In this document: positions 1 to 48,844 of the stretch, piece by piece
How the letters are laid out: each line of letters starts with the position of its first letter
Position numbering within the stretch: position 1 is the first letter of the stretch
Origin: a virus
Taxonomy: Duplodnaviria; Caudoviricetes
DNA length: 48,844 bases
IMG/VR virus record: IMGVR_UViG_3300044806_000237
Location: 1-48,844 of that record
Reading direction: 5' to 3' (one strand)
The notes under the pieces: generated by a model
Databases searched by the model: none
What the model saw: the letters and a program-made list of their open reading frames with translations, nothing else
What the model was told of the DNA's origin: nothing
Made by a program: the position numbers and the translations under genes

Positions 1-51
1 GGTATTGCCGGCGGTCAGGGTTTGATAGGACTTGAGGAAATCGGGAGACAT
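1..51 (-). CDS. 5' end of a gene running off the window (MSPDFLKSYQTLTAGNT...)
   Basis: ATG at 51 on the minus strand with the frame open to the edge; co-oriented downstream of the 1945-aa gene. Confidence 0.4.
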   Translation of the reverse strand, partial: MSPDFLKSYQTLTAGNT

Positions 52-110
52 GTTTCAGCTTTCAATTCAGGGTTTAAGAGTTCATAAAGATCAAACAGAT
101 TGAGCAAAAA

Positions 111-3100
111 TCAGCAAATTCCAGCCAATCTCATATACTTGTCAACAATCAGCCCAACAACGGCCGCCCGCGAAAATGGAGTGTAGTCCACATCGCCAAT
201 TTGACCGTGAACGGGTTGATAATCTTCATCATTTTCATCATCGCCGTTGCTGCTTTCCTCACCGGCCGAAAAGGAGGAGGCGTATCCTTGAATGACCAGC
301 CGTTTAGCCACCGATCGAACGAAATCTTCATCGCTGGCCGATGGCGGATCCTGTTTGCCTTTCTTCGAGAGATCCCACATTTTGGCAACCCATTCAGATT
401 CATCAGTTCCGGCGATTTCCGGGAACAGCCCAGCCCACTCACTGGCATTTTCATCCAAGTTTGTTGTCGAGTGATCTTTGTACGAATCTTCGTTGCGATT
501 GATTCGCCCAGCGTGCCATCCTAGTTTCGCGATATAATGCCGGGCTTCCTCCTGCCGCTGGTGAGCCGGAAGAACCATTTTCAGTTCATCCTGAACGGCA
601 TTTGATAAAGTTTCATGATCCAGATCGTGTTCGTTGGCGATGTCCGGAATGACGTTCTTTCTGGCCTGGCGTTCGGTTTGATCTTGGGATGATTCAGCTT
701 CGAGTTCTGAGGGGTTGAACGATGTTGCTTTCTGAATTTCCCTGACTTTCTTCGCTTCATCCTTTTTGGATTGCTTGTCAGCCAAAATCTGCTGAGTCAT
801 CGCCTGTTGAGTTTGCTCCCATGCCGCCCGTCGGTCAGGCCGCTGGCGATTGTCGCCCGTATCCACTTTTGAGGCTGCGATTTTCGCGAGGTGCTCTTGG
901 TAGAGTTGTTCGGGGGATTTCTCCGGTTCAGCTGGCTTGGCTGAATCAGTTGGTTCAATGGCCCGTTCTGGTGGTGAATAGTTGGTTTGCTCGCTGGCGG
1001 GTTTGTTGAGGTTGTCGGGATAATTGCGAGGGGATTCGCTGGAAGATTCGGCCGGAGAGGAGGCTTCCAGCGCGGACGATCCGCCAGATTGACCGCCAGA
1101 TTCCTCGCCGCCCTTTGGTGCAAACTCCCCGCCCTTGCTTTGTGGCGAGCCCGCTGGATGTCTCGGGTGATCGCCGTTGAATGATCCGCCGCCGGAAGCT
1201 CCATTGGAGTCCTGACGATTTTTTAACGGTCGAACCGCGCGATCCCCCTCCTTTCCGGCCGTCTCTTGCGGAGCAGAACTACCACCATTCACCGCATCAC
1301 CAACAACAGCATCAGCCGCAGTTTGCGCCGCCGATGGTGGAGCATTTTCAGCAGCTTTGGACCGCTGTTCATGTTTCGCGATGGCATTTTGAACGATTGA
1401 GTCGAAGGAGTTGTTCGCTGATTTCGCCCTTTCGCCTGCCGTTAGTGGCTGGACGGCCGAAGAGGAGGAGGCTTGATTGCCCTGCGCTGGCGGAATTCCA
1501 TGTGCCGCCATCGCTGATTGCATCCAAGCCGACATCGCCGCCGCAATTGCCATGTGAGCCACGGAACGCATTGGACCTCGGAAGGCTTTGTTGGCGAGGT
1601 ACATTGCACCAGCGCCGACGGCTGCGTGAATCAAAGGATGAGCGTATTTGTCAACCTGAACAGAATCAACCCCCTCACTTTCCGGCCGCACATACCTATC
1701 AATTACACCGTTCATCGCTTCATAAATGTGCAACCGAGAATATTTTTCCGCTCCCGGAGCTTCCGGCTTTTTCAAAATCACCAGCGAAGTATTCACGCCC
1801 GTCTGTCTTGGCGCGTCACTTCCAGCAAAAGAGGCTTCTGGCAATTCCTCAAACTCGCCGTGTTCGTCCACAAAATCAGCGAATGCCTTGCGTTTGTTTC
1901 TCCCGGCCTCTCGATACATTCGATCGCCACCTGGAACCACGGCGACCAATTTTCCGCCAGGTTTCAACAAACTGAAAGCATGTTGCACATGATCAATCGC
2001 CGCATCGTTTTCAAACGGTGGATTCATAACGATTCGATCGTATTCCCCTTTGTGTTGAAGGAAATCATCGTGCTCAACTTCATGACCTTTCATTTTTAGA
2101 AGATCCTGCAGAGCGTAGTGATGTTCGATTCCTTTCAGGGAAACAGAATCACCGTGTGCAGCTTTCACCGCGTCCATGATTCGACCTGAACCCGCTGAAG
2201 GCTCCAGAACGCTTTGACCGTCGCGAATGTCTGCATGTTCCATCAGCCTGTCAATTACTCGAGGAGGAGTAGGATAGAACCCTTCTGCTTTGTGCTCGCG
2301 GTGAATCTTCTTTTCAAGTTCCTTGACTGGATCTTTCTGGACGCTGCCATGACGCTTTGCCTGATGAGGAGCCAGTTCACGGAGTGCAGATCGCAATTCG
2401 TGATCCTCCTGGATACCCATTGCGTAAAGACGCTGGAAGTCGTCTTTTTCGCCAAACCCGCCCCAGTCATGTTTAACGCCTTTAGATTTTGCCCGGTTGG
2501 CGAAGTCGAACCATTCCTTTGACGAATTTTTGCTGAGTGTCAAATTCTCCTTTTCGTCGTTTGTGTGACGTTTGAAAAGTTTCTGCCACTTCGCCGATTC
2601 TTGTTTCAGGCCTGGCGTGTTCGCAGCTTGCTCAAGAAATCGCTGAACGTTCGCAGGATAGATGATCTGTCGAGGAATCTTTGCATGCGCAATTGAATCC
2701 GGATTCACTCCCGCCTGATATGTGTGTTCACGTTCGTCGTGTTTTGCTTTGCTTCGCCATTCTTCGCCGTACTTGTCCTGAAGTTTTTGTTCTTCGTGCT
2801 TTCGCTGAGCCTGCCGCCAGACTCGCTGGAGACTTTCCAGTTGAGTCAGAGCATTCATGCCGCGCAAGTGTTTCACCTCGCCGCCTGCCATCGCTTCAGA
2901 GATTGACCGCAAGCGAACAGCCTGATTCAAGTCGTGTTCAGCAGAAGCTCGAGCACTTGCCGCCATTCCAGCCCGTCGATTGGTGTTTTCCTTCCGTTCG
3001 GCCGAGTAGGAAGCCGACGCCCGTTCTTCCAGTCGTTCAGCATGGTCGGCCAATTTTTCGCCGATAGTCTTTTCGCGTTCTTCCTGTTTCTCGCCTAAGA

Positions 3101-5948
3101 TATCGGAGCGATCCACTTTCTCACCGGCCATAGCTTGCAGGAACCGATTCCGCTTGTCTTCGTCCGGGAAGTGGAAGCCGCCGGGAGTTCCTCCGAATTG
3201 CTTGTAGTACCAGCCGCCGAGCCGTTTTGCCGCCGTGTTCATTTTGTCGTATTCATCGCGCTCGACTCGGTTTTTTGGCGATGCCGTGAAAATATCCTGA
3301 CCGCGCTTTGAATGGAAATTTTTGGTAAGTTCAAACCCGCCATGATCGCCAGAAACTTTCGCTTCAACAACCGTCGGCTTCTTCACTTCATCCCGGCCAG
3401 TACGAGTCTTTTCTGACATCAGGTTGTCGTACGTTTCCTGTTGTTCTGTGGTGAGTTTTTCATAGCTGCCGACTTTCTTGATCGCCAGTTCAAAGTCTTT
3501 CAAAGTTTTCGGGTTCGCCGCCGCTTCTTCGTTAGCTTTGTTGGCAGCTGCATATTCAGCAATGTTCTTTGCTTCTTTCTCGACGTGAGCCGCCAAGGAT
3601 TCAGGAGTTTGCTTTGCAACGTGACCAGCAAGACGACGAACAGCAGCACCAGACATGCCGCCGTCTGATCGGATATCGTCAGACGAGTAGATATTGGAAA
3701 TTCCTTCGCCCACGTTAAATGCACGTTGCATCATTGCTGCATAGACAGATTCGGCGTTCTGGTTCTTTTTGTTCTCACCGCGGATTGCCTGCCAGTCACC
3801 GAGATTTCCCGCAATGTTCCGCAGCGTCTTCGCGTCGTATCGCTTCTGGAGATCGCCAACAAAGGCTTCTTTGTTCTCAGTGTAGAACTTATGGGCCTGT
3901 TGAAATTCTTCGAAGGAGAGTTCACCGGAGTCGATCTTGCGGCTGAGTTGAAGGAATGATTTGTAATCGCCGTGAGTTTCGGGATCGAAGGAGCCGGAAA
4001 ACTGTGATTCTGGATCGGCCGGAGAGGAGGGAGATTCCTCCGCTGGCTGTTCATCTTCGTCGCGATGCCATCGACCATCACGGAAGACAAGCCCTTCCGC
4101 GTTTGTGTCGCCGTCATTGGGGCCGTCATCCTGTTTCTTTACAGATTGCAAATGATCAGGAACCCTATCGGCATCAGTCCAGCCGCCTTCCGGTTCGTTC
4201 TTCTTATTCGAAGCCTTTACTGCCGCGCTGAGTGTCTTTTTTGGATCGACTTTCTTTTCGATAATTGCCGCAGGTTTTGGAGCATTCTCAGGAGCCAGTT
4301 TCGCGTCAATTTCTTCTGATGCCTGTTTGTGGGCTTCAGAATCAGACATTTGGATAGCACCGCTCTGAAGTTGATTCATCCTGTCTAGGATGGCACTTGC
4401 CCGCATTGAAGTGAGATCCTGATATTTTGCAGGATCATTGTGCCAGTCTTTCACCAATTTATGGTGAGCTTTCGCCATTTCAATGGCTTCGCGTTTTGTT
4501 GAAAACATTGCCTGACCTGAATTTCCATCGACAGTATCATAAGTCCATTGCCGACCAGATTTCCTGACAGACTTTTCAGGATTATAGTTTTCAATTTGCG
4601 AATCGGTTCGGCCGCGAAGTAGTCGCATTTTTCTTGCGTCTTCATTCTGTGCATCCAAAACCCGATTCTCCATCGTCTTCGGATTATTCAAATCCCCGGC
4701 ATCCGAATTTAACAGCAATTCCTGCCCCTTGAGATCCTTGGTGTTTTTGCCAGTGTCGAACAGTGCTCCCTGTTTTATGGCGGGATTTGGAGTGAGAGGT
4801 TCAGGAGTTTTTGCGGGGGAGGGTTGAGTGGTGGAATCGAGGGTGAATGATGGTTCTTCGTCTTCTTCGGCCGCAGTCTTAGGTTTCGCCACCCGCGCAA
4901 CGCCAGACAGCCAGCGATACTGGTTTACATTTCCAAACTCAGTTGAATTGCTGTAGTTCGTCTCTAAGAACTCTTTCGCCGCGTTCAAATCTTCCCGGCT
5001 GAACTTTCCATCAACTGCTTTTTGGAACGCATCGTTGCCGATCTGTGGAAACCCGTTTGAATCGAACTCGACCAAATGACCGTGCTCGCTACCGGTCGCC
5101 AGCATGGCAGCAATGACATTTCCGCCAGGGATCTTTCTCAATGCATCCTGAACGTTCTTTGTGCCCTGCTTGCCCATTGCAGGCTTTTTGACGCCGAGGG
5201 ATAATTGAAGTTGCTCAAATCGATGTCCAGGGCGAAGGTGAAGAACGCTATCAGTCAACGCTGAAATTGGATCAACATTATCGGCCGGAGAGGAAGGAGC
5301 TTCAGCCGCCACCGGAGCAACCACTGGTTCAACAACCTTGAAATCCTCCTCCTCATCATCCCCATCATCAACAAAAGTGAACCCCGGATTCAGTTCCTCA
5401 AACAGCTTCTGTTGCCGATTCTCCTTCCGTCCGCCAGAAATTTTCCCCATTTCCGCCAGCCCCTTTGGCTTCGGTTTACGCTCGCCGCCCCCTTCCTTCC
5501 CGGCCGATTCTTTTTCAATTTGCTCCTTCGTTTTCCCCATCAGCCCCTTTGGCCCCTTCATGATCCGGCCATCTTCACCGCTGATGAACACCCGAGCCCC
5601 TCGCATCGTCACCCATTTTCCAGCCTCATCGTCAACTTTCTTGCTGAACAATGGTTTTTGACGTTCTTCTGGTTTCTCAAAGAGTCCAAGTTGACCGGAC
5701 GCCGGTTTGTGTCGCCGAGCGTATTCGTCTTTATGAACAGCAGTTGACGAAGGGTATTCATGACCATTTTCGCAACGATCATTCCCACCAATTCGCCGCT
5801 CGCGAGTGACACCATCAGCCCCGCAAACTGGACACTGGCCATAGGGGGAATTCATGGAGCTTGAATATCGACCAACGATTGAATTGACGATATCGCGGAT
5901 GGCAAATTGATACTTCGAAGGAGAGGCAGGGGTAGAGGCTGAAGTCAT
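111..5948 (-). CDS. Large polyvalent/DarB-like protein (probably head-packaged) with an N6-adenine DNA methyltransferase domain
   Basis: 1945 aa. N-terminal Zn-ribbon (CPVCG...CENGH) and WVTMRGARVFI motif. MTase motifs GFYPTP, VLEPSAGSG and IVMNPPF at about 1770-2290. HPRHPAGSPQSKGGEF motif typical of phage head-associated proteins. Lies next to the portal gene. Confidence 0.75.
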   Translation of the reverse strand: MTSASTPASPSKYQFAIRDIVNSIVGRYSSSMNSPYGQCPVCGADGVTRERRIGGNDRCENGHEYPSSTAVHKDEYARRHKPASGQLGLFEKPEERQKPLFSKKVDDEAGKWVTMRGARVFISGEDGRIMKGPKGLMGKTKEQIEKESAGKEGGGERKPKPKGLAEMGKISGGRKENRQQKLFEELNPGFTFVDDGDDEEEDFKVVEPVVAPVAAEAPSSPADNVDPISALTDSVLHLRPGHRFEQLQLSLGVKKPAMGKQGTKNVQDALRKIPGGNVIAAMLATGSEHGHLVEFDSNGFPQIGNDAFQKAVDGKFSREDLNAAKEFLETNYSNSTEFGNVNQYRWLSGVARVAKPKTAAEEDEEPSFTLDSTTQPSPAKTPEPLTPNPAIKQGALFDTGKNTKDLKGQELLLNSDAGDLNNPKTMENRVLDAQNEDARKMRLLRGRTDSQIENYNPEKSVRKSGRQWTYDTVDGNSGQAMFSTKREAIEMAKAHHKLVKDWHNDPAKYQDLTSMRASAILDRMNQLQSGAIQMSDSEAHKQASEEIDAKLAPENAPKPAAIIEKKVDPKKTLSAAVKASNKKNEPEGGWTDADRVPDHLQSVKKQDDGPNDGDTNAEGLVFRDGRWHRDEDEQPAEESPSSPADPESQFSGSFDPETHGDYKSFLQLSRKIDSGELSFEEFQQAHKFYTENKEAFVGDLQKRYDAKTLRNIAGNLGDWQAIRGENKKNQNAESVYAAMMQRAFNVGEGISNIYSSDDIRSDGGMSGAAVRRLAGHVAKQTPESLAAHVEKEAKNIAEYAAANKANEEAAANPKTLKDFELAIKKVGSYEKLTTEQQETYDNLMSEKTRTGRDEVKKPTVVEAKVSGDHGGFELTKNFHSKRGQDIFTASPKNRVERDEYDKMNTAAKRLGGWYYKQFGGTPGGFHFPDEDKRNRFLQAMAGEKVDRSDILGEKQEEREKTIGEKLADHAERLEERASASYSAERKENTNRRAGMAASARASAEHDLNQAVRLRSISEAMAGGEVKHLRGMNALTQLESLQRVWRQAQRKHEEQKLQDKYGEEWRSKAKHDEREHTYQAGVNPDSIAHAKIPRQIIYPANVQRFLEQAANTPGLKQESAKWQKLFKRHTNDEKENLTLSKNSSKEWFDFANRAKSKGVKHDWGGFGEKDDFQRLYAMGIQEDHELRSALRELAPHQAKRHGSVQKDPVKELEKKIHREHKAEGFYPTPPRVIDRLMEHADIRDGQSVLEPSAGSGRIMDAVKAAHGDSVSLKGIEHHYALQDLLKMKGHEVEHDDFLQHKGEYDRIVMNPPFENDAAIDHVQHAFSLLKPGGKLVAVVPGGDRMYREAGRNKRKAFADFVDEHGEFEELPEASFAGSDAPRQTGVNTSLVILKKPEAPGAEKYSRLHIYEAMNGVIDRYVRPESEGVDSVQVDKYAHPLIHAAVGAGAMYLANKAFRGPMRSVAHMAIAAAMSAWMQSAMAAHGIPPAQGNQASSSSAVQPLTAGERAKSANNSFDSIVQNAIAKHEQRSKAAENAPPSAAQTAADAVVGDAVNGGSSAPQETAGKEGDRAVRPLKNRQDSNGASGGGSFNGDHPRHPAGSPQSKGGEFAPKGGEESGGQSGGSSALEASSPAESSSESPRNYPDNLNKPASEQTNYSPPERAIEPTDSAKPAEPEKSPEQLYQEHLAKIAASKVDTGDNRQRPDRRAAWEQTQQAMTQQILADKQSKKDEAKKVREIQKATSFNPSELEAESSQDQTERQARKNVIPDIANEHDLDHETLSNAVQDELKMVLPAHQRQEEARHYIAKLGWHAGRINRNEDSYKDHSTTNLDENASEWAGLFPEIAGTDESEWVAKMWDLSKKGKQDPPSASDEDFVRSVAKRLVIQGYASSFSAGEESSNGDDENDEDYQPVHGQIGDVDYTPFSRAAVVGLIVDKYMRLAGIC

Positions 5949-6011
5949 CGAAAACCACCTATTGAAAATTCAGATTGAAAAATGCAAATCACATGGATGT
6001 CACAAACGAAA

Positions 6012-8342
6012 TCAGCATTCAGTTTTGGCCAATGATTTTGCCCGCATCGGCCCACCATTAGCAACCCACTTCTTGAACAAATCAACCGTCATGCTCGCCG
6101 CTGGCCCGCACTTCCACCCGGCCGGATAGTTCGCCAGATACAACTTTCTAGCCTCTTTCCTATTCAAACACCCAACAACAACCTTGAATTCATCGAATTC
6201 GCCGTCCTGGTCAACTTGCTTGATGACCAGCACAAAATCAGAGTCCGGATGATTCCCAATGAACACATCAAGATTGTCGCCGTCGTTGGCTGAAGTTCGC
6301 CGGAAATAGCCGTAGTGACTTGCCATTGTTCGGGACCATTCACGGCCGGAGGATGGAGAGGTTTTCGTACGAACTGAACCTTTGGGATTCTCGATCGCAA
6401 TTTCCAAGCCCTTCCACGGGAAGATACCTTTGGCGTAGTTTCCGGCTTCGCGTTGGGCGGGAGTTGGTGAAGTGTGGGTTTCGCTGGCAGCTTCTGAGAG
6501 AAGGCGGGAGGAACGGCGTTGATACTGATCCTGATTGACGGCCGGAGAGGAAGGGGGCCCGGATTCTCCACCACCAGCCCCACCACCACCCTCACCAATC
6601 TTCCCCGCCACATGATCAATCACCCCATCTTTCAGCCCCCTCACCTCTCCGGCCGCCTTGACATGCTCATGAGCCGCGTCAATCTGATTGCCGAATCCCG
6701 TACCCGCCGGGAACTGCATACCGTTCGCCATTCCCGGAGCAGCACCAGCCGCAGCATTCCTCAAAATCTTCTCATTCGGATTGTCCAGACTCACACCAAT
6801 GGCTTCCGAAACATCTTTCTCCGGAATCCCGAGCCCCATTTCCCAAGCCGTCCGATACCCGTCCAATTTCTCTTTGACGTTATCGCTTTCCAATTCGTGC
6901 TTAAACTTGAATCTCCAACCCTCAGTTTCTGGCCAGTTGGCAAGCTGAATCGTTCGTACTAGTTCATGGGTTATTGTTTCCTGCAAATTATTGCTGTCAT
7001 ACATGACAATTTGCGCAAGCGAATCCTTCTGGAAGTCAGCAACCGAACTACCGAGACCAGTAGCATCCGCTTCCGTGCTTAACGTCTGGCCGATAATGTA
7101 TCGCTTGATTCGATGTCCAAAATACTTGTCCTGGATGTTCAGCAGCATATCCATCCCAGCGAAACCCGGCTCCACAATCCGCAAATCGTAAACCGCCGAA
7201 TCCATCCCTAACGGCTTTGGAAAGAAAATCTGATTCCTTCCAAATGCCATTCGGTTTTTCGCCGCTTCCATCACCGAGCGTTTAGCCGCTTCATCCCCGG
7301 ACGGGTATTCATAAATCTCAATGCCGCCCGCCGAGCGTTCCATGTACTCCATCAAGAAACCAAGGATTTCCTGCTTCAGAAACCATTCGTTGTAAATTCG
7401 ATCACGAATGCCAACCCCGTGAATTCGCCCGGCCTTGCGGGGATTCTGGTATTCAGCATCTTCAATCATGTGCTTGTGGCAGATGATCGTCCTGCGAACA
7501 TATGGAGGAATAAAAAGTGCCGCACCGGAATTGGTGTATTCAATGCTCTCTATTCCACGAATGCGGGAATCCTTTTTTATAATCGGAGAAACGCGAACAC
7601 CCATTTGACCAGGGAAAGCACCTGGAGGCATCTTTTCACCGTCATCATACCGAAAAACTACCTTATCCCCGTGGATATGCGTCCAACCTATTGAGTCAGC
7701 ATGTTCAGACTGAGGGTAGCAATACTGCTTTCCGTCAATCAATTCTTTTTTGTCATAAGTATGCTGGATGGCTGAACGTCCAATCCAGATTGCATCCATG
7801 AGACATCGGCGATACTCGGTAAACCGCCTAATTTCACCAATAATTTTTGTAAGTTCGGCCGCTACTGACTTTTGAGCCGGGCTTTTTGAGTTCCCGGGAA
7901 CAATCGACCAATCAAGAAGTGCCGTCATTCGCTGTCGAATTTCCAGACATTCCATGATGCCCAAATCTTTGCGCATCAGCAAGGCGTCATTCGGATTGGC
8001 TTCCAGCGATTCGTCGGAAGGAAGGTACGTTTTCGCCTGACTTCCAATCTTGCTGGCAAACGTCATCGCGTGCGGAACAGCATCCTGCCCAAAAAGCGGG
8101 GACGCGCCAAAAACTCCAGCCGCAGGATCTTTGTCTTTTTCCAGCCATTCATTCACGAACGACGCCACCCTATCCTTTTCGGCCGTGCTGGTTTTGCCGT
8201 AGCCATCAGGATTCAGGCGAAACGCGATCCCGCCGGGAGCGTCAAACACATGATCGGCGTTTTTATTCATCAATGCCGCTGTGCTGAATGATTCACCGCG
8301 ACCGTATTTTTGGCCGTTGCCGTTGTTGCTGCTGCCGTTCAT
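6012..8342 (-). CDS. Portal protein (DUF935/Mu gp29-like) fused to a C-terminal inorganic-pyrophosphatase-like (InPase) domain
   Basis: Portal-like segments CLEIRQRMTALLDWSIVP, IKRYIIGQTLST and LQETITHELVRTIQLANWP. C-terminal PTPAQREAGNYAKG..IAIENPKGSVR..HYGYF..DGDNLDVFIG..FDEFKV matches the InPase domain of polyvalent proteins. Start set at MNGSS (8342); the ORF extends to 8378. Confidence 0.75.
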   Translation of the reverse strand: MNGSSNNGNGQKYGRGESFSTAALMNKNADHVFDAPGGIAFRLNPDGYGKTSTAEKDRVASFVNEWLEKDKDPAAGVFGASPLFGQDAVPHAMTFASKIGSQAKTYLPSDESLEANPNDALLMRKDLGIMECLEIRQRMTALLDWSIVPGNSKSPAQKSVAAELTKIIGEIRRFTEYRRCLMDAIWIGRSAIQHTYDKKELIDGKQYCYPQSEHADSIGWTHIHGDKVVFRYDDGEKMPPGAFPGQMGVRVSPIIKKDSRIRGIESIEYTNSGAALFIPPYVRRTIICHKHMIEDAEYQNPRKAGRIHGVGIRDRIYNEWFLKQEILGFLMEYMERSAGGIEIYEYPSGDEAAKRSVMEAAKNRMAFGRNQIFFPKPLGMDSAVYDLRIVEPGFAGMDMLLNIQDKYFGHRIKRYIIGQTLSTEADATGLGSSVADFQKDSLAQIVMYDSNNLQETITHELVRTIQLANWPETEGWRFKFKHELESDNVKEKLDGYRTAWEMGLGIPEKDVSEAIGVSLDNPNEKILRNAAAGAAPGMANGMQFPAGTGFGNQIDAAHEHVKAAGEVRGLKDGVIDHVAGKIGEGGGGAGGGESGPPSSPAVNQDQYQRRSSRLLSEAASETHTSPTPAQREAGNYAKGIFPWKGLEIAIENPKGSVRTKTSPSSGREWSRTMASHYGYFRRTSANDGDNLDVFIGNHPDSDFVLVIKQVDQDGEFDEFKVVVGCLNRKEARKLYLANYPAGWKCGPAASMTVDLFKKWVANGGPMRAKSLAKTEC

Positions 8343-8449
8343 TCGAAATTCCCCGTCTTTGTGACATGCATTTAACATGCAGAAGAATATCGAACTTGAC
8401 AGCCAAGGAACAGAGGACTAGGGACTTGATTCAATAAATCTAGTTTCAG

Positions 8450-9151
8450 TCAGACTCTGGCATATTTCCACGCAGCAAATTCAAAGTCGTCCATCGTATC
8501 AATATCAACGCTGAATCCATCATTCACGAACCAAAACGGCTTTGACCCGACGTGATACCCTGTTTGCTCAATGGCCGCTCGAGTCAGCACCGAAAACGTG
8601 AACGGCATCGTAAGCCACTGTGGAAGCATCTGGCTTGGCGTATGGTGAGACCCAAACGACCAGCCGACTGGACAGCCGTCAGAAGTCATCAAGTAGCCTC
8701 TCCAGCGATTTGCGACCACCAGCGAATCAAATTGCCGCCCCTGCTGCAGATTGCGAATTTCGCTCCATTTCGAAAGGCATTTTTCATGCTCATCGAAAAA
8801 CGGATCACACACCTGGCACCATGCAATTTCCGAATCTCCGGGAATCTGACTACAGATTGACCGCATCCACTGCTGAATCGGGACCGAGTTGTCTGACAAA
8901 TCCGGACTTCGTGGGAGCAGAGTCACCCGATTCTGTTCGCACCAGTCCAGACTTTCAGAGCACAATTCAGATGACAGATAGATTTTGCCATCGCCAGCAC
9001 CATCGTTAGCACCAGCACCAGCCTTTCTGATTTTCTGAAGAGTGATATCAACAAGACATTTCCCGTCGCAGAATTCCCGCCAGTTCTTTCTTGGAACTCG
9101 CGTTGAATCCTGCTTGGCAGGGATAATGAATGCCAAGTTCGATTCAGTCAC
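8450..9151 (-). CDS. Acylneuraminate/KDO-type cytidylyltransferase (NeuA/KdsB-like CMP-sugar synthetase)
   Basis: N-terminal IIPAKQDSTRVPRKN and C-terminal SVDIDTMDDFEFA signatures. Confidence 0.8.
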   Translation of the reverse strand: MTESNLAFIIPAKQDSTRVPRKNWREFCDGKCLVDITLQKIRKAGAGANDGAGDGKIYLSSELCSESLDWCEQNRVTLLPRSPDLSDNSVPIQQWMRSICSQIPGDSEIAWCQVCDPFFDEHEKCLSKWSEIRNLQQGRQFDSLVVANRWRGYLMTSDGCPVGWSFGSHHTPSQMLPQWLTMPFTFSVLTRAAIEQTGYHVGSKPFWFVNDGFSVDIDTMDDFEFAAWKYARV

Positions 9152-9169
9152 AAAGTTTCATCCACAAAT

Positions 9170-9748
9170 TCATCCACAAAGTTTCATCCACTCAATTTCA
9201 ACACCGTAAACAGACTGCAAAACTGAAACCAGATTTTGCGTCACTTCGCGCCATAAAGTCAGGAAATCACTGCGTTTTTCTGCTTTTGCAATTCTTGCTC
9301 TTTCACTTTCCGATGGCAGATTGACTCCACTGGCATACTCAACGCCGCCATCAATGCCGATGATTCTGATTTTCTCATATCGGCCATGTTTGGCGAGCCA
9401 ATGCAAAGCACCGTTTGCGGTGTTATGTTGGCACAATCCACCGGACAAAATTCTGTCTTGCAAATCCTGAATTGAGCCAGCGCACGGTTCAGTTTGGATT
9501 TTGATCAATCGCGAAATGAACCACTCCGGACCATCAGACATTTCTGAAACGAACTTGCAAACGCGATCTTTGTGTGGTTCAACGTCTGGAATTAGCCAGG
9601 AATGCTGGATAAAGCAAAAGTCAATTCTGGAAGTCGTCAGTTCACCGGAATCATTCACTGTCGCCACATCAGTTCCGTGAGCCGCAGCAATGAATTCATC
9701 TGCCCTGCTTGCGGATGGACCCTTCGCAATAAGTGTGACGGTTCTCAA
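9170..9748 (-). CDS. Putative CMP-sugar-dependent transferase (sialyltransferase/Maf/DUF115-like fold)
   Basis: VTLIAKGPSA, VATVND and IRIIGIDG motifs resemble the GxGPS...lxGxD pattern; adjacent to the cytidylyltransferase. Confidence 0.5.
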   Translation of the reverse strand: MRTVTLIAKGPSASRADEFIAAAHGTDVATVNDSGELTTSRIDFCFIQHSWLIPDVEPHKDRVCKFVSEMSDGPEWFISRLIKIQTEPCAGSIQDLQDRILSGGLCQHNTANGALHWLAKHGRYEKIRIIGIDGGVEYASGVNLPSESERARIAKAEKRSDFLTLWREVTQNLVSVLQSVYGVEIEWMKLCG

Positions 9749-10984
9749 TCAGTAAACCCCTGCCGTATGCGGACAAATCACCATCAGCTTTGAAATCTGA
9801 GCAATTTCCCGCGCCTGTCGATCTTCGGATTCAAAAAACATCGTCGGCCCGGGTGACGGGCGATGGGATTTTGCCCAAACTGCAAAATGTTTCGCCTTAA
9901 ATGCCGCGATGTTGTCACGTTGCCTGTCCCGCAGTGTTGCCGCCGGATGCATAACCAGCCGATTCCACCGAATGCTATGTCGCCTCAGCCAGTTTTCCGT
10001 TTCAGCCCGATACTTCTCAATGCGAGCCGTCACAATTAACGGGACCGGCGTTCGCCTTGGAACATACAAGGGCTTTGCATGTTGTATGAACGTCAGATAT
10101 TTTTTCCCGTCATCATCACTTCCGGCCGGGCAGTCATGGCACAGGATGCCGTCAAAATCCATCGCGCACGATGGCGACAGAATCGAATTGAAGACATTCC
10201 ATTCCAAAATATGCGGCCAGGGAAGATCAACCGCCCAGATATCAGGCTTCACTCTGGCCGCTGGATTGACATAGACCGCCGCATAGATCGCATTCCCGAT
10301 CTGCGACTTTATCAGCGGCCGAATTGCCTTGATCGAATTCCCGGTCATGACAGTGTCATCGACAACCAGAATCTTCCCCTGTCGAGGGTCAACGTGCCGG
10401 TTCCCGCCCAATCGCCAGCCATTTCCAGTGTCAACAATATCGTTCATGGTCTGCCGAATGGTGATCATCGGCAGCTGCAGATACATAGCCAGCATCGTGG
10501 CAACAGACAGCCCGGATCTGGCTACGCCGGCAATCGCCGTAACATCGCTGGGAATTTTCGCCAGCAGGAGCTTAATATCCTCCTGAAACTGCGAAGACTT
10601 AATGAATCTCGCCGGCTCGCTACCCATGCGAAAGCAGCTGCCAATACCAATAGCAGGAGCATTTACAATCCGCAGGTTATTCTTTGCGATCCGCTCAGCC
10701 CTTCTTAGTTTTCTTCGCTCAATTCTTCTGGCTTCCAATTCGGCCGGAGAGGAGGGACGGCTTGGCGCTAGTTGAGCCCCGTTGCCGTTTCCGTTTTCGT
10801 TGCTGTTTTCGGATTGCGATTCTAGTGAGATTGGGAATTCAGAAATTGCAACTCCGGATTGGCGAGACTTGCGGGAAACTCTGGTTCTTCGAGCAGGGCG
10901 AGGAACTGGAGGACTGATTGTACTTGCAAAATCTGCAACAGGCATTTGCGATGGATTGTCGCAGTCGCAATTGTTCCTACTCAT
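9749..10984 (-). CDS. Type I phosphoribosyltransferase fused to a HAD-like phosphatase
   Basis: IAGVARSGL and PRPP-binding loop ILVVDDTVMTGNS; HAD motif AMDFDGILC, then LIVTAR and MFFESE. Confidence 0.8.
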   Translation of the reverse strand: MSRNNCDCDNPSQMPVADFASTISPPVPRPARRTRVSRKSRQSGVAISEFPISLESQSENSNENGNGNGAQLAPSRPSSPAELEARRIERRKLRRAERIAKNNLRIVNAPAIGIGSCFRMGSEPARFIKSSQFQEDIKLLLAKIPSDVTAIAGVARSGLSVATMLAMYLQLPMITIRQTMNDIVDTGNGWRLGGNRHVDPRQGKILVVDDTVMTGNSIKAIRPLIKSQIGNAIYAAVYVNPAARVKPDIWAVDLPWPHILEWNVFNSILSPSCAMDFDGILCHDCPAGSDDDGKKYLTFIQHAKPLYVPRRTPVPLIVTARIEKYRAETENWLRRHSIRWNRLVMHPAATLRDRQRDNIAAFKAKHFAVWAKSHRPSPGPTMFFESEDRQAREIAQISKLMVICPHTAGVY

Positions 10985-11286
10985 TGGAATTTCAATCTAT
11001 TGGCAAATTTGTACACCGCCGCACTTCGCTCTGGCGGCTCCCATTTCCTCCACATCTCAACCTCAGACGATTGGATTAATTCAACTGCGACACTACCTGC
11101 AACAGACTTCACATCCAGCGGAATAAGCCCTGTTTCGTCCGACTCGCCCGTGATGAATATCGTCGGCGCAGTGCCGTCGCCAGGAACGTCGAGATACCAC
11201 CCGTCTTTCATCAGTTGCAATACTGATTCAGCATCATCTGTCACTGCAATTTTCCTGTTCGTGTGCGGGTCGAAAATCATCCGCAA
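10981..11286 (-). CDS. Hypothetical protein
   Basis: Stop overlaps the next start (ATGA); co-oriented in the operon. Confidence 0.55.
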   Translation of the reverse strand: MRMIFDPHTNRKIAVTDDAESVLQLMKDGWYLDVPGDGTAPTIFITGESDETGLIPLDVKSVAGSVAVELIQSSEVEMWRKWEPPERSAAVYKFANRLKFQ

Positions 11287-11297
11287 TATTGAAATGT

Positions 11298-11504
11298 TTA
11301 CATGCCGTCAAAGTTTTCAGCAACTATAGCAGCACTGCCTGGTATCGGTGGTTGATACATTCGCGGCTCGCCAATCGATTCTTCAAGAATGCGATTTTTT
11401 TCGGCAATTTCGGCCTGAAGAATGTCCTCTTCGGCCTTTCCACTCATCAAAAGCCAAGATACGAGATATGCGATAACGATGACAAAAATAATGCGAATCA
11501 TTGA
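11298..11504 (-). CDS. Small single-pass membrane protein
   Basis: Hydrophobic IRIIFVIVIAYLVSWLLM segment; fills an operon gap; start approximate. Confidence 0.5.
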   Translation of the reverse strand, partial: SMIRIIFVIVIAYLVSWLLMSGKAEEDILQAEIAEKNRILEESIGEPRMYQPPIPGSAAIVAENFDGM

Positions 11505-13435
11505 AAAAACTCCACGACGCCAATGCCGCCCCAGCCACACCCAGAAATCTTTTCATACGTCCTATAGGGCCCGGATTTTATCTCATTCCACAACCGATCT
11601 ACTTCGCACCCCTCCCGGCGATGCTTGACTGCCGTCGCTATGTCATGGAAAGCCACCAATCGAGGCGTTAACCCTCTGGCAAGTTCCCAGTCAATCCGGA
11701 CACCCGTATAAGAATGATCCCCGTCCACGAAGACAACGCTAAATGGGCCTCTCTGGCTGACTTTTTTCTGGATTTCCTTATCGGCACTACTCCCGACAAT
11801 CATGGCCTGGATGTTGTCTTTTTGAGGAGCAATGTCCACGGACAGCGTTTCAGTCTCTGAAAATCGCCGCTTTATTACAGTTTCTAACCCGCCATGCTTC
11901 GAGCCAATCACTAAGACCCTGTCATCCGGCCGGAGAAGGGAGAGGAACCAATCCAATTCCCGTTTGTGTTGCTCGCAACGTACCGGGCCAAGGCGGTCAA
12001 CCTCCCATTGCATTTGCCTATCAACAACTTCCGGATACATCAAATCCAGTGAATACTGCCTCAGCCAAGGCGAATTGTCCTCAAATGAACACCACGCACG
12101 ATCGGCGCTGCAGACATCGCCCGGCCAGGCTTCAACCCCGCCGTATACCTGCTGAACGGGAACGTGAGCGCCATCAATGAAAACTGACTGCGTTCGGAAC
12201 ATGAAACATGTGCCGCTGAAATGCCAGTGATTTTTCGGGATGAACGGTCGAAAGCCAAACGTTCTGAAGGAGCCGAAAAAGTCGTATCCCTTCTCCATCG
12301 CCTGCAATGCTTCGTCCTGCGCGAACAGAACGGTTTCGTACATCATTTCAGTCCAGAGCCGAACTGATTCGCAGTCTCGCGTATGCTGCCGAATTCCCTT
12401 TGCATGACCGTAAATCGTGATGCTGTCGCCGGTATCCTGGACCATCGGCAAAGCCTGCTGAAATGTGGACACCTCGCCGAATGGCTTGCCGCGAAGTGAT
12501 AAATCACCACACTCAGGGATGTTTTCATTCTGGATCCAGATCACGCGACCATCAGGAATCAGCTTCTGAACTTCCTCCAGTGTTGCGGTTGTTGCATCAG
12601 TCACGATACCTATGATCGGCTTACCATTGATCGTTTTCAGCAAATCGTTAATGCGTTCAGCGTGCCATTCCCAGACACCTCGCACCGGGTAGATATGGTA
12701 AATCAGATTCCAGACGACCGGCCCGGAAAACGGCTTTGGAATCGGTTTGGCAGCTGCCATCGTTTCCAGATAGCTGGCCTGTTGCTCTTCAGTCGGTTTT
12801 GGTTGTGGAGATCCAATTTTTGAAACCTGTGGCCTAGCCGCCGCAGCCTTTACAGCCAGTTCCCGCAGTCTGGCTTTTTCGTCGTTCAGGGCCAGTGCGG
12901 GACTCACTTTTTTTGGCTCACCCCCAGTGTCTATGGCTTCCTGTACCCATCCAGCAATTGTTGATTCAGCGATACTGGTATGCAGAATCCTGTCTGCAAT
13001 GATGCCAATTTTTCCCATCGTAGAAGCGAATTTGTATGATCGGTTGTAGATTTTCTCCACATACTCAGGCTTCGCGTGCTGGCATTCCTGAACGGTCATT
13101 GAGTTCAATTTTTCAATGTCTCTTGCGCATTCCTCGCACGGGATTTTTTTGCCAGTTTCTCTCTCAATAATCATCGCAAGGTTATCACCTACCGATGACT
13201 GGTATGTGATAATCTCAACTGGACGCTCAGAGCAAAATCCCGGAGGGTCCAGGATCGGATTTTCCTGTTTGATCGTCGCGCCCGCTTTACCAAGCTCATT
13301 CTTATTCCATCGATCAATCTGGACAGCACACGGAGCCGATGAAATCCCCTTGCACCTCGCAAAGAGTTCATCCCCTTTCATCATTCCATGTCGTTCGCAG
13401 AACCCAGCCGCCGGGCATTTGCAATGCACGTTCAT
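11498..13435 (-). CDS. Multidomain protein: Cys-rich N-terminus, glycosyltransferase-like domain and class I SAM methyltransferase (Methyltransf_24-like)
   Basis: Start MNVHCKC overlaps the upstream stop (ATGA). YGHAKG...HFSGT..F middle domain. C-terminal VLVIGSKHGG, VFVDGDHSY, VAFHDI and GWGGIGV. Confidence 0.65.
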   Translation of the reverse strand: MNVHCKCPAAGFCERHGMMKGDELFARCKGISSAPCAVQIDRWNKNELGKAGATIKQENPILDPPGFCSERPVEIITYQSSVGDNLAMIIERETGKKIPCEECARDIEKLNSMTVQECQHAKPEYVEKIYNRSYKFASTMGKIGIIADRILHTSIAESTIAGWVQEAIDTGGEPKKVSPALALNDEKARLRELAVKAAAARPQVSKIGSPQPKPTEEQQASYLETMAAAKPIPKPFSGPVVWNLIYHIYPVRGVWEWHAERINDLLKTINGKPIIGIVTDATTATLEEVQKLIPDGRVIWIQNENIPECGDLSLRGKPFGEVSTFQQALPMVQDTGDSITIYGHAKGIRQHTRDCESVRLWTEMMYETVLFAQDEALQAMEKGYDFFGSFRTFGFRPFIPKNHWHFSGTCFMFRTQSVFIDGAHVPVQQVYGGVEAWPGDVCSADRAWCSFEDNSPWLRQYSLDLMYPEVVDRQMQWEVDRLGPVRCEQHKRELDWFLSLLRPDDRVLVIGSKHGGLETVIKRRFSETETLSVDIAPQKDNIQAMIVGSSADKEIQKKVSQRGPFSVVFVDGDHSYTGVRIDWELARGLTPRLVAFHDIATAVKHRREGCEVDRLWNEIKSGPYRTYEKISGCGWGGIGVVEFFQ

Positions 13436-15147
13436 TCGAACACCGTTATTCCTATTGAAACTGAAGAACCCATTCCGCCAGATGGACCACAGCAACCAAG
13501 ACCTCCGGTCATTGTTCCGCCAAAAGACACGGTGAAAGTTTCGCAATCGACCGCTGATGCATCACCGTTCCAGTTACAACCATTGGAAATCAATGCCGAT
13601 ATGTGCCATGCCGTACCCTGGCAAGAGAAATTCAACGTCAGCGTTTGACTGCATACCGTAGTTGAACCAGTCCAAATTGCACCAGCGCCAGTGCTTGTCA
13701 GAGGTACTGAAATTGTTGTCGGAGCGCACGTCGGGCAACCCAAAGTCACTTCGGCAAACAGATTTCTGCCCAGAGGTCTCGGACAACAGGCCGTCGCCAC
13801 TGTTCCGCAGCTTCCACCGCACCAGCTGCAGCCCGCCGAAATGAACCATTCTGTGTCATCATCCTGAGTCAATTGCCAGAACGCATTTGGCGACGGACAC
13901 GCATTTATGCCAGTGAGTGGAATTCTTTCTGGAGGTTCTTTCAGAACGATTTCAACCGGAGGTATCAACTTAAACGCACAACATTCGCCGGTAACAATCC
14001 GGATCATGTCCGTATGTAGTGCGGTTCCGTAGTGTACCGTAAGCCTTACTCTGACTTTACCCTCATTTGCCGCAGTGCCGGTATATTTAGGATCGAGATT
14101 TTCAAACATTGCTCGATTGATCGTTGTTGTGACCGGTCGTCCGTCAACGGTAGTAAGAAAATCCCATTCAGACGTTACCCAGTTCCACATATCAAATCGA
14201 ATCGTCGATCCTTCATCATACGACCGCCCAAGCCATTTCACGGACTTTGCTTTGCGGTGTTCTATGCTGAAGTCGTAAATCACCTGGATACTGGAGCCCG
14301 TTATGCTGTGCTCTTTTTTGTCCCCAATCCAGACAGCATCGCGGACAGTGCAGGGACTCGTAACGGCTTCGCTTCCAGAAACAATCGTGTATGTGTCCAG
14401 TTGACGATCGTATTGATCGCCAACCTCAATCTTCCATCCATTCGATGACCAAGACGCGAGCCAAGGCGTTTGATAAAATGAACTGTTCCCGCAACCCGAA
14501 ACGAACTCGCGAGAGAACACGGAACAAACAACCTCATTTGATCCGTGAATTGTGAACGATCCCGTGATTGCATTTCGCGACCCAATAGAAATACACAGGC
14601 AATCACAAAGGCACTTACACCCAGCGCATTCAATTTTGTCCTGAAGGTCCAATGACGGCACATCACTGATCGAAATTATCAATGCAGGGTCAACTACCGT
14701 CCAGGTCCCGCCAAACTCAGCACAACCGCGTGCCCGCATTCCATGGTTACAGGCTTCCGAATAGACAACGTCATCTTGATCGATGAGGGTTTGACTGCTG
14801 AGATCCAGCGAAGGAATATCCCACATCAGATAACACTGTTCGTCGATTACACTCAGGCGGAAATTCAGAGCATGCGAATTTCCGTCAATGCTGATCAATG
14901 TCGTGTACTGGATCGGATCGCCCAAATATGTTGCACTACCGCAGCCTTTCGGGACCAATGCCAATGACGTGACATCATTGTAAGTCACCGAAATGCAAAC
15001 CTGCTTGGGAATGCACCGGCAACAATACTGCTGAATTTCGATAATGCTTTGCGTTGTTCCGACGCTGGATCTTGCATCGCTGGGAGGTGTTCGGCAGCCG
15101 CCACAGCAGCAACCGCCCATTCCAGTTCCTTTGCCTTTTGCCACCAT
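13432..15147 (-). CDS. Cysteine-rich putative tail tip/fibre protein
   Basis: About 37 Cys in about 571 aa (manual count); beta-rich; TGATG overlap with the upstream gene; lies after the tail genes. Confidence 0.55.
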   Translation of the reverse strand: MVAKGKGTGMGGCCCGGCRTPPSDARSSVGTTQSIIEIQQYCCRCIPKQVCISVTYNDVTSLALVPKGCGSATYLGDPIQYTTLISIDGNSHALNFRLSVIDEQCYLMWDIPSLDLSSQTLIDQDDVVYSEACNHGMRARGCAEFGGTWTVVDPALIISISDVPSLDLQDKIECAGCKCLCDCLCISIGSRNAITGSFTIHGSNEVVCSVFSREFVSGCGNSSFYQTPWLASWSSNGWKIEVGDQYDRQLDTYTIVSGSEAVTSPCTVRDAVWIGDKKEHSITGSSIQVIYDFSIEHRKAKSVKWLGRSYDEGSTIRFDMWNWVTSEWDFLTTVDGRPVTTTINRAMFENLDPKYTGTAANEGKVRVRLTVHYGTALHTDMIRIVTGECCAFKLIPPVEIVLKEPPERIPLTGINACPSPNAFWQLTQDDDTEWFISAGCSWCGGSCGTVATACCPRPLGRNLFAEVTLGCPTCAPTTISVPLTSTGAGAIWTGSTTVCSQTLTLNFSCQGTAWHISALISNGCNWNGDASAVDCETFTVSFGGTMTGGLGCCGPSGGMGSSVSIGITVFE

Positions 15148-16778
15148 CAGACAGTCTCGCAAGAAACGTTCGGGCAGCAGATAAACTGAACGCACCAGTA
15201 CCAAGGCGGAGGATTATAATGATCTGGAAAGTGCAATTCTGCAGCCGATGCGTTAGTCCTCATCAATGTGGCCATACCTCGCCTTGCTGTGAGATCAACG
15301 TTTGGCTCATTCAAATGGCAACCGTGCGTGTCAAAAACTTCAACAACGGTATCAATCAGAAACGATCCATAAGCCGGACCTGTGAAAGATCGCTGTTCGA
15401 TTTGAACCAAGGCTGATCGCGTCGTAGGATCAGACGAAGCAATCTGAAAGTTGATTATTTGGTTTTCGCTGCCAACGGCCGCAATTGTTTCCGGCAACAA
15501 ATTGTGATGCCAGCTTCTCACCCGAGTCTGGCACCGATAGCCAGATTCAAAACGAGTCTGAAAGAAAATGACGCAATCGTCATAGACAGTCGGCTGCCAC
15601 TTCTGAATCCCGGCAAACGTGTAATCGTGAATCTTCGTGAATCTTCCGTAGAAATCTTTTGCCGCCTGCTCAACCAAGTCATCAGGAGGGGTTTCGGTAT
15701 CCTCCCAATGCAGCCTCAGTATCGCAGAAGATTCCGGATAAGTTTTGACTTCCGTCAATCCAATAGCAACAGGCGTTTTTGACTTATATTCACTGCGAGA
15801 AGGAACCCAAATTTTGGCAGGCAAAAATGCTGCGCCCTGCTGTCCATCAAAAGCCCCGCCCATTTGAGTAATTGGCGTGCCGACAAACTCAAATCCAGAT
15901 TCGTCGGATGTCACTTCTCCCGTGTACGGATTCCGATCGCCTAGAGCAATTCCAACACGACCATCAAGGTTATTCTGGTGAATGATCGGAGAATCATCGA
16001 CGGAAATCAGGACAAATCCAGTTTCAACGTCGCTCCCATCCTCTCCGGCCGAATTAAGTTCAGGCACCAGTTGACAGCCAATGTGCCAGGCCAGTGATTC
16101 CAAAATCACCGCCGCGTTTTCGTAGTTGTTGTTTGCGGAGATATCAGGGACTTTTGAATGCTGAGAATTGGAACAACTCAGTTCAATCGTTGTCCCCATT
16201 TTTTCGTTCAGGTAGTCAATGATTTCCTGAATATCTGTAAATTCTTCATCCTGAATGATGTCCACATTCTTGAACTGCCACCAATACCGCTGATCAACCA
16301 TGCACAGCAACCAGACGTTTTGGATGTCTTCCGTTTCTAAGTCGGAAAGTTCATCGGGCGTCATCGGCCGAGGAGGAAGGGGGCTCATTGTCAGCGTCAA
16401 ATTTGGACGTGAAATCACGCCGCTTTCGTATTGATTACTCCCATCATCTTTCCAGTTTGATGGAGACCCAAATTCGACAGTCAGTTTGTTGTCACTCGCC
16501 GCCGACTCTTCAAGAATTGCGTCCTTCTGAGCAGTCGTTACCAAGAAAAGACCGTAGCTCCATCGCGTGGCACCGGTCGGGACAACAATTTGATTCAACT
16601 TCGCTGGAGGTAAATCCGGATAGTTCGGGAACAGCAAATTCTTCCCGCGCGGAATCTTCACTGATGCCGATTCGGTGAATGCTCGAATCAGTTTCGTTGT
16701 ATGGTGAGCTTCAAAAAAACGGTCAAGCTGCCCCTTTGGATCGGCAAGAAGAACCGGAGTTTCTCCAATGCGGATCAT
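15147..16778 (-). CDS. Putative tail/baseplate hub protein
   Basis: 543 aa, overlapping starts/stops in the tail operon; function from position only. Confidence 0.45.
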   Translation of the reverse strand: MIRIGETPVLLADPKGQLDRFFEAHHTTKLIRAFTESASVKIPRGKNLLFPNYPDLPPAKLNQIVVPTGATRWSYGLFLVTTAQKDAILEESAASDNKLTVEFGSPSNWKDDGSNQYESGVISRPNLTLTMSPLPPRPMTPDELSDLETEDIQNVWLLCMVDQRYWWQFKNVDIIQDEEFTDIQEIIDYLNEKMGTTIELSCSNSQHSKVPDISANNNYENAAVILESLAWHIGCQLVPELNSAGEDGSDVETGFVLISVDDSPIIHQNNLDGRVGIALGDRNPYTGEVTSDESGFEFVGTPITQMGGAFDGQQGAAFLPAKIWVPSRSEYKSKTPVAIGLTEVKTYPESSAILRLHWEDTETPPDDLVEQAAKDFYGRFTKIHDYTFAGIQKWQPTVYDDCVIFFQTRFESGYRCQTRVRSWHHNLLPETIAAVGSENQIINFQIASSDPTTRSALVQIEQRSFTGPAYGSFLIDTVVEVFDTHGCHLNEPNVDLTARRGMATLMRTNASAAELHFPDHYNPPPWYWCVQFICCPNVSCETV

Positions 16779-17368
16779 GGATCTTCCTCAATCGGATTTG
16801 GTTCATTGTCCAAATCGCCGTCAAGGTTCCATTTGAAATCAACCTGAAAGTCAACGGCCAAAGTGGCCTTTTGCGCCGTGCCACTCTCCTTTTCAGCCGA
16901 CTGAGCTTGCGTGTCAGTTAATGGCTTGATCGCATCAATCAAAATTGGCGTAAACCCATCATTGCCGGCAGCTTCTTCATGCAGGTAACTGCCAACAAGA
17001 GCCTTGATGATTTTTGTTTCCAGTCGCAGCAATCCGCGACCGGAAGCCGTCAACATCGAAACGCCAGCCCCGGCACGATCTGTCCGATTGCTTGACCAGA
17101 TCGCGACCCGCAAAGTTCCCGCATAGAGGACAACATTTGAGCCGCCGCCGGTCATCGCGCCATTGTCAAAATGACCGCCAGTGATTTGCACCGTCAGAAC
17201 TGAGTTGTTCTGCATAGACTTCGGAATTACGTCATCAACAACAACGAAAACCCGATTGGCAAAATCTGGCAATCGGGCTTCCAGGAGCATGGCAGCCCGG
17301 ATCAGCACTTCCGCTTTTGTAGTCGCGTTTACACCTATACCGGACATAGTTTTCAACCAGATATTCAA
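16775..17368 (-). CDS. Putative tail completion/terminator-like protein
   Basis: 197 aa alpha/beta pattern typical of tail terminators; lies in the tail module. Confidence 0.4.
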   Translation of the reverse strand: MNIWLKTMSGIGVNATTKAEVLIRAAMLLEARLPDFANRVFVVVDDVIPKSMQNNSVLTVQITGGHFDNGAMTGGGSNVVLYAGTLRVAIWSSNRTDRAGAGVSMLTASGRGLLRLETKIIKALVGSYLHEEAAGNDGFTPILIDAIKPLTDTQAQSAEKESGTAQKATLAVDFQVDFKWNLDGDLDNEPNPIEEDP

Positions 17369-17419
17369 ATAGCCAGAAATCGCAGACGGCCGGAAAGGAG
17401 AGGGCTTGTGCCGCCAGTG

Positions 17420-17947
17420 TCAGACTCGCATATTCGTTGCCAGGACTTCCATCAGGTCAACCGTATGTTCCTTGAAGATGTCGCCGCCAACTGCGTGCAA
17501 CGTTTTACGGGCAAACGCGGAAGTTTCCGTCAGAACTCTCGCCGGACTTCCGCCGGTCATGCTCAGCGTTGTCGTAACGGTGATACTGGACTTTGTGCCC
17601 TTAAACTGAATCGTATGAGTGAAGTTCGGCGTTGAACCAGTTGCAGAAACCGCCGTTGTGCTGACACCCTCGCCAGACAACAACCGCAAAGCTGCCTGCA
17701 CGGTCGCCGCGCTCGCGTTGTAGGCCAGAGCCGAAGTAGTTCGAGCACCATTCACCGCATCGGTCAGTGTGATCGTGTATGTGCCACCGGTCGGAGTACC
17801 GGAAATTGCAAGAGTCCAGGCCTGAGTATTTCCACTCACCGCCTCATCGATCGCCGCCAGCAAAGCATCAGCCGCCGCGATGATCGCCGTTTTGTCGGTG
17901 GAGGAAGGGGCAAGACTCATTGCCTCAGTTGGTGTTTTAGCGACCAT
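17420..17947 (-). CDS. Virion structural/decoration protein
   Basis: Thr/Ala-rich with a GTPTGGTYTIT...TSALAYNASAATVQAAL motif seen in phage minor structural proteins. Confidence 0.55.
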   Translation of the reverse strand: MVAKTPTEAMSLAPSSTDKTAIIAAADALLAAIDEAVSGNTQAWTLAISGTPTGGTYTITLTDAVNGARTTSALAYNASAATVQAALRLLSGEGVSTTAVSATGSTPNFTHTIQFKGTKSSITVTTTLSMTGGSPARVLTETSAFARKTLHAVGGDIFKEHTVDLMEVLATNMRV

Positions 17948-18042
17948 CGGGATTCATCCTTTTTCGTCAAGTTTCATCAAGAACAGCAAAATCAATCACA
18001 TGTCACAACAATGTGCCATGCATGTTACAAACAAAATTTGTG

Positions 18043-19983
18043 TCAGCCAATGGCATGATCAGAAGAAAACAGCGTTGCCATCGTGAAAGCGTACAGACTC
18101 GGAGTTGTTTCCGGATCGGCGTATGGATTTTCCGCAGCGTCTGGATCCGGAATGCCAGCGCGAATCTTTGTTGGTGCTCGCGACATTCCGTAGATGTATT
18201 CCGCGCGCACGGCATACGTTCTCAAACCATCACCGGCCGCCGTTCTCTGGGGTTCGTCCAAAGCAAATTCCCGTCCCAACAGGACATTCAAAACGCCGTC
18301 TTCATCGCGGAATGACTGTTGCGGTTCTGGAAGTCTTGGAGGTTTCGCGTGCCTTTGCGCCAAAATTCGAACAGTTCGCCGCCACTGTGATGGACCAATG
18401 CGAACGAAAACTGAAGTATCACCGTCTTCCGCTCCATATCCGGCCGAAGAGGGAGGAGTTGCCGCGCCGTAGAAATTTGACACCGACACGGGCAGCTGAG
18501 AAATCATCGGATTCTCAGAATACTGCGAATCAATTTGGTACGTCTGGTAACTGCCCTCATAGTGCGAATCACTGAACGTTTCATCTGGCAAGTCATCCAA
18601 AATTTCGTAAGTTTCAAGAGTTACCGACGGCAAAGCCATTTCTTCAGTCATGCTGGCAATCAGTTCGGTATCAACGTCGCTTGAGCCCTCAAGAGCAGCA
18701 TTCACTGAATGATCCATTGTGCACCGGCTTTGTAAGTGAGCAGCAAAAGCACCAACTACCGTGATTGGCCCCTTGAATTCCGGAGTTTCCCCGAGTCGAT
18801 TCCCTCGAGTCAGGGTATTGTCATAGTCCGGGATCATCACGTTATCAATCCGGCTGCCAATTCCACGACGAATGCCAGTGAATAGCGTTTCACCAGCCCC
18901 ACCAGGCAACCTGACATTTTTCGGGTTGATATGAGTCATGTGGAAAACCGCATGAATCTGGTTGTCTTGGTTCGTTCCAGACTCATCGACAATCTCAATG
19001 TGCCGAAGTCTTGTCGTCTCGCTGATGCCCTGCTTTGGCAGAAGTTTTTTGATCCTGATTTTTCCGTCGGCAATCAGACAGGCCAAATCGATCAGTTCCT
19101 GTTTGTTAACGTGCCTATCCCCTTTGAGGGAAATTGACAGCGTTTCTGCAACCTCCAATTCGTGTTCGGCAATGTGAACCTTGTGCGAAATCCGGATTGA
19201 AGTCGCAGGATCCGGAGCCGTCACAGAAACTTCTTCATGAACCACAGTGTATTGCAACGTCAGGCAGTCCTCAGTGCATTTGAACTGCATGGACTTCAAC
19301 CGCATTCCGGGCGAGATTGCCGGCACAACCAGCTGCCGAAAATCATGCGGATTCACCAGAGGATTCGCCAATTTCAGTTCACCGACGAATGTCCTGGACT
19401 TCAGGTAGAAATTCTCATCGATGTCATCGGCACACGTCCATTTATTGGACAGAATTCCCCGAGTTCTTTGAACGTCACCGTATTCACTCCCCTCGCCGCA
19501 ATCCGGAGCGATGCAAACCACAACCTCCCATTCAATTTTCAGGGAGGTGTTGCCGACAACATGAGTGATAGACAAGTCCTTTGGTTGTGGCCCGCCCTGA
19601 ACGTCAAACGTTTCGTCAATGTCTTCCGAGTCTGAACCAACAGGATTTGCCTGAAGAATAATCGTCGGATTCGCACCACCAGTTCCCATGGTCATTTTGA
19701 AAGGGAGTTGAGGTGTTGACAAGATTTTCCGCAAACCAATATGCTGACTTGCGGCCGTCTGAGTGTATCCACCGCCAGCACCATTCGGGATAATTTTAGT
19801 ATTCGCCACCGTTTGAGCCAGCATGTAGCCAGCCACGCGAACAGTGTACCGGATGAACTTGACATCAATCCCGGATGCATCCGTGATATTTTCCTGATGG
19901 AATTTCAGCGTTGTGCAGTTCACGATCTGAACGGCGCTCAATCCGCTTCCGTATTCCACCTCAGTGTATCCATCAGTTGGCAT
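18043..19983 (-). CDS. Putative distal tail protein
   Basis: Directly downstream of the tape measure gene; start set at MPTDGY (19983), overlapping the TMP stop. Confidence 0.45.
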   Translation of the reverse strand: MPTDGYTEVEYGSGLSAVQIVNCTTLKFHQENITDASGIDVKFIRYTVRVAGYMLAQTVANTKIIPNGAGGGYTQTAASQHIGLRKILSTPQLPFKMTMGTGGANPTIILQANPVGSDSEDIDETFDVQGGPQPKDLSITHVVGNTSLKIEWEVVVCIAPDCGEGSEYGDVQRTRGILSNKWTCADDIDENFYLKSRTFVGELKLANPLVNPHDFRQLVVPAISPGMRLKSMQFKCTEDCLTLQYTVVHEEVSVTAPDPATSIRISHKVHIAEHELEVAETLSISLKGDRHVNKQELIDLACLIADGKIRIKKLLPKQGISETTRLRHIEIVDESGTNQDNQIHAVFHMTHINPKNVRLPGGAGETLFTGIRRGIGSRIDNVMIPDYDNTLTRGNRLGETPEFKGPITVVGAFAAHLQSRCTMDHSVNAALEGSSDVDTELIASMTEEMALPSVTLETYEILDDLPDETFSDSHYEGSYQTYQIDSQYSENPMISQLPVSVSNFYGAATPPSSAGYGAEDGDTSVFVRIGPSQWRRTVRILAQRHAKPPRLPEPQQSFRDEDGVLNVLLGREFALDEPQRTAAGDGLRTYAVRAEYIYGMSRAPTKIRAGIPDPDAAENPYADPETTPSLYAFTMATLFSSDHAIG

Positions 19984-21946
19984 TTGGACCATTCCCCCCG
20001 CCCATTGGTGGCAATTGCTGACGAGGAGGACGACGAGCGCGAGCGTTAGCGTCCGCCATCTGGCCGTCAAAGAAACCTCGCTGGCCTACGTTCACTGGCC
20101 CGCCCGGCTGTTTGCCGTTTGCAATGTCGTCCATTTTCTTGATCCAGTTATTTGGAATTGCACCGGCCGCAAAAACGTCAAGAATTTTGACATACATGAC
20201 AGTTGCTTTGAACATCATATGAAACGCATCAGTCAGCAAAACAACAACTTCCGTCAATGCAATCAACCCGACATTCAAAGCCCCGTCAGTAATTGGCCTG
20301 AGAGCCGCTTCGAGCTTATCCAGCGCTCGCATGAAGTTCGCCCCGGACTCTGACAACGTTCTTGCCGTTCCGATGTCTCGCATCATTCGCGAAACGTCCA
20401 ATTGAGCTTTCGCAGCTGACAACCGCCCGTCAAATTGCGAGACCCGCAACGCTGTCTCATACCCTTGCATTCCGAGTTTGTACAAAGCATTTGCCGCGAT
20501 CGCTGCGACCGCAATTACAGCAACGAAAGCAGCAACGACGCCAGCAGCAGCAAGACCGACGCCCATTGCAGCCCCGCCAGCACCTTGGCCAGCAGCAGAC
20601 ATTCCGCCGCCGCCAGCTGCGCCCGCTCCTCCACCACCTCCGAAGATTCCTCCGAACATGCCGCCAATTCGTGATCCGATTCCGCCGCCAGCCCCGCCCG
20701 ATCCAACTGCACCACCGCCAGAGACCGCACCGCCACCACCGGACGCCCCAGATCCTCCTCCGAAGAGTCCACCGAACATTCCTCCGGTTCGCGAGCCAAT
20801 GCCGCCTGCGCCGCCTGCACCTGAAGTCGCACCATTCCCAGCACCACCAATGCCACCCCCGCCAGCACCACCAGCCCCGCGAAGTATTCGTTTTCCATTT
20901 GCCAGCCTGCCTCTCAATGCCCTGGAGCTCAAAGCCTTTCGACCAATTCGACCAATCGACCGCTTCGCAAATCCCCGCGCAGAATTCGCCAGAGAAGACG
21001 ATTGAAACCAATCCTCTCCCTCTCTCCGGCCGCTGTTTTTCTGGTCTGATTTTCCCTCTCGATCGATCGCACGAAACATTACCGCCGACTTCGCCAACAT
21101 CTGGTCGAATGATCGAGAAATACTGCTCATCATTCCTGCTGAGCTTCCGGAATTTCCAGAATCAGCAGACAAAGGAATTTGCGAAGAATCATCCCCGGTC
21201 ATCTTTGCCGGCGATACCGTGAACTGATTTCTGAATCGACCAAACATCCCGCGAACAGAATCGGCAATGGATGAAGACTGAAGCCATGATTCAGATTTTC
21301 CCGTAGAGCTTTCGACGGAGTCGCTACCATCAGCATCATTGCCAGCCCCGCCAGTTGCACCACCAGCAATACCGCCACCAGCAGCACCAGAAGAAATTGA
21401 GCCAATCAAGCCCTTCATCCGGTTAAAGAAACCTTCCGCCGGCTTGCTCGACTTCACATCCCTATCAGCATCAACAACCGTTCGAGCCATTCCAGAAACG
21501 GCTTTGTCGAGCTTCCCGGTATTTCCTGTGAATTCGCCTATCGCCTTTCCGGCCGTTGCGATTTGCTTCACAATCTGAGAAGCAGAATTTGCCATTTGGC
21601 CAACAACATTGGCATCATCGGCTATCGTGGTCCGGCGTGATCTTTCGGCCGAAGAGGATGAGGTTCCAGCGCTATCCGGACCATCGTCATTGATCCCGTT
21701 TCCATTTCCGCCACCACCGCCACCAGACGACTGAACACCGGAAATTCCGGCTTGGGCCTGCATGGCGTTAACGACTTCCGGGGAACGGATATTTTTGACC
21801 GCCGCAGAAATATCCTGGAAGAACCCGATCGTGTTCGTTTGCGGATCCCGCAACGGCCGCCGATTCATTGTTGGTTCGATCCGCTGGGCCACCTTTTCGG
21901 CCGACTTCTGGAGAACGCGATTCAGAATGTCATCGAGACTATCCAT
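19973..21946 (-). CDS. Tape-measure-like protein
   Basis: Ala/Gly/Ser-rich helical protein with hydrophobic segments, directly after the frameshifting chaperone pair. Confidence 0.65.
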   Translation of the reverse strand: MDSLDDILNRVLQKSAEKVAQRIEPTMNRRPLRDPQTNTIGFFQDISAAVKNIRSPEVVNAMQAQAGISGVQSSGGGGGGNGNGINDDGPDSAGTSSSSAERSRRTTIADDANVVGQMANSASQIVKQIATAGKAIGEFTGNTGKLDKAVSGMARTVVDADRDVKSSKPAEGFFNRMKGLIGSISSGAAGGGIAGGATGGAGNDADGSDSVESSTGKSESWLQSSSIADSVRGMFGRFRNQFTVSPAKMTGDDSSQIPLSADSGNSGSSAGMMSSISRSFDQMLAKSAVMFRAIDREGKSDQKNSGRREGEDWFQSSSLANSARGFAKRSIGRIGRKALSSRALRGRLANGKRILRGAGGAGGGGIGGAGNGATSGAGGAGGIGSRTGGMFGGLFGGGSGASGGGGAVSGGGAVGSGGAGGGIGSRIGGMFGGIFGGGGGAGAAGGGGMSAAGQGAGGAAMGVGLAAAGVVAAFVAVIAVAAIAANALYKLGMQGYETALRVSQFDGRLSAAKAQLDVSRMMRDIGTARTLSESGANFMRALDKLEAALRPITDGALNVGLIALTEVVVLLTDAFHMMFKATVMYVKILDVFAAGAIPNNWIKKMDDIANGKQPGGPVNVGQRGFFDGQMADANARARRPPRQQLPPMGGGNGPNAN

Positions 21947-22211
21947 TCTTTTTCGCTTTCTCTAATTCGATCTTAGCCAACATTGCCTGGACCTGCATTT
22001 CGTTTTCGCAGATCGCTCTTAAGAAATCCTCAGAGGCACCGCCAATCGCCGCTCCAATTCCAACGGAAACGGGCAACGATTGAACAAATGTTATTCGGGT
22101 GGAGTTGAGGTAGAGGCCGAATTTCCGTTCGTATCGCTCGCGTCTGGTAAGCCAGCATCCTGAGTTGATTGATCCGTTGTAAATCCCGACGATATCAGAC
22201 TCGATGCGCCA
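21939..22211 (-). CDS. -1 frameshift extension of the tail assembly chaperone (gpT-equivalent)
   Basis: The -1 frame is open for 90 sense codons (WRIESDIVGIYNG...ELEKAKKNG*) from the A9 run at 22212-22220 to TAG at 21939, overlapping the TMP start. Confidence 0.75.
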   Translation of the reverse strand, partial: WRIESDIVGIYNGSINSGCWLTRRERYERKFGLYLNSTRITFVQSLPVSVGIGAAIGGASEDFLRAICENEMQVQAMLAKIELEKAKKNG

Positions 22212-22543
22212 TTTTTTTTTACTCGTTCAGTGAATCCCATGAACTCCATGACCAGCTGAACGCATTCCAGTTCCGTCAATCCGCCGCTTTCAAAAGCCGG
22301 GACTTCGAAGATTTCCCGAACACCCTCAGCGATATGGCTGATTGTAGTCGTGACAATTTTCGGATCAGGAAACTTGAGCTTCTTCAAATCCTCGTCAATG
22401 TCGAATTTGTCAGTGTTTATCAACTTCCGAAGCAGAACAAACGGATCGGAAGAGACAAACTTCGATCCATTCCACCACCGGAACAACATCCGATGTTTGT
22501 TCAGGATTCGACCAAAGAACCAGTTTTTGAAGAAGTCAAACAT
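22091..22543 (-). CDS. Tail assembly chaperone (gpG-equivalent)
   Basis: Between tail tube and tape measure; contains the slippery sequence GTA AAA AAA AAT. Confidence 0.7.
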   Translation of the reverse strand: MFDFFKNWFFGRILNKHRMLFRWWNGSKFVSSDPFVLLRKLINTDKFDIDEDLKKLKFPDPKIVTTTISHIAEGVREIFEVPAFESGGLTELECVQLVMEFMGFTERVKKNGASSLISSGFTTDQSTQDAGLPDASDTNGNSASTSTPPE

Positions 22544-22621
22544 GTTCAGCCAGCCAGACAGATTCAGGGATTCAGCAATTCAACAATTCAACCATGCACA
22601 ATACATGCATGTTACAAACAA

Positions 22622-23188
22622 TTACACAGTCACGCGATTGTAAAGAACGACATCGGAACTCACCAGCCCTTGATATGCTTTCAGCGTCAAGTTGGCTCGA
22701 GAGTACCGCGTTCCCAGGTTGTAGCTCACCGCGCTATGCACAGAGCAGAACGGGAAATTCATCGGAGACATCAATTCAATTGCTGGAACTGATGCAACAA
22801 TTGCCGCCGCATCGATGACGCCCTGAAGCAGACAGCGAAGCAAATTTCCGTTTGCAAATCCAAGCGTGCCCGGAGTGATAATCTTTCCGGGAGCCGCAAC
22901 GATAGTTGAATTCCCCGGCATACGGCTTTCAAGATGCCGCATGTATTCAGCGTTGAACTCAACAAGGTTCAGACGAATTTCCGCTTCCAATCCAAGAATC
23001 TGCTTTTCGATCGCTGGGCCCTGCTCGCCGCCGTAGCGGTCAGACTTAACCTCGATCATGAATTCATTGATTGTGACTTCGCACCCGTCGGAGGTGTATC
23101 CGAGATTCACAAGGCCGGAGACGCCGGAGATCCCTGAAATCTTGACAGGAACAGCACCAGGAACATTCACTTTTACAGAACTGGCCAT
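22622..23188 (-). CDS. Major tail tube protein
   Basis: 188 aa; LGYTSDGCEVTINEFMIEVKSDRYG motif typical of tail tubes; lies before the chaperone. Confidence 0.7.
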   Translation of the reverse strand: MASSVKVNVPGAVPVKISGISGVSGLVNLGYTSDGCEVTINEFMIEVKSDRYGGEQGPAIEKQILGLEAEIRLNLVEFNAEYMRHLESRMPGNSTIVAAPGKIITPGTLGFANGNLLRCLLQGVIDAAAIVASVPAIELMSPMNFPFCSVHSAVSYNLGTRYSRANLTLKAYQGLVSSDVVLYNRVTV

Positions 23189-23700
23189 TAGTAATTTCTC
23201 CCCTCGGGATAAACTCGACTCGGAAAGTATCGGGACCGATCGCGAACCATGTTCAGTCTCGCGGTTTCCCCAAGCGTCGCGCCGTCAATCGCCGGTCGCG
23301 TTGCGGAAGTGTCAGCATCTTCGTTTGCAAGGATTGCGTGCCCATCCTGTAGGGCTTCCAGCCAGTATTTGTGTATTGTGTTGTGCCGTTCCATGTCTTC
23401 CAAAGACAAGTCGGGCCGTCGGCCAATCAGGTTGACCATCGCTAATTCTGTGATAATTCGCACCAAGAACTTGCGAGCCGAGCCAGTCAGTTCATTCAGC
23501 GATTCAACACTGTAGCGACCAAAGGCCGCTAATTTCGCAACAACTTCACCCTCAGCATCTTCCAGAGCTTCAATCACTTTTGGGTGGTTCTGAACTGCAG
23601 ACTCAGCAACGGGTGAACCACTGTCAGAAATGAGGTCCGCGATCGTGCGAACGTCCTTTCTGGCAATCAGGTCAGCACCGGTGATGAGTGTTGCAGCCAT
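23188..23700 (-). CDS. Head-tail adaptor (Mu gp36/DUF1320-like)
   Basis: IEALEDAEGEVVAKL..GRYS and ..KYWLEALQDG pattern of Mu gp36-like adaptors. Confidence 0.7.
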   Translation of the reverse strand: MAATLITGADLIARKDVRTIADLISDSGSPVAESAVQNHPKVIEALEDAEGEVVAKLAAFGRYSVESLNELTGSARKFLVRIITELAMVNLIGRRPDLSLEDMERHNTIHKYWLEALQDGHAILANEDADTSATRPAIDGATLGETARLNMVRDRSRYFPSRVYPEGRNY

Positions 23701-23718
23701 TGGATTCAGGTCTCAGGT

Positions 23719-24049
23719 TTCAGTTTTCCAGATACAAAATCAACCACAGTCAAATTTGACTACTTGCCTTCTGGGCGTTTATCCAAGCCTTTTTCGGCCA
23801 GAATTGCAGCAAGGTCATCGACGTGCAAACAATCACACAGACAGGCAGTAGTGAGAGGATTCTGGATCGGGGCAATGCTGCCATTGCAGTGATCGTTGCC
23901 TGGTTTCGCGTCGTACAAAACCCCGATCGCCTGCACGTTTGCGGACGATCCGTAGCCGCCAATTTGAATGATCTTGTCACCGTTCTTTGCTTCACGGCCG
24001 TTTCGATAATGCATTGAAATCTCCAAACTTCAGTTTTCCAGATACAAAA
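23719..24049. repeat. 21-bp exact direct repeat TTCAGTTTTCCAGATACAAAA (23719-23739 and 24029-24049) flanking a small gene
   Basis: Read directly from the sequence. Confidence 0.9.
23760..24026 (-). CDS. Small hypothetical phage protein (MHYRNGREAKNGD...), moron-like insert
   Basis: ORF enclosed by the 21-bp direct repeats; C-terminal CLCDCLHVDD. Confidence 0.6.
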   Translation of the reverse strand: MEISMHYRNGREAKNGDKIIQIGGYGSSANVQAIGVLYDAKPGNDHCNGSIAPIQNPLTTACLCDCLHVDDLAAILAEKGLDKRPEGK

Positions 24050-24073
24050 AAAGCCCGCCCATGAAGGACGGGC
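24046..24073 (-). terminator. Rho-independent terminator
   Basis: Minus strand GCCCGTCC-TTCAT-GGGCGGGC followed by T7. Confidence 0.75.
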
Positions 24074-24095
24074 AACCGGTATCAACCGGGCAGAA

Positions 24096-24491
24096 TCAGT
24101 TTCCTTCGAGTGCCGAAACCCGAGCTTCCAGGGCCGCAATTCGCTCAATCATCGTCGGAGCCGGTTTTGGTTCCGCAAATGGTGAGTGATCGAATCCACC
24201 GCCGGCCTTGACGACTTCCTCAATGGCTTCAACTGCAGCTGCAATTTCAACCACAGGTTCAACGGCCGGAGAGGAAGGAGCATCCGGCGCGACAGGCTCA
24301 ACAGTCTCAGAAGATTCCGGAGAAGCAGAATCACCTGCTGGCTCATCGGCCGGAGAAAGAGCAGAGGCACTTGCATCATCGGAGACGGCTGGCTGGTCGA
24401 TCGCCGCTGATGTAGTTGCCTCAGTTTCAATTGCTTCAGGAGCCACTTCAGTGACTTCGGAAACAGGAGTAGTATTTGCTTTCTTCGCCAT
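24096..24491 (-). CDS. Acidic low-complexity protein downstream of the major capsid gene
   Basis: Ala/Glu/Pro/Ser-rich with a C-terminal coiled coil (IERIAALEARVSALE). Confidence 0.55.
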   Translation of the reverse strand: MAKKANTTPVSEVTEVAPEAIETEATTSAAIDQPAVSDDASASALSPADEPAGDSASPESSETVEPVAPDAPSSPAVEPVVEIAAAVEAIEEVVKAGGGFDHSPFAEPKPAPTMIERIAALEARVSALEGN

Positions 24492-24582
24492 GATCAATTC
24501 ACTTTCAATCAACAAAACAATTCAACAAGGGAAAGGCCAGCCAGCCAAAGACAAGGCAAAGACAAGGCAAAGCCAACAAAAA

Positions 24583-25626
24583 TCAGATCGCGTTGCCGAA
24601 GATGATGCCCGTTACAGGGGCAGTCATGACATACGCCCAGTTTTCGGAAACAGCACCGTCAACCAGTTTGTTCCAGGTGTCCGTCTTCGCTTCAATGTTC
24701 ATTTCTTCGTGAGCGAAGCAAGTAATCGTCGAGAACGAAGGAGCACCGTATTTGCCTTCAATTCCACCCGGACGGGCAGTAATGAACGGCGTATCTCCGG
24801 GCAGAACGTAGCTTGAAGCAAACGTTGCACCTGGCTTGCTGGTCACTCGAACCGTGTCTTCAATGACCAGTTCAAGGCCAAACAAAAACTTCGGCAGATC
24901 GTAGTCAATATTCGGGTTGTCGTTCATCGCTTCGCCCTTCAAGCTCGCCAATGCGAACGGGCTCTTTGCGATGAAGTCAACGACTTCCTGGCATTCTGAA
25001 ATTTGCTGAGCACAGTCAGGGCCGATAACCAGCTGCAAATCTTTCTTCTTCACAGCGCCAAGGGTGTCCTTATGGACCAACTTGACCGCAGCATTGATCG
25101 ACTTGCGAATCGTACCGCGTGCAACAGTTGACGCCCCCCATCGGCTGGAGTCACCGGAAATGCTTGTCACATCAAGTTGATGAGACGAAGCGTAGTTTCC
25201 AGTCGTCGTGGCAACTGCGATCGCTCGCGTTGCACGATGAGTCATAGCTTTTTGTTGCTGAATGCGTGAATGTCGCTCAACATTGTCCCAGCTTGCATTG
25301 TCAACGCCCAATTGGCCGAGCGTGAAACCGAAGTTCTTTCGGCGAGTAATGTAGCTCAAGAATTCATGTTCTGCCGTGCCGTCGATACCAGACGGACGAG
25401 GAGCCCCATCCGGCCAGTCAACTTCAAGGCCAGTCGCTGAAATGCGACCAGCAGCCGCAATATCCAAATTCAGGTAAAGGCCAACCGTCGGAGCATCGGC
25501 GACAACCTGAGTATATCGATTCACCGGGAAGCTGGAGGGCTTGCGGGCGAAGTCGATAATCAGGGAGCGTTTTTGTTCGAATGTTGGAACAAAGGTGTTA
25601 TTTCCACCTGGGTGTACCATCGTCAT
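24583..25626 (-). CDS. Major capsid protein (HK97 fold)
   Basis: 347 aa after protease and decoration genes; LVIGPD...LPKFLFGLELVI pattern and terminal ...VMTAPVTGIIFGNAI typical of Mu-like/gpE-like MCPs. Confidence 0.75.
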   Translation of the reverse strand: MTMVHPGGNNTFVPTFEQKRSLIIDFARKPSSFPVNRYTQVVADAPTVGLYLNLDIAAAGRISATGLEVDWPDGAPRPSGIDGTAEHEFLSYITRRKNFGFTLGQLGVDNASWDNVERHSRIQQQKAMTHRATRAIAVATTTGNYASSHQLDVTSISGDSSRWGASTVARGTIRKSINAAVKLVHKDTLGAVKKKDLQLVIGPDCAQQISECQEVVDFIAKSPFALASLKGEAMNDNPNIDYDLPKFLFGLELVIEDTVRVTSKPGATFASSYVLPGDTPFITARPGGIEGKYGAPSFSTITCFAHEEMNIEAKTDTWNKLVDGAVSENWAYVMTAPVTGIIFGNAI

Positions 25627-25738
25627 GGCTGGAATCCTTAAAAGTCAGATATTCAAAAAATGAGTGTGTTTTCGTGGTCCTATGTCACATCCCAGCCAGA
25701 TGCATGTGACATAGACGATTCAGTTTTCAGGGTTCAGA

Positions 25739-26143
25739 TCAGGCAAGAATGCCAGAAATCGGGGTAACGCGGATGTATTCACCAGCAGCACCAGATTCGT
25801 CGGCGATGGCACCGTAATACTTGCCAGTCGTGCAAGTAATTCCCTTGCCGTCTGCGTCAGGCATCAGCAAAGCAGCGCGAGTGACGCCACCAGAGCCAAC
25901 CTGCAACCAGACAGTTGAATCATGACCCTCGCCAGACATACCAGGCTGATGAACCTGAATCAGTCCACCGGAAGTTCCAGCCGCACTGGCCGCACCAACC
26001 AAGGGAGCAACCTCAGCCCATCGCTGAGAAATACCACATGGAAATGAATCAGCATCAGCCTGCAAAACAGTGAAGTCTGCAGCCGTACTGCGCTTCACAA
26101 ACCGAGCAGGTTCGATTGTCCCACCACACGCAAAACTCTTCAT
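25739..26143 (-). CDS. Capsid cement/decoration protein (DUF2190-like)
   Basis: GGTIEPARFVK, LMPDADGKG and GAAGEYIRV motifs; between protease and MCP. Confidence 0.7.
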   Translation of the reverse strand: MKSFACGGTIEPARFVKRSTAADFTVLQADADSFPCGISQRWAEVAPLVGAASAAGTSGGLIQVHQPGMSGEGHDSTVWLQVGSGGVTRAALLMPDADGKGITCTTGKYYGAIADESGAAGEYIRVTPISGILA

Positions 26144-26228
26144 TGTTCAAACTCCAGATCGGCGAGAAACACTATCAGAAAACGGCTTCAATCAGCCGAC
26201 GATTTTCACTGTCAGATTGCTTGAGCAA

Positions 26229-27935
26229 TCAGCTTTTGGCAGGAAATGACTTGTTGTTGCGAATGTAAAGTTCCTTCGCATCCGCATATGAAACGTCAAA
26301 TTCAATGCAGTATTTTTCGATCTTTGGCAGATCGAATTTCGGATCAATTGAACTCTCAGACTTCTCCGGGCCTGACTTGCCCTTGCCAGTCGATGAGACA
26401 TCAACGCCATCCGACAGAGCCGCATAGTCCGGCATATTGGTCAGCGTTCGCTGATAGTTGTCAGTGATGATCTGGACGTGAGCATCAAACTGTTCTGGCG
26501 AGTAGCCAGCAGTCCGCTGAAGTTCAACGTCAGGCTTCAGGATGAAATCGCTGGACAGCTTTTCGAGTCGCGAATAGCGCTCAATGCGAGTCTTTTCGCC
26601 GTCGATTTCCGCAATCTTTGCCAAGGCATCGGCAAGCTGTTTTCGAAGCTGAGCGTTTGCGTCCATCACATCACGAAGATCGCGTGAATACTTGTCTTTG
26701 TCATTTTCCTGCATTGGATTAGTTCCATCTTTAGGAGGAAACGGAGGAGCACCAGCCGCCGGAGCAGCAGGGGCAGGATTTTGAGGAGCCACCGGAGGAA
26801 CCGGAGGAACCGGAGCACTTGGGACGGCCGGAGAGGAAGGGGCCGCTTGCGCTGGCATCCCACCACCGGCCGCCGCTGGATTCGGCTGATTTGGATCTTG
26901 ACCCGGTTGACCAGCACCGGGAACCGGAGCAGTTGGATCAGGAGGAATCTCGTTCGGAATTGCAGGGTTCGGCATTCCCGACTGACCAGACTGCCGCATC
27001 AGACCAAGCAGAAACTGCTGAGGCTGAGTTTCCATGAACACTTCAAGGAACTCCTCAAGTGTCATATCACCAAGTTTCGTTCCTTCACCGCCAGAGTTTG
27101 GTGACTGAACGTGAGTCGGTGAATTTGCGGAATACGAATCGGCCATTGGTTTTCGCCCGTCGGGAGACGCCTTGAACGATGGAACGAACGTATTCGAGCC
27201 GCCCGGAAAGACAGCTGAGTAACATTCAACAAATACCGGAGATTCATCCGCGTTTCGTCGCGAGTAATGCGCCGGAGGTAGATTCAGTCGAGGCATTTCC
27301 TCGCCGAGTGTTGCGATCGGATAAAAGAACCGATCCCGCATACGGGAGTAACGCCAAACTTCAGGAGACCGCCCGACTCGCTTTTTGAGTTCCGGAACAG
27401 CATCCTTCATGTGATATTCAGTACCAAAGATCGCCCATCGTGGATTCTTGCGACCGATCATCCCGAGCCGATAAGGACCGGCAAAGCCGAGCACTTCAGG
27501 CATTTGGCGTTCGCCATCCTTCGCGCCCGGCTTCTGCCCGGTATGGCCGCGAGTGATCGGAGAAAATTCGTCATGATCCAAGATTCGGTCATTCATGCCG
27601 TCAACCATTTCGGCGAGTTCATCGCGTCCATAGTGCTGGGCAGGAACTTCCTTGTCACCGATAGAATGTGCTGGCACAGTATGTTCGTGAAACATCGCAA
27701 CATTGTTCAGCCGCTGGTATTGATCTGGAGTGAACCGAGATTCAACCAATTCGCTAATCGTCGGATCGTCGCCACGGCATTCATCCCAGGTAGAGAAACA
27801 GGCTTTGTTTCGCTTCGAGGTGTCAGGCATTGATTCGGCCATCGCTTCATGGAAGCGAATTGCGAACTGAGGCTGAGTCTCGTTTTGCTCTGGGGTGATA
27901 GTGGAAATGATCATTGTTCTGTGAGTTCCGGACAC
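26229..27935 (-). CDS. Mu-like prohead protease/scaffold protein
   Basis: PITRGH..PEVLGF..RSPEV..IATLGEEMPRL protease-like N-terminal half, Pro-rich linker and C-terminal coiled-coil scaffold; true start may be ATG at about 27912. Confidence 0.65.
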   Translation of the reverse strand: MSGTHRTMIISTITPEQNETQPQFAIRFHEAMAESMPDTSKRNKACFSTWDECRGDDPTISELVESRFTPDQYQRLNNVAMFHEHTVPAHSIGDKEVPAQHYGRDELAEMVDGMNDRILDHDEFSPITRGHTGQKPGAKDGERQMPEVLGFAGPYRLGMIGRKNPRWAIFGTEYHMKDAVPELKKRVGRSPEVWRYSRMRDRFFYPIATLGEEMPRLNLPPAHYSRRNADESPVFVECYSAVFPGGSNTFVPSFKASPDGRKPMADSYSANSPTHVQSPNSGGEGTKLGDMTLEEFLEVFMETQPQQFLLGLMRQSGQSGMPNPAIPNEIPPDPTAPVPGAGQPGQDPNQPNPAAAGGGMPAQAAPSSPAVPSAPVPPVPPVAPQNPAPAAPAAGAPPFPPKDGTNPMQENDKDKYSRDLRDVMDANAQLRKQLADALAKIAEIDGEKTRIERYSRLEKLSSDFILKPDVELQRTAGYSPEQFDAHVQIITDNYQRTLTNMPDYAALSDGVDVSSTGKGKSGPEKSESSIDPKFDLPKIEKYCIEFDVSYADAKELYIRNNKSFPAKS

Positions 27936-27940
27936 AAACG

Positions 27941-27981
27941 AAAAAAGCCCCGTCGAGGCGTCATACCTCGACGGGGCTTTT
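27941..27981 (-). terminator. Strong (possibly bidirectional) intrinsic terminator just upstream of the protease gene
   Basis: 16-bp perfect stem AAAAGCCCCGTCGAGG / CCTCGACGGGGCTTTT, 7-nt loop, T-tracts on both strands. Confidence 0.85.
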
Positions 27982-28070
27982 GCTGACCGTCATGTCATTC
28001 TGATTCAGATTTCAGAGCACTTGCGGGGAAGAATGAAATCATTCATGTTCCATGCATGTGACATCCAAGT

Positions 28071-28400
28071 TCACAGATGTTGAATTAATTCCGTTCGAGT
28101 GTCAACAACATCACCAAGAAAAAAAGAATAAGTCACAGAAATTTCTGCATCCTCGTTCGGGAGACCGTCTTTCGGTAGGTCTTTTTCCATGTCGCGAATT
28201 TTGTCGGCCGGGAGGAGGAGCTTGGCGCGGTCCGTGACTGGCTCCCGATTGAGCACAGGGCAATTGAGAATTTTTATCGTTCCTCGCCTGCAAACTGAGT
28301 TGCGATAGCAGACACGACATTCCACGATTCCCGTGAATTTTTTGCGTTCGCTGCGTCCTATAGTAGCGGTTGAACGCTGGGTGAAGAGTTGCCAATCCAT
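28071..28400 (-). CDS. Hypothetical protein
   Basis: Tightly packed co-oriented ORF with CRVC. Confidence 0.5.
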   Translation of the reverse strand: MDWQLFTQRSTATIGRSERKKFTGIVECRVCYRNSVCRRGTIKILNCPVLNREPVTDRAKLLLPADKIRDMEKDLPKDGLPNEDAEISVTYSFFLGDVVDTRTELIQHL

Positions 28401-28401
28401 T

Positions 28402-28653
28402 TTATGCGGACGCCTTTTCTCGACTCAGCACCCCCCGAGTTCCCTTGAATCCATAGCCAACCCGAGATCCGTACACGATATGCTTTTGAGTTGGATCAAA
28501 GGCAGCTGTCAGTTGGTGCAATTGCTCTGAGCTAATAATCCGCTCGCCATACGCACGACAAAGAATCCTGCTGATTTGCCGATTCCAAAGTTTGTGCGTC
28601 AGTTTCAAAATCAATGTCTGCAACATGGTAGAACCCTCAGTGTAAAGACTCAA
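28402..28653 (-). CDS. Hypothetical protein
   Basis: Overlapping start/stop in the operon. Confidence 0.5.
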   Translation of the reverse strand: MSLYTEGSTMLQTLILKLTHKLWNRQISRILCRAYGERIISSEQLHQLTAAFDPTQKHIVYGSRVGYGFKGTRGVLSREKASA

Positions 28654-28964
28654 TTCCCCTCACCCGGCCGAAACTTGCCAACCATTATTCCACGCTGACC
28701 CAAATACTCCTGAATCATCAGAGTCAAACTCTCGACCGCCTTTGTATTCCGCGTGAAGGTGACGATCATCAACCTATTCGTGATGCCAATTTGCTTCCAG
28801 CAGCTTTGGCAAACAGGTATCAGCGTCACATTATCAGGCAAAAATGGCGGGCAAACCTGCAAACATGCCGCACACCGGTATGTGTGGCCCGTGAGATTGG
28901 GCGCACCATGCTTGACTTTATTCGGATTGTGGGAATCCGGACCATGATTGAGGCTGCCAGCCAT
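28650..28964 (-). CDS. Small Zn-finger protein
   Basis: CAAC...CQSC pairs. Confidence 0.5.
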   Translation of the reverse strand: MAGSLNHGPDSHNPNKVKHGAPNLTGHTYRCAACLQVCPPFLPDNVTLIPVCQSCWKQIGITNRLMIVTFTRNTKAVESLTLMIQEYLGQRGIMVGKFRPGEGN

Positions 28965-29001
28965 TGTCGATAACCCTCAGCCATCATGGCAAGTTCCGTG
29001 A

Positions 29002-30258
29002 CTACCTCCCTCGATTCGGAGTACCACGCTCCATCCGGCCGCGATCCATGTTTCCAACATTTGGCCGATGGGCAGTTGGAGAATAACGCCCAATGACCTG
29101 GTTAGGCAATGGACTTGTCAGAATTTCAGTCCTGCCATCGGAATAAACCGCCGTCCGTTGCCGTCGGACAAATCTCTGAATCCCGCTGTTCACAAGAGCC
29201 CGGCGAGGCAAATATCCCTGCGCCGCTCGCGTCAGGTTGTACGTGTACTGATGACCGGCAACCGTACCGCGAATGCGAAGATGATCCCAAACCCATTTGC
29301 CTTTTGAGCCAACCTGCTGCAGATCGTCAAACCAGTCCGGATGAACGTCATCATATTCGTAAGTTGGCCCGCCGACCGTCCCGGAGCCGCCACGGCGATT
29401 TTTCTGCTTATATCGAATGATCAATTTAGATTTAAGCGGATAGTCAAAGTTAAACCTGAATCCAATTGAGTGAACATTGCTGGATTGAACGGCAACCATC
29501 ACACCGGTCAAAACTGGATCGTCGGGAACCAAAATTCTGTGATACCCTGGCCCGCGAATTTCCCATCGTCCGTCGGAGAGGATACGCACATTTGGATGAG
29601 GACCAAGAGCGTAGTCTGTTGCTGCTGATGGTGGTAAGCGATTTCCTCCGGAGCCTGAACCGCCACGGCCGGGAGAGGAGGGAGAATTCTGCCGACGCGG
29701 ATTCGGCTGACTTGGTTGGCGAGGTTGAATTGCCGGAAGATCGGGAACGTCAGCACCCTCAAACCAGTCTTCCACTCTCCGGCCGCCGGCTTGTTCTGGC
29801 GTTGCAGGTTCATCCATCAGCTGCGGAGCAAATTGGCTGAGCATTCCAAGAGCTTGCTGGATATTCTGCCGGATCGGGTTCAAGGATTGCTCACCCTCAC
29901 GACCGCGCAGCCACGATTGCAGCAGTTGGCCAGGAGTTCCGAGAGAATTTAGCACCTGAGAAACGAGAGAATTCGCCTGTTCTCTGGCCATCCGCTCAAC
30001 TGATTCAGCCATCCGGACCAATTGAGATTGCACAGGCAAAAGTCCGCCCGTGTTCCTCAATGCGGATGCCAGTTGCCGAGCATCTGACTGCAGCTGTGCC
30101 GTTGTCTGCGAATGTGGGTATCGCAGGGCCCGCTGCATCCGCTCAAGGATTTGCGTTGCCCGCTGGGCTTGTTCGCGTGCCTGTTTGTTGCGGTTGGAGT
30201 TGGGGAAGAGTTTGTTGTTGCTGAGGAGGCCCATGGTGTTTGCTTTCAGGTGATTCAA
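29002..30258 (-). CDS. KTSC-domain-containing protein
   Basis: MVAVQSSNVHSIGF..LIIRY..YEYDDV..FDDL..SKGKW is a KTSC signature; Gln-rich helical N-terminus. Confidence 0.7.
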   Translation of the reverse strand: MNHLKANTMGLLSNNKLFPNSNRNKQAREQAQRATQILERMQRALRYPHSQTTAQLQSDARQLASALRNTGGLLPVQSQLVRMAESVERMAREQANSLVSQVLNSLGTPGQLLQSWLRGREGEQSLNPIRQNIQQALGMLSQFAPQLMDEPATPEQAGGRRVEDWFEGADVPDLPAIQPRQPSQPNPRRQNSPSSPGRGGSGSGGNRLPPSAATDYALGPHPNVRILSDGRWEIRGPGYHRILVPDDPVLTGVMVAVQSSNVHSIGFRFNFDYPLKSKLIIRYKQKNRRGGSGTVGGPTYEYDDVHPDWFDDLQQVGSKGKWVWDHLRIRGTVAGHQYTYNLTRAAQGYLPRRALVNSGIQRFVRRQRTAVYSDGRTEILTSPLPNQVIGRYSPTAHRPNVGNMDRGRMERGTPNRGR

Positions 30259-30259
30259 G

Positions 30260-30478
30260 TCAGATATTGACGATCAATTCAGATCCGCCGTGCAAAAATT
30301 CACATCTAGCAACATATGAAGGAACTGCGAGATACATATGGAAAATACCCCTCATCCATACTTTTCCAAGCGGATAGAGATACGCTTCAGAAACAGTGTC
30401 AAACCATCCAGGATAATGGCTATCAGAATCCAGCACCGGGAGGGCGGTTGAGCAAATGAAAGTTTCGAGGTTATCCAT
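30260..30478 (-). CDS. Hypothetical protein
   Basis: Packed co-oriented small ORF. Confidence 0.4.
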   Translation of the reverse strand: MDNLETFICSTALPVLDSDSHYPGWFDTVSEAYLYPLGKVWMRGIFHMYLAVPSYVARCEFLHGGSELIVNI

Positions 30479-30728
30479 ACATCACCTCAATCGATTTCGG
30501 AGCCAAAGGAAGAGGAAAACCATTTGTTATCTGCACATAACGATTGATCGGCCGAGGAGGAGATGGAGAAGTCGGCCGCTCCATCGGAAAAGCAACAACA
30601 CCAGTCGGAGCCCCACAACCCGGACAAGTAAAATCAGAACAGCAACCGTTATCCCTTCCGCAATGCCGACAATGGCGATTTGGCAAGAACTTCGGTTCTT
30701 CAGTTGGTGGAGGTCCGTTTGCGCCCAT
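30471..30728 (-). CDS. Small Zn-ribbon protein
   Basis: CRHC...CPGC. Confidence 0.5.
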   Translation of the reverse strand: MGANGPPPTEEPKFLPNRHCRHCGRDNGCCSDFTCPGCGAPTGVVAFPMERPTSPSPPRPINRYVQITNGFPLPLAPKSIEVMYG

Positions 30729-30745
30729 CAGTATCCATCCTATTG

Positions 30746-30940
30746 CTACATTAAATCCAAAAACTTGTCACGTTCTTTCTCAATGCATTCTTTATGAATG
30801 AAACCACGATCAACAGACTTTCCACAAATATCACATGGTCGCCCGCTTGGTATTTGCTTTCCTGCTGGCCACTTATTCCCGGACGCAAACGAAGTGTCAA
30901 CCCCATTCGCCTTGTCCCATGCTGTTGCTTTTGGATGCAT
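30746..30940 (-). CDS. Small hypothetical protein (CDIC..HKEC)
   Basis: Co-oriented ORF with a metal-binding-like motif. Confidence 0.45.
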   Translation of the reverse strand: MHPKATAWDKANGVDTSFASGNKWPAGKQIPSGRPCDICGKSVDRGFIHKECIEKERDKFLDLM

Positions 30941-30959
30941 GTTTTGCGTCCTTCAGAAT

Positions 30960-33212
30960 TCAGTATTCATCCTGTTGATTGTTCTTATTCTTCTTCCCGC
31001 GACCATAGCGACCACCAAACGAAGTTTCCATACCATTTCCGGATAACAGATCCCGCCAATTTCCGTTTGACTTGGCAACATTTTGAGCCGCTTTCGAACT
31101 CGACCGAGCCGACTCAATCGTGAGCCCCAGCTGAGAATCATCAGAAAAAGTCAAATACCTCAGAGCATCACAGTTTTTTGCAATCAAGTCACATGAAAGC
31201 ATGAACTCACCGGCAGTCGTTGCAATACAACCTACGTCAACATGCAAATCGCCGACTTGCTTGAATTCACCATCTATCAATGCTCGATGTTTTTGAAAAT
31301 ATCCAGAAAAACACAAATTCCATACATCTTGCCATGTCCCATCAACGAAAAACTTATGATCAGGAGTGACCACAAAGCGATGGCTCGAACCTCTTTTTGA
31401 AACAACCCAAGCAATCGCATTTCTTTGAGTTACTGTCCATCCAGTTAAAACTTCGCAATTTCCAGCCCTGCACTGCAAAATGTCACCCGCCTTGATTTCC
31501 TCAATCGGAACAGACTTCCCCTCACGAACGACTAACGTTCCAGCAGCAAAACAGCAGTGATCATCAAACTTCAATGGTTCAGGTCTCGGATTCAACGGGT
31601 TATCCGTCCGTCCATCCGCCCCGTTACCTTTTACCCATCGGTATTTCTTCATTTCCCTGATCAAATTCACGCACGAATAATGCACGAACAACCGAGGCCG
31701 CTGAATCATCGATTCGGTGAACTCATTCCATTCCGGGATTGATCGCTTCAACAACCATTGCACATGCTCAATGCCCTCAGTCACAGCATTCCGAGCCATC
31801 GACATATTGAGATTCGGGATTTCCTCGCCCATCTGCTTTGTGATTCTGGCCAGCTGCTGCGCCAACCGGATATTGCCAGGACTCGCCGGGTCCGCGTATG
31901 TCGTTCCGTACCATGGCTGATTCGGCCAGGGATGTCGTTTGGTAATGTCAATCAGTTGGTCAACGGTCGTCTTCTCTTGATCTGTCGAATAAAGCTCATC
32001 ATAGATGAACCACTGATTCAAACGATTGCGAGCGCCCCACAAACACACAAAAGCATTCTGAGGACCGGCACCCCAGTCAATCGCCCGCCTATGACTGCAA
32101 TTCCCTGACAGAATCCAATCAAAGATTTCATCCCCGACAACGTGGACCGTCGGGTCAAAGGTCTTATAAATCACGCCCTCAAAGGCCGCAAATAATCCTT
32201 TGAGCCGCATATTCAAAGACTCTTTGGGAATCATGCCGAAGTATTCGTCAAACCACTCCTTCGAGACGTGACCGGCTTCCATCGCACATTCGGTGTTCGC
32301 GTGGAAAATCTCCCAATCGTCGGGCAGATACTTCAGGTTTGACCGAAGAGTGATCTTTTCAGGTTTCGCCTTTCCCTTGCTGTCAGTCTCAGGCTTTGGC
32401 TTTTTGCCGTTCTGAATCATTTCCTCGATGTCGCCGGACAAATCCGGATCAACCGGCGTATATTCGACCATCTTTGAGCCAGGCAGGTTGTATTCACGGC
32501 ACCCGCGCAAAACTTCAGTGAAGACGCCCCAAGGAAATTGCTCAACGAAAGCGAAGCCGCCAATAGACCGAGCCATCATCTGGTCAGCGCCTTGGCGCCA
32601 GCTTTTGAATTCTAATGACCAATTGCCGTTTGCGGTGTAGTGGTATTGCTCAGGAATGAGCTTGCGGAATAGCTCTCGATCGGCTTGGCAGGCAGTTGGA
32701 AGTAGTGGAATTCGATAAGGAAGTTGCTGTTTCGGTCGGTACCAGGAGACGCGATCCCAGTCAATGTCGTCGTCCAGGATATGCCCGTGACCGTACAATT
32801 TCTCCTTCCAACAAGTTTCCATCGACTGCTCATAGGAGCCGCCGATAACCCAAAATGGAGTATCAACGCGAGGAGCCGGAGTGTTCAAAACGAACTTGGC
32901 TACTTTGGCCATCGTCGTTTCTGTCGTTCCGGCCCCATTCCCCCCTAGGAGCCACACAACCCCTCTACTTAGGCAGTTATAAAACCCCGCCTGCTGATCA
33001 AATCTCTCAGGCTGGTCTGGACGTGGCTGCCATTTTAACTGAGCCGGGAGATCAATCCCAAATGCCGCTTCGGCGAGTTCAGCGAGTTCCGCGAGTTCAA
33101 ATGAGTCCGGAGGAGCGTTGAAGAGGCGGTCAAAGAATTCGTCATCGAGTTCCGGAGGCAATGGGGAATCGAGGACGGCCGAAGAGGAGGGGGGACCGGC
33201 GAGGGCGATCAT
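30960..33212 (-). CDS. terL: Terminase large subunit containing a mini-intein
   Basis: ATPase-like N-domain (deviant Walker A GGNGAGTT), RNase H nuclease motifs RAIDWG, YADPA, LIREMKKYRW and DHxxDALRY (split by the intein). Confidence 0.85.
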   Translation of the reverse strand: MIALAGPPSSSAVLDSPLPPELDDEFFDRLFNAPPDSFELAELAELAEAAFGIDLPAQLKWQPRPDQPERFDQQAGFYNCLSRGVVWLLGGNGAGTTETTMAKVAKFVLNTPAPRVDTPFWVIGGSYEQSMETCWKEKLYGHGHILDDDIDWDRVSWYRPKQQLPYRIPLLPTACQADRELFRKLIPEQYHYTANGNWSLEFKSWRQGADQMMARSIGGFAFVEQFPWGVFTEVLRGCREYNLPGSKMVEYTPVDPDLSGDIEEMIQNGKKPKPETDSKGKAKPEKITLRSNLKYLPDDWEIFHANTECAMEAGHVSKEWFDEYFGMIPKESLNMRLKGLFAAFEGVIYKTFDPTVHVVGDEIFDWILSGNCSHRRAIDWGAGPQNAFVCLWGARNRLNQWFIYDELYSTDQEKTTVDQLIDITKRHPWPNQPWYGTTYADPASPGNIRLAQQLARITKQMGEEIPNLNMSMARNAVTEGIEHVQWLLKRSIPEWNEFTESMIQRPRLFVHYSCVNLIREMKKYRWVKGNGADGRTDNPLNPRPEPLKFDDHCCFAAGTLVVREGKSVPIEEIKAGDILQCRAGNCEVLTGWTVTQRNAIAWVVSKRGSSHRFVVTPDHKFFVDGTWQDVWNLCFSGYFQKHRALIDGEFKQVGDLHVDVGCIATTAGEFMLSCDLIAKNCDALRYLTFSDDSQLGLTIESARSSSKAAQNVAKSNGNWRDLLSGNGMETSFGGRYGRGKKNKNNQQDEY
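31173..31553 (-). mobile_element. Mini-intein (127 aa, no homing endonuclease) in TerL
   Basis: Starts CFAAGTLV..VPIEEIKAGD, block B VTPDHKFF, ends LIAKN followed by +1 Cys; removal restores DDHCCDALRY. Confidence 0.85.
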
Positions 33213-33661
33213 TCAGCACCGTATTTGATGAGTGCTCGCCTGGTCCAGAATGCCATGTCGATTCTATCGAAAATTGACAATGGAGATTTAACAACAGGAA
33301 TCCCGTAAAGCGAATCGGTGAACATTGGTGAGAAACCAAGAATTTGATTCTCAACACGCCGATTCATCTTCTCAACCATCGCATCATTCACGACGCACAT
33401 ATACTTCGGCCGCTTGCGAATAGCTCCAATGTCCTCCCAGACGCTGCCAATGTCCTCTGGACCAAATGAGCAGAATTTCGACCACTCTGGAGCAACTTCG
33501 TAGTTGAGCCATTCGAGTTTCTTGATGGTCTTTTCCAACTCAGCAACGGAATACTTCACGGAGAAATTGAATTCCTTCATGGTGTAGCTGCAGTTGTCGG
33601 CCAATGTTCCAGCCGATTGTTCTTCTGGCCATTCAACCATCATCGTCGATCCCAAATGCAA
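33209..33661 (-). CDS. Hypothetical protein
   Basis: Stop overlaps the terL start (ATGA). Confidence 0.5.
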   Translation of the reverse strand: MHLGSTMMVEWPEEQSAGTLADNCSYTMKEFNFSVKYSVAELEKTIKKLEWLNYEVAPEWSKFCSFGPEDIGSVWEDIGAIRKRPKYMCVVNDAMVEKMNRRVENQILGFSPMFTDSLYGIPVVKSPLSIFDRIDMAFWTRRALIKYGAE

Positions 33662-34146
33662 AGGACAATTCCAAACGGAGGCCGCTCATTCGGTCCAATA
33701 ATCTTCTGGCCTGGCTTCAAGAATCTCAGGCGACCCGGCAAAAACTCGACCGTCAACGGGCTCATTGCTCGATCGCGAAACGGTTCAATATGCCGCTGCC
33801 ACCAGCCTTGCTCTGTTCGGTTGGCAGGAAGGAGCAGAACAGCCAATTCCGCTTTCGTTTCCGCCCATGCCTTCAAACACCATGGTTCGATCGACGAATA
33901 CGGAGGATTGCAGTAAACACGCTGTCCAGCCCATGAATTCATGAGCCCGCAATTTTCCTCGCTGAAGAAATTTGGCAGCTTTGCATTGTGTTCGGCCGCC
34001 GCCGCATCGATGGTGAACTGAAAACGACTCTGGAGCTTCGCAAAATCGTCAGCAGGCAAAGCCCGGTCGTCTACGTTTGGATTCGATCCTGCGTAACGGG
34101 TTTGCTGAATGTGATTTTTTGCTTTGAAGCCGACCAACATTTTCAT
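33640..34146 (-). CDS. Phage DNA N6-adenine methyltransferase (Dam-like family)
   Basis: FTIDAAA..NAK, WAGQRVYCNPPYS, VLLLPANRT, EFLPGRLRF and PPFG signatures. Confidence 0.85.
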   Translation of the reverse strand: MKMLVGFKAKNHIQQTRYAGSNPNVDDRALPADDFAKLQSRFQFTIDAAAAEHNAKLPNFFSEENCGLMNSWAGQRVYCNPPYSSIEPWCLKAWAETKAELAVLLLPANRTEQGWWQRHIEPFRDRAMSPLTVEFLPGRLRFLKPGQKIIGPNERPPFGIVLCIWDRR

Positions 34147-34161
34147 TGACCCTTTGACAAT

Positions 34162-34575
34162 TCAACTTTCATCATCCGGACCAATCGCCCACAACTTCAG
34201 CAAATCCAGCAAAAACGGCAACACAATCCACCGGACCAACAACCAGCCCCAGCCAACCGGCAAAATCCCAGACGCCTGCAAATTGCCGACAATCTTCGTC
34301 CGCTGGTTCTTCAGTTCCTTGACCTGGATCTTCCGGCGTACACCGGTTTTCGCTTTGAACTCCTCGCCGAGATCCACCACCGCTTCAAAGGAGCTTGCCA
34401 GCATCCCGGTTTGATAGATTTCCGCCGCCGAACACAGGCACATGTTGTACATGGTGTCCGGTACGTTTTTGATACTGGCATCGACGACAGCCGCGTAATA
34501 CGGCACTGCCTGAATGATGGACATTGCTGAGGCCGGAGATTTGGCGAAGACTGCTGAGGGGTAGAGGTCACTCAC
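34162..34575 (-). CDS. Hypothetical membrane-associated protein
   Basis: C-terminal hydrophobic GILPVGWGWLLVRWIVLPFLL. Confidence 0.55.
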   Translation of the reverse strand: MSDLYPSAVFAKSPASAMSIIQAVPYYAAVVDASIKNVPDTMYNMCLCSAAEIYQTGMLASSFEAVVDLGEEFKAKTGVRRKIQVKELKNQRTKIVGNLQASGILPVGWGWLLVRWIVLPFLLDLLKLWAIGPDDES

Positions 34576-35528
34576 TTCAACCTCACCTTCAAGTCATTGA
34601 TCAATCGACCATCCAGCCGAATCACAACCACCCGGCCGTCAACCTCCACCGACTTCACCTTGCTCGAAACTTCTAGCACTTTCCTATAGGCCACATCCAC
34701 CGGAGGATCAAACACCATCGCCCGCTTGCCCGCTGGCCAACTAACCTTGAGCCCGCCGAGCTTGTATCCATCCTTTGACATCATCGCGTCTAAGACAGCC
34801 AACAACGGATCGGACAAATCAACGTCAATCTCTGGAAGCCAGGATTGAGCCGCCAGTTTGTTATTTGCTGACTTATGAGCAATCTCAGCCCGGTTCACAT
34901 GCTCAAGCAAAGCTGCAAAGACGGCCGAAGAGGAGGAGCCATCGACCTGCACCACTGACATAGGCTTCAATTCTTCGGCCGAGTTCTCCGAAACAGCTTT
35001 TCCTTGTGCCGCTTGCTCTTTTTGCCGGTGCTCGCCGATCCACTTTTCGAGGTCAGCCGTTCGCATTGCACCCTCAAAGATTGTTCCGTCTGGAGCTTTC
35101 CACACGGGGACCAATCCGACTGGCGATTCCCCCGCCGCCGGGATCGGGACCGTTGTAAACGCAAATTTCGGTTTTGATTCAAACAAATGTCGCGATTGAA
35201 CATCACATGCAAGACACTTCCATGTGCCATCGGAAGTAAAAAGAGTGGCGACGTTTGATTTTGCTCCCTCCTTTCCGGCCGTTGCAGCCTGCGGAGCCTT
35301 CTCATCCGCCAACCAGCTGGCAGACACTCGAGGAGGATCATTCTTCGCGAAGTCATCTGGCAGAACTGGAGCTTCTTCCTCGATCGCAAGTTGAGCCGAC
35401 GCATCGACCGAGACCGAGACGGCCGGAGGAGGAGAGGCCGAAATGCAGTTTGCACCGCCGAGCGCACCTAGGGTGAAAACCGTGAACGCTGCGAATGCGA
35501 CGAATGTTGCGAATTTGTAATTCTTCAT
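34572..35528 (-). CDS. Exported protein with a thioredoxin-like CxxC domain
   Basis: N-terminal signal/TM segment; LFTSDGTWKCLAC...LVPVW..FEGA resembles a thioredoxin fold. Confidence 0.55.
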   Translation of the reverse strand: MKNYKFATFVAFAAFTVFTLGALGGANCISASPPPAVSVSVDASAQLAIEEEAPVLPDDFAKNDPPRVSASWLADEKAPQAATAGKEGAKSNVATLFTSDGTWKCLACDVQSRHLFESKPKFAFTTVPIPAAGESPVGLVPVWKAPDGTIFEGAMRTADLEKWIGEHRQKEQAAQGKAVSENSAEELKPMSVVQVDGSSSSAVFAALLEHVNRAEIAHKSANNKLAAQSWLPEIDVDLSDPLLAVLDAMMSKDGYKLGGLKVSWPAGKRAMVFDPPVDVAYRKVLEVSSKVKSVEVDGRVVVIRLDGRLINDLKVRLK

Positions 35529-35923
35529 GACTTTGGCAATCCCATACTGGAACGAGGATTTGTAAACGGACGCTGAAACGGTGACGGGTTATCGTCGGAC
35601 TGATTTGCTCTGAGTTCTTTTCTGGTTTCAATGCGGACAATTCTCCATTCGCCGCCGTTCAAAATGAACTCAGGATACACCTCACCCGGAACAGTCTCAG
35701 CAAACGACGGATGAGCAACAATGAGCTTCAGGCGACCTGAAGACTGATCGACGAACAGTGAAACAACTTCAGTCCCGTCTGGTATTTCATCCATCACGGG
35801 AAGTGAAACCGCCATTTGCATCTGAGACGCAAAGTTGAGCATCATCAGAATAAACTGAGGATCGACGGAGATAATCTTCCGCCGCTTCAACCATTCGTCA
35901 TGTCGTTTGAAATTTGCCGCCAT
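35525..35923 (-). CDS. Hypothetical protein
   Basis: Overlapping start/stop in the operon. Confidence 0.55.
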   Translation of the reverse strand: MAANFKRHDEWLKRRKIISVDPQFILMMLNFASQMQMAVSLPVMDEIPDGTEVVSLFVDQSSGRLKLIVAHPSFAETVPGEVYPEFILNGGEWRIVRIETRKELRANQSDDNPSPFQRPFTNPRSSMGLPKS

Positions 35924-36942
35924 TAGCTCGCAAGCCTTTCCATTTCACTGACAGACCTTGAACCACTACCACCAGACAAACGATATTCCTGCCCCGGACG
36001 CACACAGACAGCATGAGCATCCCACCAAGGCGACTTCCGTTGAGCCTTGATGAATTCCCGTTCCTTGACGCCGTACATGCCCGGAGGCAGTTTTACCTTT
36101 GTGCCGTCCTTCAAGGTAATCTCATCCGGACCTGATGGCATATTCGCGCCCCAAGACTGAGCATCGACAAACGAGTCTTCGCCGTCCTGGTCAACGTACA
36201 CGCCGAGCACCGCTTGACAATGTGCACCGGTATCACTGGCCACGCATTGGCCGTTCTTATCCCTTGCACCGAACAACGTATCCCAGCACCGGAATATTCC
36301 GGAGTAGCTCGCAATCGCATCCGCAATCTGGTCATTCGATCTGGTGGAATGCACCGAGCAGGTATGTTGCTGCAGTTCTTTCAGCAGTTCATCAGGCATC
36401 CGCTGATTCTTCGAGGAGAACGAGACCGCCCATGATTCGTTGTCTTTTGTCAAATCGGCAGCACCATACTGACCACGCTGAGCAAACCCGCCAACGTTGT
36501 TGATGCCGGCCAAGAATTCGGCCATCCACGGTCCGCAAGATCCGTCACCGCTGCCAAGCTGGCCCTTGCCAACGACGATTCGAGAACCAACATATTGTGG
36601 CTCCCAGGCAATTTCCACTGGCGAGCCTACGGCCAATTTATTGCCGAGTGAATGGAGGTATGAGGCTTCCAGAGCCTTGTGAGCACCTCGCCCGACGCAA
36701 GTTCCCCGGCGCTGGCCATGTGGTTTGTACTGCCGGAACTTTTCGCCGAGTTGCCACAGGAACACGCCTTGAATCCCTCTGGACTTGAGTGTCTCCCACC
36801 GTCCATTGAACTGAGACTGACCTACGCGAAATTCAACCTTGATTCCTGCATCGGCCATCCGCTGATCAGTTTCTTCGGCGAATCTTTGAGAGAGGACGCA
36901 GCCGAGTAGGGATTGGTCGATTTTTGGCATTGTGTTATTCAC
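35923..36942 (-). CDS. Papain-like cysteine peptidase (C1-like), candidate lysin
   Basis: Q-RRGT-C (oxyanion Gln and catalytic Cys), GAHCQAVLG (His) and QSWG (NSWG equivalent). Confidence 0.75.
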   Translation of the reverse strand: MNNTMPKIDQSLLGCVLSQRFAEETDQRMADAGIKVEFRVGQSQFNGRWETLKSRGIQGVFLWQLGEKFRQYKPHGQRRGTCVGRGAHKALEASYLHSLGNKLAVGSPVEIAWEPQYVGSRIVVGKGQLGSGDGSCGPWMAEFLAGINNVGGFAQRGQYGAADLTKDNESWAVSFSSKNQRMPDELLKELQQHTCSVHSTRSNDQIADAIASYSGIFRCWDTLFGARDKNGQCVASDTGAHCQAVLGVYVDQDGEDSFVDAQSWGANMPSGPDEITLKDGTKVKLPPGMYGVKEREFIKAQRKSPWWDAHAVCVRPGQEYRLSGGSGSRSVSEMERLAS

Positions 36943-37169
36943 TTTCTTCGGTTCATCTTCCGCCGCTGTTCCCGGTTCAACGTCCGGTCATACTTTGGAG
37001 GTTCGTACTTTGCATCATCAGGAAAGACAACAGGAAGGCCAGAAAACATCATAGAAGTTGATGGTTCAATATCGCGAATAATTACAACATTGGATGTTGA
37101 AGTTGCCCAAGGTGGAGGTGCTCCAGTGATGCAGAACTGACGACGATTGAGCGATTCGGCCATGTTCAA
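36939..37169 (-). CDS. Small hypothetical protein
   Basis: Overlapping start/stop; ends in an NREQRR motif. Confidence 0.45.
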   Translation of the reverse strand: MNMAESLNRRQFCITGAPPPWATSTSNVVIIRDIEPSTSMMFSGLPVVFPDDAKYEPPKYDRTLNREQRRKMNRRK

Positions 37170-37522
37170 TTCCCGCGAATCTTATTCGCTACAAAATTCT
37201 TGTTCGCATCAGTCAAATCAGACCGCTTTGCCCGGTATTCGCTCACCCGAGCATCGTCCTTAATGTTGCCAAGAGTCTTCTGCGAATCCACCACCAAAAC
37301 GACTTGATCGGTGTTCGTGAATCGACCGGCTTCAACCAAGTCGGCGAGAGCTTCCCAGTAGTCAGATTCCGCAAATTGCTGGTCTGGCTTTGGTGAAGGG
37401 CCCGGCTTATCCTTGTCGGTGTCCGTCTGATCGGGCTTGTCCGGGATCGATGACAGCAGGTTGCAGCCGCTGAGGCTGAAGGAGCAGAGCAGCAGGATCA
37501 GAACTTGATATTTGAAACGCAT
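37166..37522 (-). CDS. Lipoprotein
   Basis: MRFKYQVLILLLCSFSLSGC lipobox followed by a Pro/Asp linker. Confidence 0.7.
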   Translation of the reverse strand: MRFKYQVLILLLCSFSLSGCNLLSSIPDKPDQTDTDKDKPGPSPKPDQQFAESDYWEALADLVEAGRFTNTDQVVLVVDSQKTLGNIKDDARVSEYRAKRSDLTDANKNFVANKIRGN

Positions 37523-37563
37523 GGCTTTTGCCTGAATGATGGAGGATGGAGAGGTGGAAAGAA

Positions 37564-38085
37564 TCAAGCTGACTTCGGTGGAGCCGATGGTTCTGGCTTT
37601 TCTGAGTTCTTCCGAACCTCCTGAAATAAAATCTGCTGACGAATGGCCTCAACCACAGCAGGATCAATCTTTGATTCTGGAGCCTTGAACACCTGCACCG
37701 GCGAATTCTTCTCCATCCATTCCAACTTCGCCCTCCTATTCTCTGCCAACAGCAGATCGCCCGCCATATCCGCCAAATGCGCCGCATGGTCCGGCGTAAC
37801 ATCCGGATCCCGAGCCAGGCCGAAAAGGTTCTCAAGCCGATCCATCAAATCAGGAGTCAACCCCTGCTTGACCGACCGAGTTACCACCGTTCGGTTATTC
37901 AGCCACTTGACGCCCAACACGCCGCCGCTCCCAGCTGCGAGCAACGACGAAAACAATACCGAGACATCAACGGGAGACTTGCCGCCCCGAATACCAACAG
38001 CCGCATCGGCCGAAGAGAGGAGGCCGACGAGCGCGAGAATGATGTTCAGCCAATTGGATTTGAGTTTTTGGAGGAGGTTGGACAT
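37564..38085 (-). CDS. Membrane protein (two hydrophobic segments), holin/spanin candidate
   Basis: WLNIILALVGLLSSA and VSVLFSSLLAAGSGGVLGV segments; in the lysis-like cluster. Confidence 0.5.
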   Translation of the reverse strand: MSNLLQKLKSNWLNIILALVGLLSSADAAVGIRGGKSPVDVSVLFSSLLAAGSGGVLGVKWLNNRTVVTRSVKQGLTPDLMDRLENLFGLARDPDVTPDHAAHLADMAGDLLLAENRRAKLEWMEKNSPVQVFKAPESKIDPAVVEAIRQQILFQEVRKNSEKPEPSAPPKSA

Positions 38086-38141
38086 AGCCAGCTTTCTGAG
38101 TTTATAGGTTTGAGGAACAGGACAACGACGATGGCAAAATA

Positions 38142-38447
38142 CTAAGAACCGCACACATTCTTAAAAATGTCGATTCCCAACAGTTCACACCGCGACAACG
38201 CGAACTCAAGAGCCATTCTGAATTCAGGCTTATCATTCTGTAGGAGTAACCATCGCCCCTCTTTCACGTTACTGACGACAGTCTTGATCATCGACGTGAA
38301 GTGATCGTCAGGCTTGCCGAACTTCGCTTCATCCGGCCACTGTGGCCACAGGCGATGCTGCCAGAATCCAAAAAACAACATCACCTCTGGAGGACTTCCA
38401 GACATAGTGACGTGTTGACCGTCGTGATTTGTGATAACGCGGATCAT
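38142..38447 (-). CDS. Hypothetical protein
   Basis: Co-oriented ORF. Confidence 0.45.
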   Translation of the reverse strand: MIRVITNHDGQHVTMSGSPPEVMLFFGFWQHRLWPQWPDEAKFGKPDDHFTSMIKTVVSNVKEGRWLLLQNDKPEFRMALEFALSRCELLGIDIFKNVCGS

Positions 38448-38490
38448 CTGAGAGCTTCCAGCCAGAGAATTTTAACTTCAGAAATAATAG

Positions 38491-38575
38491 CTCCAGGGGA
38501 AGGACTCGAACCTTCAATGTGTCCTGTTCGGAATTAACCTACTGAGGATGCGGTTGCCAGTTTCGCCACCCCGGA
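38491..38575 (-). tRNA. tRNA-like RNA with an aberrant, expanded anticodon arm (pseudo-tRNA, Asn-like)
   Basis: Acceptor TCCGGGG/CCCTGGA plus G, D-arm GCG-AAACTGGCAAC-CGC, T-arm GAAGG-TTCGAGT-CCTTC; anticodon arm 27 nt instead of 17; ends CTA, not CCA. Confidence 0.65.
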
Positions 38576-38582
38576 AAATAAC

Positions 38583-38774
38583 TCAACTCACCTGTTCCGT
38601 TTTCGCGATAGCACTCCGAATCGCCAACAACCCAGCAGCCGCCAGCCAACTCAAAATTTCCTGGCTCTGTTCAGGCGACAAATAGCCCATCGACTGCGCC
38701 GCCGCCGTCCCACCCATCGCCAAGGCCGTGATTATCGTTTTCTTGCCCTGAAGGAACTTCCAAACTTTCATCAT
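38583..38774 (-). CDS. Small two-TM holin-like protein
   Basis: MMKVWKFLQGKKTIITALAMGG...ILSWLAAAGLLAIRSAIAK; first gene of the late region. Confidence 0.55.
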   Translation of the reverse strand: MMKVWKFLQGKKTIITALAMGGTAAAQSMGYLSPEQSQEILSWLAAAGLLAIRSAIAKTEQVS

Positions 38775-39168
38775 TGCAACACCAGCCTTCAATCAGTCTT
38801 CAATCAACCTTGACCATGGAAACAAAAAGAGGCGACCGGCAACACACCGGCCGCCCTTTGCCCCATTCAACCAGAGAACCGCCGCAAATCATGCCAAGCG
38901 AATCGCAGATCGTCAACAGCATGTAGCGTGCATGTCACATAGTTTCACAAACTTCAGCCAAATGAATGTTGCATCATCGGGTTGAGCCGGGCCGCTCCAA
39001 GGCTTCGCAGGATCGTCGCAAACTACTGTACAAAATCAAAACCGTCGGAGCCTATTTCGTCCGAGGAAGAGGCTTCTCGGCGCGGAGTTTCGGCGACCGG
39101 ACAAATTTTAGAAATTTCCAAGCAAGATCCATGCCGGAATAAACTCCTACTGAACATATCCGCACTGA

Positions 39169-39480
39169 CACAGATTCAGTGTGCGCTGTTTTGTGTCGAG
39201 TTTGCCGGTAAAAGATCATTTTACTATTTTCAGAATGCCCAAAACCACAGATACACAGATGAAACCCTATATTAAATACCCTACAAAAAAATTCATTTGT
39301 ACACTACTTTTTACAGCCCATGTTGCATATTGCCCCCATTGTAATAAACCTCTGGTAGCTGAACTTAATAGCTATATAATCTGTGCTACTGTGACAGATT
39401 GTTGTAAGTGTATATATAGTAATAGGTTACGGAACCACAGATATGACACAGATCCTGCACAGATTAGGGTGGTATCTGTG
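39169..39480. repeat. Cluster of CACAGAT heptamers in an AT-rich divergence region (candidate origin/iterons or packaging site)
   Basis: Forward copies at 39169, 39246, 39254, 39436, 39447 and 39458; inverted at 39379 and 39474; variant at 39393. Confidence 0.55.
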
Positions 39481-39698
39481 GACATAATGGGCGAATTTGG
39501 AAATAGGTGGAATGTGGGGATAGTGGATTGCGATTCTCTGAAATGGTGTCATGTCGGTGGTAGTTTTGTGATTTATGTTACATGGATGTTGCAGGGATGA
39601 GTGATATATGTTATGGTTATTTGTGGTTGAGGGGTTTTTGGGAGTAGATTTTGGTGATTTTCTTGTGGTGATTTTTGGGAAGGAAATAGGTGTACAAG

Positions 39699-40106
39699 AT
39701 GAAGATTGAACAGGACTTGAGGATTGTGATTAAGGCCGCTGCGAATGCTTCGAAGAATCAAGACAAGTCAAAGACCGATCAGCAACTGATCGAAGAATGG
39801 ATGAAGAAGAATCCAGCGAAGGCGAAGTATGCATTGGCGTTGGTTAAGAGAGTCAACACCGCTAAGAGCTTGATAGAAAAAGTTGATGCTGATCTGAAGA
39901 AGAAGTTTGGGCTTGGAAGAAGCCATTGGCGAGGCGAAGGTTGTTTCACTATTGATAATGAAAAGGCATTCCAAGAGGCAGGCGGAAAGATCGCGACAAA
40001 GCTGCCGAAGTTTTCTGAGGATGAAGTAATTGCACAGTACGCAGCTGCGAAGACAAAAGCCGAAGCCAAGGCCGTCCTGAAGAAGTATGGGATTGTCTGG
40101 GAGTGA
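39699..40106 (+). CDS. Hypothetical basic protein
   Basis: Lys/Ala-rich ORF, first gene after the divergence region. Confidence 0.6.
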   Translation: MKIEQDLRIVIKAAANASKNQDKSKTDQQLIEEWMKKNPAKAKYALALVKRVNTAKSLIEKVDADLKKKFGLGRSHWRGEGCFTIDNEKAFQEAGGKIATKLPKFSEDEVIAQYAAAKTKAEAKAVLKKYGIVWE

Positions 40107-40157
40107 TCTTTGGTGTTCGTTTTACTGAAGACTGATCTTTCTTGGGAGTTGATTGAA

Positions 40158-41201
40158 ATGCTGAAAACTGAAACGCTGAAACTGAAACTGGAAGCCGGGA
40201 AGAAGTATGTTGATCGGTGTGGGCGGGTGTTTGGGCCGTTGGTTGCCATTGGCGTTGGGAGATACTTCGGAGAGCACTATTTATTCCCCATGTGGAACAA
40301 TGATGGCCGAGCTGAAACTTATCTGGTAGAGGATTGTCCATTTGACCTGGTTGCCGAGTATCGCGAGCCAGAGCCTGCTGAGGAATGTCCTATAGACCAA
40401 AGTCTATGCATCCTTGATGCCTGCTGCGGAAAATGCGACCGCTATACTGCGGAGCAAATCCAAATTGAACCTGCGGAGCCAACCATCGCTTCACTGCATC
40501 ATGACCGCGAAAAATGCTGCGGACCATTTGAGTCTTTCGAACCTGTTGAAGTTCAGGTTGAGATTGTCAATCAAGGTGAACCACAGAGAGGCCAGTTCTG
40601 GTCATACAGCGCCAATCGCAAATACTGCGTCTTCATAATCGGCAAGAATATCGATGGCCATTGGGTGAGTGTCGATCGACATGGCGAGTATGAGGTGTTC
40701 AATGGTCACAGAAATATGAGCTTTGAATACTGGCATCATGAGCCGGGATTCATGAATTTTGATGGTCCGATTCCTGCGGAGCAGGAGCAAAATGCTGAGG
40801 ATAATCCTAACAAATGGGTCACTCAGGATCGTGTAGCACCTCGCGACAACATCGACGAATACACTTGGATGAAAATTGGATTGAAACCAACTGAGGAAAA
40901 CTGGAGACGAGGGGAAGGAAACTTCAGTAATTGCTACAGGCATGGAACAAGACACTTCGATGAAGTTCTTCACGTCCGCTGCCGGCTGCGAGACCTCCCA
41001 CCTCTCCCGGCCGTCGAAGCTGCACCATCTATCAGCGATTGGGGACCGTTTTCAGCGTTTTCGCCGGATTCACTAACCGCTTCGCCAAAACAACAGCAGC
41101 CAACCAATCAGCAGTTGTTCGAAATGATCGCAAATCTTCGAGACCAGCTGCACGGAATGAATGAACGGCTGCGAATTGTCGAGCATGTTGCCGCTTGTTG
41201 A
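40158..41201 (+). CDS. Hypothetical multidomain phage protein
   Basis: MLKTETLKLKLEAGKKYVDRCG...DLVAEY N-terminal module. Confidence 0.6.
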   Translation: MLKTETLKLKLEAGKKYVDRCGRVFGPLVAIGVGRYFGEHYLFPMWNNDGRAETYLVEDCPFDLVAEYREPEPAEECPIDQSLCILDACCGKCDRYTAEQIQIEPAEPTIASLHHDREKCCGPFESFEPVEVQVEIVNQGEPQRGQFWSYSANRKYCVFIIGKNIDGHWVSVDRHGEYEVFNGHRNMSFEYWHHEPGFMNFDGPIPAEQEQNAEDNPNKWVTQDRVAPRDNIDEYTWMKIGLKPTEENWRRGEGNFSNCYRHGTRHFDEVLHVRCRLRDLPPLPAVEAAPSISDWGPFSAFSPDSLTASPKQQQPTNQQLFEMIANLRDQLHGMNERLRIVEHVAAC

Positions 41202-41278
41202 GCTTCCGTAGTCCATGTGACGTGCATGTTCCATTCAACAATTTTTGAATTTCAAATTCCAAACCAGAAAGCCCAAAA

Positions 41279-42607
41279 ATGACCACCTCAAACCAAGCTG
41301 AACTCAAAACTACAATCGAGCAAATCGACCCAGCAAAGCCATTCGAGGTCTCCACGCCCGAAACTGCAATGGCACTGTTTCAACCAGTCACCGAAGAACT
41401 CGGATTGACGACGATCCAGGAATACAAAAACCTGACTCTGGAAGTCAACGGCTTCGAGAAGGTGAAGGCGTGCCGAATCCTTGCGAAGAAAGCCCGCTGT
41501 GCTGTAACCAATCGGCAGAAGCAACTTACCGAGGGAGCCAAGGTTTATACGAACAACGTGAACAATGCCGCCAAGAAGATCATTGGGCTGATTGAACCCG
41601 TTGAGACTTACCTTGAAGGCGAGGAGGAGAAACATCAAAAAATTCTGGCTGAGCAGGAGAAGAAGGAGGCTGAGAAAAAGGCATTGGTTCTGCAGGATCG
41701 ATGCGACCGATTGGCAAAAGCTGGCTGCCAGGCCGGGAACTTGATTGCCCTTGGAAATATGACCGATGAATTGTTTGATTGGCATTTGAAGGATCAGGCT
41801 GAGAAGGAGGCTGCGAGGGTTGAGGCTGCCCGGGTGAAGGCTGAGGAGCAACAGCGAGAAGATGCCGAGAGGGTCGCAAGGATTGCCGCTGAGCAGGCTG
41901 AGCGAGAGGAGGCTGTCAGGAAGCGTCAGGAAGAATTGAGGGCTGAAGCTGCGAGGTTGGCTGCTGAGAATGAACGGTTGATAAAAATTGAGCCCGATGA
42001 ATCAGTTGTTGTGAAACGTGGTGGCCCTCCGTTTCCAGTGGTCGAAACCTATTCCTCACCGGCCGAAAATGAGGAGGATTTTGAGTTTGACTTGGAATTT
42101 GAAAGTCCATTCCCGCCGTCAAAGCAAAACGATGAAGAACTGATTGACAAACTTCCGCCGAGTTCAGGCAACGCCGCTTTGGAAACGTTTCAGGAAATCG
42201 AACAGAGAATCTATGGAATTCCGTCGGAATCTTCCTCTCCTACTCTCCGGCCGATTCCTGCGGAGTCAGTTCAGCAGGCAGAGCCACAACAGCCACACGC
42301 CAGAGACATTGAGAAGGAATGTTTCATTGAATCCAATTACAAGTGCATGTGCTGCGGAACAGGACTTGACGAAACAGAATACGGAGATCCGAAAGACGCC
42401 GACATTTGCGGCTATTGCTTCACTGACAGGATTAATGAGATTCGCGCGAGGAACCTGTCATTTGCACCGGGATTGAATGACTGTGGCATCAATCGCGAAA
42501 TTGCGATGATGGCGGATATTGAAATCAGGCTGGAGAAGGCTAAGGCTGAAAATGACGACAAGGCCGTTCAGATTTATCAGCGAATGTTGCGATTTCTTCG
42601 AGCGTAG
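41279..42607 (+). CDS. Coiled-coil protein (DUF1351-like N-terminus) with a C-terminal Zn finger
   Basis: Long E/A/R-rich coiled coil; CMCC...CGYC. Confidence 0.55.
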   Translation: MTTSNQAELKTTIEQIDPAKPFEVSTPETAMALFQPVTEELGLTTIQEYKNLTLEVNGFEKVKACRILAKKARCAVTNRQKQLTEGAKVYTNNVNNAAKKIIGLIEPVETYLEGEEEKHQKILAEQEKKEAEKKALVLQDRCDRLAKAGCQAGNLIALGNMTDELFDWHLKDQAEKEAARVEAARVKAEEQQREDAERVARIAAEQAEREEAVRKRQEELRAEAARLAAENERLIKIEPDESVVVKRGGPPFPVVETYSSPAENEEDFEFDLEFESPFPPSKQNDEELIDKLPPSSGNAALETFQEIEQRIYGIPSESSSPTLRPIPAESVQQAEPQQPHARDIEKECFIESNYKCMCCGTGLDETEYGDPKDADICGYCFTDRINEIRARNLSFAPGLNDCGINREIAMMADIEIRLEKAKAENDDKAVQIYQRMLRFLRA

Positions 42608-42617
42608 GAAATTGGAA

Positions 42618-43421
42618 TCATTCCTGACCATCACCATTCTCAACCATATCCCGATCCAACTTCTGCAACTCCAACTTCTTCCTGATCAAATCCAAAATCT
42701 TGTGCTTTCGCACATCACCGCCGGCCGGAACTTCCAGAACAACTCTGGTGTTTTGAGCCGGTTTCATTTTTTCAGCCCACTTCATTTCCGCATCCAGAAG
42801 GCTTTGAGCCAAAGCGAGATACGCAGGATTGCCTGTCGATTGAGTAATCTTGCGGCTTTTCAATCTCCCGGATGCATCGTAGGTACACTCAACTTTCGCC
42901 TGTTGCGAGCGAATCCAACCGAGATTTGCACAGGCTGCCAGATAACTGAGCTTTAATGGCAGGTAACGAGCCGCCCCCGAATACCAGCTGGCAATCGGGG
43001 AAGTCGACAGCGATTCAGGGTTGCCGCGAGAAGCTTCATCAGCAAATGGAATGAATTCGTCATTCGTCCGGATCAAAGATTCCGCGATTCGCTCCAGTTG
43101 TTCAGTAATTCGCGGATCTTCCATCGATCGGAAGTCTGCAGGAATTTTGAAATCGCTGATGTCTGGAGTTGGTTGCTTGTCGGGTTCTGGTTTCTTTTTT
43201 TTTCTTTTGTTCTTGTACTTTACCTTTGAACTGGCCTTTTCTGACTCCGATTTTCGTGGTCGACCGCGCCCCCTCTTTTCGGCCGACTGCGATTGCTGTT
43301 TCTTCTGTGGCTGAGGCTGAGGCTGAGGCTTCTCAACACCATAAACGCCAGCAGGACGGCCAACAGATTTCCCGTTGTTCCGTCCTGCGTGTTCGTTCTG
43401 GTTTTCGTTTGTGCCTGTCAT
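42618..43421 (-). CDS. Basic DNA-binding protein with an AT-hook; possible terminase small subunit
   Basis: KRGRGRPRK AT-hook, Lys-rich N-terminus, helical C-terminus; TerS assignment is speculative. Confidence 0.4.
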   Translation of the reverse strand: MTGTNENQNEHAGRNNGKSVGRPAGVYGVEKPQPQPQPQKKQQSQSAEKRGRGRPRKSESEKASSKVKYKNKRKKKKPEPDKQPTPDISDFKIPADFRSMEDPRITEQLERIAESLIRTNDEFIPFADEASRGNPESLSTSPIASWYSGAARYLPLKLSYLAACANLGWIRSQQAKVECTYDASGRLKSRKITQSTGNPAYLALAQSLLDAEMKWAEKMKPAQNTRVVLEVPAGGDVRKHKILDLIRKKLELQKLDRDMVENGDGQE

Positions 43422-43455
43422 CAGCCGCCAGCTTCAGTTCCAGAGTCGATCAGAA

Positions 43456-44714
43456 TCAGGATTCAGATTCTGATTCATTTGCTGGCTGAATGGTAGCATT
43501 TTTTCCAGATCGCATAGCCGCCAACTTTCGGCCGACCGCTTGACCCGTGATCGTGACGCCGGCAGTCTTCAGAGCCTGCATAGCTCGAGGAGTGTCTATA
43601 TCCGGGTTTGCTTCGAAGAGTTTTGCTAACAGATCATCTGGTGAGTCTGATGAATTTGAATCTTCGTCGTCGATGTCTGGAGTGTCAATTGGACCTGAGT
43701 CTGGTTGATTTTCATCGGCCGGAGAGGAGAGGATTTTCGGCGCGGATGGATCTCCATCCTCGTTACCACCATCATCAATCATCAACTCACCAGAACCACC
43801 GGAGGTGTCATCATCGCCGATCATCGACTGGCGGTAAACCTGATCGTCGGCCGCCCCCTCTACTTGTGCCTTTTGGTACAAATCCTCTTTCGATAGTGCC
43901 TGGATCTTCAAACGGTCGGCGACCGCTCGAACTTCTTCTTCAGAGACTCTCTTCACGCGGGCAATCACGGAAACAAACTGCCCTTGCCGGAGTAGCTCTT
44001 CGATGGTCGCAGGATCTTCCGGGCTGTCCTGAATCTTGCCCTGGGATTTCAGGTGCTGGCGGATTCGCTGGAGAGCCGAACCGGAGCTTTCAACGATGTC
44101 CTTCCGCTGCTTTTCGTTTTCATCTTCCGGATGCCAGTCAGCAGGCACAACAGAGCCGGGCTCACGAGCTTCCTTTTCGATTAGGAATTGATCCACGTTG
44201 CCATTGGTGAAGAACGGACCCTTCCAGATATGGTCCTCGCCAGTTTTGTCGAGCCAGCCGTAATCACGGGCAATATAGAGCCACTTCCGGCCGCTTTCGT
44301 TTTTGTACTCTTCGAGGAGTTCTTTCACCGGACGAAGAAAGCGATGTTTGGACACACTGGAGTTCTTCAACTGAGATTCCAAGGACTCAAAGAGCGACCA
44401 AAACGTAGGACCGGGAATGCCTGTCTTCTGGTCAAGTCCCTCGCCGCTGGCGATAATGTGGCCCCAAGCATCGGCAAGCCGGACGCACGCGGTATGGATC
44501 TTGATGCATGATGCTGGAACGTCACCGTTGAGAGCGATGTTCAAGGCCGCTGAAATGGCGTTTTCGAGCCAATCAGGGAAGAACCGATCTTCGGAGAGTG
44601 ACCATTTTCGTTTTGCGTCCACCATGGTTTTCAGGGCGGATTTGATTTCTGTTTCGCGGTTTGGTTGCTGCGATGCAACGGCCGAAGAGGGAGGGGATAG
44701 TGTGCCAGCTGACA
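43456..44714 (-). CDS. Hypothetical protein
   Basis: About 420 aa with HTH-like helical segments and an acidic linker. Confidence 0.55.
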
Positions 44715-44901
44715 TTGATTTTGCTCCAGAGTTCTGAAATGGGAAAAATCCACCTGGCAATAGACAGAGCAGTGATGCCCGTTGCTGGTGGTCTATGACT
44801 AATGGTAATGGAGGGCCGCTTCAGACCGGCACTTATGTTGGTCACTGCCGCAAAGATTTAGAGTCTCAGCGAAGCCGTTTAATTCCTCGATCGCTCACCA
44901 G

Positions 44902-44922
44902 AAGTAGCACATAAGTAGCACA
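44902..44922. repeat. Tandem 10-bp direct repeat AAGTAGCACA (arm-type integrase site candidate)
   Basis: 44902-44911 and 44913-44922, about 50 bp from the tRNA fragment. Confidence 0.55.
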
Positions 44923-44969
44923 GAACAACGCAAATTGCAATAACACTGCCAAAACACGCCAAACCCACT

Positions 44970-45014
44970 GACTCTTAATCCGTAGGTCGAAGGTTCGAGT
45001 CCTTCTGGGAGCAC
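44970..45014 (+). other. attP-like core: 3' half of tRNA-Lys(CTT)
   Basis: GA-CTCTTAA-TCCGT AGGTC GAAGG-TTCGAGT-CCTTC TGGGAGCAC; the 5' half (acceptor and D-arm) is absent. Confidence 0.75.
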
Positions 45015-45018
45015 ATCG

Positions 45019-45056
45019 AAAAGACTGGTAAATCGCAAGGTTTGCCAGTCTTTTTT
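45019..45056 (+). terminator. Intrinsic terminator after the tRNA 3' fragment
   Basis: AAAAGACTGGTAAATC-GCAA-GGTTTGCCAGTCTTTTTT hairpin. Confidence 0.8.
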
Positions 45057-45268
45057 CATGCGCGGACCGGTTTTCTGGCTGTTTCCGCTATGTGATATCA
45101 TGCAACAGTTTATTTCTTAAATGTTACTTTTGCAACGCAAAATCTTTTGGTGAAACAACTTGTATCCATTGCGTTTTTATTTTGTAATTTCTATGTTACA
45201 TGCAGTTGACAACCATCGCACAAGATGCGTACACTTTCATTCATGTTGATTTAAGGAGATAACGATAG

Positions 45269-45553
45269 ATGAAGACAAGTCAGACGGGTAATCCAAGTGG
45301 CAAAAAGGAAAAGTGCCTGGTCCCTGACTGCCAAGGAATCGGGACTCGGCGAGGTCTCTGCAGTTCATGCAGAAATTCTGCTGACCGAGAGATTGAATCC
45401 GGACGGACGACCGAGGTTGAATTGATTGAGCAGGGCTTGCTGAACCCAAAGGGTAAAAAGGCCAGGCTCAGGATTGAACTGGAAGCACGACGAAAAACAA
45501 AGAAGCGAGGTAAAAATGTCGAAGACTTCGAACTCGACGATGATGATAGCTGA
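45269..45553 (+). CDS. Small Zn-finger protein
   Basis: CLVPDC...RRGLCSSC; GGAG-type RBS upstream. Confidence 0.55.
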   Translation: MKTSQTGNPSGKKEKCLVPDCQGIGTRRGLCSSCRNSADREIESGRTTEVELIEQGLLNPKGKKARLRIELEARRKTKKRGKNVEDFELDDDDS

Positions 45554-45755
45554 ATCTGAACGTGAATCTGAATTACTGACTCCACGGGAAGTTGCCGAGA
45601 AATTGAAGGTCACAGTTCAGTGCTTGAATCAATGGCGATCGGCGAGGAAGGGACCGCCATTCAAGAAGGTTGTTGGCAAGATCAGATACAAGTCTGATGA
45701 GCTTCAACAGTGGATTGATGGTCAGGCTGTTGAGACTGATCTGAAGTTGGTTTGA
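45540..45755 (+). CDS. Excisionase-like/MerR-type HTH DNA-binding protein
   Basis: LLTPREVAEKLKVTVQCLNQWRSARKGPPFKKV..IRY..ELQQWI is an HTH_17 signature. Confidence 0.8.
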   Translation: MMIAESERESELLTPREVAEKLKVTVQCLNQWRSARKGPPFKKVVGKIRYKSDELQQWIDGQAVETDLKLV

Positions 45756-45794
45756 TGGTGTTGATTCTGTTTCTCTACTGGCTGGAGTTGAATA

Positions 45795-46055
45795 ATGGTC
45801 ATCTGGAAGTTCACGTTAGAACTCACCGACATTCAGAAATTGACAATTACTGAAGGCGCTCAAATTCTGAGCGTAGCAAATCAAAATGGAAATCTATGCC
45901 TTTGGGTGATGCTTGTTCCGCATCTTCGGAAGGTGAAGCGAACAATCGAAATCATTGGAACTGGAAATCCAATTGAGGAAGGGATTGAAAGGAAGTTCAT
46001 CGGAACTGCCGTTATTAATCCATTTGTGTGGCATGTGTTCGAGCGTCTGGAATAG
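45795..46055 (+). CDS. Conserved small phage protein
   Basis: IWKF.L..GAQILSV..Q..LCLW..IIGTG..FIGT..FVWHVFE pattern common in phages. Confidence 0.65.
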   Translation: MVIWKFTLELTDIQKLTITEGAQILSVANQNGNLCLWVMLVPHLRKVKRTIEIIGTGNPIEEGIERKFIGTAVINPFVWHVFERLE

Positions 46056-46136
46056 CCAGACATCGATTTGATGGTGTTTATTCTGTTGATTCTGTTTCTA
46101 TTCATGTGATTTTTGAAACCTGAAAGGCTGGCTGCC

Positions 46137-47141
46137 ATGCCCTTAAACGAACTGGGTGACTTTGATCTGGATGACGCGATTGATTTTGATGCTTTTGATA
46201 TTGATCTTGAGGCTGTTGCTACCACGGTTCGGCCGGAGGCGGTAATCACTGCCAAGGCCAATATCAATGAATTGGCAAGAGAAGTTGCACAGGCAACAGC
46301 AAATCCCTCCCTCTCTTCGGCCGGTGGAAGTGTCCTCTACTGCGATATCGAAACAATCCCGGACTACGACCGCCAACACTTGTTCGGACTTCCGCCGCTC
46401 CCAGTTGTTCCGGCTGAACAGTCAGTTGGTGAACTTCTCGCCCCTGCTGAATTCTTGTCTCAGACAGCAAAGGAAATTGAGACTTGGCTGAACAAGAACA
46501 ATCCTTGCGAAGAGTGGCTACAGCAATGCGAAGCCTGTGAACGTGCCACGTCCGGGAGAAGTGGCAACCGGAAAGCAATCTTCGATCTGTTGCTGAAGGC
46601 GCGATCTGGAAAGGATGCAGTTGGTGACGCCCTGCGGAGCAATCGGAAGAAAATGTCAGTTACTCCGGAAATGGCTCAGATTGTGGCCATGGGGTTGGCA
46701 ATTGATGATGCTCAGGTTGTACCAATGGTGGTAGGAATTGACGGTTTTACGGAGAAAAGCATTCTCGAAACATTCTGGTCTGCAGCAAAACGAGCCCAGC
46801 ACATCTGCGGATTCAACATCGCAGGATTCGACCTGCCGACGATCTTCTTCCGCTCCATCATGTTGGGAATTCCAGCCAGCCGCATGATTGACTTGAGTCC
46901 ATACAAAGATCAGGTCATCGACTTGATGGTTTGCCGATTCGGACGAACAGGCGAACGCGGAATGGGCCTAAAAAACGTCTGCAAACTTTGTGACATACAA
47001 GTTCCATGCGAAGGCGTTGACGGTTCTCAGGTTGAAGAATTGCACCGCACAAATCCTGTGCTGGTCGGCCAGTACGTTGCCAGTGACGTGATTGTCACAA
47101 GGAAGTTGCATCGACTTTACTCAGGATTTTTCTGCGTTTAG
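46137..47141 (+). CDS. 3'-5' exonuclease (DEDD, PolB-exo-like)
   Basis: ExoI YCDIET, ExoII GFNIAGFDLP, ExoIII YVASDV. Confidence 0.8.
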   Translation: MPLNELGDFDLDDAIDFDAFDIDLEAVATTVRPEAVITAKANINELAREVAQATANPSLSSAGGSVLYCDIETIPDYDRQHLFGLPPLPVVPAEQSVGELLAPAEFLSQTAKEIETWLNKNNPCEEWLQQCEACERATSGRSGNRKAIFDLLLKARSGKDAVGDALRSNRKKMSVTPEMAQIVAMGLAIDDAQVVPMVVGIDGFTEKSILETFWSAAKRAQHICGFNIAGFDLPTIFFRSIMLGIPASRMIDLSPYKDQVIDLMVCRFGRTGERGMGLKNVCKLCDIQVPCEGVDGSQVEELHRTNPVLVGQYVASDVIVTRKLHRLYSGFFCV

Positions 47142-47235
47142 CCTGTAGATCACTGCAGATAGTGAAAACCCTCTCTTTCCGGCCGTTGTGATTGGCCGTT
47201 ACAAATTTTTCCAATTTTTCTGAAAGTTTTTAGTC

Positions 47236-48294
47236 ATGTCCACAGCACTCACAACCTCGCCAGCTTCGGAAGATCCACGGAAGCAAAATGGAAATTCCCT
47301 CAAACCCGGCTTCCAGTCAGTTGAGGGATACAAGCTCGCCCTGAAGTTCTCTGAGGCGTTCGCATCGTCAACATTGGTCCCTATGGCCTACCGAGCTAAT
47401 CAGGCAAACTGCATGATTGCTATTTCGATGGCGAGCCGGATGAATGCTGATCCGCTTACCGTGATGCAGAATCTTCACATAATCCAAGGCAAGCCGAGTT
47501 TTTCGGCACAGTTCCTGGTTGCCAGTTGGAACGCCTGCGGACGATTTGGCCCAATCCGCTACCAGTGGACAGAAAAGCGGGATGGATGCCGAGCCATTTC
47601 GAAGGATCTTGAGACCGGCGAAGTGTTGATTGGCACTCAGATCACAATAGCAATGGCCAAGGCTGAAGGATGGTACGGTAAGCCTGGCAGCAAATGGCAG
47701 ACGATGCCGGAACAGATGCTGATGTATCGCGCCGGGACGTTTTTGGTCCGAGCGTATGCCGCTGAGATCGCATTGGGCATTCAGACGACCGAAGAGGCTG
47801 AGGACATTACCGGCATGACGGCCGTTGATGTCACGTCTGATGATCTGAAGAGGATTGAAGTTCCGGCACAACAGACCGGCGTTCAGGTTGTTGAGTCTTC
47901 GCCGGAATCTGGTGAAGTGGTTGTTGCGCCCGTTGTCCCTTCCTCTCCGGCCGAAAAGAAGGAAGTCGTTGCTGAGCTTGTCACCACAGCAGAAACCACA
48001 ACAACAGCCACCAGCACCCTCGACGCCAACGGCGAAGGCCCAGTTTGCCAAGAAACACTCGCCTTCCTTGGGGAACTGGTTAAAGAAATCAATCCACCAA
48101 GAGATATCTGGGTTGGCACATTGCAAAAACGATTCGGTGTAACATCCGCCAAGGAACTGAACGAGAATCAGGCTCAGTCAATCGTTAAGTGGGCGAAGTC
48201 AAAGGTTGAATCCATCCGGCTTACAAAGTGGTCGGCCGGAGAGGGAGAGAAACGCGAGGCGAGCCAAGAGGCCGCACCCTTTCAGACCACGTAG
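47236..48294 (+). CDS. RecT-like single-strand annealing protein
   Basis: NCMIAISMASRMNADPLTVMQNLHIIQGKPS...MAKAEGW..KPGSKWQTMPEQMLMYRA. Confidence 0.75.
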   Translation: MSTALTTSPASEDPRKQNGNSLKPGFQSVEGYKLALKFSEAFASSTLVPMAYRANQANCMIAISMASRMNADPLTVMQNLHIIQGKPSFSAQFLVASWNACGRFGPIRYQWTEKRDGCRAISKDLETGEVLIGTQITIAMAKAEGWYGKPGSKWQTMPEQMLMYRAGTFLVRAYAAEIALGIQTTEEAEDITGMTAVDVTSDDLKRIEVPAQQTGVQVVESSPESGEVVVAPVVPSSPAEKKEVVAELVTTAETTTTATSTLDANGEGPVCQETLAFLGELVKEINPPRDIWVGTLQKRFGVTSAKELNENQAQSIVKWAKSKVESIRLTKWSAGEGEKREASQEAAPFQTT

Positions 48295-48491
48295 TGTTGA
48301 CCTGAACAACTTGAACCATTGGCCGACGCCGCTCCACACAATAGTCCAGTCACACGGGGCAGATGTCGTTTATCAAAAAGGGCTGGACGTTCTTGGATAC
48401 CCGCCGACATTGGCGACCGAGACGGCTGAAATTGTTTCAGTTGTCTCTGCTTTGAACATTTTCAAAAATTCAAATTGAAGGAAGAATTGAC

Positions 48492-48844
48492 ATGCTGACC
48501 GATGACGACATGACAGCAATCAGTGACCTCGGTGGAGACTTCGCACCAGGACCACAGGGCATGGACGAGAACTATGAATTCGACTCCTCGGATGTCGATG
48601 AGAAGGAGTTGGATACGTCCGGCTTTCTCGACCAAGAGGGCTGGTATCACTTCGAAATTACCAAGGTGGAACTGCACCTCGGACTGGTCGATAGCGAGAA
48701 CAAAGAGAACACGCCTCTCATTCTTGTGACATGCAAGTCACTTAACTCTGCGAAGGGCCAGAGCCCGCCGGGAAGCGTTCTCTGGCATCGAATCTATGTT
48801 GGTCAAAAGGGTGGCGGGCCAGCAAAACAGGGATCGATTGATTC
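48492..48844 (+). CDS. Partial gene, DUF669-like ssDNA-binding protein candidate
   Basis: Open frame MLTDDDM...FLDQEGWYHFEITKVE... to the window end; follows the recombinase; absent from the ORF track. Confidence 0.5.
   Translation, partial: MLTDDDMTAISDLGGDFAPGPQGMDENYEFDSSDVDEKELDTSGFLDQEGWYHFEITKVELHLGLVDSENKENTPLILVTCKSLNSAKGQSPPGSVLWHRIYVGQKGGGPAKQGSID

Follow-up and report, generated by a model that had tools for sequence, protein, structure and literature searches.

A one-directional DNA word of about 18 bp, composed of a strict CGGCCG core and a looser purine tract of mostly 11–13 bases, was found throughout the phage DNA analysed here (the window, a stretch of 48,844 nucleotides). 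The word is best read as a DNA signal specific to a phage lineage and as a candidate self-tag bound by a phage protein, most likely one of the packaging cassette, a reading that is given a probability of roughly 0.4. No description of the word was found in the literature covered, which was mostly open-access. The word offers a well-delimited site for experiments in a large, so far unstudied family of phages that probably infect planctomycetes, and the family supplies natural contrasts between clades that have this word, clades that have others and clades that have none.

Definition, enrichment and placement of the word

An oriented site was defined as CGGCCG with at least nine purines among the ten bases of one flank. 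The window holds 73 copies of CGGCCG, and 47 oriented sites at 45 positions passed this rule (Table 1), with tracts on both flanks at 263 and 47948. Since 10-mers meeting the purine rule make up 1.45% overall, about 2 of the 146 oriented hexamers were expected to pass. All 43 sites listed in a preliminary description were verified, each with at least nine of ten purines on the side given, but two positions, 2999 and 4868, and the tract on the other flank of 263 had been overlooked. The length of uninterrupted purine runs peaks at 11–13 bases (26 of the 47 sites). A matrix trained solely on the relative G001 gave 33 sites of the window a score of at least 20 bits, versus 0.1 in order-4 Markov controls.

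Genes contain 45 of the 47 sites. For the 45.1 kb of genes, 200 synonymous-codon shuffles gave an expectation of 1.43 ± 1.2 sites (maximum 5) and codon-order shuffles one of 0.5, so that the comparison with codon-preserving shuffles, proposed earlier as a check, left the observed number far above expectation. Silent positions of the core were kept in 45 of 50 cases, versus 1414 of 3080 (46%) elsewhere, which bears out the earlier claim that selection acts on the nucleic acid and not on the peptide. These two results largely refute the idea that the word is a functionless by-product of amino-acid or codon bias, or of a methylation or repair drive as proposed for HIP1, which is considered very improbable. 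The majority frame, with 35 of the 45 genic sites, encodes S/P/A-rich linkers, as such bias might produce, and the bare hexamer CCCAGG enriched in the relative G465 (100 versus 27) could have arisen from mutational drive; nevertheless, both strands and all frames are in use, and the one-sided 12-base tract is no part of HIP-type palindromes. The described use of several reading frames stands, but this use is uneven (35, 6 and 4 sites).

The CCUCCU-like complement of the purine tract had also been said to prefer the mRNA strand (about 30 of 43 copies). The bias in the window is weak (28 of 45, p = 0.14), and pooling with three relatives gave 81 of 138 (p = 0.05) from data points that are not independent. 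An annotated start lies within 60 bases downstream of only one of the 47 sites, and most sites are opposite to the mRNA sense. No site falls in the two divergent non-coding, promoter-like regions of the window (38447–38982 and 44760–45269). The sites do occur genome-wide, at about one per kilobase, but their spacing is random and not regular (mean 1090, CV 0.87, KS against exponential p = 0.52), so that "tiled", as they were first called, was an overstatement.

An inserted mobile repeat of the REP, RPE or MITE type was rejected, as the alignments at lost sites show mainly substitutions or diverged linkers, with no fixed-length gap and no Rfam match. Neither a tRNA gene nor an Rfam family match was found within the window.

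Table 1. Oriented sites and features of the window (positions of sites are CGGCCG starts)
Feature	Position	Strand	Details
Sites with tract to the right (n = 28), first 14	263..48250	+	263, 1049, 1454, 4016, 5282, 6343, 6539, 10741, 11927, 16365, 17387, 18441, 21646, 24263
Sites with tract to the right, last 14	263..48250	+	24347, 26825, 28205, 29666, 30549, 33176, 34922, 35420, 38007, 42060, 43716, 44679, 47948, 48233
Sites with purine tract on − strand, pyrimidines left (n = 19), first 10	251..47953	−	263, 1256, 1683, 2999, 4868, 5501, 6650, 8180, 16046, 21027
Sites with purine tract on − strand, last 9	251..47953	−	28665, 29780, 35276, 41008, 42248, 43280, 46318, 47180, 47948
Polyvalent protein, 1945 aa, rival candidate reader	111..5948	−	Methyltransferase domain; 11 sites
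Large terminase with Hint-like insertion	30960..33212	−	One site, 33176
Presumed small terminase, candidate binder	42618..43421	−	From gene order and GNPAxL motif; basic N-terminal tail; N-terminal HTH of motif-less relatives not evident
Multi-HTH protein, 419 aa, family-wide, candidate binder	43456..44715	−	Helical bundle at the N terminus; three-helix units, HTH-like by prediction (alignment, model)
attP-like core	44967..45014	+	3' part of tRNA-Lys(CTT); matches complete tRNA genes of candidate host contigs at 48/48 positions

Distribution among related phages and candidate hosts

The word is common to five related phage contigs, with densities of 0.4–1.0 sites per kb: G001 (69 sites in 66 kb), G002 (9 in 22.7 kb), G003 (15 in 20.6 kb), L001 (8 in 7.7 kb) and L004 (5 in 7.3 kb). 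With G001, a 72%-identical relative, 27 of 39 sites are common, and 12 and 11 are private; the 9.5-kb accessory block of G001 holds 2 sites only. Sister phage clades lack the word. Peptides of the motif type were found in 25 of 25 multi-HTH orthologues with at least 53% identity, in 8 of 35 of the next tier and in 9 of 117 remote ones. The word is absent from G466–G469 although the multi-HTH gene is present there, and the presence of this gene thus does not explain the motif. Distant relatives possess different words. The distant phage L306, a non-sister on the capsid tree, carries an analogous one (11 copies in 14.7 kb; 7 in genes versus 0.09 expected), whereas no comparable long word was found in G465–G469 or most other relatives by a simple EM/k-mer search, which weak words may escape. 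Besides that of L306, the clades of L297 and GCGTGACA are of interest for a comparison of words.

The attP-like core points to a Planctomycetaceae-like host, judging from the tRNA-Lys fragment. No integrase follows this core in the window, one is present in G001, and the lineage is on these sequence features apparently temperate. The 75.7 kb of candidate host contigs around the matching tRNA contain no site, with about 70 expected at phage density, and CGGCCG has an ordinary frequency there (23 copies). An equal density in the host, which the preliminary description had set against its own proposal, was thus not found in these contigs, and its suggestion of a mimicked host nucleoid site lost ground, as did a host Chi. 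Among 79 genomes of the class nearest the host (that of G471, with closest PurB matches of 66–71%; the host genus may not be included), none had more than 2 strict 16-mers, versus 10 in the 48.8-kb window. Similarly, pattern searches in two further classes, which to judge by a best DAHP synthase identity of 57% among 201 genomes are probably not that of the host, gave maxima of 4 sites in 56 genomes and 2 in 401, and enrichment was found in none of the 536 bacterial genomes sampled altogether. Host genome searches by tRNA, DNA and ECF sigma gave no match, nor did the phage capsid protein in the 56 genomes. A scan of 17 of the 64 parts of GTDB with an 18-mer that the window carries 5 times yielded an estimated 490 or so stretches; the 120 matches examined, 40 of them in loci of only about 600 bp, were single matches in different organisms with 1–3 loose sites per locus and no enriched genome. 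A host repeat as the source of the word was rejected on this scattered pattern in the parts scanned.

These absences make it distinctly unlikely that the word is a host protein's site recruited or titrated by the phage, or a host signal (of the uptake, Chi or nucleoid type) in an unsampled host. Such a signal would suit the frame bias, the poorly conserved positions and the scarcity in accessory genes, features of DUS (PMC2817400), and the analogous word in L306 is also in its favor. The similar word in this non-sister phage could mean a shared host factor, a counter-point to the reading through a phage protein.

Candidate readers and the proposed function

It is probable that a protein binds the word and, jointly, that this protein is phage-encoded; about half of that likelihood falls to the packaging cassette as the candidate reader, through the multi-HTH protein, the presumed small terminase or both. 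A cassette protein would recognize phage DNA by the copies scattered over it. No single copy would be essential, new copies would arise where a flexible protein linker tolerates the word, freshly acquired blocks would lack copies, and selection would hold density rather than position. Among the roles first suggested, packaging or coating, through a candidate binder, is the best reading.

With 237 representatives, the multi-HTH gene occurs throughout the family; it adjoins the attP-like core and, by gene order, is the first of the packaging cassette in relatives. The C-terminal unit of its product showed weak HTH-fold likeness (Foldseek probability 0.85–0.89, E about 1–2), and a single-sequence model of the C-terminal part is confident in the last unit alone. 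The whole model had no fold match at E ≤ 0.001, VIA returned a match to the generic N-terminal bundle only, and no match came from Atlas, Pfam or PDB sequences. The presumed small terminase was assigned from synteny and a match of 28% over 92 aa (E 0.001–0.007). Four motif-less relatives show the order multi-HTH, HTH-bearing TerS-like and then TerL, directly downstream in three, and three motif-bearing phages have a TerS-like orthologue without that HTH and a multi-HTH/TerS-like pair apart from TerL. The HTH of the presumed TerS thus appears to have been lost in the word-bearing clade, on HTH assignments made partly by eye. Both the TerS change and the motif lie on one long branch and count as a single event, which makes the correlation weak. 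The AT-hook of the presumed TerS, formerly proposed as binder, is a poorer candidate, its core not being kept in the G001 orthologue.

A bolder version, put forward tentatively as possible, holds that in a lineage of tailed phages a single pac site was replaced by a genome-wide self-tag resembling DUS. About 65 replaceable copies would be overprinted on the genes, and a remodelled small-terminase/multi-HTH module would read them. Packaging would then start anywhere on phage DNA and not on host or competitor DNA, and other branches of the planctomycete phage family would have evolved their own words. Known pac sites are single loci, which counts against the packaging reading.

The same multi-HTH gene, lying beside attP, could instead encode a monomeric repressor that blocks transcription from sites along the prophage, as in stoperator silencing. 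The temperate lineage, the asymmetric site, the different words of distant relatives and a density near that of Cluster A phages (20–30 per genome; PMC6550527) agree with such a role. It is nonetheless doubtful, with a one-way orientation of only 59–62%, sites almost entirely genic and absent from the divergent non-coding regions, and a gene that heads the terminase cassette in relatives.

The sites may also load a virion-borne protein, such as a DarB-like polyvalent methyltransferase, which would shield injected DNA from host restriction. In many relatives with a GC content of about 52%, CGGCCG occurs 0–1 times in 10–60 kb, which suggests a restriction target in related hosts, and the methyltransferase domain of the 1945-aa protein is 91% identical in G001. 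However, homologues of this domain (46–48%) occur in the word-less L280, L291 and L300, the gain of target sites is unaccounted for, and the frequency of CGGCCG in the candidate host is ordinary, so protection is unlikely. The earlier idea of a self-mark for a phage methyltransferase was weakened, the Dam-type gene at 33640 having no orthologue in G001, as was that of a Chi-like site for the Exo/RecT pair, since 75 of 79 distant RecT-related phage loci are without a site.

Priming by the phage primase-helicase, encoded by G001, is improbable. The enzyme would recognize the core on the template strand and copy the pyrimidine tract into an all-purine primer of about 12 nt, roughly once per Okazaki length. 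The geometry is suitable, with the core 3' of the pyrimidine template, the peak in purine-run length is in line with it, and the NrS-1 prim-pol reads an 8-nt site (PMC8718748). On the other hand, G468 (primase domain 39% identical) and 12 other primase-related loci (33–38%) have 0–1 sites and nothing comparable to the word, although enzymes this distant could recognize different sites. The sites show no strand switch (11 versus 11 in the right arm of G001), and neighboring sites are up to 4 kb apart in the window and up to 9 kb apart in G001. Priming is also disfavored by the triplets that DnaG-type primases usually recognize.

Comparison with known systems

The pac sites of P22 and SPP1, read by the small terminase, resemble the word in the proposed sequence-specific choice of phage DNA for packaging, but they occupy one locus per genome and not scattered, replaceable copies. 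Stoperators of Cluster A mycobacteriophages (L5, Bxb1, TipsytheTRex) are likewise tens of asymmetric sites across a temperate phage genome, clade-specific, and the candidate protein here would likewise be monomeric, with more than one HTH-like unit. The number of sites is comparable (47 in the window, 69 in G001). Stoperators follow the direction of transcription and are located in promoters or in short gaps between genes (PMC9283540), whereas the present sites are genic, nearly orientation-free, absent from promoter-like regions and turning over, with a strict core, a loose purine tract and an HTH gene that is part of a packaging cassette. SAS/ESAS and other actinobacteriophage repeats are also repeated asymmetric motifs with a Shine-Dalgarno-like purine tract, but SAS occupy ribosome-binding positions (PMC7302621), in contrast to the single site near an annotated start here. 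In NrS-1 a phage enzyme reads a site longer than a triplet, as the priming reading would require, although its primase class is different and primase homology showed no link to the word here.

In its behavior the word resembles the DNA uptake sequences (USS of Pasteurellaceae, DUS of Neisseriaceae), which occur about once per kb on both strands with strong frame bias, at poorly conserved protein positions, rarely in accessory genes, and with a strict core and looser flank. Those sequences have hundreds to thousands of copies in the host; nothing of the kind was found in the 75.7 kb of contigs or the 79 genomes of the nearest class, and no uptake receptor is in view. Being in the phage and absent from the candidate host, the word is on present data not a host uptake signal. 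Overprinted dispersed self-signals are known from competent bacteria and many-site binding in phages from stoperators, but a phage-only signal with the behavior of an uptake sequence fits neither, and if the packaging cassette reads it, the word would represent a new way for a phage to distinguish its DNA from that of the host.

Enrichment and placement of the word

The gene content of the window (portal, large terminase, head-tail adaptor, major tail, exonuclease, RecT and an excisionase-like gene) is that of a tailed phage, represented by a 48.8-kb fragment. CGGCCG was found 73 times (146 oriented copies), and 47 of the 146 oriented copies, at 45 positions, carry a tract with at least 9 purines in 10 bases, against about 2 expected. 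All 43 coordinates listed in the preliminary description were correct, and the consensus of the site is approximately (T/A)CGGCCG-(G/A)AGAGGAGGGG. The core hardly varies, the tract standing beside a one-mismatch core in only 7 cases in the window, while the register of the tract shifts and unbroken purine runs peak at 11–13 bases. The excess held against codon-preserving shuffling, with 45 genic sites compared with 1.4 (maximum 5) in 200 protein-preserving shuffles, and a matrix trained solely on the relative G001 gave scores of at least 20 bits to 33 sites of the window, versus 0.1 in Markov controls. Synonymous choice could give the site at 88 places in the present proteins and is realised at 45, of which 35 fall in one reading frame and 6 and 4 in the others. 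The proposed bias of the pyrimidine tract towards the mRNA strand was weak in the window (28/45, p = 0.14); adding three related genomes, a non-independent set, brought the count to 81/138. Spacing was compatible with a random process (CV 0.87, KS p = 0.52), and just one site has a start codon within 60 bases. Stoperator-type silencing is unlikely, since two stoperator features fail for this word: as far as PMC6550527 and PMC9283540 describe them, stoperators number 20–30, are oriented with transcription and sit in promoters and intergenic gaps, whereas here 45 sites are genic, 2 are intergenic and the two divergent non-coding regions are free of them.

The same word occurs in five viral contigs with capsid proteins 81–99% identical: G001 (69 sites in 66.4 kb), G002 (9 in 22.7 kb), G003 (15 in 20.6 kb), L001 (8 in 7.7 kb) and L004 (5 in 7.3 kb). 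The window and G001 share 72% nucleotide identity, and the synonymous-site conservation put forward earlier as a check was borne out at fourfold-degenerate positions (45/50 conserved in the core, 38/57 in the tract and 1414/3080 elsewhere). In 22 pairs of orthologous genes the window has 39 sites, of which 27 recur in G001 and 12 do not; another 11 are found in G001 alone. Poorly conserved linkers are the favoured location; the capsid gene has no site, and a 9.5-kb accessory block of G001 has 2. The word is under purifying selection at the DNA level, with turnover at steady density. Lost sites showed no fixed-length gap in the alignment with G001. A functionless drive as the origin of the word is extremely unlikely.

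Features of the window and of related or candidate host contigs
Sequence	Position	Strand	Feature
Window	111-5948	-	Polyvalent MTase protein, 1945 aa
Window	6012-8378		Mu-type portal fused to InPase domain (PF18823)
Window	31161-31553		Large terminase gene with an in-frame Hint-like insert of 393 bases, skipped in G001 and a related contig
Window	42618-43421	-	Presumed small terminase (TerS)
Window	43456-44715	-	Predicted multi-HTH protein, 419 aa
Window	44967-45014		tRNA-Lys(CTT) 3' part, 48 bases, attP-like
Window	44967-45269		attP-like fragment kept; integrase and adjoining 137-aa gene of G001 absent
L330 (candidate host)	9998-16389		6.3-kb island between two tRNA-Lys core copies, T5orf172-domain gene inside
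L334	~6500-7100		Tandem repeats in G002 gene between presumed TerS and large terminase
L237	8740-12009		RecD2-like helicase split into two genes, both in G001 and in G468

Probable host and wider phage family

G001 carries the tRNA-Lys element with 2 differences, followed by an integrase that the window lacks, and the window phage is possibly a lytic deletion derivative. A metagenome scan with this element returned 15 loci: seven (L323–325, L329–332) hold a complete tRNA with 48/48 bases identical, in two short ones the match is confined to the core, and the remaining six form part of a different tRNA cluster with 36–39 bases matched. The genes around the matching tRNA are chromosomal, and the DAHP synthase has its named homologues (78–84%) in Planctomycetota, Planctomyces, Planctomycetaceae and Fuerstiella; together with the att match, this makes a Planctomycetaceae-like host likely. 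The seven candidate host loci (75.7 kb) have no site despite 23 CGGCCG. For a strict 16-mer present 10 times in the window, the count was at most two per genome in 79 genomes from the class closest to the likely host; in two further classes of that phylum it was at most four (56 genomes) and at most two (401 genomes). A GTDB scan with an 18-mer, covering 17 of 64 parts, gave single hits in different organisms among the matches listed. Binding by a host factor has a small likelihood.

None of 75 further capsid-related loci (37–49% identity) has more than two sites, and in many of those with about 52% GC the hexamer CGGCCG is wholly avoided. Most relatives of about 50–54% GC (L243–L268, L298, L303, L304, L306, L311–L313) hold 0–1 CGGCCG per locus, a scarcity pointing to restriction pressure against the very hexamer accumulated in the window clade. 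Other words were encountered: L306 (capsid 38% identical) has an analogous bipartite CGNCCAGG plus purine tract (11 copies in 14.7 kb; 7 in genes versus 0.09 shuffled); L297, L299, L301 and L305 have dispersed CCAGGG(A/T)GG, whose TTAC tail is conserved in part (about 8–9 per 21 kb, both strands); the L244–L260 group is enriched in GCGTGACA, mostly on one strand (13 versus 0.6 in G464); and G465 (L348–L350) and L281 show the asymmetric hexamer CCCAGG at about fourfold (100 versus 27 in genes of G465), evenly spread on both strands and with no flanking signal. No comparable word was found in G466–G469; G467 has zero CCWGG in 62.6 kb. In a FastTree capsid tree of a hand-picked subset of loci, near-duplicates left out, the word-bearing groups are not sisters and the window clade is a long branch.

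Candidate readers

The reader of the site is probably a phage-encoded protein. Three candidates named in the preliminary description were weakened: the Dam-type MTase gene is missing from G001, the AT-hook core is not retained there, and no site occurs in 75 of 79 distant RecT-related phage loci. That the sites serve to load the polyvalent MTase protein carried in the virion is quite improbable. Use as a primase priming site, which the geometry of core and tract fits well and for which NrS-1 offers a precedent in the account of PMC8718748, is very unlikely, as no such word occurs in 13 primase relatives and a strand switch is absent.

The multi-HTH product comprises a helical bundle and three-helix units (alignment and predicted model), the last weakly resembling Fur, PAX and homeodomain HTHs; whole-protein searches were blank, and the gene is family-wide. 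In motif-less relatives a small gene (basic tail, HTH, GNPA motif) stands after it, with the large terminase next. The presumed TerS is the positional counterpart of that small gene, with a weak sequence link (E 0.001–0.007). In 3/3 motif-bearing phages examined the counterpart has no evident HTH and the pair is separated from the large terminase; thus, on these comparisons, the DNA-recognition part of the packaging module seems to have been altered along the branch on which the word arose. This co-change is a lead to the reader and not proof, because it is one event only.

Proposed self-recognition and known systems

A phage-only, position-free and orientation-free signal suits self-recognition better than regulation. 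The candidate packaging cassette would read dispersed copies as a "this DNA is mine" mark, and its use of the word as a scattered self-tag, the favoured reading, is given a probability of about 0.4. That the word is a distributed packaging signal is more doubtful, although such a signal, if true, would be new in kind. A literature search of partial coverage found no description of a phage-only uptake-like signal or of this word. The word may belong, as a variant form, with genome-wide phage binding sites, its binding being proposed. It differs from SAS-type repeats, which sit at start codons in the account of PMC7302621, and resembles uptake sequences, for which PMC2817400 describes the same DNA-level purifying selection with turnover at steady density.
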